64,000 nt of DNA, taken from NCBI RefSeq assembly GCF_964213995.1, contig NW_027590155.1, positions 620,001 through 684,000 on the forward strand. Direction: 5' to 3'. The translations under genes and the position numbers were made by a program. The notes under the pieces were generated by a model. It was not told where the DNA came from, searched no databases, and was given only the letters and a program-made list of their open reading frames with translations. The stretch is from Mustelus asterias. Its lineage: Eukaryota. How positions within the stretch are numbered: the first letter of the stretch is position 1; each line of letters opens with the position of its first letter. Positions 1 to 64,000 of this stretch are shown here, one piece after another.

Positions 1-452
1 TTACCAGGATGCTGCCTGGTTTGGAGTGTCGGTCTTATGAGGAAAGGTTGAGGGAGCTGGGGCTGTTCTCTCTGGAGCGGAGGAGATTGAGGGGAGACTT
101 AATAGAGGTTTATAAAATGATGAAGGGGATAGATCGAGTGAACGTTCAAAGACTATTTCCTCGGGTGGATGGAGCTATTACAAGGGGGCATAACTATAGG
201 GTTCATGGTGGGAGATATAGGAAGGATATCAGAGGTAGGTTCTTCACGCAGAGAGTGGTTGGGGTGTGGAATGGACTGCCTGCAGTGATAGTGGAGTCAG
301 ACACTTTAGGAACATTTAAGCGGTTATTGGATAGGCACATGGAGCACACCAGGATGGTAGGGAGTGGGATAGCTTGATCTTGGTTTCAGATGAAGGTCGG
401 CACAACATCGTGGGCCGAAGGGCCTGTTCTGTGCTGTAATGTTCTATGTTCT
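1..452 (+). mobile_element. CR1-clade LINE 3' end (RT C-terminus and tail)
   Basis: ORF 9-377 (YEERLRELGLFSLERRRLRGDLIEVYK...FFTQRVV) is typical of CR1 ORF2 ends. It terminates in a GTTCTAT-type repeat and is near-identical to the element at 62095-64000. Confidence 0.95.
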
Positions 453-554
453 AAAATACTTGCAAATAGACGGATTGATAAGTGGACAAATAGGCACGGA
501 TACAGACCCGGAGATTGAATGATAAACACATAGTGAGATGGGGAAAAAGATAGA

Positions 555-750
555 TTGTCACACAGAGTGAGGGAGAGAGATATATCAATCGAGGGGGATA
601 GCGAGAGAGGAGGAGAGGCGGGGAGAGAGAGAGAAACTCAGAGTGAAAGAGAGATGAAGATAGATAGACAGGCAAGCAGACGGTCGGACGGACGGACTGA
701 CAGAGATGGACAGACGGACGGACGGACAGGGATGGACAGACGGACGAAAG
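555..750. repeat. GA/GACG simple repeats
   Basis: Visible (GA)n and (GACG/GACA)n tracts. Confidence 0.85.
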
Positions 751-864
751 TCAAGCTGTTAGATAATGGAAAAAATATCACATTAGAGGTATACAGTTGT
801 TTTTCAATACCAAATCATATATCCATTAAACCAGATCTATCATTTGTTTCTCTTATTTTGGCAG

Positions 865-975
865 ATCGACTGAGGGTGAACTTTTTGTCTTTGACGGTGA
901 TGGGACTAAGAATTTTGTTTTTCAAGAGCATTGTCTTCAATGTCATGATGACGGCCAGGGTGTGGCTATTTTGAG
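865..975 (+). CDS. T-cell receptor alpha/delta-type constant region, transmembrane/cytoplasmic exon (delta slightly favoured)
   Basis: Acceptor ttattttggcag ends at 864. The phase-1 exon reads (D)RLRVNFLSLTVMGLRILFFKSIVFNVMMTARVWLF*, with the R-x4-K charged TM pair and FN..MT motif of TCR alpha/delta chains. TGA at 972-974 is followed one base later by donor GTAAG, as in TRAC/TRDC exon 3. Confidence 0.9.
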
Positions 976-1552
976 GTAAGGTCGGTCACCTGAATGCGTG
1001 CCAAGAAAGACAAACTGTGATGAACAATGACCATTGACGGGATCTCGCGAGGCCACTGTTAAGGCAGACGCTGAAACTAACCCGTGGAGTGAGCATTAAC
1101 TTGGATGCATTTAGACAAACGAACTCTTACTCCAGTGCCCCATCCTCATCGCTTTTCATCCCTCCCTTGCCACCGCACCACCGCCCCCCCCGCCCCCGCC
1201 CCCGCCGCCCCCCCCCCCCCCCCCCCCCCGCCCCCGCCCGCCAACCCCCGCTCCCAATCGCAGCCTTGACTTCTTAAACCTCTCCAGATTATTGTTTAAT
1301 TATGGGTGTCACTGACTAGCCTAACTTTTTCCGCCCATCCCTTGGTCTTGAGCTGCGTGGCTCTTTCGGAGAGTCGGTGCAGACTCTATGGGCCAAATCG
1401 CATCCTTCTGCACTGTCGGGGTTCTTGTGCAATTGCAGTGGCTTCTGAGAATATTATTGGAGAATGTTAATGGAGACCCTAAAGATACAAGGTGTTCTTT
1501 GCTTGCTGACTCTTTGATGTGCTACTACTGTTGCTCCTTCCATTCCAAACAG

Positions 1553-2100
1553 AACTGCATTGGACGATGAAATGGATTCAGGTGTGAACTCATTGACTGG
1601 GGTATCAAAATCCAGAGGCTTCCTGATCAGAAGTTCCGCTTCAAGCACTTCAATCTCGCTTGTTTTAAATGGCGACTTAATTTTAAAAGATCCTCATTTC
1701 GGTAACTTTTTTCCACTGTTATTTTGATTTGAAATTCGTGGTTCTGCGTGAATTCTACTGCTTATGCTACATAAACATTTCAATTATGCATTTCAGCAAC
1801 AGCGTGGAGCTAGCATTGACATGGTGTCTGCCTGCATTAGTGTCGGAGACATTTTTGAAAACAGCATTTTCAATTTTAGGACGTATAGAACTTCGATTTT
1901 TATATTCTTTGCTTAGAATAGTAGAATCCTATTCCGGAGAAAGCAGCCACTCAGCCCATAGTGACAATGGCAGCCCTTTACAGGGCAATCTAGGTAATGG
2001 CACCTCACATGTTCCTTTTGGTTGTTTTACTCTGGTAGTTATTTTAAACATTGTACTTTAATGCATGCAATTTAAGAGCGTAAGATACATTAAATCAGCA
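1553..2100 (+). other. Putative untranslated last exon (3' UTR) of the TCR C gene
   Basis: Pyrimidine-rich acceptor ctccttccattccaaacag ends at 1552. Candidate poly(A) signals are ATTAAA 2089-2094 or AATAAA 2630-2635. TRAC/TRDC have a non-coding exon after the TM exon. Confidence 0.4.
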
Positions 2101-2825
2101 AGGATCTGATTGGATTTTCATCAAACTTTTAGACTGTTGCCAAGGTGATATTCTTTCTCCTGTACTTAATCTTGGACTCCAGATTTTCCTCCCAGTGCCA
2201 CGGAGGCACCAATCCCCAGCCTGTACATCTGGGCCCTTAGAGATAATCGAGCCACCACTTGCCACCGTGCAGAGCTTTATCATGACACGGCATTTCACAA
2301 GTAAGATGAACAAGAGTTTTTGAACATCTCGCCATGAGCTTAGCCTAAAATCAGGTTATTGCTCTCAGGTTATTTTACAGATGGGACATTCGTACACATT
2401 TAAGATCATCCGGTTAGTCAGGGGAAGCGAGAGTTATGGGGCTAAGGTGGTAAAGTGGAGTTGAGGATAATATCAAACCAACCATGATTTTATTGAAAGG
2501 CGAAGCAGCTCCTGTGGGCCGAATGGTCTACTTCTACTCCTCCGTCTTATGCTCTTCTGGTTCGTTAATCACACCTTTGTGCATATCTGTCACCTTGTTA
2601 TTTTTTCATATGCATCGCTTATAATATTGAATAAATTTGCAGTCTTTAATGAAGGGTGTCTTCTGCTTCTTTGTTAACGTGATGGCAAGACATGCATTTG
2701 GTTTGGTTGACAGAGAGCTCTTGTAGTCGCGCAGCACAAATGGAGGCCACTGAGCCCATCATGAGGATACCAGCTCCCCATGGCAGATCCCGCCAATTGG
2801 AGCCAATTTATTTTTTAAAGTTCCT

Positions 2826-5800
2826 CATAGCAGGAAGGGCTTGGCTCTTAGTGAGCAATTAATGGAGGGGTCACCTGTGGTTGTCCCCCTCCAAAACAAG
2901 TATATTGCTTTGGATAGTGTGGAGGAGGATGACTCTCCAGGGGTAAGCCACAGTGACCAGGTCACTGGCACAGAATCAGGTTCTGTGGCCCGGAAAGGAA
3001 AGAGAGGAATTCGGAGAGCAATAGTGGTGGGGGATGCGTCGGTTCGAGGCATGGACAGGCGATTCTGTGGGTGCGAACGGGACTCCAGGATGGTAGTCTG
3101 CCTACCTGGTGTTGGGGTACTGGATGTCTCCGAGCGGATAGGAGGCATATTAAAAGGGGAAGATAAAGAAACGGATGTCGTTGTACACATTGGTGCAAAT
3201 GACGTAGATAGGAAGAGCAGGGGGATCGTACGAGAGCAATTCAGGGAGTTGGGAAGTAGGCGAAAAGGTAGGGCCTCCAGGGTGGCAATAGCTGGGCTGC
3301 TCCCAATGTCTCGTGCCAGTGAGGCTAGGAATAGGGAGTTAATACAATTGAACGCTTGGCTAAAGGACTGGTCCAGGAGGGAGGGCTTCATTTTCCTGGA
3401 TCATTGGGAAGTTTTCAAGAGAGGATGGCACCTGTACAAGAAGGATGGGTCACAACTAAATTGGAAGGGCACGAATATCCTGGCTGGGAGTTTTGCTCGT
3501 GCAGTTCGGGTGGTTTTAAACAAATATGGCAGGGGGGTGGGGATCAAAAAATTAGGTCTCCAAGTGTCGAGGCTGGGGACGAGCTTGGGGCCAGGACAAG
3601 GCTGGCAAAGAAGAAGAGCACTCTGGGGGAGGATGAACTCACTGGGCCTGGAGGTCTGGAGTGCATCTACTTCAAAGCAAGGAGCGTAGCAGGTAAGACA
3701 GACGAACTTAGGGCCTTAATGCTTACGAAGAATTTGGATGTAGTTGCGGTGACAGAGACTTGGTTGAAAGAGAGACAGGACTGGCAGCTGAATATTCCGG
3801 GGTACAAGTGTTTTAGGCGAGACAGAGGAGGGGCCAAAAGAGGTGGGGGAGTAGCAGTATTAGTTAGAGAACATATTACAGCGGTGCAGAGGGAGGACAA
3901 TTCAGAGGGGTCGTGTAACGAGTCACTGTGGGTGGAGCTCAGAAACAGGAAGGGCGCAGTCACTATGTTGGGGATATACTACAGGCCCCCCAACAGCCCA
4001 AGGGAAGTGGAAGAACGGATATGTCAGGAGATACTGGATAGGTGCAGGAAAAAATAGGGTTGTTGCAGTGGGAGACTTCAATTTCCCTGGTATAGAATGG
4101 AAATCGCTTAGAGCTGGGACTCTGAATGGGGAGGAATTTGTAAAATGCGTACAGGAAGGTTCTTTGGAACAATATGTAGATAGCCCGACTAGAGAGGGGG
4201 CTATACTGGACCTAGTACTGGGGAATGAGCCCGGTCAGGTCTTCAAAGTTTCAGTAGGGCAACATGTGGCAAATAGTGACCACAATTCTGTTAGCTTTAG
4301 GATAGCGATGGAAAAGGATGAGTGGTGTCCCAAGGGTAAGGTGTTGAATTGGGGGAAGGCTAACTTTAGTGGGATTAGGCAGAAATTGGCAGTTGTTGAT
4401 TGGGAGAGGCTGTTTGAGGGTAAATCCTGCAGAAGGCAGAGAGTGGCTGTGGAGGGGTCTTTCTCTGCATGGAGGTCAGTGACCAGTGGAGTGCCCCAGG
4501 GATCTGTTCTGGGACCCTTGCTGTTTGTCATTTTCATAAATGACCTGGATGAGGAAGTGAAGGGATGGGTTGGTAAGTTTGCTGACGACACCAAGGTAGG
4601 TGGTGTTGTGGATAGTTTGGAGGGATGTCAGAAGTTGCAGCGAGACATAGATAGAATGCAGGACTGGGCGGAGAAGTGGCAGATGGACTTCAACCCGGAT
4701 AAGTGTGTGGTGATCCATTTTGGCAGATCCAATGGGATGGAGCAGCAGTATAAAATGAAGGGTACCATTCTTAGCAGTGTAGAGGATCAGAGGGACCTTG
4801 GGGTCCGGGTCCATAGGACTCTTAAATCGGCCTCGCAGGTGGAGGATGCGGTCAAGAAGGCGTATGGCGTACTAGCCTTCATTAATCGAGGGATTGAGTT
4901 TAGGAGTCGGGAGATAATGCTGCAGCTTTATAGGACCCTGGTTAGACCCCACTTGGAGTACTGCGCGCAGTTCTGGTCACCTCATTACAGGAAAGATGTT
5001 GAAGCCATTGAAAGGGTGCAGAGGAGATTTACAAGGATGTTGCCTGGATTGGGGGGCATGCCTTATGAGGATAGGTTGAGGGAGCTTGGTCTCTTCTCCC
5101 TGGAGAGACGAAGGATGAGAGGTGACCTGATAGAGGTTTACAAGATGTTGAGGGGTCTGGATAGGGTGGACTCTCAGAGGCTATTTCCAAGGGCTGAAAT
5201 GGTTGCTACGAGAGGACACAGGTTTAAGGTGCTGGGGGGTAGGTACAGGGGGGATGTCAGGGGTAAGTTTTTCACTCAGAGGGTGGTGGGTGAGTGGAAT
5301 CGGCTGACGTCGGTGGTGGTGGAGGCAAACTCGTTGGGGTCTTTTAAGAGACTTCTGGATGAGTACATGGGATTTAATGGGATTGAGGGCTATAGATAGG
5401 CCTAGAGGTGGGGATGTGATCGGCGCAACTTGTGGGCCGAAGGGCCTGTTTGTGCTGTGGCTTTCTATGTTCTATGTTCTAAATCCACAACTGGCATGTG
5501 GGAGTCTTTTAAGGAACAGTTGTTAGGGCTGCAGGACAGGCATGTGCCTGTAAAAAAGAAGGATAGGAAGGGTAGGATTCGAGAACCGTGGATAAACAGG
5601 GAAATTGAGGGACTGGTCAAAAAGAAAAGGGAGGCGTACGTTAGGTCCAGGCAGTTAAAAACGGAGGGAGCTCTGGAGGAATACAAAGAAAGTCGGAAAG
5701 AACTCAAAAGAGGAATTAGAAGGGCAAAAAGGGGTCACGAAATGTTCTTGGCAGACAGGATTAAGGAGAATCCCAAGGCATTTTATTCATACGTTAGGAA

Positions 5801-7588
5801 CAAAAGGGGTGTCAGGGAAAAAATCAGACCTCTCAGGGACAAAAGTGGGGAATTATGCTCAGAGCCCAAAGAAGTAGGGGAGATCCTAAATGAATACTTT
5901 GCGTTGGTATTCACAAAGGAGAGGGATGTGTTGACTGGGAGTGTCTCGGAGGGGAGTGTTGAACCATTAGAGAAAATCTCCATTACAAGGGAGGAAGTGT
6001 TAGGTTCTTTAGAGAATATAAAGACTGACAAATCCCCAGGGCCTGATGGAATCTATCCAAGGCTGCTCAGGGAGACGAGAGATGAAATCGCTGGGCCTCT
6101 GACGCAAATCTTTATCTCATCACTGGACACAGGTGAGGTCCCAGAGGATTGGAGGATAGCTAATGTGGTCCCGTTATTTAAGAAGGGTAGGAAAGATAAC
6201 CCGGGTAATTATAGGCCGGTGAGCTTGACGTCCATGGTAGGGAAGTTGTTGGAGAGAATTCTTAGAGATAGGATGTATGCACATTTAGAAAGGAATAAAC
6301 TCATTAACGATAGTCAGCATGGTTTTGTGAGAGGGAGGTCATGCCTCACTAACCTGGTGGAGTTTTTTGAAGAAGTGACTAGAATGGTTGACGAGGGAAG
6401 GGCCGTGGATGTCGTCTCTATGGACTTTAGTAAAGCTTTTAACACGTCCCTCATGGTAGGCTGGTGCAAAAGGTTGGATCTCATGGGATAAAGGGGGAGG
6501 TGGCTAGATGGGTGGAGAACTGGCTTGGTCACAGAAGACAGAGGGTGGGAGTGGAAGGGTCTTTTACCGGCTGGAGGCCTGTGACGAGTGGTGTTCCGCA
6601 GGGCTCTGTATTGGGACCTCTGCTGTTTGTGATTTACATAAACGATCTGGAAGAAGATGTAACTGGGGTGATCAGTAAGTTTGCGGACGACACGAAATTG
6701 GCTGGAATTGGCGATAGTGAGGAACATTGTCAGAGACTACAGATGGATATAGATCGGCTGGAAATTTGGGCAAAGAAATGGCAGATGGAGTTCAAACCAG
6801 ATCAATGCGAAGTGATGCATTTTGGTAGAGCTAATGTAGGGGGGAGCAATGCGATAAACGGCAGAACCATAAAGGGTGTAGATACGCAGAGGGACCTGGG
6901 TGTGCAATTCCACAGATCCTTGAAGGTGACGTCACAGGTGGAGAAGGTGGTGAAAAAGGCATATGGCATGCTAGCCTTTATAGGACGGGGTATAGAGTAT
7001 AAAGGTTGGGATCTGATGTTGCAGATGCATAGAACGTTGGTTCGGCCGCATTTGGAATACTGCATCCAGTTCTGGTCGCCACACTACCAGAAGGACTTGG
7101 AGGCTTTAGAGAAAGTGCAGAGGAGGTTTACCAGGATGTTGCCTGGTTTGGAGGGGCTTAGTTATGAGGAAAGATTGAGTAAACTGGGGTTGTTCTCACT
7201 GGAAAGACGGAGGATGAGGGGAGACCTAATAGAGGTGTATAAAATTATGAAAGACATAGATAGGGTGAACGGTGGGAAGCTTTTTCCCAGGCCGGTGGTG
7301 ACGTTCACGAGGGGTCATAGGTTCAAGGTGAGAGGCGGGGGGGAGGTTTAACATGGATATCAGAAGGACATATTTTACACAGAGGGTGGTGGGGGCCTGG
7401 AATGCGCTGCCAGGCAAGGTGGTGGAGGTGGGCACACTGGGAACGTTGAAGACTTATCTCGATAGCCACATGAACGGAGTGGGTATGGAGGGATACAAAA
7501 GAATGGTCTAGTTTGGACCAGGGAGCGGCGCGGGCTTGGAGGGCCGAATGGCCTCTTCCTGTACTGTATTGTTCTTTGTTCTTTGTTG
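2826..7588 (+). mobile_element. Long CR1 LINE: ORF1 SGNH-esterase part, APE endonuclease and RT; frameshifted and split by a nested insertion
   Basis: ORF1 motifs IVVGDAS, VVVHIGAND, DGSQLN; endonuclease VAVTETW, IYYRPP, GDFN; [24 protein letters not shown]; tail (TTCTTTG)n at ~7570-7588. Confidence 0.95.
4428..5479 (+). mobile_element. 5'-truncated CR1 nested in the previous CR1
   Basis: It has its own RT C-terminus and (TTCTATG)n tail. The target-site duplication TAAATCC is at 4421-4427 and 5480-5486, and the host sequence resumes after it. Confidence 0.9.
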
Positions 7589-7589
7589 A

Positions 7590-8318
7590 AAAAAGCTTCT
7601 GACTACCCACTCTGTCAATGCCCCTCATAATCTTGCACATTTTTATCAGGTCACCCCACAACCTCCGTCGTTCCAGTGAGAACAACGCAAGTTTCTCCAA
7701 TCTCCCCTCATAACTAATGCCCTCCATACCAGGCACCATCCCGGTAAATTTTTTATGTACCCTCTCCAAAGCCTCCACATCTTTCTGGTAGTGTAGCGAC
7801 CAGAATTGAACACTATATTCCAAGTGCGGCCTAACTAAGGTTCTATAAGCTGCAACATGACTTGCCAATTTTTAAATTCAATGCCCCGGCTGATGAAGGC
7901 AAGCATGCCGTATGCCTTCTTGACTACCTTTTCCACCTGGGTTGCCACTTTCAATGACCTTTACACCTGATCCCTCTGCTATCAATACTCTTCAGGGTTC
8001 TGCCCTTTACTGTATATTTCCTATCTGCATTATACCTTCCAAAATGCATTACCTCACATTTGTCCGGATTGAGCTCCATCTGCCATCTCTCCGCCCAAGC
8101 CTGTAACCGAACTATATCCTGCTGCATCCTCAGATGGTCCTCATCGCTATCTGCAGGTCTACCAATCCGCAAATCTACCAACCTTTGTTTCGTCTGCAAA
8201 CTTACAAATCAATCCAGTTACATTTTCTTCCAAATCATTTATATATATTACAAACAGCAAAGTCCCAGCACTGATCCCTGAGGAACGCCACTTGTCACAA
8301 CCCTCCATTCAGAAACGC
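7590..8318 (-). mobile_element. CR1 LINE fragment, degenerate
   Basis: Minus-strand ORFs with LVRPHLEYSVQFWS and WQMELNPDKCEVMHFG. Confidence 0.9.
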
Positions 8319-9017
8319 TTTTATTTTGGTGGTCTAACCATTATAATGCCGTCCCCCTACTCACACCCTCCCCCACCCCCCCCCCCCCGCCCCCCCGCCC
8401 CACCCCCCTCCCCAACCCGCCGAAAAATATAACAACGAAAAACAATGGAAGTTAAGGTAATTCCTGATAGGAATAACGAATTGAAGAGCTAACTGGTCAC
8501 CTGGAAGCGAGAAGAACCCAAAAATGTTCCCAATACCCAAAGCGAAACGCTGCTCCTGTGCCTGGTTTGACTACATTGGCTGCAGCAGTGATTAGGGCCA
8601 TTTGGAATGGGCTATAAACGTTAGCCAGGCCAGAGACTCCCACACACAATGTATTTGTTGCTTCACCCAGCGGTACGTGCATTTCCGGCAGGGCCAGAAT
8701 GTATTTCCCATCCCGAATCACCATTGAACCGCGTGGCTTGCATTGACCATGGTGTTGTACTTGAAGTCTCAGGTAGTGAACCAGATGGGTTTTAGCAACA
8801 ATTGACTCATGGTTCGATTGTTGAATTCCAGGTTGCTTTTATTGAATTCAGATTTCTCCAACTGCCATGGCAGGAATGCAATCCTCATGTGTGTCCAAAG
8901 CTTTAGCCCTGGCTTTCTGGATTAATCGTCATGCCGTTACAACACCCCTGAAGGGGGAGGGAGGAACAATTGATCATGGTGGGTTTTGTGCCCGTGTTCA
9001 CCATAGAATATAATAAT

Positions 9018-9335
9018 AGAATCGTAAAAACCATACACTGCAGAAAGTGGCCGTTCGGCCCATCGAGTCTGCACTGATTCTCCGAAAGAGAAATCAACCC
9101 AGACCCTCCCCTCTGCCCACGGTCAATCCACCTAACCTGCCCATCTGTGGGCACAAAGGTGCATTTTGCCATGGCCAATCTACCCAATCTGCACATCCTT
9201 GGACTGAGGGAGACCAGAGCACCCGGATGAAACCCACGCAGACACGGCGAGAACGTGCAAACTCAACACAGGCAGCCACCCAAGGCTGGAATCGAACCCG
9301 TACCTCTGGCACTGCAGAGCTAACCACTGTGCCAA
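9018..9335 (-). mobile_element. HE1-like tRNA-derived SINE
   Basis: Reverse-complement homology to the copy at 13505-13835 (tRNA-like head, central gggtttc...ctccggt body, CR1-like tail). Confidence 0.75.
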
Positions 9336-12300
9336 GGACTCTGGATGACTTGCCCAGAGACCGCTCCCCCGAGCAACAAACCCATAAAACTTTCGTGTGA
9401 CTTCTCAACCTGTACTTGATATTTTAAGAGGAATGATCCAGCTCTCTAACAGGAATGGCACAAATTACACTTCTCAGTCTCGAAGTCCATGCTCTGAATT
9501 TCCTATCACGTGTTGATTTTCTTTTGCTTCTCGGCAGTAGGGGGGTTAATCGACTTTGGCTTGCTTATTTTGATAGAAACTGTTGAGATAAAATGATACA
9601 TGCGTTCACTGCTGATTGGGGGAACCAGGGTCTGGTTGACAAGGCGACCAACGGCAGCAGGATGTGGGCCGAGTGTGCGGTTTCAGTCAAGAGGTCGCTG
9701 AGCCTCTCAGTTTACTCAAAGACCAGAACGTGTGGTTTAATCACCCGGGACTGGAAACTCCAGCAGCGAGATGGCAGTTAGGCAGTGCGGGGGGAGGGGT
9801 GAGAGGCCAGATGTTGCCAACTGTCGACAAGCATGAATCTTTTCAGAGACTTTCCCAGCGACTGAAGCTGCAGTAGATTTCTGCAGACGACAGTTCCAAA
9901 GGCATACAGGCATCTGAGAGAAGAAACAATTATTTTCTTCGCCCTCTTTCCTATCTGTCCCGCAAAGGTTAAACATTCCGTCAGCTTCCACCCTCACACC
10001 GCTGGCCCCATTACCCCTCCGAACCCCCACCTCCCCACAACAACCGCCCCCCCCCCCGCCCAAAAAAGATCATATATGTTTCAAAAAATCATCACTCAAT
10101 CTTCTGCACTCCAATGGACTCTGTCCGATCTTTCCTCGTATAACCCCATTCCAACTCCCCAATTCAGTCGAGCTTCCCCGCCTTAAGAAAGAAAATCTGC
10201 GGTCTTTACGCCGTCTGGCTTTCATGACTCCTGACACGCAGTATTGTTTATTCATTCATGGAACATGGGCGTTTATTGCCCATCTCCAGTTGCCCTTGGA
10301 GGGCAGTTGACAGTCAACCACATTGATGTGGCTCTCGACTCACGTGTTGGCCAAACCAGGTAAGCACGGCAGATTTCCTTCCCCAAAGGTCATCGTGACC
10401 CAACTGTTTTTTTCTGACAATTGGCAATGATTTTACTGTCATCAGTAGATTCGAAATTTCAGATATTTTTATTGAATTGTGTTTCAAACACGGGACCCCA
10501 GAACATTAGCTGAGTTTTTGGATTGATACTCGAGCGATAATATCACTACGCCATTCCCTCCCCTGGGGAGATGGCCATTAGCAAACTATACTGTTCAAGG
10601 GAAATTAGCAAGAGCAACACAAAACCAGAAAATACTGGAAAAGCTCTGCAGCTCTGACATCATCTGTGAAGAGAGAATAGTGTTAGCGTTTCGAGTCCGG
10701 ATGGCCCTGACGAATCGTCATCGAGACTCGAAACTTTGGCTCTATTCTCTCTCCACAGATGCTGTCAGACCCACTGAGATATTCCAGAATGTTTTGTTTT
10801 TGTTTTGGATTATAGAATCCGCAGTAATTTGCGTTTCGGACTAGCAACAATTTTTGGCCTTGCGAATAATACTCATCGCCCAATGAATGAAAATTATTGA
10901 GAAAGAATCCAAGAATTAACAAGTTTCTGTTTAACCGATTCTTCAGGCAGCAACTATTAGTGAATCAAATGAAAGTGTTGCACTCCAGTCAATCCTGTCA
11001 CTCATCCGGTTCATACATTAAGGAACGAGGCAATTCGGCCTAACGAGCGCATGCTTGCTATCTCAATGAGCTCAAAAAAACCCACTGCATTTGCCGTTGG
11101 CACATGTCCCTCTGCATGTTATACTTTCGATTTTGTAATCATTCTCTTTTGAAAGTCACCACGGAAATGTTTACTCTGGTCTTTGAGACAATGAATCCCA
11201 AACCCTAACAATTGGCAATGTAAACCCGACTTGCTCATCTTCGATTCCAGGAACAGTTCTTGCTCCGTCTCTTACACGTGCGCCTTACCAAGCCACCGCG
11301 AAATTTTAATATGTATACAGTAACATACAGGCTACTGAGAAGTAGGAGTTGGTCACTTCCGGCCTGCTCTGCCAGTAAATAAGATTATGGCCGATCTCAT
11401 TATAAGCTTCTGCCAACACTGATCACCTTTCACCCTCCTTGTTTACTAAGAATCTAGCTCCTTCTGCCTTTAAAAATATTGAAAGACTGCTTCCACTGCC
11501 TTCTGAGGAAGGGACTTCCAGGGACACATGACCCTCTGAGAGGAAAACCTCCCCACTCTTCCTCTCCTAAACGTGCGACCCCTTATTTGTAAAGAGTGCC
11601 CTTGGGGCTTCAGTGGAGCATTGCAGCAGGCTAAGGAGGGACTCGTAGGCAGGAAGAGTGAAGATGAAAACAGGTTGTGCGTTGGAATTCTCGAAATGAG
11701 CCACGCATTTCTTTTCAGGGAAGAAACCAGCGTGAACGTAAGAGGCCAAAGTGCAGCATTTCAGACAAAAACAGGAAACGCTGCTTGCATCATGCCAGCC
11801 AGTAACTGTGCAAGTGAGAAACCGAGTTAAGGTTTCAGATTGATGTCTTTGCATGAGGGCTGGAAGATGTAAGAGATGACGAGTTATTTATATTCTTCCG
11901 CCCTATGTGGTTGCTGCAGCCTCTCGCCTCTTGTCTCACTAAACATTTCAGAAGATAGCTAAATGTCGGCCACATTTCTCTCGGTCTTGTCTCACACATA
12001 GTCCAGGTTGTCGGCAGATTTCCTTTCTGAAAGAACATAAAAACTAGAAGCAGGAATAGGCCATCTGGCCCTCCGAGCCTGATCCGCCATTCAATAAGAT
12101 TATGGCTGATTTTTTCATGGGCTCAGCTCCGCTTACCCGCCCGCTCACCATAACCCTGAATTCCTTTACTGCTCAAAAATCTATCTTTACCTTAAAAACG
12201 CTTAACGATGTAGCCTCAACTGCTTCACTGGACAGAGATTTATACAGATTCACAGCCATTTAGGTGAAGAGGTTCCTCCTCAACACAGTCCAAAATCTCC

Positions 12301-12949
12301 TCATCTTTATTTTGAGGTCTTGTCCCTTAGTTCTAATTTCATTTGCTATGGAAACAACCTCCTTGCTTCTATCTTATCTATTCCTTTCATAATTGTATGC
12401 GTTTCTATAAGAACCCCCATTTTCTTCCAAACTCCATTGAGCATTGGTACAGCATTGGTGCGCAGAATGTGCTTTTGCAACAACGGATGACAGTTTTCTT
12501 AAGTTCTCTATTATTCAGCCGAATTTTCAAATCTGCATTTTTATTAATTAAATTTAAATTCCACCTGTCATCGTTGGTGGGATTTGAACTCGTGTTTCCA
12601 GAGCACCAGACAATACTTCCCCCAGCCACAGCCATTACCACGATAAAATCACAAGGGCAGTAGATACCTGAGGACACCATCAAAAGGAGATTCACCCTCC
12701 AAGTCACTCACCATCCCGACTTGGAAATATATCGGCAGTTCCTTCAGTACTGCTGGGTCATAATCCTGGAATTGTCAGAAATGTATATCTTTCAATGAGA
12801 TCTCCCATTCTTCAGAATTTAATTGAATGCACACCTCAATCTCTCCTCAAAGGACAATGCTTACATCCCAAGTATCAGTCTGGTGAACTTGTGGTGCACC
12901 CCATCTATAACAAGTATGTTCTTTCTCGCCTTCCTATCTAAACCCAGAT

Positions 12950-13255
12950 TGGCGGGACATTGACATAGTGGTTAGCATTGCTGCATCATAGCACCAGGGA
13001 CCCGGGTTCGATTCCTGGCCTGGGTCACTATCTGTGCGGAGTGTGCACGTTGTCCCCGTGTCTGCTTAGGTTTTCTCCGGGTGCTCCGGTTTCCTCCTAC
13101 AGTCTGAAAGATGTACTGGTTAGGTGCATTGACCAAGCTAAATTCTACATCAATGTACTGGAACAGGCGCCGGAGTGTGACGACTAGAGGATTTTCACAG
13201 TGACATTATTGCAATATTAATGTAAGCCTACCTGTGACACAAATAAATAAACTTA
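12950..13255 (+). mobile_element. tRNA-derived SINE (HE1-related head, different tail)
   Basis: A box/B box-like head (tagtggttagca...gggttcgattcc) and AATAAA-rich end. Confidence 0.75.
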
Positions 13256-13504
13256 AAAGTTATTGTTGAATGCAAAAATTCACATTGCATTCGGTGCACT
13301 GAGGGTGCTGGGTGGGGAATTGGATTGAACCCGTGTGCCCATAATATTAGTCTGGGACTCTCCAGTGACATGGTCATTGTCCTACGATCTCCACCTTCCA
13401 AATATGTTATTCAGATTTGAATTAATTATTGAGCAACCTATATGAATGCATGAACATTTCTGTTTCAGTGTCCAGATGCGCCCTACGTCCGCCCCCTGCT
13501 GACA

Positions 13505-13836
13505 GGGGCGGCACGGTAGCACAGTGGTTAGCACTGCTGCTTCACAGCTCCAGGGTCCCAGGTTCGATTCCCGGCTCGGGTCACTGTCTGTGTGGAGTTT
13601 GCACATTCTCCTCGTGTCTGCGTGGGTTTCCTCCGGGTGCTCCGGTTTCCTCCCACATCCAAAGATGTGCAGGTTAGGTTGATTGGCCAGGTTAAAAATT
13701 GCCCCTTAGAATTCTGGGATGCGTAGATTAGTGGGTAAATATGTGGGGGTAGGGCCTGGGTGGGATTGTGGTCGGTGCAGACTCGATGGGCCGAATGGCC
13801 TCCTTCTGCACTGTAGGGTTTCTATGATTCTATGAC
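13505..13836 (+). mobile_element. HE1-like SINE
   Basis: Head ggggcggcacggtagcacagtggttagca...ggttcgattccc; tail gggccgaatggcctccttctgcactgtagg...tctatga shared with CR1 3' ends. Confidence 0.85.
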
Positions 13837-14194
13837 TGCCCATTGCACAGCGGGAACAGGCGGATGCCACGATTCTCTCTGTCTTTCCTCTGGATGACCA
13901 GAGGTGCAGAAAATAATACAACTCAAACATTAGGCTGCAAACGGCAAGAACCATAAGTACAACTGCAGAGTCCAAAAGCAGAAAGAAAGGCACATTCTGG
14001 GCTGTTTCGACGGTTTCAGGACATGGAAATTGATCTGTTCTTCTGTGTGCTGTAGATTTGAACCTAACGGCTCAGCGCTGAAAGAGTTAATCGAAAAGTG
14101 AGCATGCGATGAGCAGGAGCTACTGTAAGTGCTTCAGTGCAAGGGAGCCCCATCAGTAAGACCAGAACCTTGCAGTCATGGAGTATAGTGAGGA

Positions 14195-14950
14195 ATCTCT
14201 CTCACTCTCTCTCTCAAGCACACATACTCTCACACACGCACATACACACACTCAAACAAACACGCACACAGAAAAACGCACACTCAGACATGCACACACA
14301 CTCAGGTAAACGCGCACACATACTCAGACAATCAGAAACAAACACACATACAAACACGCACCCAAACGCTCAGACAAATACACGCACACAAACACACACC
14401 CATAGGCATACACACACACTCAGACAAAAATGCAAACTCTCTTAGACAAAAGCTGACACACACACAATCACAGACGTAGACAAAGACACACAGATTACCT
14501 CAGGCAAAATGACACACACACATATATACACGCACACACACAGATACATACATGCACACAAGCACATGCATAGATACTCACACTGTCAGATAAACACACA
14601 CACAGGCGCACACACACACACACATTGACAAGCAAACATAAACACACACTCTCAGACAACACAAAGATACACACACTCAAACAAGCACATAGAAACACAC
14701 ACACTCTCATAGAGCAGACACAAATGCTCAGACAAACTCAGACACACATACACACACGCTGCCTTTCAGCTAAATACACACACTCAGACACACACAAACA
14801 GAATCTCAGAAATCATACACACGGATACACCCACACAGAGCCCCAGACAGACACACACATGCAGTATCAAAAGAACATGCAGAGAAAGATATACACTGTT
14901 GCTCAGGGAAAACAAAAAAACATACACAGACCCACACACACAGAAACAGA
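14195..14950. repeat. Degenerate (CA)n-rich low-complexity tract
   Basis: Long AC-rich sequence; its ORFs are T/H-rich artefacts. Confidence 0.9.
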
Positions 14951-15294
14951 AAAAATAGAAACCGGAAAAGGCCTTTCGGCCTTTCGAGCCTTCTTCGCCA
15001 CTCATTATGATCATGGATGATCGTCAAATTGAATATCCTGATCGTGCCTTCCCTCCAAATCCCTTGCTCCCTTTTGCCCCAAGAGCTATATCTAATTTCT
15101 TCTTGAAATCCTGCAACGTGTTGGTCATAATCACTTCCTGTGGTAGTGAATTCCACAGATTCACCACTGTCTGGGTGATGAAGTTTCTCTTCACCTCAGT
15201 TCTAAAGGTTTTACCCCTTATCCTCAGACTATGACCCCCTAGTTCTGGACTCCCCAGCCTTCTGGGATAATCTTTCTGAATTTACCCTGTCTAA

Positions 15295-17775
15295 TAAGAA
15301 CATAAGAACATAAGAAATAGGAGCAGGAGTAGGCCATCTAGCCCCTCGAGCCTGCCCCGCCATTCAATAAGATCATGGCTGATCTGACGTGGATCAGTAC
15401 CACTTACCCGCCTGATCCCCATAACCCTTAATTCCCTTACCGCTCAGGAATCCATCCATCCACGCTTTAAATATATTCAGCGAGGTAGCCTCCACCACCT
15501 CAGTGGGCAGAGAATTCCAGAGATTCACCACCCTCTGGGAGAAGAAGTTCCTCCTCAACTCTGTCTTAAACCGACCCCCCTTTATTTTGAGGCTGTGTCC
15601 TCTAGTTTTAACTTCCTTACTAAGTGGAAAGAATCTCTCTGCCTCCACCCTATCCAGCCCCCGCATTATCTTATAAGTCTCCATAAGATCCCCCCTCATC
15701 CTTCTAAACTCCAACGAGTACAAACCCAATCTCCTCAGCCTCTCCTCATAATCCAAACCCCTCATCTCCGGTATCAACCTGGTGAACCTTCTCTGCACTC
15801 CCTCCAATGCCAATATATCCTTCCTCATATAAGGGGACCAATACTGCACACAGTATTCCAGCTGCGGCCTCACCAATGCCCTGTACAGGTGCATCAAGAC
15901 ATCCCTGCTTTTATATTCTATCCCCCTCGCGATATAGGCCAACATCCCATTTGCCTTCTTGATCACCTGTTGTACCTGCAGACTGGGCTTTTGCGTCTCA
16001 TGCACAAGGACCCCCAGGTCCCTTTGCACGGTAGCATGTTTTAATTTGTTTCCATTGAGATAGTAATCCCATTTGTTATTATTTCCTCCAAAGTGTATAA
16101 CCTCGCATTTCTCAACGTTATACTCCATTTGCCATATCCTCGCCCACTCACTCAGCCTGTCCAAATCTCTCTGCAGATCTTCTCCGTCCTCCACACGATT
16201 CACTTTTCCACTTATCTTTGTGTCGTCTGCAAACTTCGTTACCCTACACTCCGTCCCCTCCTCCAGATCATCTATATAAATGGTAAATAGTTGCGGCCCG
16301 AGTACCGATCCCTGCGGCACGCCACTAGTTACCTTCCTCCAACCGGAAAAACACCCATTTATTCCGACTCTTTGCTTCCTGTCGGATAGCCAGTCCCCAA
16401 TCCACTTTAACACACTACCCCCAACTCCGTGTGCCCTAATCTTCTTCAGCAGCCTTTTATGGGGCACCTTATCAAACGCCTTTTGGAAATCCAAAAACAC
16501 CGCATCCACTGGTTCTCCTCCATCAACCGCCCTAGTCACATCTTCATAAAAATCCAACATGTTCGTCAAGCACGACTTTCCCCTCATGAATCCATGCTGT
16601 GTCTGATTGATCGAACCATTTCTATCCAGATGCCCTGCTATCTCCTCTTTAATAATGGATTCCAGCATTTTCCTTACTACAGACGTTAAGCTGACCGGCC
16701 TATAGTTACCCGCCTTTTGTCTCCTTCCTTTTTTAAACAGCGGCGTAACATTAGCCGTTTTCCAATCAACCGGCACTACCCCAGAATGCAACAAGTTTTG
16801 ATAAATAATCACTAACGCATCCACTATTACCTCTGACATTTCTTTCAATACCCTGGGATGCATTCCATCCGGACCCGGGGACTTGTCCACCTTCAGTCCC
16901 ATTAGTCTACCCAGCACTGCCTCTCTGGTAACATTAATTGTATTAAGTATTTCTCCTGCTGCCAACCCTCTATCGTTAATATTTGGCAAACTATTTGTGT
17001 CCTCCACCGTGAAGACCGACACAAAAAACTTATTTAAAGACTCAGCCATATCCTCATTTCCCACTATTAACTCCCCCCTCTCGTCCTCCAAGGGTCCAAC
17101 ATTCACTCTAGCCACTCTATTCCTTTTTATATATTTATAAAAACTTTTACTATCATTTTTTATATTAATTGCTAGCCGAGCTTCATAGTCTATCCTTCCT
17201 TTCTTTATCGCTTTCTTCGTCTCTCTTTTTTGTTCCTTAAATTTTTCCCAATCACTTGTTTCTCCACTATTTTTGGCCACTCTGTACGCAGCTGTTTTTA
17301 TTTTAATACTCTCCTTTATTTCCTTCGTTATCCACGGCTGGTTCTCCCTTTTCTTACAATCCTTGTTTTTTGCTGGAATATATTTTTGCTGAGAACTGAA
17401 AAGGATCTCCTTAAAAACCCTCCACTGTTCCTCAGCTATCCTACCTGCCAGCCTGCTCTCCCAGTCTACCTTAGCCAATTCATCCCTCATCCTATCATAT
17501 TTCCCTCTGTTCAAACAGAGGACACTGGTTTGGGACCAAACTTTCTCCTCTTCCATCTGAATCAGAAATTCGACCATATTGTGGTCACTAGACCCAAGAG
17601 GGTCCTTCACAATAAGATCCTTAATTCTACCTACCTCGTTACACAATACCAGATCCAAAATAGCTCGTTCCCTCGTCGGTTCCGTAACATGCTGTTCAAG
17701 GAAACTATCCCGACAGCATTCTAAGAACTCTTCCTCCATTCCACCCTTACCGACTTGAGTCTGCCAGTCAATGTA
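15295..17775 (-). mobile_element. Young 5'-truncated CR1 LINE with uninterrupted 781-aa ORF2 segment
   Basis: ORF 15394-17739 has full RT motifs and no stops; (TAAGAACA)n tail at ~15295-15315; it lies inside an older CR1. Confidence 0.95.
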
Positions 17776-19120
17776 CTTTTAGAATTTTATCAGTCTCTAT
17801 GAGATTCCCTCTCACTCTTCTAAACTCCAAATAATATAATCCTAACTGACTTCATCTCTCCTCACTCGACAGACCAGGAATCAGTCTGGTAAATCTTCAC
17901 TGCCCTCGCTCTGCAGTAAGGACATCCTTCCTCAGATAAGGACACCAACACTGCACACAATACTCCAGTTGTGGGCTCACCAACGCCCTGTAAAATTGCA
18001 GTAAAATATCCCTATCCTTATACTCAAATCCTGTCGTTATGAAGGCCAACATACCACTTGCCTTCTTTACCGCCTGCTGAACCTGTGGTGCTTTCTTTCA
18101 GCGCCAATACACATGGATGCCAAGCTGTCGCTGAATATTCACCGCTCAATTTATTCAAATAATAATCTGCCGTCCTATTGTTGCCTCCGAAGTGGATGAT
18201 CTCGCATTTGCCCACATTATACTGCATCTTCGATGCATATGTCCATTCACTCTGCCCGTTTAAATCAGGCTGAAGCATCGCTGCATCCTTCTCAGAGCTC
18301 ACCCTCTCACCTAACTTTGCGTCACCTGCAAATTGGAGAAAACACATTTAGTTCCCTCTTTGAAATCAATTATACACAATAAGAACAGTTGGGCTCCTAG
18401 CGTGGATCCCTGCGGTACCCCACTGGTCACTACCAGCCAATTGGAAAAACACTCATTTCTGCCAACTCTTTGCTTCCTATCTGCTAAGCAGCTTTCTATC
18501 CAGCTCAATACACTATCCATGCCACTTTTATGGTCGTACGCTATATGAGACCTTGCCGAAAGCATTTTAAAGTCTAAATAACCCATACCCACCAGTTTTC
18601 CTTGGTCACCTCTACTAGTTACATTCTCACACAATTCCAATAGATTTGCCAAGCATGATTTCCCCTTTGCAAATCCATGTTGACATTTTACCACTGCCTT
18701 CCAAATGCTGAGTTATGAAATCCTTAATAATTGATTCGAGCAATTTCCTAGTTCTAATGTTCGGCTCTTTGCCTTATGGTTCACCCTATTTCTCTCTACC
18801 TCCCTTTTTGAATGGCGGGCGTATATTAGCTACCCTCCAATCTGTGGCGACCAGTTTAGAGTCTAAATATTTTTTCGAAAATGCCCACAAATGGATCAAC
18901 TATTTGTTATGTTTCCCGCCTTCTTACTTTCACACTCTATTTTTTCCCTTCCGAATCAATTCCTGGGTCCTTTTGTGCTGAATTGAAACTGCTCCAAATT
19001 CTCAGGTCGATGGATTTATTTACCAATTTGTATGTTTCTTCTTCCCTTGTACGCGATGGCTTGGCCACAGTTCCCTTACCAGTCTTCCACATCCGCTGTG
19101 CTAATATCTTTCTTCAATAT
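17776..19120 (-). mobile_element. Older degenerate CR1 (its 3' part continues at ~14950-15295)
   Basis: Fragmented RT ORFs with QHGFAKGKSCL and SGVPQGSTLG. Confidence 0.85.
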
Positions 19121-19124
19121 CACA

Positions 19125-19438
19125 TAGGATCCCTACAGTGCAGAAGGAGGCCACTCGGATTATTGAGTCTGCACCGACCACAATCCCAGGCCCTATTTCC
19201 GTAACCCAAATTATTTATCCTGTCAATCCCCTGACACGAGGGTCAATTTCGGATGGCCAATCAAGCTGACCCACACATCTTTGGACTGTGGGAGGAAACC
19301 GAGGCACCCGGAGGAAACCCAAGCAGACACGGGAAGAATGTGCCAACTCCACACAGGCAGTGATCCGAGTTCGGAATTGTACCCGGGACCCTGCCATTGA
19401 GGCAGCAGTGCTAACCACTCTGCCACCGTGCCGCCCCG
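19125..19438 (-). mobile_element. HE1-like SINE
   Basis: Reverse complement of the 13505 copy. Confidence 0.8.
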
Positions 19439-19589
19439 CTTTAAGAAACAATGTACTCCATTTTTTTGCTTTCTGTCTGTCCTTCCTAAACATCGAATGG
19501 CCCTCAATGTTTAGTTCCCATCCTTGCTAACCTTGGAGCCATGTCACCATAATGCCAAGTATATCATACATTTCTTTTTTTCAAATGTT

Positions 19590-21090
19590 CACACACACAC
19601 ACAATGCGAGACCAACACACGCACACACACACACATTCAGAAAAACACACTGAGACAAGCAGACACAAGCAAACTCGCAAACGTACACACACAAACAGAC
19701 AAATGGACGGCACCGTAGCGTAGTGGTTAGCACTGCTGCTTCACAGCTCCAGGGACCTGGGTTCGATTCCCAGCTTGGGTCACTGTCTGTGTGGAGTTTG
19801 CACATTCTCCTTGTATCTGCGTGGGTTTCCTCCGGGTGCTCCGGTTTCCTCCCACAGTCCAAAGATATGCGGGTTAGGTTAATTGGCCATGCTAAAAATT
19901 GCCCCTTAGTATCCTGAGATGCGTAGATTAGAGGGATTAGCGGGTAAAATATGTAGGGATGTGGGGGTAGGGCCTGGGTGGGATTGTGTTCGGTGCAGAC
20001 TCGATGGGCCGAATGGCCTCTTTCTGTACTGAAGGGTTTCTATGATTTCTAGGAAACAGTCACGAGCACACACACACAGAAACACACACACAGGATCTCA
20101 CAAAAATCGATACAGGCAAACTCGCACACACAGGCCCATACACAGATATACTCGCTCAGACAAACACACGCACGCACCCACAGGCACACACATACTTTCT
20201 CTCTCTTTCAGACACACAGACACGCTGTCAGACAAATACATGCACACACACACACAGACACAAACACACACACGCATTTAGAAAAGTACAGAAAACATAC
20301 ACGCAAACACACAGGCAAATGCAGGCACACTTATTTCTGAGACGAACAGACACAGGAAAACTCGCAAACACAGAGAAACGCTCAGAAAAACACAGGCACA
20401 CACACACTCACAGACAAAGATACAATCACAAGAACACACTCAGACAAACACACACAAGCAAACTCTTGCACACAGCCATATACAGAGAAAAATTCAGACA
20501 AAGAAAACATACATTCTCAGACATGCATGCACACACACAGACACACTCGCTGGCAAATATACACACACAGACCCACACACAGCTGTACTATCAAACGAAC
20601 ACACAGGCACACACATACAAATTCACTCTGACGCAAACACACAGATACACACAATCTCTCAGACAAAACACACACACTTAGAGACAAACACATAAGCACT
20701 CAGTCAAACACTCAGGCATACATACAATCACAGAAAAACACGTAGGCACCAACACACACACACAAACACCCAGGCAAACACAGTCACGCACACAGAAACA
20801 CACGCACACAGTCCAACATCGGCACACATATGATCTCAGTCAAGCAACATAGGCAAGGTTGTAAACTCACAGACACGCACTTTCAGCATAATACACACAC
20901 ATACACACACATGAACAGACAATCAAACAGACACAAGCACACGCACACACACACACACGGACTCAGGCAAAAACAGTCACACAATCTCAGAGAAATAGAC
21001 ACAAGCAAAGTCGCACATACGGACACATACTAATAAATACTCAGACAAAAGCAAACATACACACACTCTCAGATAAACACAGAGACAAAC
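19590..21090. repeat. Degenerate (CA)n-rich tract containing an HE1-like SINE (~19705-20050, +)
   Basis: AC-rich sequence; the embedded SINE is nearly identical to the 13505 copy. Confidence 0.85.
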
Positions 21091-21618
21091 CAAAAAAAAT
21101 CAGGATGGCGTCGGACCATAGCGACTTATTGCATGCTGTGCCCCGCATCTCTCTGATGTTATCTTTTACTCTCGGTCTTTGCTTCTAAAACTCTATTCTA
21201 ATTCTTTTGAAATCTATAACAATGTTTTAATTAAATTGATCTTTCTCTACACCCTAGCTATGACTGTAACATTACATTCTGCAATCTCTCATTTCCTTCT
21301 CTATGTGCGTGTAATGCCGTGTTTGTGAAACCTACCTTTCCACTCACGTAATGAAGGAGCAGCGCTCCGAAAGCTCGTGATTCCAAATAAACCTTAACCT
21401 GGCGTTTTGAGCCTTCTTACTGTTCTCTATGTGCGGTATGCTTTGTTTGTATAGCGCGCAAGAAACAATACTTTTCACTGTATACTAATACACATGACAA
21501 TAATAAATCAAATACAACAAAATCAAAAACATATACTCTCAGAAGAACACACAGAGACACACACACACAGACATACACACTATTCCGGACAGTCTCACAA
21601 ACACAGAGACAGAGATCA

Positions 21619-21688
21619 TAAAGTGTTGAGGTCAATTTCAGTTTACTCAACCTGCTGGGTAACGGAAGCAAACTTAAAACCGGTGTGT
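21619..21688 (+). pseudogene. Possible decayed TCR J segment
   Basis: Reads EVNFSLLNLLGNGSKLKT(G) with a phase-1 donor G|GT at 21682/3, 57 nt after a heptamer-like TAAAGTG. It has L instead of F in FGxG and no nonamer. Confidence 0.3.
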
Positions 21689-22499
21689 GGGTTTAATTGT
21701 GTAATGAGCTAATGTATAAATGTATCACCATAGCCCAGGGTGGGGTTGTAGTTGATCATTTATCTGCTGTCTGTACCCCTGAACAAATGTCAAATTGGAG
21801 AGGTTATCAAGTTTGTATTATAATGTAATGATGTGAAACATGTGGGAGAAGAATTGGTGTGATAAAGGGTGGAAAACAAACTGGGGGATGAGACTGAAGC
21901 TGCTGTGCAGACTGAATAGTTCTTGTTGTGTGAATGGAGGGACACATGTAGGGACGGATGGAGGGAGGAAGGGATGGACGGATGGATGGACCGATGGACC
22001 GATCGAGGGAGGGAGCAATGGATGGAGGGATGGATGGGGGTGAATCTGAGAAGCTGAAGATTAAATTTAAGAGGTTCCCAGTGTCACTGAACAACTGACC
22101 TGGGGGTAGCCATTGGGCAGAGACTATGCTTGCTGCTCTTTCCCCTCCTGGCGCCAGGGGTCACTGGGACACTCCCTGCAGCTGCTGCTGCTGCTCCTCA
22201 CAATGTCACATCTTGGCCGTACCCTGGACCAGCTGCAGCTCTTTGGCGGAACATCAGGAGCCAGTGGCGGGGAAGGACTGGCCGTCCTATTTCAGTGACG
22301 TCACCACCAGCCCCGACACCCGCCGTTTATTTTAAGAAAAAGAACGACTGTTCAGGAATGGAGAAAGTGACTGAAATTCTGAACCAGACAGGCCACCGGG
22401 AGGTGATTTATATGTAAATAAAAATACAATTATTAATTTAATATGAAAGATGCCGAAGGCGAAACTGCACATGCGCCGTATGTTCTCTGCGGGAAGATG

Positions 22500-22925
22500 G
22501 ATACAGAACAGGTTTAGCCATAGAAGACAGAGGGTAGCGGTAGAGGGGTGATTTTCTGACTGGAAGGCTGTGACTAGCCATGATCCACAGGGATCAGTTC
22601 CGGAACCTTTGCTGTTCGTAGTATATGTAAATGATTTGGAGGAAAATGTAGCTGGTATAATTGTAAGTTCACAGACGACACAAAAATTTGTGGAGTTGCG
22701 GAGAGTGAAGAGGATTGTCAGAGGATACAGCTACAGCAAAAGATAAACCGGTTGGAGACTGGGGCGGAAAAATGGCAGATGGAGTTTATTCTGGACAAGT
22801 GTGAGATAATGCATTTTGGAAGGTCCAATGCATGTCGGGATTATATCGGAAAGATAGAACCCGTAGGAGTATTGATAAGCAGAGAGATCTCGACGTACAT
22901 ATCCACCGATCACTGATAACATCAA
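22500..22925 (+). mobile_element. CR1 RT fragment, degenerate
   Basis: Homology to the RT core (GVPQGS/FADD region) of neighbouring CR1 copies. Confidence 0.75.
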
Positions 22926-23545
22926 AGGACAGTGGCTGAATGACAGACTCTCCAAGGTTCAAATCCGAAAAAAAGAAATAAGACGGTAGTGGGTTTAAAT
23001 TTGTGATTCAAACCATGCTTGCGAACAGAGAGAAAATGTGCGACATGTTTTGTCCACAATTCCCAGTCTGGTGAGGTGACTGCGAGTAAATGGAAGAACA
23101 CTGAACTGGGATATAATTAATGTCCTTATCGGGGCAAGGTGTCCTTTGGTGTTATTCACATCAGAAGAAAATCCTGATCTAGTTATGGTAAGGCAGAGAT
23201 TCTGGTCCGTAAAAGGTGTCAGGAAACAACAAAGCTCGAAAATTACGCTCGAAATGACAGTGGCATTGTGGGGAAATTCAGTAATATTCGCAAAAAAGCA
23301 TTCACACACACGCTGTGTACCGACTGTGATCAAATGGACCGAGAAACGGAAAGGGGAGATGGGAAAGGGCTGACCAATAATTGATACAGACTAGGAAATA
23401 ACACCAAAGACAAAATGTCAGCTGACGCACCACTAACTCACTTTGTTGAGTGCCTTCGCTCGGAATTATAATACATTTCTGTTACTCTCACGTTTTTCGG
23501 GTGAGCGCGCCCTCTGCTGATCACTAACTGGAACTATCAGTGCGG

Positions 23546-23823
23546 TGCTTTTGTCCGGGATCCGCTCTATCTCTGCACCAGAAACACAATCGGAGAGAAG
23601 CGTCCTGGTGACATTTGAGGAACAGTGTTCCTTTGTACAAAGTAGGCAATATTTTTCCACATCCTCCGAGCTATAAATCCTCATTAAATATCTCGGAGTT
23701 TCGCTGGGATACAGGAACAGAGTAGGGAGAGTCGCTGTCCAGTATTTACAATCCAGCATTATGCTCTGTGCTTGGAGAACCCTTAATTCAGATTGATCAT
23801 TGGACACAGAATCATCACTATTT
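23546..23823 (-). pseudogene. TCR Valpha/delta pseudogene
   Basis: Acceptor tgttgcag; SDDSVSNDQSELRVLQAQSIMLDCKY...LFLYPSETPRYLM aligns with the V at 31950-32260. The WY and YYC motifs and the heptamer are lost; a nonamer-like ACAAAAGCA remains at 23546-23554. Confidence 0.75.
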
Positions 23824-24904
23824 CTGCAACAAAACACAGAATGTATCAAATACCTGGGAGTGAAAATAACACTTGGAACAAATATTCCCCATTTTTTAGT
23901 TCGTATTTGTCTATTTTGCTGCAGCTGTTTCTCTGATTGTATCTTCCTCTAAATCTATTCCTCATTCATTCATTTATATCACCGGTTCTTGCTCTGCTTA
24001 ACTCCAGGTCTCGCCTCCAATTCCAATTATTCAATCCCTCTTGTTTTCTTCCCATATCTCCACCTACATTTCTCCCTTGTCTCTCCCTTACAGGTTTCAA
24101 TAACAGATATCCCGCATAATGGACCATCAGCTGGTGCTCAGGTCCATCGTAATATTTTGATACTTTGAAAAAATTCCAGTAGTCATTTTACATTCCACTC
24201 CATGGAAGTACTCCAGAATGTGATGCATGTTGCTGTTGTTAGGAGTGAGATTAATCAACAACTTGCAGCCAATGCACATAGTACAAATCATGTATATCCA
24301 ACGCCCAACATAGCGACAGACATATCAAACACTCCCGCATTCATATCAAATATTAATTTCCACACCAAATGCCGTTATTAGTCATTTCCTTGGATATAAT
24401 GAAACACAGGAGGAATTGCAACATGAAACCGACAGGAATGTTCTCGGTGCCAATATGAAATAATGGATGTCTATGTGTACATATGATAGGGGAGATCTGA
24501 AATAAAAACAGAAAATTGCTGGAAAGACTCTGTGGAGAGAGAAACTGAGCTAAACATTTGCGACTTTGAAGCTCCGAGTTGGCTGAGCAAAGGAGATAAT
24601 TCTGCCTTTTACTGAAAAGGATATATGAAAATTCTGTCCCAAGGCAACTTATCGAAAACCACACATCGGTGTTGCATTTCTACTTTGTCCTCGGTGACGA
24701 TATGAAAGATATTTACCATGGAAGTAATATATATGATTACGTATTCCATTAAACCTCCATTGACGTCATTCTCCTTTAATATTCTGGATCGAGAGAATGC
24801 AGAAACCAGGAAACGGCAATTAGTGGAATTGCAGCTTCCCGTTTTGATTTTAAGTGAGCAATTTTTGAAGGAGAGTGTTGACCATAAAAAACAACTTTCT
24901 TTTG

Positions 24905-25227
24905 CATGGACAATTATCGGTGGAGTGTCTGCGATCTCTCAATCACAGCAGATATTAACACAAAAGTGTCAATCGATTGAAATCCAATGAAATACAATCA
25001 CCTGATGCCCTGAGAGCATCCGCTTGTTCAACATGGCACAGAACCGTGGCCTGAAATTTGCAATTTCATCTGTTCGCAGAAACACCACAGACTCTTCAAA
25101 CTCTTCATTCACTCAACAAGACCTTTGTCCAGTCCTAATGGAGACAGCACATCGGTATCAGGCGCTGGGGTGTGTTACTGTGTCAGTGAGTCACTGAGAC
25201 ACAAAACCCGAACGTAGCAGATAAACT
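24905..25227 (+). pseudogene. Highly decayed V-segment relic
   Basis: GVSAISQSQQILTQKCQSIEIQ* resembles FR1. SGAGVCYCVSE resembles DxGVYYC and is followed by heptamer-like CACTGAG (25192-25198) and a weak nonamer. Confidence 0.4.
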
Positions 25228-25320
25228 ATCCATTTATATCCCGAGGTGATGAGAAGCTTTTTTTATTGGTCGAGGTTCATCCTAAGCAACTCCGTGACGA
25301 AGGACTCTGTGCTTTCCACT

Positions 25321-25357
25321 CCATCTGACGAAGGAGCAGCGCTCCGAAAGCTTATGG
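25321..25357 (+). ncRNA. Minimal type I hammerhead-ribozyme motif in a Penelope-type fragment (~25315-25453)
   Basis: CCAT-CTGACGA-A-GGAGC-AGC-GCTCC-GAAA-GC-TT-ATGG: stem I CCAT/ATGG, core CUGANGA...GAAA, stem II GGAGC/GCTCC, palindromic AAGCTT stem III. Confidence 0.65.
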
Positions 25358-26309
25358 TATTTGCTGCCAAATAAACCTGTTGGACTTTAACCTGGTGTTG
25401 TGAGACTTCTTACTGTGTTCACCCCAGTCCAACGCCGGCATCTCCTCATCATGTCTACGGGCTGTTCCCAGGGACAAACCGAGACAAGCACCAATTGCTG
25501 TTGGAGAATTTTCAACTCGGTAAAATACACTATTTGCCTTCCCGAAACCAGTTGATCTTCATGTGCAAAGAATTGTCCTCGATCGAGTGTTGCAGACAAC
25601 ACATTCCAGGGCACAGGACTACCGATTGAGGGACGCACTAAACCTTGGGGCAGTTGCTGCAAAGGCGCAATGGGGAAAACTGCGACCTTTCGGCCATTGT
25701 GATCTGAGGGGAGCAGAACTCTATATAAACGCCCCGTGCTGTTGGACTCACATTGAATGAATGCAGTGAATATTACACGTCTCGCAATTCTACTGAAGCA
25801 CCTGAGAGTGTAACTTGTTCAATGTAGACAACCTAAATAACATCTCCCTTCCTGTATTGACGATCTTGAAATATGTATTATGTTCCATTGATTGCACTGA
25901 AGCTCTTCAATGTGCAACATTATCTTTGCAGAAAACTTCAGTATCACTGCACTTTCTGAAATGACCATTTTGCAACGTTCTGTAATGTTTCATTGAATGC
26001 GTTGAAGCGCGTCAGAGTGCAAAATTATCTGTGTCCGAAACCTAAACGTTATTGCACTTTCTGTAAAAACCGTTCTGAAAATCTGTAATGTTCCTTTAAT
26101 TATACACAGAGTGCAACAGCTTCATTGTCGAAACCTTGAATGTTATTGCACTTGCTGTTATGGCCATTTTGAAGTATTTTGTAATGTTCTTTCAGATACT
26201 TTATGAATAAGTTTTCTTTTGGAAAAAAGCACAACGTCCCAGTTTGCGAGTTCACAATCCTCACAGCTGTCACTGCTCCCTTCAGTAAGTTGACTACATT
26301 GTGAACTAC

Positions 26310-28160
26310 TGGTGAATACATAGAGCTTCTACAAATACATAAAAGGTAAAAGAGTAACAAGGAAGAGAGTAGGGTCTGTTAAGGATCAACTAGGTCATCG
26401 ATGTGCGGATCCACAACAGCTGGGTCAGATCCGAAATGAATATTTCTTATAAGTATTTATTGTTGAGAAAAGCATAGATGTTCGGGGCCTTGGGGAAATA
26501 AATAGTGATGTCTTGAGGAGTGTACATATTACTGAGAAGGAGGTGTTGGAAGTCTTAAAGCGCATCAAGGTGGATAAATCCCCGGGATCTGATGAAATGT
26601 ATCCCAGGACATTGTAGGAGGCGAGGGAGGAAATTGCGAGTCCCCCAGCAGAGATATTTGAATCATCGACAGTCACAGGTGATGTGCCTGAAGATTTGAG
26701 GGAGGCAAATGTTGTGCCTTTGTTTTAAAAGGGCTGCAGGGAAAAGCCTGGGAACTCAGGCCAGTAAGCCTCATACCTGTGGTGGGTAAGTTGTAAGGTA
26801 TTTTGAGAGGCAAGATCTGCAGGAATTTAGAGACGCAGGAACTGATTAGGGACATTCAGCATGGCTTTGTGAGTGGAAAATCATGTCTCACAAACTTGAT
26901 TGAGCTTTTTGAAGGGGTAACCAAGAAGGTAGATGAGGGCAGTGCAGGTGATGTTGTCTACATGGACTTTAGCAAGGCTTTTCACAAGGTACCGCATGGC
27001 AGGTTGTTGCATAAGGTTAAATATCATGGGATCCAGGGCGACGTAGCTAAATGGATACAAAATTGGGTTGATGACACAAGCCAGAGGGTAATTGCCGAGG
27101 GTTGTTTTTCAAACTGGAGGCCTGTGACCAGAGGTTTGCCTTCGGGATCAGGACTGGGTCCGCTGTTATTTGTCATTTATATTAATGATTTGGATGAGAA
27201 TATAGGAGGCATGGTTAGTAAGTTTCCAGATGACACCAAGATTGGTGGCATAGTGGACAGTGAAGAAGGTTTTCTCGGATTGCAACGGGATCTTGATCAA
27301 TTGAGCAGTGGGCTGACGAATGGCAGATGGAATTTAGTTTAGATAAATGCGAGGTGATGCATTTTGGTAGATTGAACCAGGGCAGGACTTACTCAGTTAA
27401 TGGTAGGGCGTTGGGGAGAGTTACAGAACAAAGACATCTAAGGGTACATGTTCATCGCTCCTTGAAAGTAGAGTCACGGGTGGATAGAGTGGTGAAGACG
27501 GCATTCAGAATGCTTGTTTTCTTTGGTTAGAGCACTGAATACAGTAGTTGGGATGTCTTTTTGAAGTTGTACAAGACATTGGTAAGGCCACACTTGGAAT
27601 ACTATGTACAGTTCTGGTCACCCTATTATAGAAAGGATATCATTAAACTAGAAAGGTTGGAGACAATGTTTGCTAGGATGCTACCGGGACTTGATGGTTT
27701 GAGTTATAAGGAGAGGCTGGATAGACTGGGACTTTTTTTCTCTAGAGTGTAGAAGGCTGAGGGGGGATCTAAACTAAATTCCATCTGCCATTCGTCTATA
27801 AAATAATGAGGGGCATAGATCAGCTAGATAGTCAATATATTTTCCCAATGGTGGGGGAGTCTAAAGCTAGAGGCATAGGTTTAAGGTGAGAGGGAGACGT
27901 ACAAAAGTGTCCTGAGGGGCAATTCTTTCACACAGAGGGTGGTGAGTTTCTGGAACAAGCTGCCAGAGGTATTAGTAGACGCGGGTACAATTTTGTCTTT
28001 TGAAAAGCATTTAGAAAGTTACATGGGTCTGATGGGTATAGAGGGATATGAGCCAAATGCGGGCAATTGGGACTAGCTTCAGGGTTTGAAAAAAAGGGCA
28101 GCATGGACAAGTTGGGTCAAAGGGCCTGTTTCCATGTTGTAAACCTCTATGACTCTATCA
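26310..28160 (+). mobile_element. Degenerate CR1 LINE
   Basis: RT ORF pieces (QHGFVSGKSCL, FPDDTK, LVRPHLEY) and a (CTCTATGA)n tail. Confidence 0.9.
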
Positions 28161-28469
28161 CTCTATGGTGCTATCCATTCCTCAGGAAAATGGTTACTCG
28201 GGTCGGCTGAAGCATGTTAGCATTTTACTGCTCTTTATTTCTATGCATTTTGTTAACCTTGAGCTCTTGACTGTTGTGCGGGAAAGGTTAATCCAAATTA
28301 ATATCATCACCGCGATATTGAGCCTGGTCTGCACCGACAGCAGTTATTAGTTCAGTCACTTCAGTTGCAGACGGAGATCTGTACACCGTACAGACAAGGA
28401 GGAGTCTGTTGACCTATTGTGCCTGTGCCAGGACTTCGCATGGGCTATCCAAATAAGTCCACATCCCTG

Positions 28470-28900
28470 CTCTTTACAAAGAGTCCTGAAGGAAACTTGG
28501 TCCATCACGCAAACCAGCCTCCCATCCATTGACTCTGTCTACACTTCCCGCTGCCTCAGAAAAGCGCCCGGCATAATCAAGGACCCCACGCACGCCGGGC
28601 ATACGCTTCTCCACCTTATTCCGTTGGTAAAAAGAAACGGATGTCTGAGGTCACGTACCAACCGACTCAAGGACAGTTCCTTCCCTGCTACCATCGGACT
28701 TTTAAATAGATCTACCATACATTAAGCTGTTATTTCTCTACACCCTGGTTTTATTTGTAACACTGCATCCTGCACCCTCTCCTGTCCTTCTCCCCTATGT
28801 TCTCTATGTATGGTAAGCTTTGTCTGTATAGCATCCAAGAAACAATACTTTCCACTGCATACCAGTGTATGTGAAAATGCTAAATCAAATTTATACAAAC
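28470..28900 (+). mobile_element. Rex1/Babar-type LINE 3' end
   Basis: Homologous to 37080-37490 (IIKDPTH...RTNRLK). Confidence 0.75.
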
Positions 28901-29351
28901 CCAAGACAATTCCTCCTTTACATCTTTTGAAACAATATTCAGTTATTTCATTCAGAAAAACAATGAGAGAAATAAAACCTGAAATAGAGGCATGCATTCT
29001 AATGAGCATTTTCTAAAATTTTATACTGTTGACGGATTGCTGAAAATTTATTGTACTGAGCTGGTGCTCCCAGTTTGTCTGATTCTAGGAGCAGCGCTCC
29101 GGAAGCTTGTGCTACCAAATAAACCTGTTGGACTTTAACCTGGTGTTGTGAGAGTTCTTACTGTCATGAATTAGAGCAGAAAGGAGCTCTCAGCTAATTG
29201 GATGAATCCAGAGCAAAGAGCCCAGGAGCTTATTGGATATCAGCTGATGACGCTGCCAGGAATAAACCAATTTGTAGATTGTGGTATCCAATCAGCTCTT
29301 TATTCTCTAATCAGTGATCTCCACTCTTCCGACCATAGGTTCTGTAGGGTG

Positions 29352-29376
29352 TGACGTCAGATCAGCCACAGCCAAT
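29352..29376 (+). promoter_or_regulatory. TCR V promoter: CRE plus CCAAT box
   Basis: TGACGTCA at 29352-29359 and CCAAT at 29372-29376, about 90 bp before the leader ATG. Confidence 0.65.
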
Positions 29377-29450
29377 GCTCTCAGCTTTATCTTGTTCAAC
29401 CTTCTGCAACTGTCGGAGAAACAAGTCCCTGGAATCCAGGAGCAGCAGCA

Positions 29451-30507
29451 ATGCGGCTCCCCGTTTTCACTCTGATCTGGGTGACATTCATTGTTGGTAA
29501 GGTTAACACTTTAAAAATGAGTTATTTTCTGGAGGAATAAAGTTGAAAAGCAGGACATTCGTGTTATACAGGTATTGGACATGCCGTAGAACACAAATGA
29601 ATTCCTGCGAGTGGTTTTAGTCTTTTGAAAATAGATTTGAAAAGCACACTGAAAAGGCGATTTCGAGAAATGGTACTCGGATTGGGAGGTGAGAGCTATC
29701 AGAATGCAAGATTATGATTACTTTCTCGACTGACCAAAGAAACTAACGCAAACCTGACTGATCTATTTATAATGATAACGAGGATTGGTGTGGTGCACGG
29801 GGAGAGGATGATTCCACTTGTGGGAGAATTCCAAATATATGTCCCACAATTCCAATGAAACAAAGAGATCAACTGGGAATCGGAGAGAAACAGCTTTAGA
29901 AAGAGTTGGATAGAATGTGACTCATGTTAACACAATGAACACTTGAGGAGAGGAGCAAAGACTAATTTAAAGGTAAACTAAACTAAACAGCTGAGGAAGA
30001 AAGGGACAACTGCATTGAGAAGAGGCGAGAGGGAGAAATCTCCAGGGGATTGTAAACGGGAACATAGATCAGTTGGAGAGAATGTGGTATGATTCAATAC
30101 ATTCAATACATATTTTTACGTTACACTGTCAGTGAATTTTCTCCCTTAGTTCAATTGAACTTTTAATCAATGTTTTCTTCCTTTCTTTAACCGTGTGTTT
30201 CAGATCTGAGCGATGGAGATTCTGTTACTCAGCGGGAATCCTCACTCACACGGACAGAGGGAGAAGATGTCACTTTAAACTGCACCTTTACCGACGATGC
30301 TTATTATTTATTTTGGTATCGTCAATACCCAGGCAGACAGCCCGAGTTTGTAGTCCGGAGAGACAAGAACGGCGGTTTTGAATTAAAGGCGGATTTCGCT
30401 CGGACCCGGTTTTCTGATTCAGTCCAGCAGTCAGACAATTTGTACCGAGTGACTATTTCGGAGTTGCGGCTGTCTGACACTGCGGTCTATTACTGTGCAC
30501 AGAGACT
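29451..30507 (+). CDS. Intact TCR Valpha/delta gene segment (leader exon 29451-29496, V exon 30204-30507)
   Basis: Spliced ORF MRLPVFTLIWVTFIV/DLSDGDSVTQRESSLTRTEGEDVTLNCTFTDDAYYLFWYRQYPGRQPEFVVRRDKNGGFELKADFARTRFSDSVQQSDNLYRVTISELRLSDTAVYYCAQR. Phase-1 GT-AG intron, both Cys and WYRQ present. The ORF track misses it. Confidence 0.95.
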
Positions 30508-30546
30508 CACAGTGATGAGAACGAGTGAAATCCTCGTACAAAAACT
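30508..30546 (+). other. 23-RSS of the intact TCR V
   Basis: CACAGTG (30508-30514), 23-nt spacer, ACAAAAACT (30538-30546). Confidence 0.95.
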
Positions 30547-31912
30547 GCCGCAGGTTTCTGAGTCACAGCTGCTGTCTGTCGAGTGCTGTTTCTAACAGAG
30601 GGTTATACACTAACGCGTCAATACATTCCTGTGAACGCAAACCAGACCACAATTCACACAAACATCATCTAAAATCGTTCACAGATTCTGTCTGATTATT
30701 ACATTCACTGTGCAAGGGAAGAATTAGCTGTTGTTTATTTGGAATCACCGGGAAATCGGCACGAACATTGAGAATTCAAAATGCTGCAGGTAGCCTTGAA
30801 CTAGTTGTACCCTTGTTCTGATGTTTCAAAGAACACTCGGGGCAAAGAAACCAATACTGTTCGGTTTGATATGTCAGTCAATAGTGTAAACTGATGCCCG
30901 CCTGCTGAGGCAAATCCTCATAATCACAACAGCCTGATTAAACATCTCTCAATGTTACAGTAATGAAATAAAAATATCAACTGGGAATCGAAGAGAAACT
31001 TCATTGGAAAGAGTTCGGAAGAATGTGACTCATATTAACACAATGAACACTTGACACATATTAAAACTAAGAATTCTTAACAGTAAAGGTACAAAAGTTT
31101 ATTTCAATACATGCTTAGAATCCAATGAACAATGATTAATATCTCTATTAATAATCTCTAAGAACAGGTTTGGTGTACTCTAGAGACTGGAACATTTGGT
31201 AAGAAAATCGACTGAATGCAAAAATCTAATTGAGAAGAGCGTCAGAAAGTTCCTGAAGGACAACTAGGGATGGGCAATAAATAGCGGCCGAGCCCGCAAA
31301 GCCCACATGCCCGAAAGTCTTTCTTTAAAAGTCTGCTGTAATCACCAGAAGTGCTTTGGGAAATCGAATCCGCGGGATAAGTCTTTATGCTCAGACAAAT
31401 ATTTTGTTGGGATATGGGCCAAACGCGGGCAATTGGGACTTGCATAGTGGTTAGAAAAGGGTAGCATGGACAAGTTGGGCAGAAGGGTCTGTTTCCATGC
31501 TGTAAACCTCTATGACTCTATGACTACTTCCATATCCGTTATTTCCCTGAATATCCACAAATCTATCAACTGCCTTCAAGAAATCAAACGACTGTACAAT
31601 CATTGCTCTCTTTGACACATAGAGTGCATTAAAGCGAATGTATGGTTTTTGACTGAGATGATTTTTGAGATATGCCTCTGATGAGTTTTATTTCATGTTG
31701 TAATAACAGCACCAGAGTCTCCTATTCAGAGTTGCTCGTAAACGACAGAAACTACTATAAAGAGGGATTTTACATACACTGACAGACATTCAGCACAAAG
31801 AACCTGATCATTCGGTTTAATTGGTTTTAATGAGATGATTTTGTTTCTATTAACTGTTCACAATCCAGCTCAGAGATCGGATTCAGTGAGAGGAGGTGAG
31901 AATGCCTTTGCT

Positions 31913-32389
31913 GGTTTTTGTACGGATTAACTGTGACTCTGTAACTGCGGTTCAGCGCACACTGTTACAGATACACGGCAGAGTCAGAGACACGGACCCC
32001 GGTGATATTTAATGGAGCTGTTTTCTTGTCTCTGTCCAAATTAGCAGAAAACTGGTCCGAAAAATCAGGAGACTTATCCCCCTTCCCCTGGCCGTAACTT
32101 TTCAATAAATATCTCGGAGCTTCTCCGGGATACAGGATGTACCAGAATAGAGTTTGGTCAACGTACTTAGCTTTATAACTGCAGTTCAAAATTACCGTCT
32201 GTACTTCCTGAACCGTTAATTCAGGCGGCTCCTGGGAAACTGAAGTTTGGCCATTGGTTCCTGTAACAACATATAGACTGTGTGAGAAATCTGTGAGTGA
32301 ATATAACCCATTGAACACACACTGAGGATTTGAGCTCAGACTCACGGGGCAGCATGTCCATTATCATCAGTAGAACACGCAGGGAACAT
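31913..32389 (-). pseudogene. TCR Valpha/delta pseudogene (leader 32389-32346, V exon 32260-31950, defective RSS)
   Basis: QTSVSQEPPELTVQEVQTVILNCSY...LFWYILYPGEAPRYLL...SDSAVYL*QCAL has an in-frame TAA before the second Cys. The leader exon is 44 nt (frameshifted). RSS is CGCAGTT-21-ACAAAAACC. Confidence 0.9.
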
Positions 32390-32523
32390 GTGGTTCCTGA
32401 ATGGACAGTAAACAGCGACACTGTTTAAAATATGTTGTTGCTTCTAGTCTTATATCACGGAGTAAACTCAGATCAGAGGCAGCTTCAATCATTGGCAAAT
32501 TGGGGGGTTTTCCCAGTGTTGCA

Positions 32524-32551
32524 ATTGGCTGGTCCCCTTGAGATGACGTCA
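32524..32551 (-). promoter_or_regulatory. TCR V promoter: CRE plus CCAAT box
   Basis: TGACGTCA at 32544-32551 followed on the minus strand by AGCCAAT, the same order as at 29352. Confidence 0.6.
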
Positions 32552-33314
32552 GCTGTGGACCAAACACTGTTAGTGGAGGACTAAACACAGCTGGCTCCCT
32601 CCAAACACATTCCATCCCGGGCTGTGTGTGTTTTTCTCACTCTCTTTCTCTCTCCATGAAAGGTGAATAACGTTATCAGTTACACTGTCTCTTTCTCGGT
32701 TAACCCTCTTTCGTTCGAACTCAATGTCTCCCTTTTTATAGATAGATTATCTTTCTAAATAAAGTTAAAAGTGAAATAAATAATTTACCCTCATTTACTC
32801 TGTAGGTATTAATGAGTGCATCCACTGCATGAACATAATAGTAGTTACTGCTTTATTTATACCGGGGATAAGTAATCACCCAAGTCCACATTGACTTGCG
32901 TTTCCACTGGAATTACTCTTATACTGGGAAAGTACTGATTCAATCAGTCATTATTTCTGTCCAGAAACTTCAAAATGTGACAAGTCTCAGTGTGCCTTTA
33001 ATATTGGATCACATTTAACAGGTTCCCCTGACGGATAGGCATCTGATACAGAAAGATTGGAAGTACTGATTTATTAAGTTATTCACTCGGGACATCTGTG
33101 GGTTTTGTGATTGGGATCAGGAAATGATTGGATTTATCCAGGAATAATCTGAGCGCCAAATGTCACATTTCCCCAACAGTGACAATCACTGACGTTAGGG
33201 AGGGAAAGCCACTCAGCTGGGGCAGCATTGTCAGGTTCATCATCTGTACATTTTCTCTGAAATTCAATGCAATGTGTTTTGCGGACAAGGAACCATTGAT
33301 TGAGGACCTGCGCC

Positions 33315-33663
33315 AGTTTTTGTACGAAGCCCGCGGGATCCTCATTCAGTGTGGGTCTCAGTGCACAGTAATACACGGCGTTATCTGTCATCTTCAAATC
33401 TTTCATGGACAAGTGAAAAGTGCTTTGTGTCTCGCTGAGATTCCAGCTGAAATGTTTAAAGCCGGGAGCCGTATCGGTAAATCCATAACTCTCGGCTCTG
33501 AGCAGATACTGAGGAGCTCGGTGTGGATACTGGCGATACCAGAACAGGACATAGACTGTAGGTAAACCCTATACAGAGTAACTGCAGGGTATTGCTGAAT
33601 CTTCACCCTCTGCTGCTTCAACTCCTGGTTCTGACTGGGACACTGAGTCACCGTTACTCATGT
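33315..33663 (-). pseudogene. TCR Valpha/delta pseudogene with intact 23-RSS
   Basis: DSVSQSEPGVEAAEGEDSAIPCSYSV*GLPTVYVLFWYRQYPHRAPQYLL...TDNAVYYCALRP has a single TAG (33569-33571). RSS is CACACTG-23-ACAAAAACT (33353-33315). A degenerate leader candidate lies at ~34065-34118. Confidence 0.9.
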
Positions 33664-33809
33664 CTGAAAATAGACAACAGACGCGCAGCGGTTTAGAAGG
33701 AGTAACAACAACGGAATAATCGCCTAGAAATGGAAATGGGCAATTAATATGGTGATTGGCGGATTTCAGTCAAAGGTTCAAAATGACCGTCCTGTGATCA
33801 GGACAATAA

Positions 33810-34029
33810 GAAGTTTAACAACACCAGGTTAAAGTCCAACAGGTTTATTTGGTAGCAAAAGCCACACAAGCTTTCGGAGCTCCAAGCCCCTTCTTCAGGT
33901 GAGTGAAGGGGCTTGGAGCTCCGACAGCTTGTGTGGCTTGTGCTACCAAATAAACCTGTTGGACTTTAAGCTGGTGTTGTTAAACTTCTTATTGTGTTTA
34001 CCCCAGTCCAACGCCGGCATCTCCACATC
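33810..34029. mobile_element. Penelope-type palindromic insert with hammerhead motif, in the presumed V intron
   Basis: Long inverted repeat centred at ~33903; flanking direct repeat ATCAGGACAATAA (33797-33809 / 34030-34042); minus strand CAC-CTGAAGA-A-GGGGC-TTGGA-GCTCC-GAAA-GC-TT-GTG. Confidence 0.75.
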
Positions 34030-34347
34030 ATCAGGACAATAACCAGAGACAGACAGACTTTCACCCCCATAGTTCCAGTCTGAACACCAGAAACAGAGGC
34101 AGTGATCACTGTCTGCATAAGACCTGGAAATGGAGAAGTTGAAACAGTCAGTGGAATGGTATGAGGCCGAAAGTCACTTCGTCTCTCCGCCCATTTTTAC
34201 ATCTTCAAACAGACGCTTCCTCTCGAAGGGAATCGTGATTTTTCATAAGTGATCAGAGAGCGCCCTCCCGTGGACAGCAATGCCGCATATTGGAAACAGA
34301 TACACACACGGTCACCTGTAAAGGCTGATAGATACATATCCAGATAA

Positions 34348-34585
34348 TAGAATCATAGAATCATAGAATTTGTACAGTACAGAAAAATGCCATTCGGCCC
34401 AACGAGTCTGTACCGATCACAAACCTACCCAGGCCCTCTTCCCGTAACCTCATACATTAACCCCGCTAATCCCCCTGACACTAGGGTCAGTTTATCATGG
34501 CCAGTCAAACTAACCTGCACATCTTTTCGGACTGTTGGAGGAAACTGGAGCACACGGAGGAAACCCACGCAGACACGGGGAGAGC
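34348..34585 (-). mobile_element. HE1-like SINE, 5' truncated
   Basis: (ATAGAATC)n tail and central SINE body. Confidence 0.7.
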
Positions 34586-35214
34586 AGATACACACACGGC
34601 CACGTGCAAAGACCAACACGTGTCAGGATATATAAACATATAGATAAAAGCCCAGACACAGACATCAATTCCAATGTCCCTCGTTATAAATCCAGAATTA
34701 TTCTGTAGATTTCTGACACATTAGTCTGAGTTGCTAACTATGAAAATACATGAATAACTCCAACTCCGTGTTCACTAGAAGCCTCGTATACCGCACAGAA
34801 TCAACAAAAGCATGGACACAGGGACAAGTAAACACAGTGATCGATTCTCAAACTGATCTACTCAAACATAGACACACAGACAATCACTGAGGAAGATAAA
34901 CAAACAGATTAACACAGCCACTGACACACTCAAGAGAAGTGCACTCATTGACAATCTCAAAAACGTACTAGCTCCAGAGTAAACTTCCTGAACTGGAATT
35001 CCCTGGGGTCGTGTCAGTGCGGCAATACCGTGTTAGATATTCATTGCGATGGAACTGCCCATTTTAGCAACAAGGAACAGCCAGAAATCTATTTCTCATC
35101 AATGGTGATCATTGATTGATGACTCAACAGTGGACACTTTTGGAGAATAGGCAATAATGGATGTATTTATTTTTACAGCCAAACATATCTGCATGTGTCC
35201 GTATCATGTTTAAA

Positions 35215-35500
35215 GTTTATTTATTAATGTCACAACTGGATTACATTAATACTGCAATGAAGTTACTGTGAAAATCCCCTAGTCGCCACACTTCGCCAAC
35301 TGTTCGGGTACACGAAGGGAGAAATTTAGCGTGGGAATGCACCTAACCAGCACATCTTTCGGACTGTGGAAGGAAACTGGAGCAAATCCACACAGACACA
35401 GGAAGGACGTGCAAACTCCACTCAGACCCAAGCCAGGAATCGAACCCGAGTCCCTGGCGCTGTGAGGCAGCAGTGTGCCACTGTGCTACCGTGCCACCCC
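35215..35500 (-). mobile_element. tRNA-derived SINE
   Basis: Reverse complement of the 12950 family. Confidence 0.7.
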
Positions 35501-36089
35501 GTGTGAGGTCAGTGTCGGTAAGACAGATTCCCCACCCATTCTCGAGGTTGCCAGATCGGATGTTCGGGACACAGGAGGACAACACAAGGAGACTGCTTCA
35601 GGTATAGGTGATTCATTCTCCTCTGTTATATTCCATACTCTGGAAAGTTGTGGAGTTAATTAGTTATATTATATATAATTCAGAAATAATGGGGAGATGC
35701 TTCATCCGATTAAACTCGTTTTGTAAATTTTGTAAATTTGTAAATATATGTTTACATTGAAAACTATATTGGGAAGCTATATCCAATACTTCATGCCATT
35801 GGGTCAGTGAAACGTTGTAACTTAAAGCAAACTGTACATGGATTCCACAGAAACTCCTTCTTCAAATGGGGATTGGACAATGACTTGAAAGGGAGAAAAA
35901 TCAGCTTCATGGAATGAGAGGAGGAAACTGAAATGAGAGCAAAGAACAGTGCAGCACAGGAACAGGCCCTTCGGCCCACCAAGCCCGCACCGACACGTCA
36001 GTTTGGTAGCTCGTCATAAAATAACTGGCATAGGCATGGTGGGTCGAAGGGACTCTTATTGTTCTCTGCCATTGTCAACCATTTTCAAT

Positions 36090-37490
36090 CATTACAACAA
36101 TCTGAGGTCCCTATCTTCTTCAAGAAGATGACCATCATCCCGGTACCTAAGAAAAATCAAGCAGCGTGTCTTAATGACTATCGGCCGGTGGCTCTGACAT
36201 CCATCATGATGAAGTGCTTTGAAAGGTTTGTCACGGTACGAATCAATTACAGCCTCCCGGACTACCTGGATCCACTACAGTTGCCTACCACCGCAACAGG
36301 TCCACAGCAGACGGCATTTCCCTGGCCTTGCACTCAACCCTGGATCACCTAGATAACAAGGACAGACTCATATTTATTGAATACAGCTCAGCCTTCAACA
36401 CTATTATTCCCACGAAACTCATCTCCAAACTCTGTGGCCTGTGCCTCAGCACCTCCTCTGTGACTGGATCCTAAACTTCCTAACTCACAAACCACAATCT
36501 GTAAGGATAGGCAATCACACCTCCTCCACAATCGTCCTCAACACTGGTGGCCCACAAGGCTGTGTTCTCAGCCCCCTACTACACTCCTAATATACGTATG
36601 ACTGTGTGGCCAAATGCCTCTCCAATTCGATTTTCACGTTTGCTGACGACACCACCGTAGTGGGTCGGATCTCAAACAATGATGAGACAGAGTACAGGAA
36701 TGAGGTAGAGAATCTGGTGAACTGGTGCGACAACAATAATCTCTCCCTCAATGTCAACAAAACGAAGGAGATTCTCATCGACTTCAGGAAGCGTAAAGGA
36801 GAACATGCCCCTGTCTACATCAACGGGACGAAGTAGAAAAGGTCGAGAGCTTCAGGTTTTTAGGTGTCCAGATCACCAACTATCTGTCCTGGTCCCCCCC
36901 CATGCCGACAGTATAGTTAAGAAAGCCCACCAACACCTCTACTGTCTTAGAAGACTAAGGAAATTTGGCATGTCAGCTACGACTCTCACCAACTTTTACA
37001 GATGCACCATAGAAAGCATTCTTTCTGGTTGTATCATAGCTTGGTATGGCTCCTGTTCTACCCAAGACTGCAAGGAACTATAAAAGGTCATGAATGTGCC
37101 CAATCTATCACACAAACCAGCCTCCCATCCATTGACTCTGTCTACACTTCCCGCTTCCTGGGCAAAACAGCCAGCATAATTAAGGACCCCATGCACCCCG
37201 GACATTCTCTCCTTCACCTTCTTCCTTCGGGAAAAAGATACAAAAGTCTGAGGTCACGTGCCAACCGACTCAAGAATAGCTTCTTCCCTGCTGCTGCCAA
37301 ACTTTTAAATAGATTTACCTTGCATTAAGTTGATCTTTCTCTTCACCCTCGCTATGACTGTAACACTGCATTCTGCACACTCTCATTTCCTTCTCTATGA
37401 ACGGTATGTTTTGTCTGTAGAGCGCAAGGAACAATATTTTTCACTGTATGTTAATACATGTGACAATAATAAATCAAATCAAATCAAAGT
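36090..37490 (+). mobile_element. Rex1/Babar-type LINE fragment (RT and 3' end), frameshifted
   Basis: TIIPVPKK...[36 protein letters not shown]; (AAATC)n tail. Confidence 0.85.
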
Positions 37491-37576
37491 CATTCTTGGA
37501 TCAATATGTCTACAGCAGTCCCAATGAATGTTGCAACATTTCAAGAGAGTTCCATTGTGTCCTACAGACGCCAGCA

Positions 37577-37648
37577 GTTTCTGTAGTGTAATGGTGGTTG
37601 CATTCGCCTCACACACAAAAGTCCCTAGTTCAAAACCATGCCGAAATA
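37577..37648 (+). pseudogene. tRNA-Val(CAC) pseudogene, strongly degenerate
   Basis: Homologous to the 38679 copy, with several stem mismatches. Confidence 0.7.
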
Positions 37649-38678
37649 TTATTAACATTTGTTCATTAAGAGTGAGGGAAGTTTACATGATTGAAATTTG
37701 TTGCTGAACATTATCCGAAACTCAATATTAAAGCCATGTTATCTTTGCTCTGTCCTCGGCCTCAAAATCTTTCAGCAAAATCAGAGATCTTGTATTTTTA
37801 TGACTTAATGAGAGGAAATAGATGTTGCTGTTTTGACACCGTGGACATATCAGCAACTCATTCAGTCCACAACAGAATTTAATGGCTTTGTTGATGCAGA
37901 CTAACAAAGTTAATCATCATCTGAACCATGTCTAATAGTATTGTGTGCTCAAAAAGGCAGAGACAAGTGAAACTGTAACTGAACAAGAGGAAATAGCGCA
38001 CATTGCGCGGAACCATTATTTTAACATCATTCTTCAGAGGAAACAAACAGGGAAAACCACTCAGACAGTTGAGGAAATCGAGAATCAGTGCGGATCTACT
38101 GGACTTTCCCACAGCTGAACAGGATTTAGATGCCTGAGTGTTTCACACACAGAATAAAGAGGGATCAAGTATAACTAACAAGTCATTCTTAAATCTATTC
38201 CCTTTAAAGATATTTGATTTTGTTTAAAAGCTGATTGTGGTCAATCTCAATGAAGCACCGTGACATGTGTATTACCCAGTGATTCGATTCCTTTCGTTGG
38301 TCAGTCATGTTTGAAATTGAATGTTGTCTATTTCGGAGATATGTCATTCAGAATGAGGAGATATGTAATTAATAAAAATATATTAATATTAAACATTGAA
38401 CAACGAACAAATACTGGGTAGAACTGGTTGAAATTATTCGAAGGAAGATGAGAATGATGCATTAATGATTGAGCAGAAATCATTGCTTCCTTCGATATTT
38501 GCCCGACGACCGCTTTTAAAGGTTGAAGTTCAAGATAACTTGAGAAATCAGGTTGAAAGAAACGATTTTTGTCTTGTATTCAGTGACATGGGCTCTCCGG
38601 ATAACCATTCGAACCTGCAGCAACACAGTGGAGTTGAACATTGTGGCCAGGCCAATTGGCGGCGCAATGCAAACAGTT

Positions 38679-38751
38679 GTTTCTGTAGTGTAGTGGTTAT
38701 CACGTTCGCCTCACACGCGAAAAGTCCCCGGTTGGAAACCGGGCAGCAATA
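38679..38751 (+). tRNA. tRNA-Val(CAC), probably a pseudogene
   Basis: GTTTCTGTAGTGTAGTGGTTATCACGTTCGCCTCACACGCGAAAAGTCCCCGGTTGGAAACCGGGCAGCAATA matches vertebrate tRNA-Val-CAC. The T-loop TTC is changed to TTG and the acceptor stem has a mismatch. Confidence 0.8.
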
Positions 38752-39595
38752 TTCATCATCGTTCTTCATTCAGTGTGAGGCAAGTTTTGCATGGTAGTTG
38801 TTTGCTGAACATTATCCGATTCTCCATGTTGCAGCCATGTTATCTTTGCTCTGAACTCGGCCACAAATGCTTTCAGCAAAATCAGAAATGCTGTAATTTA
38901 AGACGCAGTGAGGAAATAAATGTTTGTACTTTGACACCGTGGGCATCTGAGCAAATTGTTCAGTCCATAACAGAATTTAATGGTTTTATAAATGCAGACT
39001 AACATAGTTAATCATCATCTGAAACATGTGTAATAGTAGTGTGTGCTCATAAAGACAGACACAAGTGAAACTGTAACTGAACTAAAGGAAATGACGCACA
39101 TTTCCCGGAAGCATATTTTTAAAATTGTTCCTCATAATAAAGAAATGGGAAAAAAATCACTCAGGCAGATGAGTAAATCGAAACTCAGCGTAGATCTGCT
39201 GGACTTTCCGACTGGTGAACGGGATTTAGGCGCCAGAATGTTTCACATGCAGAATCAAGAGGGATCAAGTATAACGAGCAAATCATTCTTAAATCTTTTC
39301 CCTTTAAAGATACTTGATTTTGTTTAAAAGCTGACTGTCTCAAATAGGCACCATGGGATGTGTGTTACCCAGTGACTCGATTTATTTTATTTGTCAATCA
39401 TGTTTGCAATGCAATGTTGCATATTCCCGAGATATTCAATTCAGAATGAAGATGTATGTATTAAATACATGTATTAATATTTAATATCGAATAACGAAAC
39501 AAATATTGAGTAACGAGCCAACGATTCAAGTCTGGATGACCCTTCATCAGAGCTAAGAGCAAAGAAGAGCAGAAAAGATTTAAATTATGAGGTTG

Positions 39596-42066
39596 GAAAA
39601 AATAGGGTTGTTGTAGTGGGGGACTTTAATTTCCCTGGCACAGACTGGAAAGTGGTGAGAGCTGGGGGTCCGGACGGGGAGGAATTTGTAAAATGCGTGC
39701 TGGAAGGTTCTTTGGAACAGTATGTAAGATAGCCCGACTAGAGAGGGGGCTATACTGGACCGAGTTCTGGGAAATGAGCCCGGTCAGGTCGTCAAAGTTT
39801 CGGTAGGGGAATATGTGGCAAATAGTGACCACAACTCTGTTAACTTTAGGATAGTAATGGACAAGGATGAGTGCTGTCCTACGGGCAGGGTGCTAAATTG
39901 GGGGAAGGCTAACTATAGCCGGATTAGGCAGGAATTGGTGGATGTTGATTGGGAGAGGATGTTCGAGGGTGAGTCCGCTTCTGGCATGTGGGAGTCTTTT
40001 AAGGAAGTATTGATAAGGCTGCACGATAGGCATGTGCCTGTAAAAAGGAAAGATAGGAAAGGTAGGATTCGAGAGCCGTGGATAACCAGGGAAATTGAGG
40101 ATCTGATTAAAATGAAAAGGGAGGCGTACGTTAAGTCCAGGCAACAGAAAACAGATGGAGCTCTGGAGGAATACAGAGAGAGTAGGAAAGAACTCAAACG
40201 GGGAGTTAGAAGGGCAAAAGGAGGTCACGAGATGTTCTTGGCAGGCAGGATTAAGGAGAATCCTAAGGCATTCTATTCATACGTTAGGAACAAAAGAGTT
40301 GTCAGGGAGAAAATCGGACCTCTCAGGGACAAAGGAGGGGAATTATGCTTAGAACCCAAGGGAATAGGGGAGATCCTAAATGAATACTTTGCATCGGAGA
40401 GGGGTGTGTTAACCGGGAGTGTCTCGGAGGATGGTGTTGACCCGTTAGAGAAAATCTCCATTACAAGAGAGCAAGTGTTAGGTTTTTTAGGGAACATTAA
40501 AACTGACAAAGCCCCAGGGCCTGATGGCATCTATCCTCGACTGCTCAAGGAGACGAGAGATGAAATTGCTGGGCCTCTGACGGAAATCTTTGTCACTTCT
40601 TTGGACACGGGTGAGGTCTCTGAGGATTGGAGGATAGCGAATGTGGTCCCGTTGTTTAAGAACGGTAGCAGGGATAACCCAGGAAATTATAGGCCGGTGA
40701 GCTTGACGTCCGTGGTAGGGAAGTTGTTGGAAATGATTCTTAGAGACAGGGTGTATGTGCATTTAGAACGGAACAATCTCATTCGTGACAGACAGCATGG
40801 TTTTGTAAGAGGGAGGTCGTGCCTTACAAATTTGGTGGAGTTTTTTGAGGAAGTGACAAAAACGGTTGATGAAGGAAGGGCCGTGGATGTCGTCTATATG
40901 GATTTCAGTAAGGCATTTGACAAAGTCCCACATGGCAGGTTGGTTAAGAAGGTTAAGGCTCATGGGATACAAGCAGAAGTGGCTAGATGGGTGGAGAACT
41001 GGTTTGGCCATAGGAGACAGAGGGTAGTGGTCGAAGGGTCTTTTTCCGGCTGGAGGTCTGTGACCAGCGGTGTTCCGCAGGGCTCTGTACTGGGACCTCT
41101 GCTATTTGTGATATATATAAATGATTTGGAAGAAGGTGTAACTGGTGTAATCAGCAAGTTTGCGGATGACACGAAGATGGCTGGACTTGCGGATAGCGAA
41201 GAGCATTGTCGGGCAATACAGCAGGATATAGATAGGCTGGAAAATTGGGCGGAGAGATGGCAGATGGAGTTTAATCTGGATGAATGCGAAGTGATGCATT
41301 TTGGAAGAAATAATGAAGGGAGGAGTTATACAATAAATGGCAGAGTCATCAGGAGTATAGAAACACAGAGGGACCTAGGTGTGCAAGTCCACAAATCCTT
41401 GAAGGTGGCAACATAGGTGGAGAAGGTGGTGAAGAAGGCATATGGTATGCTTGCCTTTATACGACGAGGTATAGAGTATAAAAGCTGGAGTCTGATGATG
41501 CAGCTGTATAGAACGCTGGTTAGGCCACATTTGGAGTACTGCGTCCAGTTCTGGTCGCCGCACTACCAGAAGGACGTGGAGGCGTTAGAGAGAGTGCAGA
41601 GAAGGTTTACCAGGATGTTGCCTGGTATGGAGGGTCTTAGCAATGAGGAGTGATTGGGTAAACTGGGGTTGTTCTCCCTGGAAAGACGGAGAATGAGGGG
41701 AGACCTAATAGAGGTGTACAAGATTATGAAGGGGATAGATAGGATGAACGGTGGGAAGCTTTTTCCCAGATCAGAAGTGACGTTCACGAGGGGTCACGGG
41801 CTCAAGGTGAGAGGGGCGAAGTATAACTCAGATATTAGAGGGATGTTTTTTACACAGAGGGTGGTGGGGGCCTGGAATGCGCTGCCAAGTACGGTGGTGG
41901 AGGCAGGCATGCTGACATCGTTTAAGACTTATCTGGATATTCACATGAGCAGCCTGGGAATGGAGGGATGCAAACGATTGGTCTAGTTGGACCAAGGAGC
42001 GGCACAGGCTTGGAGGGCCGAAGGGCCTGTTTCCTGTGCTGTACTGTTCTTTGTTCTTTGTTCTTT
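39596..42066 (+). mobile_element. CR1 LINE, 5' truncated, few stops
   Basis: 533-aa RT ORF plus continuation; (TTCTTTG)n tail. Confidence 0.95.
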
Positions 42067-42149
42067 GGAATGGCGGGTGCTCTAATTGGACAAAGGGAAT
42101 ACAAATGAGGATAAAGACGGCTGAGAGAGATGCTAGAAATATCCATTAA

Positions 42150-43075
42150 GCGATCAGAATAGCAGAGCAGAGGTAAAGGTGGTTAAGGCAGTTGCCCTAA
42201 AAGAGGAGTGGGGGCGGGGGGAGTTGGGGGGAGGGGCAAGAAGGAGAGCAGGAATGAAGAGGTGGAAAAATGGAAGTGAGAAAGAAGTATGATAAAAATG
42301 GGTGAATGAGATGAAAAGAAGAAACAGAATGAAATAAAATAAATGGAAAGTGGATAAAAGTGGAGGGGAGAGTTCATGCTCTGAAGTTGTTGAACTCAAT
42401 GTTTTGGCCGGAAGGCTGTAAAGTGTTCAATCAAAAGATGAGGCACTGTTCCTCCAGCTTGCGTTGGGGTTCACTCGAACATTGCAAAATGCCAAGGACG
42501 GACATGTGGACAGGAGAGCAGGGTGGGGTGTTGAAGTGGCAAGAACTGGAAGTTCTGGGTCCTGCTTGCAGACGGACTGAAGGTGTTCAGCAAAGTGATC
42601 ATCCAGTTTGTGTTTGGTTTCTCCAATGTAGTAGAGTAGACTTCATTGGGAGGAGCGAATGCAAAAGACCAGATTGAAGGAGATGCATGTGAAGCGCTGC
42701 TTCACCTGAAAGGGGTGTTTGGGACCTGGGATGCTGAGCAGGGAGGAGGTAAAGGGACAGGTGTTGCACCTTCTACCATTGCACGGGAAGATGCTGTGGG
42801 CATGGGATGGGATGTTGGGTGGGATGGAGGCGTGGACCAGCGTGTCCCAGAGAGAACTTTCCTTGTGGAATGCTGATGGGTGTGGGGGGTGAGGTAATGA
42901 TGTGTTGCGGAGTGGCTTCATACTGGAGTTGGCAGCAATGGCGGAGGATGATACTTTGAACACAGAGGCTGGTCTGGTAAAAAGTGAGGACAAGCGGAAC
43001 CCTGTCCTCTTTCTGGGAGGGAGGGGAGGGGGTGCGAGCAGTGGCCTGGGGGATGAGTTGGACACGGCCAAGAGT
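42150..43075 (-). mobile_element. Penelope-like element fragment (RT thumb/linker and GIY-YIG start)
   Basis: KEDRVPLVLTF..., FPCNGRRCNTCP and QRFTCISFNLVFCIRSSQ match the Cys-linker/GIY-YIG region of vertebrate Penelope elements; frameshifted. Confidence 0.75.
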
Positions 43076-43294
43076 CCTGTCAGCCACAGTGGGTGGACTC
43101 CGCACAGGCAGTCATCCAAGGCAAGAATCAAACCCAGGTCCCGAGCAGTGTAAGGCAGCAGCGCTAACCACTGTTCCACCCGGAATGAAAAGTAAAATAT
43201 TGCGGATGTTGGAATTGGGAAATTTAAACTGAAAATACTGGATAAACTCAGCAGACCTGGCGGCATCTGTGGAGAAACCTATTAACAATGGATT

Positions 43295-44618
43295 CTTATG
43301 ATTTTGTGGGCAAAGTTTTGGAAAGTATTATAAGAGATAGGATTTATAATCATCTAGAAAGGAATAATTTGATGAGGGATGATCAACATGGTTTTGTGAA
43401 AGGTAAGTCGTGCCTCACAAAACTTATTGAGTTCTTTGATAAGGTGACCAAAGAGGTGGATGAGGGTAAAGCAGTTGATGTAGTGTATATGGATTTCAGT
43501 AAAGCGTTTCATAAGGTTCCCCACGGTAATCTATTGCAGAAGATACAGAGGCATGGGATTGAGGGTGATTTAGTGGTTTGGATCAGGAATTGGCTAGCTG
43601 TAAGAAAGCAGAGGGTGGTGGTTGATGGGAAATGTTCATCCTGGAGTTCAGTTACTCGTGGTGTACCTCAAGGATCTGTTTGGGGCCACTGCTGTTTGTC
43701 ATTTTTATTATTGACCTGGATGAGGGCGTAAAAGGATGGGTTCGTAAATTTGTGGATAAGGTCGGTGGAGTTGTGGACAGTGCGGAAGGTTGGTTCAGGT
43801 TACAGAGGGTCATAGATAAGCTGCAGTGCTGGGCTGAGAAGTGGCAAATGAAGTTCAATGCGGAAAAGTGTGAGATGATTCACTTTGGAAGGAGTAACAG
43901 GATTACAGAGTACTGGGCTAATGGTAAGATACTTGGTAGTGTGGCTGAACAGAGAGATCTCGATGTCCATGTGCATAGATCCCTGAAAGGTGGCACCCAG
44001 TTTGATAGGGTTGTTAAGAAGGCGTACAGAGTGTTAGCTTTTATTGGTAGAGGAATTGAGTTTCGGAGCCAGGAGGTCATGTTGCAGCTGTACAAAACTC
44101 TGGGGCGGCCGCACTTGGAGTATTGCGTACAGTTCTGGTCACCACATTATCGGAAGATGTGGATGCATTGGAAAGGGTGCCGAGGTTTGGTGGGAAGGTC
44201 TTATGAGGAAAGGCTGAGGGACTTGAGGTTGTTTTCGTTAGAGAGAAGATGGTCAAGAGGAGGCTTAATAGAGGCATATAAGATGATCAGAGGATTAGAT
44301 AGGGTGGATAGTGAGAGCCTTTTTCCTCGGATGGTGATAGCTAGCACGAGGGGACATAGCTTTAAATTGGGGGGTGATAGATATAGGACAGATGTCAGAG
44401 TTATGTTCTTCACTCAAAGAGTGGTAAGGGCGTGGAATGCCCTGCCTGCAACAGTACTGGACTCGCCAACATTAAGGGCATTTAAATGGTCATTGGATAA
44501 ACATATGGATGATATTGGAATAGTGTAGGTTAGATGGGCTTTAGATTGGTTTCTCAGGTCGGCGCAACATCGAGGGCCGAAGGGCCTGTACTCTGCTGTA
44601 ATGTTCTATGTTCTATGA
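43295..44618 (+). mobile_element. CR1 LINE fragment
   Basis: RT ORF pieces and a (TTCTATG)n tail. Confidence 0.9.
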
Positions 44619-44789
44619 TTTTGGTTGCTGAATGAGGAGACAAGGTCCTGTCGGTTTTATTGACGTTTTATGCGGCGTTACGGTTGAGGCGATAAAAACA
44701 ATATTTTAAATATCTCTGATATTAAGTGATGTGTATCTTTGTGTGGGGCAGACGTGCTCCGTTTGGACAGAAGATGAAGAAACAATGTG

Positions 44790-44960
44790 CCCTTAACAAA
44801 GATGGCGGCGATGTGGGGGCGGGCCAATGGGCGGTGTACGCAGAACGCTGAGGAGGTTGGGGTCGCACATGCGCATTGCAGCGGGTGTGGTTTGTTGATG
44901 GACTCGCGCGGGTTCTTACCCGGATCGGAATCAGATTTGAAAGAGGGGACGGTTAACGGT
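44790..44960. promoter_or_regulatory. CpG-rich promoter-like motif cluster (YY1, GC box, CCAAT, NRF1-like)
   Basis: AAGATGGCGGC 44799-44809, GGGGCGGG 44816-44823, CCAAT 44824-44828, GCACATGCGCA 44865-44875. Confidence 0.4.
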
Positions 44961-46129
44961 CTGCGGCGTTGCCATGGCTGCAGGGGAGGGGCATGCCAAC
45001 CACGCGCGCTGGCACAAGTGGACCCTCGAGCACAACCTGAATGGCAGCAGCAGAGGCCACGCGGGGAGCCGGGGGCTCGAGTAGGAGGCAAGTCGGGCCA
45101 GCCCGCCTCTCCTGCGGAGGCCACCGCACACCGATCCGGGGATGTGGCACCAACACAAAACTTCCCAACCCAGGGTTTTTCACGTCTCGTTTACCCCTCA
45201 CTGAACTCCTCAGCACAAAGCAGCCCTTCAACTTCCTCAGAAACCACTCAGACCCAACTTGGCTTCATATCCCCAGGTCACGACCCTGAGATGCCCTTGT
45301 GGTTTCAGCCCCTCCACCTGATCAGGTGCCAACTGCGGTTGAGAGCCAATCATATTGCTGTGGCTCTGCAATCACATGTAGGCTCGATGAGGTAAGGACG
45401 GCATATTTGCTTCTCTAAAGGACATTAATGAACCAGATAGGTTTGTACACAATCGACAATGATATCATGGTCATAAGTTCCTACTTAATTCCAGATGTTT
45501 TTTACTGAATTTAAATTCCACCATCTGCCATGGCAGGATTCGAAGCCGGGTCCTGAGAACATTAGTTGAGTTTGTGGATTAATTGTCTCGCGAGAATAGA
45601 GGGATTGAGTTTCGGAGCCAGGAGGTCATGTTGCAGCTGTACAAAACTCTGGTGCGGCCGCACTTGGAGTATTGCGTACAGTTCTGGTCACCGCATTATA
45701 GGAAGGATGTGGATGCATTGGAAAGGGTGCAGAGGTTTGGTGGGAAGGTCTTATGAGGAAAGGCTGAGGGACTTGAGGTTGTTTTGAGCCACTTCTTCCC
45801 TTCTTCGATCCACTCCCAAATTACAGTGATAGCTATCCACACCTGAAATACAATCATTCCAGCATTAAGTTACATAAATCGATAATAGTTCCTGTAATGA
45901 ATTATATTTTTGCTGCAATATGTTAGAGACACAGAATTACTGCAAATCAGACTGACGTGTTGACCCTGATAAGGTAATCTCATCTTGTTTATGTCCATTC
46001 CCTTGTGAAGGGGTGCAGAAATAAAGGCACTTAATTTACAGTGAAATTGTTTATTGTCTATAACAGATGCTCAAATGCATTTCACCTCTTGGACTAGCAA
46101 AGACGTGACAATGGATCTCACTGTTACTG

Positions 46130-46780
46130 CCTCAGTGTTCGTCTGTCTCTGCAATGTTCCAGTGTCAGCAATCAATTCACCGGGAATAATCCTTGGTGTT
46201 TTTGATATATTATGTTTCATTTGATTTCATTTCATTTGATTTATTATTATCGCACATATTAGTACACAGTGAAGATTATTGTTTCTTGCGCATTGTACAG
46301 TCAGAACATAACGTACATAGGGAAGGAAGGGAAAGAGTGAATAATGTAGTGTTCCAGTCATAGCTAGGGTGTAGAGAAAGATCAACTTGATGCGAGGTAG
46401 GTCCATTCAAAAGTCTGATTGCAGCAGGAAAGAAGTTGTTTTCCAGACGGTTTGTACGTGTCCTCAGATTTTTGGGTTTTGTTCCCGATGGGAAAAAGGT
46501 GAGAGAGTATGTCCGGGGTGCGTGGCGTTTTGTTTTCATAGGATTTTAGACATGTTTACGAGTGTCGAATCGGAGGTTGTGTTGACTCAGCCAGAGGCAG
46601 AAGCCGGGCGTCCCTGAGGCTCTTTGAGACTGACCTGTAAAGCCAAAGCGTTCAATAGTGGCAGCAACTGGCTGGTCTCGGTGCGACAGGTTCCTGAACA
46701 GTGTTTATAGTGTCTTACTCAGTACGATAGTCTTGGTCAACCTACAATTACTCAGTACGATAGTCTTGGTCAACCTACAA
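46130..46780 (+). pseudogene. IGHV: Truncated IgM-type VH pseudogene (V part ~46562-46740)
   Basis: [47 protein letters not shown]. The intron remnant 46130-46205 and upstream 45810-46030 are homologous to the 56.2-kb VH region. A Rex-type 3' end is inserted in the intron (~46215-46520, -). No leader or RSS is seen. Confidence 0.85.
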
Positions 46781-47099
46781 TTGATAGCACAGAAATAGAG
46801 ACAAATATGGAAATCAATCAACGGATTCCAGTCATGATTGTTTTTTGAGGAAATAAGATATGATGATATCTACGTTCAGAATTAGGAAAAAAACCCTCTG
46901 ATCCCGAAATGTAATGACACGGCAAATGTGTTCCTGGAAATTTCCTGTGTTTCATCTCTCCCTGTGTCTTTCTCATGTCTGTTTCTGTGTCTTGTCTCTC
47001 CAAGATGGTTCATCGCTTGACTCTACAACATTGGAGTCAATGTCTGCCCAATGTATTCTCTCAGCCAGAGTTATAGGCTTATGAAATAATGCAATTCAA

Positions 47100-47765
47100 T
47101 GAACTGAAATCCGCGAGGGAGCTTTACTCTAAAAGATCTCTTGAGCTATGCAATGATTATGGAGTGTTTGATACATTTTCCACCGTATCTAACCTCAGTT
47201 GTACCTTGTGATAAGGATTCGATGTGGCAGTACCGAAGGATCTTTTCCTGTATTTAGCCTGTGCTGTCCCTATCCTTGGAATGTTTGACTTGACAGAGTA
47301 GAGGAATATTAACTCTGCATCTTAACTCACTGTACCTGCGCTTTGAATGTTTGATATGATTTTGTAAAGGGAGATTTTATCCGTTTTTAATCACTGTTTA
47401 CCTGACCTGGGTCTGTTTATGGGACTGTGTAGAGGGCTGTTTCCCCTGTACCTAATACCAATTCAAACCTACCTCCGGAATCTCTGAAGGAAGAGTGCAG
47501 AACAGGTTTTACAGAGAAGAGAGTCCCTGGTCTTTATGCTTTCATTGAATTTGAGCAGACTTTGTAGAGGGAGCTTCACTCTGTTTCTAGACAGGCCACC
47601 TGTCTGGGAATGTTTGATTTGGAAAGTGTCGTGGAAGGTTTACTTTGTCTCTAACTCATGCTATTCTTGCCTTGGGAGTGTTTAATTTGGCAATGTAGAG
47701 TGAGCTTTACATTCTGTAGCTAACCCCATGTTACTCCTGCCCTGTGAGTTTTTGATGGGGCAGCA
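47100..47765. repeat. Degenerate ~60-bp minisatellite
   Basis: Recurring gtagagggagctttactctg...cctgggagtgtttgat units; also at ~61180-61320. Confidence 0.7.
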
Positions 47766-48667
47766 GGCCGTCTATCCAAATTGCATGGGGAATGAACAAG
47801 TCTCTTTATATTACAGTAAATGTACCCTGTGTCAGCTTATATTATATAATTCCATGCCTCTGGTTATGTTGCACTAGACCCGATCTATTTTTATATTGCA
47901 CTATACCCTACCTCTACTCATATCAATCTAGATGCTTTCCCTGTTTTATTACATTAGACGCTGTGTCTGTTTATATTAATTTTGACCTGTCTCTCTTTGT
48001 ATTAAACTAGATGCAGTCTTATTTCTGCACTTGACCCTGTCCACGTTTATATTGCATTTGACATGGTCTCAGTTTTTATTGCACTGGATAATGCCAGTAC
48101 CGAGGAAAGTGGTTGGGGGAACACAATTCTCCGCATCCTCCTAAACATTTGAATTCTACGAGGTCTTGGGCAATGGAAAAGCAGAAGCGATGTCTGATAT
48201 CTACTTCTGCTGACTGCATTGGAAGTGGATAGTGTCTGTCTCTGTTAATACTCTGCTGGATCAGAAATGAGTTTATATTGCGCTGGACAACTCTGTCTGT
48301 ATAGCATGCACTGTCAACAAAGAACAAAGAAAATTACAGCAAAGGGACAGGCCCTTCGGCCCTCCAATCTTGCACTGACCAAATATTGTCGATCCAATAC
48401 TGCCCGTTTCAGGATCCTGCCAGACACCAATGTTTTTATCCCAACATTTTATCTCTTCTTCTTGCATAACGAGGAGTATTGTAAATATAATTCAAACATA
48501 GGCATAGCTAAGTGCAGGAATGACACTGACACAGTCTAGTCAAATATGCGGAGGGTCAGGATCAAATATTACATAACCAGAGAGTGTGTCTAGTGCTATA
48601 TAAACTGAGTTCTGGTCCAACAAAGTATTAACAGAGACGGACTCTATTTTAATCTGCACAGGGGCCT

Positions 48668-49280
48668 AGAACATAAGAACATAAGAACTAGGAGCAGGAG
48701 TAGGCCATTTGGCCCCTCGAGCCTGCTCTGCCATTCAATAAGATCATGGCTGATCTTTTTGTGGACTCAGCTCCAGTTACCCGCCCGCTCACCATAATCC
48801 TTAATTCCGTTACTGTTCAAAAATGTATCTATCCTTGCCTGAAAGACATTGAATGAGGTAGTCTCAACTGCTTACTGGGCAGGCCATTCTACAGATTCAC
48901 AACCCTTTGTGTGAAGAAATTCCCCCTCAACTCAGTCCTAAATCTGCTTCTCCTTATTTTGAGGCTATGCCCCCGAGTTCTAATTTCACCCGCCAGTGGA
49001 GCAACTTCTCTGCTTCTATCTTGTCTACTTCCTTCATAATCTTCTATGTTTCTATAAGACCTCCACTCATTCTTCTGAATTCCAATGAGTATAGCCCCAG
49101 TCTACTCAGTCTCTCCTTATAAGCAAACCCTCTCAACTCCAGAATCAACCTAGTGAATCTCCTCTGCACCCCCTCCAATGCCAGTATATCCTTTCTCAAG
49201 TAAGGAGATCAAAACTGTACACAGTACTCGAGGTGTGGCCTCACCAGCACCTTATACAGATGCGATATAACCTCGCCTGA
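48668..49280 (-). mobile_element. CR1 LINE 3' end
   Basis: (TAAGAACA)n tail and LVRPHLEYCVQF. Confidence 0.85.
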
Positions 49281-49469
49281 CCCAACAAAACGGAAATAAG
49301 TTACTTCCGAGTGCCATGCGGGGATGGTCAAAGGCCAAATGCTGGTCTTTCCAGTAACACCCACATCCCATGAAAGAAACATTAAAAATATATGTGACAT
49401 TGTCGAGGAAAAGAAAACCGAGACAGCGTCTCGTGCAATTTTACTGGATATAGGACTTTGTACGATGTG

Positions 49470-49620
49470 AACTGAGAGAGAACCGAGTAATTAATGATAC
49501 TGGACCTAACATTAGATAAACTGAGACAGAGACAAGTGCGTCAGTAATAATTACTGATATAGGACTGAGACAGATATAAACTGAGACAGAGTCCAGTGTG
49601 TTAGTAATAATTACTGATAA
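49470..49620. repeat. Short tandem repeat, ~57-bp unit
   Basis: Repeated agtaataattactgata...taaactgagacagag. Confidence 0.7.
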
Positions 49621-49856
49621 GTTTACCTCGACTCGATGCACTGGCCAGGCTAAATTTTCCCTCAATGTACCCGAACAGGCGCTGGAGTGTGGCGCCTGGG
49701 GGATTTTCACAGCAACTTCATTGATGTGTGAATGTAAGCCTACTTATAACACGAATAAACAAACTTACAAATTAAAATCTTCCAGCAGATAAGGATAATG
49801 TCATAAATGTTCAGAAAGAAAATAATTATTTTCAACAATGACGATCCAATGACGAT

Positions 49857-52153
49857 ACAGGACAGGCATGTGCCTGTAAAAAAGAAGGATAGGAAGGGTA
49901 GGATTCGAGAACCGTGGATAACCAGGGAAATTGAGGGACTGGTCAAAAAGAAAAGAGATGCGCATGTTAGGTCCAGGCAGCTAAAAACGGAGGGAGCTCT
50001 GGAGGAGTACAAAGAAAGTAGGAAAGAACTCAAACGGGGAATTAGCAGAGCAAAAAGGGGTCACGAAATGTTCTTGGCAGACAGGATTAAGGAGAATCCC
50101 AAGGCATTTTATTCATACATTAGGAACAAAAGGGTTGTCAGGGAAAAGATCGGACCTCTCAGGGACAAAAGTGGGGAATTATGCTTGGAGCCCAAAGAAG
50201 TAGGGGAGATCCTAAATGAATACTTTGCGTCGCTATTCACAAAGGAGAGGGATGTGTTGACTGGGAGTGTCTCGGAGGGGAGTGTTGAACCGTTGGAGAA
50301 AATCTCCATTCCAAAGGAGGAAGTGTTAGGTTTGTTAGAGAATATAAAGACTGACAAATCCCCAGGGCCTGATGGAACCTATCCAAGCCTGCTCAGGGAG
50401 ACGAGAGATGAAATCGCTGGGCCTCTGACGCAAATCTTTGTCTCGTCACTGGATGCAGGTGGGGTCCCAGAGGATTGGAGGATAGCTAATGTGGTCCCGT
50501 TATTTAAGAAGGGTAGGAAGGATAACCCGGGTAATTATAGGTCGGTGAGCTTGACGTCCGTGGTGGGGAAGTTGTCGGAGAAGATTCTTAGAGATAGGAT
50601 GTATGCGCATTTAGAAAGGAATAAACTCATTAACGATAGTCAGCATGGTTTTGTGAGAGGGAGGTCATGCCTCACTAACCTGGTGGAGATTTTTGAAGAA
50701 GTGACCAGAATGGTTGACGAGGGAAGGGCCGTGGATGTCGTCTATATGGACTTTAGTAAAGCGTTTGACAAAATCCCTCATGGTAGGCTGGTGAAAAAGC
50801 TTGGATCTCATGGGATAAAGGGGGAGGTGGCTAGATGGGTGGAGAACTGGCTTGGTCACAGAAGTCATGATGTGGAGATGCCGGCGTTGGACTGGGGTAA
50901 ACACAGTAAGAAGTTTAACAACACCAGTTTAAAGTCCAACAGGTTTATTTGGTAGCAAAAGCCACACAAGCGTTCGGAGCTGCAAGCCCCTTCTTCAGGT
51001 GTGAAGAAGGGGCTTGCAGCTCCGAAAGCTTGTGTGGCTTTTGCTACCAAATAAACCTGTTGGACTTTAACCTGGTGTTGTTAAACTTCTTACTTGGTCA
51101 CAGAAGACAGAGGGTGGTAGTGGAAGGGTCTTTTTCCGGCTGGAGGCCTGTGACTAGTGGTGTTCCACAGGGCTCTGTATTGGGACCTCTGCTGTTTGTG
51201 ATTTATATAAATGATCTGGAAGAAGGTGTAACTGGGGTGATCAGTAAGTTTGCGGACGACACAAAATTGGCAGGACTTGCAGATAGTGAGGAGCATTGTC
51301 AGAGGCTACAGAAGGATATAGATAGGCTGGAAATTTGGGCAAAGTAATGGCAGATGGAGTTCAATCCTGATGAATGCGAAGTGATGCATTTTGGTAGAAA
51401 TAATGTAGGGAGGAGCTATACGATAAATGGCAGAACCATAAAGGGTGTAGATACGCAGAGGGACCTGGGTGTGCAAGTCCACAGATCCTTGAAGGTGACG
51501 TCACAGGTGGAGAAGGTGGTGAAGAAGGCATGTGGCATGCTTGCCTTTATAGGACGGGGCATAGAGTATAAAAGTTGGGGTCTGATGTTGCAGATGCATA
51601 GAACGTTGGTTCGGCCGCATTTGGAATACTGCGTCCAGTTCTGGTCGCCACACTACCAGAAGGACGTGGAGGCTTTGGAGAGAGTACAGAGGAGGTTTAC
51701 CAGGATGTTGCCTGGTATGGAGGGGCTTAGTTATGAGGAGAGATTGGGTAAACTGGGGTTGTTCTCCCTGGAAAGACGGAGGATGAGGGGAGACTTAATA
51801 GAGGTGTATAAAATTATGAACGGCATAGATAGGGTGAACGGTGGGAAGCTTTTCCCCAGGTCGGTGGTGACGTTCATGAGGGGTCATAGGTTCAAGGTGA
51901 AGGGGGGGAGGTTTAACAGAGATATCAGAAGGACATATTTTACACAGAGGGTGGTGGGGGCCTGGAATGCGCTGCCAGGCAACGTGGTGGAGGCGGACAC
52001 ACTGGGAACGTTTGAGACTTATCGAGACAGCCATATGAACGGAGTGGGAATGGAGGGATACAAAAGAATGGTCTAGTTTGGACCAGGGAGCGGCGCGGGC
52101 TTGGAGGGCCGAAGGGCCTGTTCCTGTGCTGTATTGTTCTTTGTTCTTTGTTG
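49857..52153 (+). mobile_element. CR1 LINE (same subfamily as 2826-7588) interrupted by a Penelope-type insert
   Basis: RT ORFs 49807-50955 and 50949-52076; (TTCTTTG)n tail. Confidence 0.95.
50865..51092. mobile_element. Penelope-type palindromic insert with hammerhead motif
   Basis: 14-bp target-site duplication CTTGGTCACAGAAG (50851-50864 / 51093-51106); inverted repeat centred at ~51000; same family as 33810-34029. Confidence 0.85.
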
Positions 52154-55100
52154 TTCATTCACAATTTAATAATTCATTCAGCAGTTCTCAAACATTCATA
52201 ATGATTAGCATATTAAAATTACTTTCCGGAAGGCAGGCGATGTTGTCATGGCCATCATTTTTTCTCCTTTGCTCTTTGCATTCAGTAAACTAGTGGTTAG
52301 CCACCTTCTTGACCCGCTGCACAACCTGCAGTGTAGGCACACCCACAGTGCTGTTAGGGAGGGTGCTCCTGAATTCCGACGCAGCGACAGTAAATGAACG
52401 GCAATATATGGCCAAGTCAAGTTTATGAGTGTGTTGGAGTGGAATTTCCAGGCGGGTTTGTTCCAATTCCCCAATTATCATCAATTCATAGAGATAAACA
52501 GTTATTTCATCAAATATATTCAGCATTTGGATAAAAGCAAATTCTGGAAACTGAAACAAAAATAATAAATGCTGGAAAATCTCAACGGGTCTGATAGCAT
52601 CTGTGGAGAGAGAATAGAGCCAACGTTTTGAGTCAGGATGACCATTTTTTATTTGGAGAAAATTGAAGAGGGTGATGAAATTGAGAAATGTTGAGGGTGG
52701 ATAGGGCGAAGGAAGTTTTTTTAGGATATAGTTAATGATTGAGGCGTTGATTAGGTTAGCTAGGATGGAGAAGTTGATTATGATATTTAGAATCGGTATT
52801 TGAATTGATACAACTTGTGTGTGACTCTAAATAGTGTATATAATTAAACAGTATCGATTTGAACTATTCCCATTTCACAGGAAAGTTATGCAGCTTCTCT
52901 GACACATTATTAGAAACAATGATGATCTCTCCAACGCATCAGGAATACTCTGCCGAAGCGTCATCCAGACTCGAAACGTTGGCTCTATTCTGTCTCCACA
53001 GTGGTTGTCAGAATTGCTGAGATTTTCCAGCATTTTGTTTGTTTTCAGTATTTCATTCTATTCAACATATAATTGTACTTTGCTTCGTATGATTTATTGA
53101 TATGAACATTTATTGACATTGTATTGGCCTTTTTGTTAGCAAGGAATATAATCTGTCCCAGAATTCAGTGGGAAATGGAATTGATTCAGACCGACGATAA
53201 TGAGCAGCTCTCTCGCAGCCTCTGTGCTTTATTAACAATTAATCACCTCATCATCACACAGAAACATATCTGGAGTGTGCGATGATTTTCAAAGAGTTGA
53301 GATAAATGAAACTATCTGTACCTCATGTGAAGTTACTGAAGCTTTAAATCCCGATTCTTTATGACTCTGTTTTGGGAAATGAGGTCACACTTGTAGTTGT
53401 CCAGTGAGTTTCACAATATCTCTGTTGCCAGATTATTTACTTTTCAGCCTGTTACCTTCACTAATTTGGGTGAGGGCATGTTGAGTGATTTGTTGCACAG
53501 ATAGAACCACACGTTTGAAATACTACAATCCTTGCTCCTCAACCTAATCACGTTCCCTCTTTCTATCTTGGGTATGAAGATTCAGCATCAGCAGAGAAAT
53601 GACCCATCCGAGCCGCAGGAAAATGTCCTTCTCTTCGTGAGGATCAGCTTGCTAACTCCCGAGCAAATCGGAACGTATTTCACCCAGAAACTCTGGAAGA
53701 ATTGGAGGTATTAGCCTGACACAAATGGAATAAAGGAGCTTCTTCAATTTATGAAGCAGCCAAGCACAAATATGGGAATGTAGAACAGCATCTTTCAGTA
53801 CCATCTACCAATGCATCCATCAATCCATTCACTGATTCCTCAATCAAAATATTCAGCCATCAAACTGTCATTCATCCAACTATCATTCATTCAACTATCA
53901 TTCATTCCTGCATCAACACAGTCATGCATTTATTGTTTGCATAGATGGTGACGTAATATTACTTTATTTAGGCCAGTGATCCAGAGGCCCAGGACAATGA
54001 TGTGAGGACACGGATTTAAATCGGACCATTGCCCCTGGTGGAATTTGAATTCAATTAATAAATCTGGAATAGATACTATTGGGACCATAGGAACCTCTCT
54101 AATTCCCCAATGAAAGAAATCTGCCATGGCTACCTGGACTCACAAGGATGTGACTCCCGATGGACAACAAAATGGCTGACTCTTTAATATCTTCAGAAGT
54201 GGCCTAGAAAACCAGGCAGTTCAAGGGAATTTGGGACAGGCAAAAAGTGCTGGTCTTTCCACCAACTCAAGCATCCCATGGAAAGGTAAAGGGAACGAGA
54301 ACACAAACATACATGTTAATGTATTACAACATGTGTCCTCACTCTGACTCATCTCTCAGAGTCTGCCTGTAATTCTTTCTATCCATCCATCACAATATCA
54401 TGATGTGTTGGAAAAATCATCATTGCTTCGAACAGGGTGCCGGAGAACCTGCATAACTTTCCTTTCATGAGAGATGGGAAAAACTCATCCAGATTTACAA
54501 CTTTAAAAAATTAAAGTGCCTCCAGTACTGTTGCTCGGTAGATGTGTTTACAAATGGGCCCCATTGACAATGTGAAGGGTTTTAAGTTGGCTTGCAGCCA
54601 AGCAGTCACTACTGAGGAAAGAGATCTTTGATTTACTGCACAAACAAAGCCAGATGCTTCCTGTCAATAACTTTGAGCATTTGGCAGAAGGCTGGATTGC
54701 TGCGAAATACTGTGTGGGACAGATTCGCGTGAACCTGAATGGACAAGATGGGATTCAGACATTTAAACAATAAATGTTTCATTCGCAAAAGAAAGACACA
54801 TTTTAAATCGTAATCATTCAAATCAAATATTTTCATTCAGTGTCCTGTTCATTATGTGAGTAAATAGTATCGCAAAACAATAAAGTGACCAGATGCTTTT
54901 TCATTTGTATAACTTCCAAGTAAATGCCATTCCAATAATTAAAGTCTGTTTATTAACCACTTCATAAAATGCGACAGAGAGACGTTGATGGTCCCAATTC
55001 CCCAGTCAATTGAGATCAGAGCAATGGCCAAAAATGCATCGAAATAATATTAAAAGCACATCATAAAACTGACATGAACAGCGGGGATTCCTGGAATATT

Positions 55101-56190
55101 CTGAAAATTCTGTATCGCATTTAAACAGCAGCGTCTCTTGTACGTGATTAATACCCTATTCTATTGTACAGTATAATCTGATTTCCATTATTGAAGGGTT
55201 CCTCTCATAGCTGCCAATGAGTGGAGAAATGATCAGGTCATAACCTGATTCAATGGAAGATAAAACATTTATTCTTGTAATTTTGTGTAATGTGCCGCAA
55301 AGTCCTGATATCCTGTGTTCCCAACACCAGTGAATGTTCGACAGCTGGTGGCCAATAGAGTGAGCTGCAATGATTTGGATGCTGAAGGAGAACTTTAATG
55401 ATCTCCGTGTCCGTTCCATTAATTAACTTCTCTGTCAAAATTCGATTTAAGTTTATGTCTCTCTGTCAACTCACTATTCGATTATCCGGAGGGCGGGATT
55501 CTTATTATTTTCAAAGGGCTGTCTTCGAGATTGTGCAGTTTGACAAATAGAAGGAGAAAAACTGTATTGTGTGAGAGTTTCTTCTCATCTCCAATCCCAA
55601 ATTATCCAGTGATAGCCATCCACACTGTAAATAGAATCACTTTGTTCATCCCCCACGTTTAGTAACAGAAATCGATAACAATTATTCTGATAAATTATGC
55701 TTTATTATTATAATGTGACAGAGACCAGGGATTGTTGCAAAATAGACTGATTGTCTCTTTATTTTCCGAAAATGTTATTTCATCATTTTCAGATGTATGT
55801 TCTTGTTAGGGGCGTGGTAATAAAAGCACCATACTTACAATGGAATTCGTTTTTTCTTTTAAATAAAGGATGATGAACTGCAATATCACCATCAGAAATA
55901 ATGGAGACAATATAATGAACATATTCAGCCAAACAAATATCCCGACACAAATAAAATGCCAATTTTAATATTAACCTACTGTAAATCTCGGAGTCCATTC
56001 TGTTGGGGTGTGGAAGGTGGGACGAATCCAGTCGCCGCCTCCAGCAGGGAATCAACAGGCGGCGCCTCGAAAGCCGCACCCTGCTGCCGGGTATTTAAAT
56101 GCCGCTCAGTGGGACCGGAATCCAACAGTCTAGGAGCTGGTTTGTTCACTGAGTTCCTGACACAACCATTTCCCCCAATTTACCAGAAGG

Positions 56191-56661
56191 ATGAGGTCGG
56201 CGATTTCTCTCAGTTTGTTGCTGACTTTCTTATCCGGTGAGTAGTTTTTATTGTCCAAGTCTCTAACTGTTAGTGTTCGTCTATCTCTGGAATATTCCAG
56301 AGTCAGCAATCACTTCACCAGAATTAATCCTCGGCGTTTTTAATCTATTTTTACAGGTGTCTAGATGCAGGTCGTGTTGACTCAGTCAGAGGCAGAGACC
56401 GGACGTCCGGGAGGCTCCCTGAAACTGACCTGTAAAACCAGCGGCTTCAGCCTTGGTAGCGCTTACATACGGTGGATCCGACAGGTTCCCGGACAGGGTC
56501 TGGAGTGGCTGCTTCAGTACGACGGTTCATCCAGCAACTACTACGCGCCTGGAATTCAAAATCGATGTACTCCGTCGAAAGACACTTCTAACAGCATCTT
56601 CGCTTTGGAAATTACTAACCTGAAGGCTGAAGACACCGCCATCTATTACTGTTCAAGACAC
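56191..56661 (+). pseudogene. IGHV: IgM-type VH segment (leader 56191-56236, V exon 56357-56661) with a nonsense codon in the leader
   Basis: [69 protein letters not shown]...[10 protein letters not shown] has a shark IgM VH-type framework. TAG is at 56362-56364; TATA-like TATTTAAAT at ~56092. Confidence 0.92.
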
Positions 56662-56700
56662 CACAGCGAGAGGAACCAGGGCTGCACCCGAACAAGAACA
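56662..56700 (+). other. 23-RSS of the VH
   Basis: CACAGCG (56662-56668), 23-nt spacer, ACAAGAACA (56692-56700). Confidence 0.9.
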
Positions 56701-57025
56701 GCTCCGGAGGGAATGCAACAGCTTCCAGCGTAACCTGAAGGTCAGTACTTGTTTTAAATGTGATATTAATAGCAGAGTTCATAACCGGCCCACAAACCTA
56801 AGAGAACGAAACTGCAACACAAAACCTAACAAGCATACCCATGTAATTGGATGTGGTATTTTCTCTGTATATACTTTTAAAAGTTTCAGCAACGACAGAC
56901 CTGAATATAACGCTCGTTTTAATGTATCTGACACTTTGGATAAGGTTGTGTTCATTGTATTTTGAAAAAGTACTGCATATATTCTAAACTGGTTCGGAAG
57001 TAAATGTGTTCTGGAGAGTGAGTGC

Positions 57026-57053
57026 AGTTTTTGTGCGGGTATGTGTTACTGTG
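57026..57053 (+). other. 12-RSS facing the VH
   Basis: AGTTTTTGT (57026-57034), 12-nt spacer GCGGGTATGTGT, TACTGTG (57047-57053). Confidence 0.92.
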
Positions 57054-57109
57054 ATACATCAGTGGTACTGGGTACTGGGGACAAGGTACCATGGTGACGG
57101 TGACTGCAG
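57054..57109 (+). CDS. IGHJ: Pre-joined IgH D(-D)-J block
   Basis: a-TAC ATC AGT GGT ACT GGG TAC TGG GGA CAA GGT ACC ATG GTG ACG GTG ACT GCA G|GTAAG = YISGTGYWGQGTMVTVTA, with a WGxG JH motif and phase-1 donor. There is no RSS between the D-like and J parts. Confidence 0.88.
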
Positions 57110-57589
57110 GTAAGAACCATGTAATTATTTAGTAACTGTTTTACTTGAGTTTTTGTTTTATATTTTTTTATGGATTTTACTAATTTGTTCAATGCAATGA
57201 GGTTTGCTGGATTCTGTGCTGAAAATCTTCACAATGTTTCATGTGATTCTGCTTAAAATGGGGTTATGAAATTCTACTGTTAATTGACAAAAGGTGATGC
57301 TGAGTGATTCAGTCCCTGGTAGTTGTATTTTGGTGTTGATCTGCCAAGACATTATGTGGCTGGGTTACTTTGAATGCCCAACTTCTGGTTACCAGTCCGG
57401 CGTTTCTGCAATGCTTAAACTCGGGGACATCTAGTGGCTGCGGGTTGTACCATCCAATGCACACGCATTTGAAATTTAACCCAATACTAACAAAATGGGT
57501 TAAACTTTCTGTATTAATTTAGTGATCATGTTCCGCTTAGTCAAAATGCTGGTGTTGTTATGACATATTTCTGTTCATTTTAATTATTG

Positions 57590-60500
57590 ATTAGTTTGGT
57601 GGTCGTCGGATTGGCTGGATTTTAAATTGAGATTTTCTTGCAATGCTACATTTGATTCTGTTGGAAGTGTTTGTGGAATTGAACTACTTCTGCATGAAAC
57701 AGGGTTAGTCCCTCAGTGATGTGAATCTCTGGTGAGGAGATTGTGTGTCTGGGTGAGTTCCAGTAAGTAAAATTTGTGAAATAGTTCGGCGATTCTGCAT
57801 TGTTTAAACTCGGCGACACTGAGCTGTTACACGCGTTGTGATTTAATACAGTCTCCGGGCGTTAAACTGCTTGACGCATGATTGCAGACAGAAATCAGGC
57901 AGGCTTTATTCAATTTGTATTTTTGTTTCAATCTTAAATGATAATTGCAGGTTAAACTAAACCACGGTTTACTCCGTTCAGAACAAATCTTGCCACTGCA
58001 ATCACGATTTGGGATACATGCAATGTTTAACCTCGGTGGCATATGATGGCTGCAGCTTTTACCATCCAAATGTTTAAATATGTTTACTTCTGTTTGAAAT
58101 ATGACCCAATATGAAAAAAAATTGATAAAGTTTCAACATTAATTGGTTGGACATGCTCCACCTCCTCGCAATGCTATTGCTATTATTCCAGATTTCTGTT
58201 CAGTTTAATAATTCATACATTTGGTCAGGAGCTGGTTTGCTGGATGCGTTATTGAGATTTTCTTGCAATGTTACATTTAATTCTGTTGAATGTGGAATTG
58301 AGCTGCTTCTCCGTGAAATGGAGTCACTCGCTCAGTGATGTGCATTGGTGTATTTCTGTTGAGGAGATTCTGTGGCGAGGTCAAGATGAATGTTTAAATG
58401 TGTGAAATGGTTTGGCGTTTCGGCAATGTTTCTGCATTGTTTGAACTCGGTGGCATTGAGCGGTTACACGTTTCCTGGCTGAATACAAACTATGAGTTTG
58501 ACAATCCTTGCAGGGAGAATACAGGCAGGTTTGGGAAAAATAAAATAAAGATATTACAGCATTGTTATACATTTTAAATAACACTTACAAATTAAAATAA
58601 ATCACGGCTTACAACGCTCATTCGGACACTAAGTCATTGCTGCAATCATAAGCTTCTCATTAACAAGTTTGATAGTTTGAGAGTAAAATTAATGTAAATC
58701 AAGCAATTATTAATCGGTAATATAACTCCATAGTGACACCAAAGATTATTTTACATTAATATAATTGAGCATTAATCACCGTTAATAGTTCTGCTGTGCT
58801 ACGCACTCAATTAACATGACCAGAAAAGTTTCGTGAATATTTTGTGAAATTCCAGAAACAGTTTCAATGGTGACGTGCTGTTTCCAAAGCAGCGTTCAGT
58901 TTAACAAGATATTTTGCATTAATCGTTACCTCCCTGATTAAGTCCGCATTCACTGGAATACGAGTTTTGGGGAATAAGACATTGCTATTTGGCAATTTAT
59001 GTATGCAGTTTTCACATTCTTCCTGTGCAGGCGCAACCAGATTATTCCTTCCAAGCAATTTGTATTTGGATATCGAGATAATTAATCACTAATCTAATCT
59101 TAAAATTTGTGAAATGGTTTGGCGTTTTTCAATTGTTTCTGTATTTTTTAAATCTCAGTGATACTGAGCGGTTACATGTTTTCTGGCTAAATGAATAAAG
59201 AAACTGCCTTTGAAAATTCTTGTCGGGATAAAACAAACAGGTTTCAGAAAAATAAAATAAATATATGTTAGAGCATTTTCTTCATGTTAACTGATGCTTA
59301 CATGTTAAAATAAAATATGAATTACAATTCTTACTGTGACACTGTATCGCTGTTAGGGGCATTACACTGCCCTGAATCTGTTATATTTGATGCGCTCATT
59401 TTCAGAAAAATTACATTTTTGCCCAGTTTTCCAGATTTGCGACAGACAGGGAGAGATAGTTAAAAGTCGAAGGGAGTTTTGAAATTAATATGTTCAATTT
59501 AAAATGAGTTATTGTTTTTTGTCGTTGTAATTTGACCATTGAGCAATTAAAATCAAAGAGGTTGAATAAATTTGACAGATTGAACAGAGTTATCTGACAG
59601 ATGGAATTCACTACCACTCAAGTAATTGTTCATATAATCGTGTTTGAATTGTCGTAAGGTGTGACCAGAAACTGGCTAGAGATTGAGAAGTTAATACTTG
59701 AAATTCAAAAAGATTAATTTGTATAAAAATATTATATTTATATTATAAGTATTATAAAAATAACGTTTGCTCTGCACTTAATAATAGCATCCTGTCTCCC
59801 ATTACTGCTGAGCACAGGATAGAACAATGTGTTGCACAAATGACAGAATAGAATAATTGATCCTATATTAACCTGATGTTTAATTCTTATCAATATTATA
59901 CTGAAGAAAATGTCTGGACTTGTATTGTGCATCATGTTTCAGTGTTGCAGAGGATTTGAATCAATTGTCCTCATTGTGTTTTGCACTACTTAATTCAGAT
60001 CTTCTTTAATTAAACAAATAATTAAGCAGTTAAATTATATGGATGGTCTAAATTATTAATTCTCGGAAGCAGTTTTATAGATTTCAAAATGTCAGGCCGT
60101 TATAGGAAATACGAATTCAGAAGCATGCATTTTTGACGCATTTGTAGGTTATAATAAGGCATTTGGAGTAAAAGTGAAAAAGTAAAATTTTACAATGTGA
60201 TTAGATTTAAGCAAATGAATTACATGTGTCTGAACCTTTCCAGTCAATAATTTGATGTTATTGTTTAACAGTGTTTGAGTTTTAATTGGAACGTAATTAT
60301 TTAACAATGATAGAGGCAGAATCAAGTTTTGAATGATTGAAAATTGATTTTATTACAGAGTACAAATCAGCTAACAGGAGAACTAACTGGCAATTAACAA
60401 TAAGTTAAAATATAATATTGGTGCTAAATAATTCAGAACAAAAGGCCTTGAATAGTGCACTGGCGTGCAAAATATCATCTGTTTTAGAGAATATTTAATT

Positions 60501-60930
60501 GTATCAAAATTAATTCAGAAGCAAAACATTTTTTACCCTGCTGTGCCCAGCTCGTTAAGCTGTTTTGCCTCGAATATTTTGTTGATTATGATTAATTAAG
60601 AAATTCGATTGAAACAGGTAATGATTTTGAATGTAAATGTTTCTTGGTTCTTTTAATTGTGACTGTGTCACTGCATCTCTGTTAGGGACATTGAACTATC
60701 CTGAATCTGTTATTCGTGATGTGCTCATTTTCAGTGAAATTACATTTTTACATAGTTTTTGAGAATTAGACAGAAAGAGAGAAATAGTTAAAAGTCGAAG
60801 GGAGTTTTGAATGAATATCAGATTAATTTCAAAGAGGTTATTGATTTTCTGTTGTTGTAAGTTGATTAACTTACGATCAGAATCCAACAGTTTGAATGAA
60901 ATTGACAGATTGAACAGATCTATCTGCTGG
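57590..60930. repeat. Internal duplications in the AT-rich J-C intron
   Basis: ~57600-57830, ~58215-58600 and ~59100-59320 are related; ~59335-59610 and ~60660-60930 are related. Confidence 0.75.
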
Positions 60931-62092
60931 GAACTCGATTGTTGCATCGTTTGTGCTTGTTCTGTTTCTGTGGGCGTGGTGCCATGTTGGGACCAGGAAT
61001 CTGCCTAACTCGTTATAAACTTTCTGGTTCCTTCTCCTGTATTTCAGGGAGTGAAATTTGATTTATTTCTTCAATAAACTTGTATCTTTTTGGAATGTGA
61101 CAGGTTGACTTGGTGTTTGACTCGGCGTCTCACAGATGAGATCCCTAAAGCACATTGTGACCGTTAGAGAGAGCAGAACCGTCAGACTGTAGAGGGAGAT
61201 TTGGTTGATTTTTAACCAGTGATGTACCGGCCTTGGGAAGTTTCGATGAGCAAATGCAAAGGGAGATTTACTATATTGTGCTCCATACTCTAGCAGTCCC
61301 TGACCTGTTCAGTAGGACAGTTCGAGGGTCAAACACGTTTGTATCTTATTTTTAATTTCTAAAGGCAATTTAGAGTCGCTTGCCAAACCGGAATTTTAAA
61401 TCTGTCCCTAATTGTTCCTTGGGAAAGAATTGACATGAATTATCCTTGAATAACTGCAGTCCATATGGTGAAGGCATCTGCCGAGCTGTTACGTAGGGAG
61501 TTCCAGGATTTTGACCCAGCGACTGTGAAGGAACTGAGATATTGTTTCAAGTCAGGGTGGTGTGTGTCTTGGAGGGGAGCTTGCAGGTTGTAGTGTTCCT
61601 ATGCGCTGTTCTCGTTGCCCTGTTAGGATGTAAAGGCAGAGGGTTTAGACAATGCTTTCAAGGGAGTCTTGCTGAGTTGCTGCAGTGCATCTTCTATATG
61701 ATACACACTGCTGTCACTGCTTGTTCGTGATGGACAGAGGGAATGCGGTAAATGAGGGGCAGGTAATCTTGTGGGTCGCTTTGTCCTGGATTCTGTCGAA
61801 TTTCTTGAGGTTTTTACAAGTTTCCCTGATTGAGGCAAATGGAAATTATTCAATTAAGACTGATTTGTGAAAGATTTAAATTCTTGTCCGTCTTGTGTTC
61901 GCTTGTCACTGACTGTGAGAGTGGATGAGGATGTGTGTGGAGTGTGTGGTTGATATTAGAAACTGAATCAGTCAGATAGAGACTTAAATACATCAGACCT
62001 CTCACACATATAAATACACAAATGCACATTCTCATATTCTCTCACACATGCGCGCGTGCGCACACGCACATACACACAGACATATACAGATA

Positions 62093-64000
62093 CATAGAAC
62101 ATAGAACATAGAACAGTACAGCACAGAACAGGCCCTTCGGCCCACGATGTTGTGCCGAGCTTTATCTGAAACCAAGATCAAGCTATCCCACTCCCTATCA
62201 TCCTGGTGTGCGCCATGTGCCTATCCAATAACCGCTTAAATGTTCCTAAAGTGTCTGACTCCACTATCACTGCAGGCAGTCCATTCCACACCCCAACCAC
62301 TCTCTGCGTAAAGAACCTACCTCTGATATCCTTCCTGTATCTCCCACCACGAACCCTATAGTTATGCCCCCTTGTAATAGCTCCATCCACCCGAGGAAAT
62401 AGTATTTAAACGTTCACTCTATCTATCCCCTTCATCATTTTAGAAACCTCTATTAAGTCTCCCCTCAGCCTCCTCCGCTCCAGAGAGAACAGCCCGAGCT
62501 CCCTCAACCTTTCCTCATAAGACGTACCCTCCAAACCAGGCAGCATCCTGATAAATCTCCTCTGCACTCTTTCCAGCGCTTCCACATCCTTCTTATAGTG
62601 AGGTGACCAGAACTGCACACAATATTCCAAATGTGGTCTCACCAAGGTCCTGTACAGTTGCAGCATAACCCCACGGCTCTTAAACTCCAACCCCCTGTTC
62701 ATAAAAGCTAACACACTATAGGCCTTCTTCACAGCTCTATCCACTTGAGTGGCAACCTTTAGGGATCTGTGGATATGAACCCCAAGATCTCTCTGTTCCT
62801 CCACAGTCTTCAGAACCCTACCTTTGACCCTGTAATCCACATTTAAATTAGTCCTACCAAAATGAAACACCTCACATTTATCAGGGTTAAACTCCATTTG
62901 CCATTTTTCAGCCCAGCTTTGCATCCTATCTATGTCTCTTTGCAGCCTACAACAGCCCTCCACCTCATCCACTACTGCACCAATCTTGGTGTCATCAGCA
63001 AATTTACTGATCCACCCTTCAGCCCCCTCCTCTAAGTCATTAATAAAAATCACAAAGAGCAGAGGACCAAGCACTGATCCCTGCGGCACTCCGCGAGCAA
63101 CCTGCCTCCAATCCGAAAATTTTCCATCGACCACCACCCTCTGTCTTCGATCAGACAGCCAGTTACCTACCCAATCGGCCAACTTTCCCTCTATCCCACA
63201 CCTCCTCACTTTCATCATCAGCCGACCATGGGGGACCTTCTCAAACACCTTACTAAAATCCATGTATATGACATCAACTGCCCTACCTTCATCAACACAC
63301 TGAGTTACATCCTCAAAAAATTCTATCAAATTTGTGAGGCACGACTTGCCCTTCACGAATCCGTGCTGACTATCCCGGATTAATCCGCATCTTTCTAAAT
63401 GGTCGGAAATCCCATCTCTAAGGACCTTGTCCATCAATTTACCAACCACCGAAGTAAGACTAACCGGTCTATAATTACCAGGGTCATTTCTATTCCCTTT
63501 CTTAAACAGAGGAACAACATTCGCCATTCTCCAGTCTTCTGGCACCATCCCCGTGGAGAGTAAGGACCCAAAGATCAAAGCCAAAGGCTCTGCAATCTCA
63601 TCCCTTGCCTCCCAAAGAATCCTAGGATACATTTCATCAGGCCCAGGGGACTTATCGACCTTCAGTTTATTCAAAACTGCCAGTACATCCTCCCTCCAAA
63701 CATCTATTTCCTCCAGCCTATTAGCCTGTAACACCTTCTCTTCCTCAAAAACATGGCCCCTCTCCTTGGTGAACACTGAAGAAAAGTATTCATTCATCAC
63801 CTCGCCTATCTCTACTGACTCCATACGCAAGTTCCCACTACTGTCCTTGACCGGCCCTAACCTCACCCTGGTCATTCTTTTATTCCTCACATAAGAGTAA
63901 AAAGCCTTGGGGTTTTCCTTGATCCGACCCGCCAAGGACTTCTCGTGTCCCCTCCTAGCTCTCCTAAGCCCCTTTTTCAGCTCATTCCTTGCTAACTTGT
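62093..64000 (-). mobile_element. CR1 LINE (runs off the window edge)
   Basis: 509-aa RT ORF 62406-63935; (ATAGAAC)n tail at ~62093-62113. Confidence 0.95.

Follow-up and report, generated by a model that had tools for sequence, protein, structure and literature searches.

We analysed a 64,000-nucleotide stretch of Mustelus asterias DNA (the window; positions 620,001 to 684,000 of the forward strand of contig NW_027590155.1, assembly GCF_964213995.1). In our reading, to which we assign a probability of about 0.8, it is a shark antigen-receptor stretch that begins in the 3' end of a TCR delta constant gene (C-delta) and continues into the 5' part of a decaying V-DDJ minicluster of IgM type. 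A preliminary description of the same DNA had placed an IgH minicluster within or beside the TCR alpha/delta locus, and this holds: V-(DD)J lies about 55 kb from the TCR transmembrane (TM) exon, on the same strand, with TCR V segments between the two.

The TCR end of the window is marked by the last coding exon of TRDC (865-975, + strand), which encodes the end of the connecting peptide, the TM region and a short tail with its stop. The exon is bordered by an AG acceptor (863-864) and a GT donor (976-977), with the TGA at 972-974. Its translation matches the TM regions of both TCR alpha and TCR delta in the PDB (human TRAC and TRDC, E about 2e-6), and it contains the motif GLRILFFK, in which the TM Arg and Lys stand four residues apart, the CD3-binding pattern common to alpha and delta. 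It is identical at 35 of 35 residues to two Mustelus asterias gene models, P0018 and P0085, and corresponds to the C-terminus of the former. The PDB match, the splice signals and the 100% identity to the end of P0018 thus bear out the TCR alpha/delta TM exon of the preliminary description.

Human alpha and delta TM regions were tried as a discriminator between the two chain types; they tied (30.6 vs 30.2 bits) and were dropped. Comparison within sharks is more telling: against the 35/35 matches stand 21-23/35 identical residues for the alpha-type C of the same species (P0055, P0070), and the catshark VH-J-C gene model P0019 shares 31/35. P0085 carries a NAR-TCR V and a supporting V domain, and NAR-TCR is a TCR delta chain according to the available text of PMC12227049. 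We built a tree from the C-terminal 125 residues of 20 proteins, in which the gene models sharing the TM exon stand in for the window. The P0018 group falls in a clade of ten rows that also includes the proteins of the rays Leucoraja and Hypanus to which NCBI gives the name 'T cell receptor delta constant' (support 97/99), in keeping with the placement of the exon within TCR alpha/delta as first proposed. At the sequence level exon 865-975 classes as delta-type, a call made through gene models in which these 35 aa recur, as the other C exons lie outside the window.

V segments were sought by matching six ORF translations to Pfam V-set at a cut-off of 26 bits. Four of the six passed (56 bits for V30, 49 for V32, 37.8, and 56.4 for VH56), and V-set was unmatched in the remaining two, of which one comes from an alternative frame (33.4-33.7 kb) and the other is the ORF of the TM exon. 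Location by tblastn with the window's own V translations yielded four TCR-type V (23.5-23.8 kb, -; 30.2-30.5 kb, +; 31.95-32.26 kb, -; 33.35-33.66 kb, -) and two VH (46573-46728 and 56357-56661, both +). At least four TCR V segments had been claimed, and four there are, three of them pseudogenes, which had gone unseen.

V30 is the sole intact one among the four, with leader, V exon and 23-RSS. Its leader exon (29451-29496, +) codes for MRLPVFTLIWVTFIV and one extra nucleotide, with GTAAGG next in the sequence; in the Chiloscyllium homologue P0110 the matching leader reads MRLTVLSLVWITFLV. The V exon (30204-30507, +), of TCR alpha/delta type, has an open frame and runs directly into a 23-RSS (30508-30546, +) with a 7/7 heptamer, a 23-nt spacer and an 8/9 nonamer. 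A homologue search returned unnamed shark proteins, including two chains with delta-type J/C; identity in shark homologues is 76-81%. Compared with the V domains of P0021 and P0024, which both belong to chains that have a delta-type C, V30 shows 53% and 47% identity, respectively. When V30 and VH56 were searched against the PDB as a means of telling TCR V from Ig V, multi-domain antibody constructs swamped the output; the result for VH56 was VH-like.

The three pseudogenes, all TCR alpha/delta-type V on the - strand, have decayed to different degrees. V33 (33354-33663; tblastn E 4e-23 to V30) has an in-frame stop, TAG at 33571-33569 in CDR1, and keeps a 23-RSS (33315-33353, -; heptamer 6/7, 23-nt spacer, nonamer 8/9). 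A repeat-like element lies upstream of it at 33830-33950. V32 (31950-32260) has an in-frame TAA (31967-31965) between Y and C and a heptamer that has lost its CAC, and the nonamer at 31921-31913 is all that remains of its RSS. The translation of the segment at 23480-23823 (tblastn E 5e-9 to V32) lacks the conserved WY.Q and the second Cys (YYC), and the scan found no RSS beside it.

The preliminary description had also listed two IgM-type VH copies and one JH. All are present, and both VH are dead, which had likewise escaped notice. The better preserved copy, VH56, has a leader exon (56191-56236, +) that codes for MRSAISLSLLLTFLS and one extra nucleotide, with GTGAGT next in the sequence; over its first 11 residues this leader is the same as that of Heterodontus HV01 (P0002). 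Its V exon (56357-56661, +) encodes an IgM-type VH with 68-71% identity to shark IgH V regions and abuts a 23-RSS (56662-56700, +) with heptamer CACAGCG (6/7), a 23-nt spacer and a 7/9 nonamer. In the second part of the leader, an in-frame TAG (56362-56364) takes the place of the Q of V-Q-S found in 6/6 fetched shark VH proteins, and further on RCTPSKD stands where 6/6 of these proteins have RFTASK, non-conservative changes that replace two motif residues. In a contig of run X1, which comes from another sample, position 56366 is changed from T to C and 56362-56364 are unchanged; the TAG is therefore common to X1 and the window. The other VH (46573-46728, +) extends from FR1 to FR2 only and is 60% identical to VH56 over 52 aa. 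It has two in-frame stops, similarity ends past FR2 and gives way to a short duplicated stretch, and no RSS was found by scan. Both VH are pseudogenes, and because of the nonsense codon in the second part of the VH56 leader so is the IgM-type unit.

The end of VH56 is separated by 392 bp from a D-J segment. A 12-RSS (57026-57053, +; nonamer 57026-57034, 8/9; 12-nt spacer; heptamer 57047-57053, 6/7), the counterpart of the 23-RSS of VH56, leads into a joined D-(D)-JH (57054-57109, +) that is open in the J frame, reads WGQGTMVTVTA and ends at a GT donor (57110). Positions 57054-57072 hold 19 nt in place of the 11 post-heptamer nucleotides of unjoined JH copies; loose contig ends at 57073 match the unjoined JH of other clusters, with a heptamer followed by 11 different nucleotides. 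We checked the joint on assembled contigs of runs X1 and X2 (one sample), which cover 56660-57073, and on one of run X4 (another sample), which covers 56867-57096. The joint is identical in the contigs of samples S1 and S3. Depth at the joint is about 42-65, which is single-copy-like, and reaches 600-1100 (12-20x single-copy) at the shared leader and J core. At full depth, roughly one position in 300 in the X runs disagrees with the window, and the runs therefore come from other individuals or haplotypes. A putative variant has AT inserted after 57072.

These observations bear on whether the V-DDJ could be a somatic partial rearrangement, a 2R intermediate caught by the assembly, instead of a germline gene. 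Nurse shark thymocytes and B cells often contain V-DDJ intermediates, according to PMC2435157, but the identical joint recurs, with the whole of the single-copy depth, in two or more further samples whose sequence departs from the window at other positions, and no unjoined version of the VH56 locus is found among the contigs listed. We regard a somatic origin as extremely improbable: the D-J joint is germline. The claim of a pre-joined DDJ is in this respect confirmed by contigs of other samples, and the joint probably holds two D segments (D-D-J), the number of Ds being our inference.

A scan of the window gave five RSS matches at threshold, four of which abut coding ends exactly. The fifth (32256-32282) was taken as chance. 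The claim that most V and J elements carry RSSs is thus roughly right: a good RSS accompanies four of the seven, and V32 has a nonamer alone. When the scan of the window was relaxed, 22 forward and 12 reverse matches contained no D-like pair and hence no free D segment. Most of the extra matches lie in CA-rich tracts. The J scans of the window found one J-like element (a single match in the strict scan; 1 of 26 [FW]GxG motifs with RSS and donor in the relaxed scan), and neither found a TCR J segment. The Ig promoter octamer has no exact match in the window (4.3 expected) and 93 matches with one mismatch (88 expected), with nothing meaningful upstream of VH56.

The IgM-type unit displays a split leader, an IgM-type VH, a 23-RSS and a WGxG J with a donor, all traits of an IgM minicluster, but lacks an open reading frame. 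No C-mu-like frame was found in the 6.9 kb between J and the end of the window; at 57.1-62.2 kb (+) the largest open frame measures 72 aa and no Ig C-domain-like sequence was seen by eye. Since these 6.9 kb hold no C-mu exon, the unit may be an orphan V-DJ rather than a cluster.

We propose the following layout. Four TCR alpha/delta-type V occupy the interval between the C-delta exon and the IgM-type unit, the three pseudogenes inverted relative to C-delta and the intact V30 co-oriented with it; V30 would either be used by a D-J-C unit lying further downstream or undergo inversional joining. In order, the IgM-type unit comprises leader, VH with 23-RSS, spacer, 12-RSS, D-(D)-J and splice donor, with past RAG activity as the likely agent of the D-(D)-J fusion in the germline. 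The truncated VH 10 kb upstream of VH56 is a relic, LINE insertions make up much of the remaining window, and C-mu exons would be expected beyond it.

The LINE copies also raise the question of whether the assembly could have fused contigs of IgM and TCR origin through these repeats or through near-identical parts of IgM clusters. LINEs are indeed abundant (RVT_1 in 9 of the 10 large ORFs tested), and the leader and J core are multi-copy, as their 12-20x depth indicates. Against such a misjoin, the intervals 56419-57073 and 57218-59954 are tiled by contigs from other samples that show few differences, the window switches more than once between TCR-type V and VH relics, and a like linkage is published for four other elasmobranchs (PMC12227049). 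We consider an artefact very unlikely and keep to a probably contiguous C-delta to IgM stretch.

One further claim, that Ig-TCR chimeras could form here in cis, did not survive. VH56 is barred by its TAG and motif changes and the other VH by truncation and two stops; moreover, the window offers neither a free D nor a TCR J, and both VH are 3' of C-delta. As they lie downstream of C-delta in the same orientation, no deletional joining to D/J upstream of C-delta can take place. The window's VH segments cannot form functional chimeras. The general idea is, in addition, already in print: that IgH clusters adjoin TCR alpha/delta, and that VH can join TCR delta without an inter-chromosomal event, is described in the available text of PMC12227049.

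It could still be argued that VH56 is a working segment of the TAILV/VH-delta kind that joins the TCR delta D/J of a neighbouring cassette, the TAG being an error or a private allele. An IgH-like V less than 55 kb from a C-delta exon, a catshark model (P0019) that joins VH to delta-type J and C, and several M. asterias delta-type C gene models on different contigs all fit this. The TAG, however, is kept in another sample's contig, two residues are replaced in a motif conserved in 6/6 fetched shark VH, an Ig-type J of its own (WGQGT) with a donor follows after 392 bp, the arrangement of an IgM cluster, and the window's single C-delta exon has VH56 on its 3' side. We therefore hold a functional VH56 to be improbable, if somewhat less so than an assembly artefact, and keep to the reading of a decayed IgM-type unit. 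TAILV and VH-delta segments are reportedly IgH-like V inside TCR delta loci (work of Deiss et al. 2019 and Parra et al. 2010). As there, a VH-type V lies near C-delta here; unlike them, VH56 has its own IgH-type J and donor, is not open and lies 3' of C-delta.

In M. asterias, four or more gene models have a delta-type C; they are spread over four contigs, and two include a NAR-TCR V. In the window, the 63 kb after the C-delta exon contain V segments and an IgM relic but lack J-alpha. It is conceivable, if on balance doubtful, that TCR delta in this species consists of several C-delta cassettes interleaved with IgM miniclusters and is not one translocon gene. If true, this would blur the divide between translocon and minicluster and provide many cis partners for VH-to-delta joining.

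Several features have counterparts in known systems. Human TRDV3 is an inverted V downstream of TRDC, and three inverted V lie 3' of C-delta here; unlike the tetrapod inverted V, all three are pseudogenes, the nearest about 22.5 kb from the TM exon. The available text of PMC12227049 makes the general statement that tetrapods have inverted V downstream of TRDC. Germline-joined shark Ig genes are the subject of Lee et al. 2000 (discussed in PMC2193153), and the V-DDJ configuration is named in PMC2435157. As in the genes treated in these papers, D and J are fused in the germline here with V unjoined, and the 5' partner keeps its RSS, consistent with RAG having acted in germ cells; the partly joined unit of the window differs in that it is dead and stands beside a TCR delta gene.

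The closest parallel is the linkage of IgM, IgW and IgNAR miniclusters to TCR alpha/delta in four elasmobranchs (Flajnik et al. 2025, PMC12227049). In the available text of that study, as here, IgH elements, TCR alpha/delta-type V and TCR C share one stretch, TCR-type V lie between Ig elements and inverted V follow C-delta. Mustelus differs from the four species in that its Ig elements here are pseudogenes, and the genus has no mention in that text; among the papers listed, Mustelus Ig/TCR loci occur only as single mentions in reviews. The window is a fresh instance of the published IgH-TCR alpha/delta linkage and opens no new question. With it, a triakid shark joins the species that have IgH miniclusters among TCR alpha/delta genes, and the boundary between them is given at base resolution: mostly decaying V, a germline RAG-joined D-J and LINE insertions.

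Close to the start of the window, at 865-975 on the forward strand, lies a TCR constant-region TM exon. Splice signals bound it on either side (AG acceptor before, GT donor immediately after), its stop is a TGA at 972-974, and its translation carries the Arg/Lys TM pattern. The assignment to a TCR alpha/delta C gene made in the preliminary description holds. Among solved structures (22 sequences, E up to 10) the exon matches the TM regions of both human TCR alpha (30.6 bits) and human TCR delta (30.2 bits), and we rejected this comparison as a discriminator between the two since the scores are near equal. A search of 1.84 billion representatives returned 67 matching proteins with E no higher than 0.001. 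The 867-971 translation matches the C-terminus of the M. asterias gene model P0018 at 100% identity, and the cluster of P0018 also takes in two more M. asterias models from other contigs; the best match after these is a catshark model (31/35). The source of the window is thus M. asterias or a very close relative. P0085, an M. asterias model identical over the exon, comprises a NAR-TCR V, a supporting V, a KLIFGNGT-type J and a C ending in the TM exon. NAR-TCR is a TCR delta chain according to PMC12227049. The second, alpha-type C of M. asterias, named alpha-like by NCBI, shares fewer residues with the exon (23/35 in the protein P0055 and 21/35 in P0070). In a tree of 20 proteins, built from their C-terminal 125 residues, a clade of 10 rows (support 97/99) unites the P0018 group with the Leucoraja and Hypanus proteins that NCBI names TCR delta constants, and the elasmobranch alpha-type rows fall outside that clade. 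On the strength of the NAR-TCR V of P0085, the lower identity of the alpha-type C and the placement in the delta clade, we call the exon delta, a call to which the window itself contributes only 35 codons. Approximately 170 bp past the exon there is a long C-rich tract (1140-1240) in which some 25 C stand in a row.

At least four M. asterias gene models have a delta-type C (P0018, P0086, P0085 and P0022), each on its own contig (1.0-1.8 Mb). Two of the four are NAR-TCR models; P0022 is clearly different from the other three. Neither a free D nor a TCR J was found in the window. Four delta-type models on four contigs, taken with the lack of J-alpha in the 63 kb past C-delta, hint at a bold and less likely reading, in which TCR delta would be multi-cassette and interleaved with IgM clusters; the four models may be paralogues or haplotigs.

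The window holds four TCR V segments, one of which is intact. This segment, V30, has a leader exon at 29451-29496 and a V exon at 30204-30507 (forward strand), separated by a 707-bp intron and followed by a near-consensus 23-RSS. Its leader matches that of a Chiloscyllium homologue, its V domain is 53% and 47% identical to those of two chains with delta-type C, and two further homologues, the proteins P0107 and P0112, contain J or C sequence of delta type. The remaining three segments lie in inverted orientation and are all dead: the segment at 23.5-23.8 kb is devoid of the conserved Trp motif, second Cys and RSS; V32 (near 32 kb) has a TAA ahead of the Cys and a ruined heptamer; and V33 (near 33 kb) has a TAG in CDR1 and keeps a good 23-RSS. 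Upstream of V33, at 33830-33950, is a short element that contains an inverted repeat, and a copy that translates similarly is found inside a LINE region at 50868-51080.

Both IgM-type VH segments are on the forward strand. VH56 (56357-56661, leader exon 56191-56236) shares 68-71% identity with the top five by score of 17 listed proteins, all five of them shark VH-type V regions, including the Heterodontus Ig heavy chain V region HV01, whose leader the start of the VH56 leader resembles. Past the leader intron the reading frame runs G-V-stop-M-Q-V-V-L-T-Q. The six shark VH sequences compared all have V-Q-S at the stop site, where VH56 has TAG for Q, and a nearby alternative acceptor would give the wrong frame. 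The RFTASK motif, likewise present in 6/6, is RCTPSK in VH56. The second VH (46573-46728) is a relic of FR1-FR2 only, with two stops. Since the VH segments lie 3' of C-delta, are co-oriented with it and are closed, no functional VH-C-delta chains can be formed with this C gene, and the earlier proposal of Ig-TCR chimeras arising in cis is not upheld.

A 12-RSS sits 392 bp past VH56 on the forward strand, and the 56-nt coding segment behind it, which ends in WGQGTMVTVTA and a GT donor, is the sole J of the window. Given the 12/23 rule and the 23-RSS of the V, this 12-RSS would be the one that precedes D1, on the spacers presumed for D1, D2 and JH in sharks. The region 54500-60400 was compared with contigs of four public runs of unspecified kind from three samples of one coded organism. 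Contigs of X1 and X2, two runs from one sample, span 56660-57073, and a contig of X4, a run from another sample, spans 56867-57096. Depth over the 56660-57096 contigs resembles that of single-copy flanks; it climbs 12- to 20-fold in the leader region and the J core, and these parts are therefore common to many IgM clusters. Contigs matching only from 57073 on, which are the unjoined JH of other clusters, carry a heptamer and 11 other nucleotides just before that position; thus, the 19 nt at 57054-57072 are not J sequence, and we read them as D-derived and germline-fused. At full depth the runs disagree with the window at roughly one position in 300, so the joint was not formed somatically in the assembled animal. 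In X4, AT is inserted after 57072, precisely where D meets J, and X1 shows a T>C change at 56366 that leaves the TAG unchanged. Both V-DDJ as a named configuration and RAG-mediated germline joining appear in PMC2435157 and PMC2193153. Between 57468 and 61000, 3' of the J, a diverged unit recurs in tandem every 620-710 bp or so, in at least 3-4 copies at 72-81% identity, and there is a second pair with a spacing of 1.33 kb; the repeat may be an intronic feature between J and C. No C-mu-like open frame was found in the 6.9 kb from the J to the window end.

The window contains no N. Nine of the ten large ORFs tested carry RVT_1, a reverse-transcriptase domain, and much of the window is therefore LINE copies. 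An unbroken 794-aa ORF at 15397-17778 (reverse strand; reverse-transcriptase domain at 114 bits) may be a young copy. Another ORF, at 2754-3686 (forward strand), has weak GDSL-lipase/OSK-like matches below Pfam cut-offs and LINE endonuclease/RT ORFs directly downstream; it may be an esterase-type ORF1. Low-complexity CA-rich tracts at 14100-15000 and 20000-21700 give rise to extended open frames rich in T/H and to numerous false RSS-like matches.

Read from its 5' end, the window opens with the tail of a TCR delta gene, crosses a series of V segments, most of them dead, and reaches a dead, partly pre-joined IgM minicluster, the C exons of which, if any, lie beyond the window. The inventory of the preliminary description (TM exon, at least four TCR V, two IgM-type VH and a JH) is borne out by the TM exon, four V, two VH and one J found here. 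Its IgH minicluster beside TCR alpha/delta is retained as far as IgM-type VH and J near C-delta are concerned, without the cis chimeras. The papers listed by a literature search for Mustelus Ig/TCR work were all reviews, and the text of PMC12227049 makes no mention of Mustelus. Section 6 of that paper, which covers four other elasmobranchs, describes TCR alpha/delta-type V exons sitting between IgH clusters and explains VH-to-TCR-delta joining by IgH/TCR proximity; the window is a new instance of this already known arrangement.

What the first reader, a model, noticed from the sequence alone, without database searches (positions are those of the whole stretch)
57026..57115. Pre-joined D-D-JH with an unjoined V (V-DDJ configuration)
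Seen: 325 bp after the VH nonamer, where D1 is expected, a 12-RSS leads straight into D-like ATACATCAGTGG, D-like TACTGGG and a 5'-trimmed JH (no YFDY-type start). The block is in one open frame with no internal RSSs, and GGTACTGGG repeats across the junction. Established: shark IgM clusters are V-D1-D2-J with separate RSS-flanked segments, and JH carries a long-spacer RSS. The germline-joined forms I know of mostly join from the V side (VD-, VDD-J, VDDJ). Inference: a RAG product fixed in the germline that converts the heavy-chain cluster into a one-step V-J system with a fixed CDR3 3' half, effectively a new 12-RSS J usable by any 23-RSS V.
Basis: partly seen in the sequence, partly recalled or inferred. 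Interest (0 to 1): 0.9.

Follow-up and report, generated by a model that had tools for sequence, protein, structure and literature searches.

The report
Shark antibody cluster with pre-joined D-J
A decayed shark antibody heavy-chain mini-gene has its D and J pieces already fused in this assembly, a small variant of the known pre-joined shark antibody genes, but other DNA samples of the species hold an unfused or differently fused version.

Summary
The sequence features are real. A VH segment with a 23-RSS is followed 325 bp later by a good 12-RSS. That RSS runs straight into a 56-nt open block, YISGTGYWGQGTMVTVTA, and a splice donor.

Contigs of near copies confirm that its parts are D-like and J-like.

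Three points change the reading:
- **The V is broken.** It has an in-frame TAG in the leader, also present in an independent run.
- **D1+D2 is probably not a separate event at this locus.** A deep run of the same organism has the whole 20-nt D block contiguous at this locus. Unchecked first-stage notes describe many clusters with one long D. Only a D-to-J deletion of at most 432 nt would then be special.
- **The join is not uniform.** One contig leaves the window exactly at the D end and runs on for 432 unlike letters. Another bridges the join with two extra letters.

"Fixed in the germline" and "working one-step cassette" are therefore not supported. Most likely this is a germline RAG-type D-J join in a dead IgM-type cluster, with an unjoined allele or recent duplicate still present. 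A somatic origin is not excluded. Partly joined shark IgH genes are long known.

The parts
56191..56236 (+). Leader exon 1 of the VH gene (MRSAISLSLLLTFLS plus the first base of a split codon), donor GT at 56237
   Evidence: The first 11 residues, MRSAISLSLLL, are identical to the leader of Heterodontus HV01.
56357..56661 (+). V exon (end of leader plus VH, V-set domain) with an in-frame TAG at 56362-56364 where relatives have the Q of VQS
   Evidence: One search gives V*MQVVLTQ...YYCSRH. Pfam V-set scores E 1.8e-14. It is 70% identical to the Heterodontus Ig heavy chain V region. The X1 contig 56281-56444 has 1 other letter; I take it to be the listed 56366 T>C, which leaves the TAG.
56662..56700 (+). 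V 23-RSS: heptamer CACAGCG, 23-nt spacer, nonamer ACAAGAACA
56701..57025 (+). V-D spacer of 325 nt, with no RSS-grade heptamer inside
   Evidence: The X1 contig fits 56660-57073 with 1 mismatch.
57026..57053 (+). 12-RSS on the 5' side of the D: nonamer AGTTTTTGT, 12-nt spacer, heptamer TACTGTG
   Evidence: The same RSS is conserved in a near copy from 57014 on (X3 loose ends).
57054..57073 (+). D-derived 20 nt. 57054-57065 is the D1-like ATACATCAGTGG and 57066-57073 is the D2-like TACTGGGT. The T at 57073 could also come from J.
   Evidence: A near copy reads ATACATCAGTGG+GT+CACAGTG. The X1 counterpart matches through 57073 and then diverges.
57074..57109 (+). JH-derived part (...WGQGTMVTVTA), lacking the first 11-12 nt of the J seen in other clusters
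   Evidence: loose ends before 57073 in X1 and X4 (heptamer plus 11 J letters, then a match to the window). The bin 57015-57115 has multi-copy depth of 1313 in X1. One search finds the only exact WGQG-type J motif in the window here.
57110..57115 (+). Splice donor GTAAGA of the J
57116..62170 (+). Presumed J-C intron. It holds no Ig constant exon and carries degenerate direct repeats spaced about 620-710 nt (57.4-59.3 kb) and about 1330 nt (59.3-60.9 kb). A retroelement ORF on the minus strand follows from 62178.

Best explanation
This is an IgM-type heavy-chain mini-cluster lying beside TCR-type V segments. Its V gene is dead because of a stop codon in the signal peptide. The cluster's single long D is a D1+D2-like 20-mer with a 12-RSS on its 5' side. 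In this assembly that D is fused to JH by loss of at most 432 bp (the D 3' RSS, the D-J spacer, the J RSS and 11-12 nt of J).

The edges and the lack of homology-driven loss fit a RAG cut with end-joining. This is the ordinary D-to-J step, here present in assembled genomic DNA. Most likely it is a germline event, like the other partly joined IgH genes of cartilaginous fish. It is young or local, because a near-identical counterpart (an allele or a recent duplicate) that is not joined to J still exists in the species.

By its RSSs the unit could still accept a 23-RSS V. With its own V it cannot make a heavy chain.

- Shown: the anatomy, the leader stop, the unjoined counterpart and a second junction form.
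- Inferred: RAG as the agent, germ-line timing and lack of function.
For: **Anatomy and 12/23 layout**
- Established.

**D identity**
- An X3 contig of a near copy has the same 12-RSS and the first 12 D letters, then GT and a CACAGTG heptamer.

**J identity and trimming**
- Contigs in X1 and X4 run heptamer, 11 J letters, then match the window from 57073.

**Unjoined counterpart**
- X1 record 4 is 846 nt at depth 42.
- It fits 56660-57073 with 1 mismatch and then continues for 432 unlike letters.
- It is the only X1 contig at 56729.
- 432 nt lies within the 250-500 bp quoted for segment spacing in shark clusters (passage).

**Not a repeat-mediated deletion**
- Both TACTGGG copies are retained.

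**The join is seen in a second DNA sample**
- X4 record 22 bridges 56867-57096 with no base mismatch.

**V is defective**
-, and the same TAG in X1.

**Literature**
- Partly and fully joined IgH clusters, attributed to RAG in germ cells, are established (passages read).
- IgH clusters beside the TCR alpha/delta locus are described (passages read).

**First-stage notes (unchecked)**
- They report one-long-D clusters and other D(D)J-joined clusters in this genome.
Against: - No read-level data from a named non-lymphoid tissue were seen. All four runs laid were contigs of unknown library kind, and their tissue and their relation to the assembled animal are unknown.
- The X4 junction differs from the window's by two letters exactly at the D|J border. 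That looks like an independent joining event, which is more expected of somatic than of germline joining.
- In X1 no contig with the window's junction was listed. However, contigs drop minor paths, and 349 pieces and 52 loose ends were not shown.
- The 432 letters of the X1 contig were not shown. That they begin with a 12-RSS heptamer is therefore inferred.
- V-DDJ is a frequent somatic intermediate in nurse shark thymocytes.
- The three junction-spanning ORFs are not in the 15-billion protein collection. That is uninformative rather than contrary.
Confidence: 0.6

Rival explanations
1. Somatic D-to-J rearrangement captured by the assembly. The germline of the species is V-D-J at this locus, and the joined forms (window, X4) come from lymphocyte-rich DNA in which this cluster, sitting in the open TCR alpha/delta neighbourhood, is often partly rearranged.
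For: - An unjoined form dominates in the deep run X1, and two different junctions exist (window and X4).
- V-DDJ is a described somatic intermediate. It is prominent for one nurse-shark gene group, and IgH loci are heavily rearranged in thymus (passages).
- Many partial joins are reported across this assembly (unchecked notes).
Against: - Somatic junctions are diverse and each is rare, so an assembler consensus or a contig at full local depth (X4 record 22: 3.6 of 3.6 at the junction) would need a near-clonal population.
- The window differs from X1 at about 8 sites in about 2 kb around the join. It is therefore another haplotype or copy, not simply the X1 sequence minus a deletion.
- Partly joined germline IgH genes are common in sharks.
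Confidence: 0.2
2. This is a germline-fixed, working V-DDJ cassette that turns the cluster into a one-step V-J system, or offers a new 12-RSS 'J' to any 23-RSS V.
For: - Both RSSs look usable, and the block is open in the J frame with a good splice donor.
- An intact co-oriented TCR-type V with a canonical 23-RSS lies 26.5 kb upstream at 30218-30507.
Against: - The cluster's own V has a leader stop codon in two data sets.
- The join is not uniform among DNA samples.
- No C exon lies within 6.9 kb of the J, and a retroelement follows.
- No RNA holder was found, though that does not show silence.
Confidence: 0.05
3. Non-biological deletion. An assembly or consensus error removed the D-J spacer.
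For: - The window's junction was not seen in X1.
- Its letters differ by two from the X4 contig.
Against: - The edges coincide with a D coding end and a point inside J, with no long homology to cause a collapse (only 7-9 nt).
- X4 independently bridges D to J.
Confidence: 0.05

Closest known systems
Germline-joined and partly joined IgH clusters of cartilaginous fish (VD-J, VD-DJ, VDJ; VD and VDD joins)
   Same: Coding segments are fused without RSSs inside an otherwise normal mini-cluster. The fusion is attributed to RAG acting in germ cells, and expression and function are often doubtful (passages read).
   Different: Here the V side is untouched and only D-J is fused. The reviews I read list VD-DJ but not V-DJ or V-DDJ as a germline form. 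Germline status is not shown here, and an unjoined counterpart coexists.
Somatic V-DDJ rearrangement intermediate of nurse shark IgH (Malecek et al. 2008, PMC2435157)
   Same: Identical configuration: V still with its 23-RSS, and D1, D2 and J fused behind the D1 12-RSS (passages).
   Different: That form is found in thymocyte and B-cell DNA and is absent from erythrocyte DNA. Here it is in a genome assembly and in a contig of one further DNA run.
DJH intermediate of tetrapod IgH recombination
   Same: A 12-RSS-flanked DJ waits for a 23-RSS V (passage, the figure legend describing D-to-J first).
   Different: The tetrapod DJ is strictly somatic and lies in a translocon with many V. Here it is in a one-V cluster whose V is a pseudogene.
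VH-type segments within or next to the shark TCR alpha/delta locus (TAILV, trans-rearrangement)
   Same: A VH-type gene lies within about 25 kb of TCR-type V segments. The linkage is described in PMC12227049.
   Different: TAILV join to TCR delta D and J. This unit carries its own JH-type J (WGQGTMVTVTA).

Membership tests
Germline-joined Ig gene of cartilaginous fish | Two or more of V, D, J contiguous with no RSS between them, inside a cluster | tested here: met
   Block 57054-57109 has no heptamer-like site. Its D-like and J-like parts were assigned from contigs of near copies.
Germline-joined Ig gene of cartilaginous fish | The joined form is the state of non-lymphoid or germ-cell DNA of the animal | tested here: inconclusive
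   Only contigs of runs of unknown tissue were available.
Germline-joined Ig gene of cartilaginous fish | Stable and widespread in the population (Lee et al. 2000 found this for the joined NS4 genes) | tested here: not met
   Three states were seen: the window, X4 with AT extra, and X1 unjoined. X3 was not informative at the junction. The runs may be individuals, haplotypes or recent duplicates.
Somatic V-DDJ intermediate | V unjoined and D1-D2-J fused behind the D1 12-RSS | tested here: met
   definition.
Somatic V-DDJ intermediate | Present only in lymphocyte DNA, with junctions diverse between cells | not testable with these tools
   No raw reads and no tissue labels were available. Two junction variants were seen, which is compatible but not decisive.
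Functional IgM heavy-chain cluster | Intact leader and V open reading frame | tested here: not met
   TAG at 56362-56364 where relatives have the Q of VQS. Read by hand, the two nearby alternative acceptors put the V out of frame.
Functional IgM heavy-chain cluster | C-mu exons downstream of J | tested here: inconclusive
   I recognised no Ig-like ORF among the 31 ORFs of 45 aa or more listed for 57100-64000, by eye and without a Pfam scan. The window ends 6.9 kb after J. Heterodontus clusters are said to span about 18-20 kb (abstract).
TAILV / VH-delta (VH used with TCR delta) | VH-type V that joins to TCR delta D and J and lacks its own JH | tested here: not met
   A JH-type J with a splice donor lies 0.4 kb downstream.

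The most novel reading that the evidence does not exclude
The joined and unjoined forms are alleles still segregating in the species, and the window and X4 junctions are two separate germline D-to-J events at one locus. That would be a germline V(D)J join caught with its precursor allele at hand. It would be direct evidence that RAG still acts, and acts repeatedly, on Ig clusters in shark germ cells. It would also allow the joint (trimming, P/N letters) to be reconstructed exactly.
Probability: 0.25. Interest if true: 0.6.

Novelty: new variant of a known kind. Interest (0 to 1): 0.3.

Why it matters
Partly joined antibody genes in sharks are the main evidence that the RAG recombinase has acted in germ cells and reshaped antigen-receptor loci. 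A join on the D-J side alone adds one configuration to that list, which is a small point.

The more useful aspect is that a near-identical unjoined counterpart exists. If the two are alleles, precursor and product of a germline join can be compared base by base and followed in families.

As a working immune gene the unit probably does not matter, because its V is a pseudogene.

The case also carries a caution for scans of this assembly. D-J and other partial joins need read-level proof of germline status before they are called new architectures.

Tried and rejected
**Fetching other copies**
- I tried to fetch this locus and unjoined clusters from public assemblies with the look-up of encoding contigs.
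- No D2 of this species could therefore be aligned. The D2 assignment rests on the X1 contig's end point and on unchecked notes.

**Exact look-up of ORFs that span the junction**
- None of the 3 ORFs is in the collection. This is uninformative, because short ORFs on broken contigs are rarely called.

**Naming the TCR-type V at 30218-30505**
- The PDB sequence search was swamped by multi-domain antibodies.
- The homologue search gave 5 hits of 9 candidates, the four NCBI ones named 'hypothetical protein' and one metaclust entry without a name.
- "TCR alpha/delta-type" therefore rests on motifs (FWYRQYPG, YYCA, 23-RSS), on first-stage notes and on PMC12227049.

**Literature limits**
- Hinds-Frey 1993 (PMC2191167) is held only as abstract and references, so horn-shark D and J letters could not be compared.
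- Searches for a described germline V-DJ or V-DDJ found V-DDJ only as a somatic intermediate. That covers only open-access text. Kokubu 1988, Harding 1990 and similar papers were not available.
- Supplements are closed. Figure S1 of PMC2435157 and table S1 of PMC12227049 may bear on junction patterns and on locus maps.

**Readings considered and rejected**
- A plain JH that merely has a 12-RSS: rejected, because the first 12 coding letters and the RSS match an unjoined D of a near copy.
- A deletion between the two TACTGGG repeats: rejected, because both copies remain.
- X1-X4 as RNA: rejected, because upstream non-transcribed parts are covered and the multi-copy to unique depth ratios are alike across runs.
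- Rescue of the leader stop by nearby acceptors: rejected by hand reading.

**Species**
- The species was not identified. The best V hit is 70% to Heterodontus, and the first 11 leader residues are identical to it.

Full report
**What is there**

On the + strand the window holds a VH gene.
- Leader exon: 56191-56236 (MRSAISLSLLLTFLS).
- Intron: 120 nt.
- V exon: 56357-56661. It is a V-set domain (Pfam E 1.8e-14).
- Its best relatives among 17 hits are shark heavy-chain V regions: 70% to Heterodontus HV01 and 68-71% to Chiloscyllium and Scyliorhinus models.

The recombination signals and the joined block are as follows.
- The V ends in a 23-RSS, CACAGCG / 23 / ACAAGAACA, at 56662-56700.
- Exactly 325 nt later comes AGTTTTTGT / 12 / TACTGTG at 57026-57053.
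- This is the only nonamer-12-heptamer match in the window at up to 2 mismatches. The mean over shuffles was 0.19, and 16 of 100 shuffles gave at least one match.
- The heptamer abuts a 56-nt block, 57054-57109. In the J frame it reads YISGTGYWGQGTMVTVTA.
- The block has no heptamer-like site and ends at a GTAAGA donor.
- It holds the only exact WGQG-type J motif in the 64 kb window.

**Assigning the parts**

Public contigs of the same organism, laid on 55500-58500 at 90% likeness, supplied the comparison instead.
- A contig of a near copy in X3 matches the window from 57014 to 57065, which covers the flank, the 12-RSS and ATACATCAGTGG. It then reads GT and CACAGTG. That is an unjoined D1 of 14 nt with its 3' heptamer.
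- Two contigs each in X1 and X4 read a CACTGTG heptamer and 11 J letters, and match the window only from 57073 onward. That is the unjoined J of other clusters. J is multi-copy (depth 1313 against about 50 for unique parts in X1).
- So 57054-57065 is D1-like, 57074-57109 is a J trimmed by 11-12 nt, and TACTGGGT lies in between.

**The V is a pseudogene**

Codon 18 of the leader is TAG (56362-56364), at the place where relatives have the Q of "VQS".
- Read by hand, the two other AG acceptors nearby put the V out of frame.
- An X1 contig at single-copy-like depth (56281-56444, depth 61) has one mismatch, which I take to be the listed 56366 T>C, so it also carries the TAG.
- I recognised no Ig constant exon by eye among the ORFs of 45 aa or more listed for 57100-64000, and a retroelement ORF occupies 62178-63935 on the minus strand.

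**The join is not uniform**

- In X1 (unique depth about 49-58), the only contig over the V-D spacer is 846 nt long at depth 42. It fits 56660-57073 with one mismatch. It then continues for 432 letters that do not fit the window.
- I checked the orientation of minus-strand records against records that run over the stretch ends.
- The contig starts at the multi-copy V end and leaves the window exactly after ...GGTACTGGGT. At 432 nt, the extra piece has the length expected for a D 3' RSS, spacer and J RSS. Segments are quoted as 250-500 bp apart.
- I read it as the same locus, or a very recent duplicate, in V-D-J form with the 20-nt D already in one piece.
- X1 and X3 also differ from the window at 56729, 57125 and 57128, among about 8 sites in about 2 kb.
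- X4 has a 232-nt contig (depth 3.6, no mismatch) that bridges 56867-57096 but has AT added behind 57072. That is a different D|J junction, and it would read ...WDYWGQG.
- The tissue, the library kind and the relation of these runs to the assembled animal are unknown. They are contigs, so minor forms are lost. In addition, 349 pieces and 52 loose ends were not shown.

**Family background in this genome**

These are unchecked AI notes and serve as leads only.
- At least 6 other clusters are described as having one long 12/12-RSS D.
- At least 4 units are described as D(D)J pre-joined.
- Several IgM clusters are described as abutting TCR alpha/delta V arrays.

The X1 contig agrees with the first point for this locus. 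The D1+D2 fusion is then probably a trait of the gene family, and the only event particular to the window is D-to-J.

**Mechanism**

- The missing DNA is bounded on the left by the D coding end and on the right by a point inside J.
- Both TACTGGG copies are kept, so a slip between short repeats is excluded.
- One letter (T at 57073) may be shared, and no extra letters are needed.

This is what a RAG cut at a 12/23 pair followed by end-joining gives. It is inferred, not shown.

Germline joining by RAG is the accepted origin of joined shark Ig genes (Lee et al. 2000, PMC2193156, passages read; reviews). The same V-DDJ layout is also a normal somatic intermediate in nurse shark thymocytes and B cells (Malecek et al. 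2008, PMC2435157, passages).

My weights for the four readings are:
- **About 0.6: germline join with an unjoined allele or recent duplicate still present.** A consensus assembly and a full-depth contig in a second run are hard to get from polyclonal somatic junctions.
- **About 0.2: somatic capture.** The two-junction finding points that way.
- **About 0.05: non-biological deletion.**

**Comparison with what is known**

- It works like the DJ intermediate of any IgH locus.
- As a germline object it would be one more member of the series VD-J, VD-DJ, VDD-J, VDJ.
- In the open literature I could search, V-DDJ appears only as a somatic form. The key older papers and all supplements were not available, so "not described" is a weak statement.
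- IgH clusters lying by the TCR alpha/delta locus are already published (PMC12227049).

**Verdict**

At best this is a new variant of a known kind, in a dead cluster, with germline status unproven. Interest is 0.3. The one angle worth following is that joined and unjoined forms coexist.

Noticed in passing
window 30218-30546 (+): An apparently intact TCR-type V exon (…YLFWYRQYPGRQPEF…AVYYCAQR) with a canonical CACAGTG-23-ACAAAAACT RSS. It is co-oriented with the VH/DJ unit and lies 26.5 kb upstream of it. Best relatives are unnamed Chiloscyllium and Scyliorhinus models at 74-80% identity.
   Followed up: partly
window 33347-33650 (-) and 31965-32345 (-): Two further TCR-type V segments lie on the opposite strand, and both look defective. 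One has a stop in CDR1 (…CSYSV*GLPT…) but keeps a 23-RSS. The other has a stop just before the second Cys region (…AVYL*) and a disturbed RSS.
   Followed up: partly
window 57380-60930 (+): The presumed J-C intron is built of degenerate direct repeats, with units spaced about 620-710 nt (57.4-59.3 kb) and a pair spaced about 1330 nt (59.3-60.9 kb). The shared cores resemble TTCGGCGATTCTGCATTGTTTAAACTCGG. Their function is unknown, and Tandem Repeats Finder did not pick them up.
   Followed up: partly
window 56579-56581: The VH has Cys where relatives have Phe in the conserved RFT(A)SKD motif (NRCTPSKD). This is an extra unpaired cysteine and a further sign of decay.
   Followed up: no
window 1-8000, 15394-17739 (-), 39800-44500, 49800-52100, 62178-63935 (-): Many fragments and one long ORF (781 aa) of reverse-transcriptase-bearing retroelements of one or a few families. 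They account for the strong G-over-C skew blocks in the composition profile.
   Followed up: no
window 14100-15000 and 19600-21600: Long CA/ACAC-rich low-complexity tracts. They produce most of the weak RSS-like hits in the scan and are not recombination signals.
   Followed up: no
window 55900-56130: The region upstream of the VH leader is multi-copy in the public runs (depth 15-35 times the unique parts). All X1 contigs there differ from the window at several sites, so the promoter region is shared among many clusters. Only a one-mismatch octamer (ATGCCAAT at 55956) was found.
   Followed up: partly
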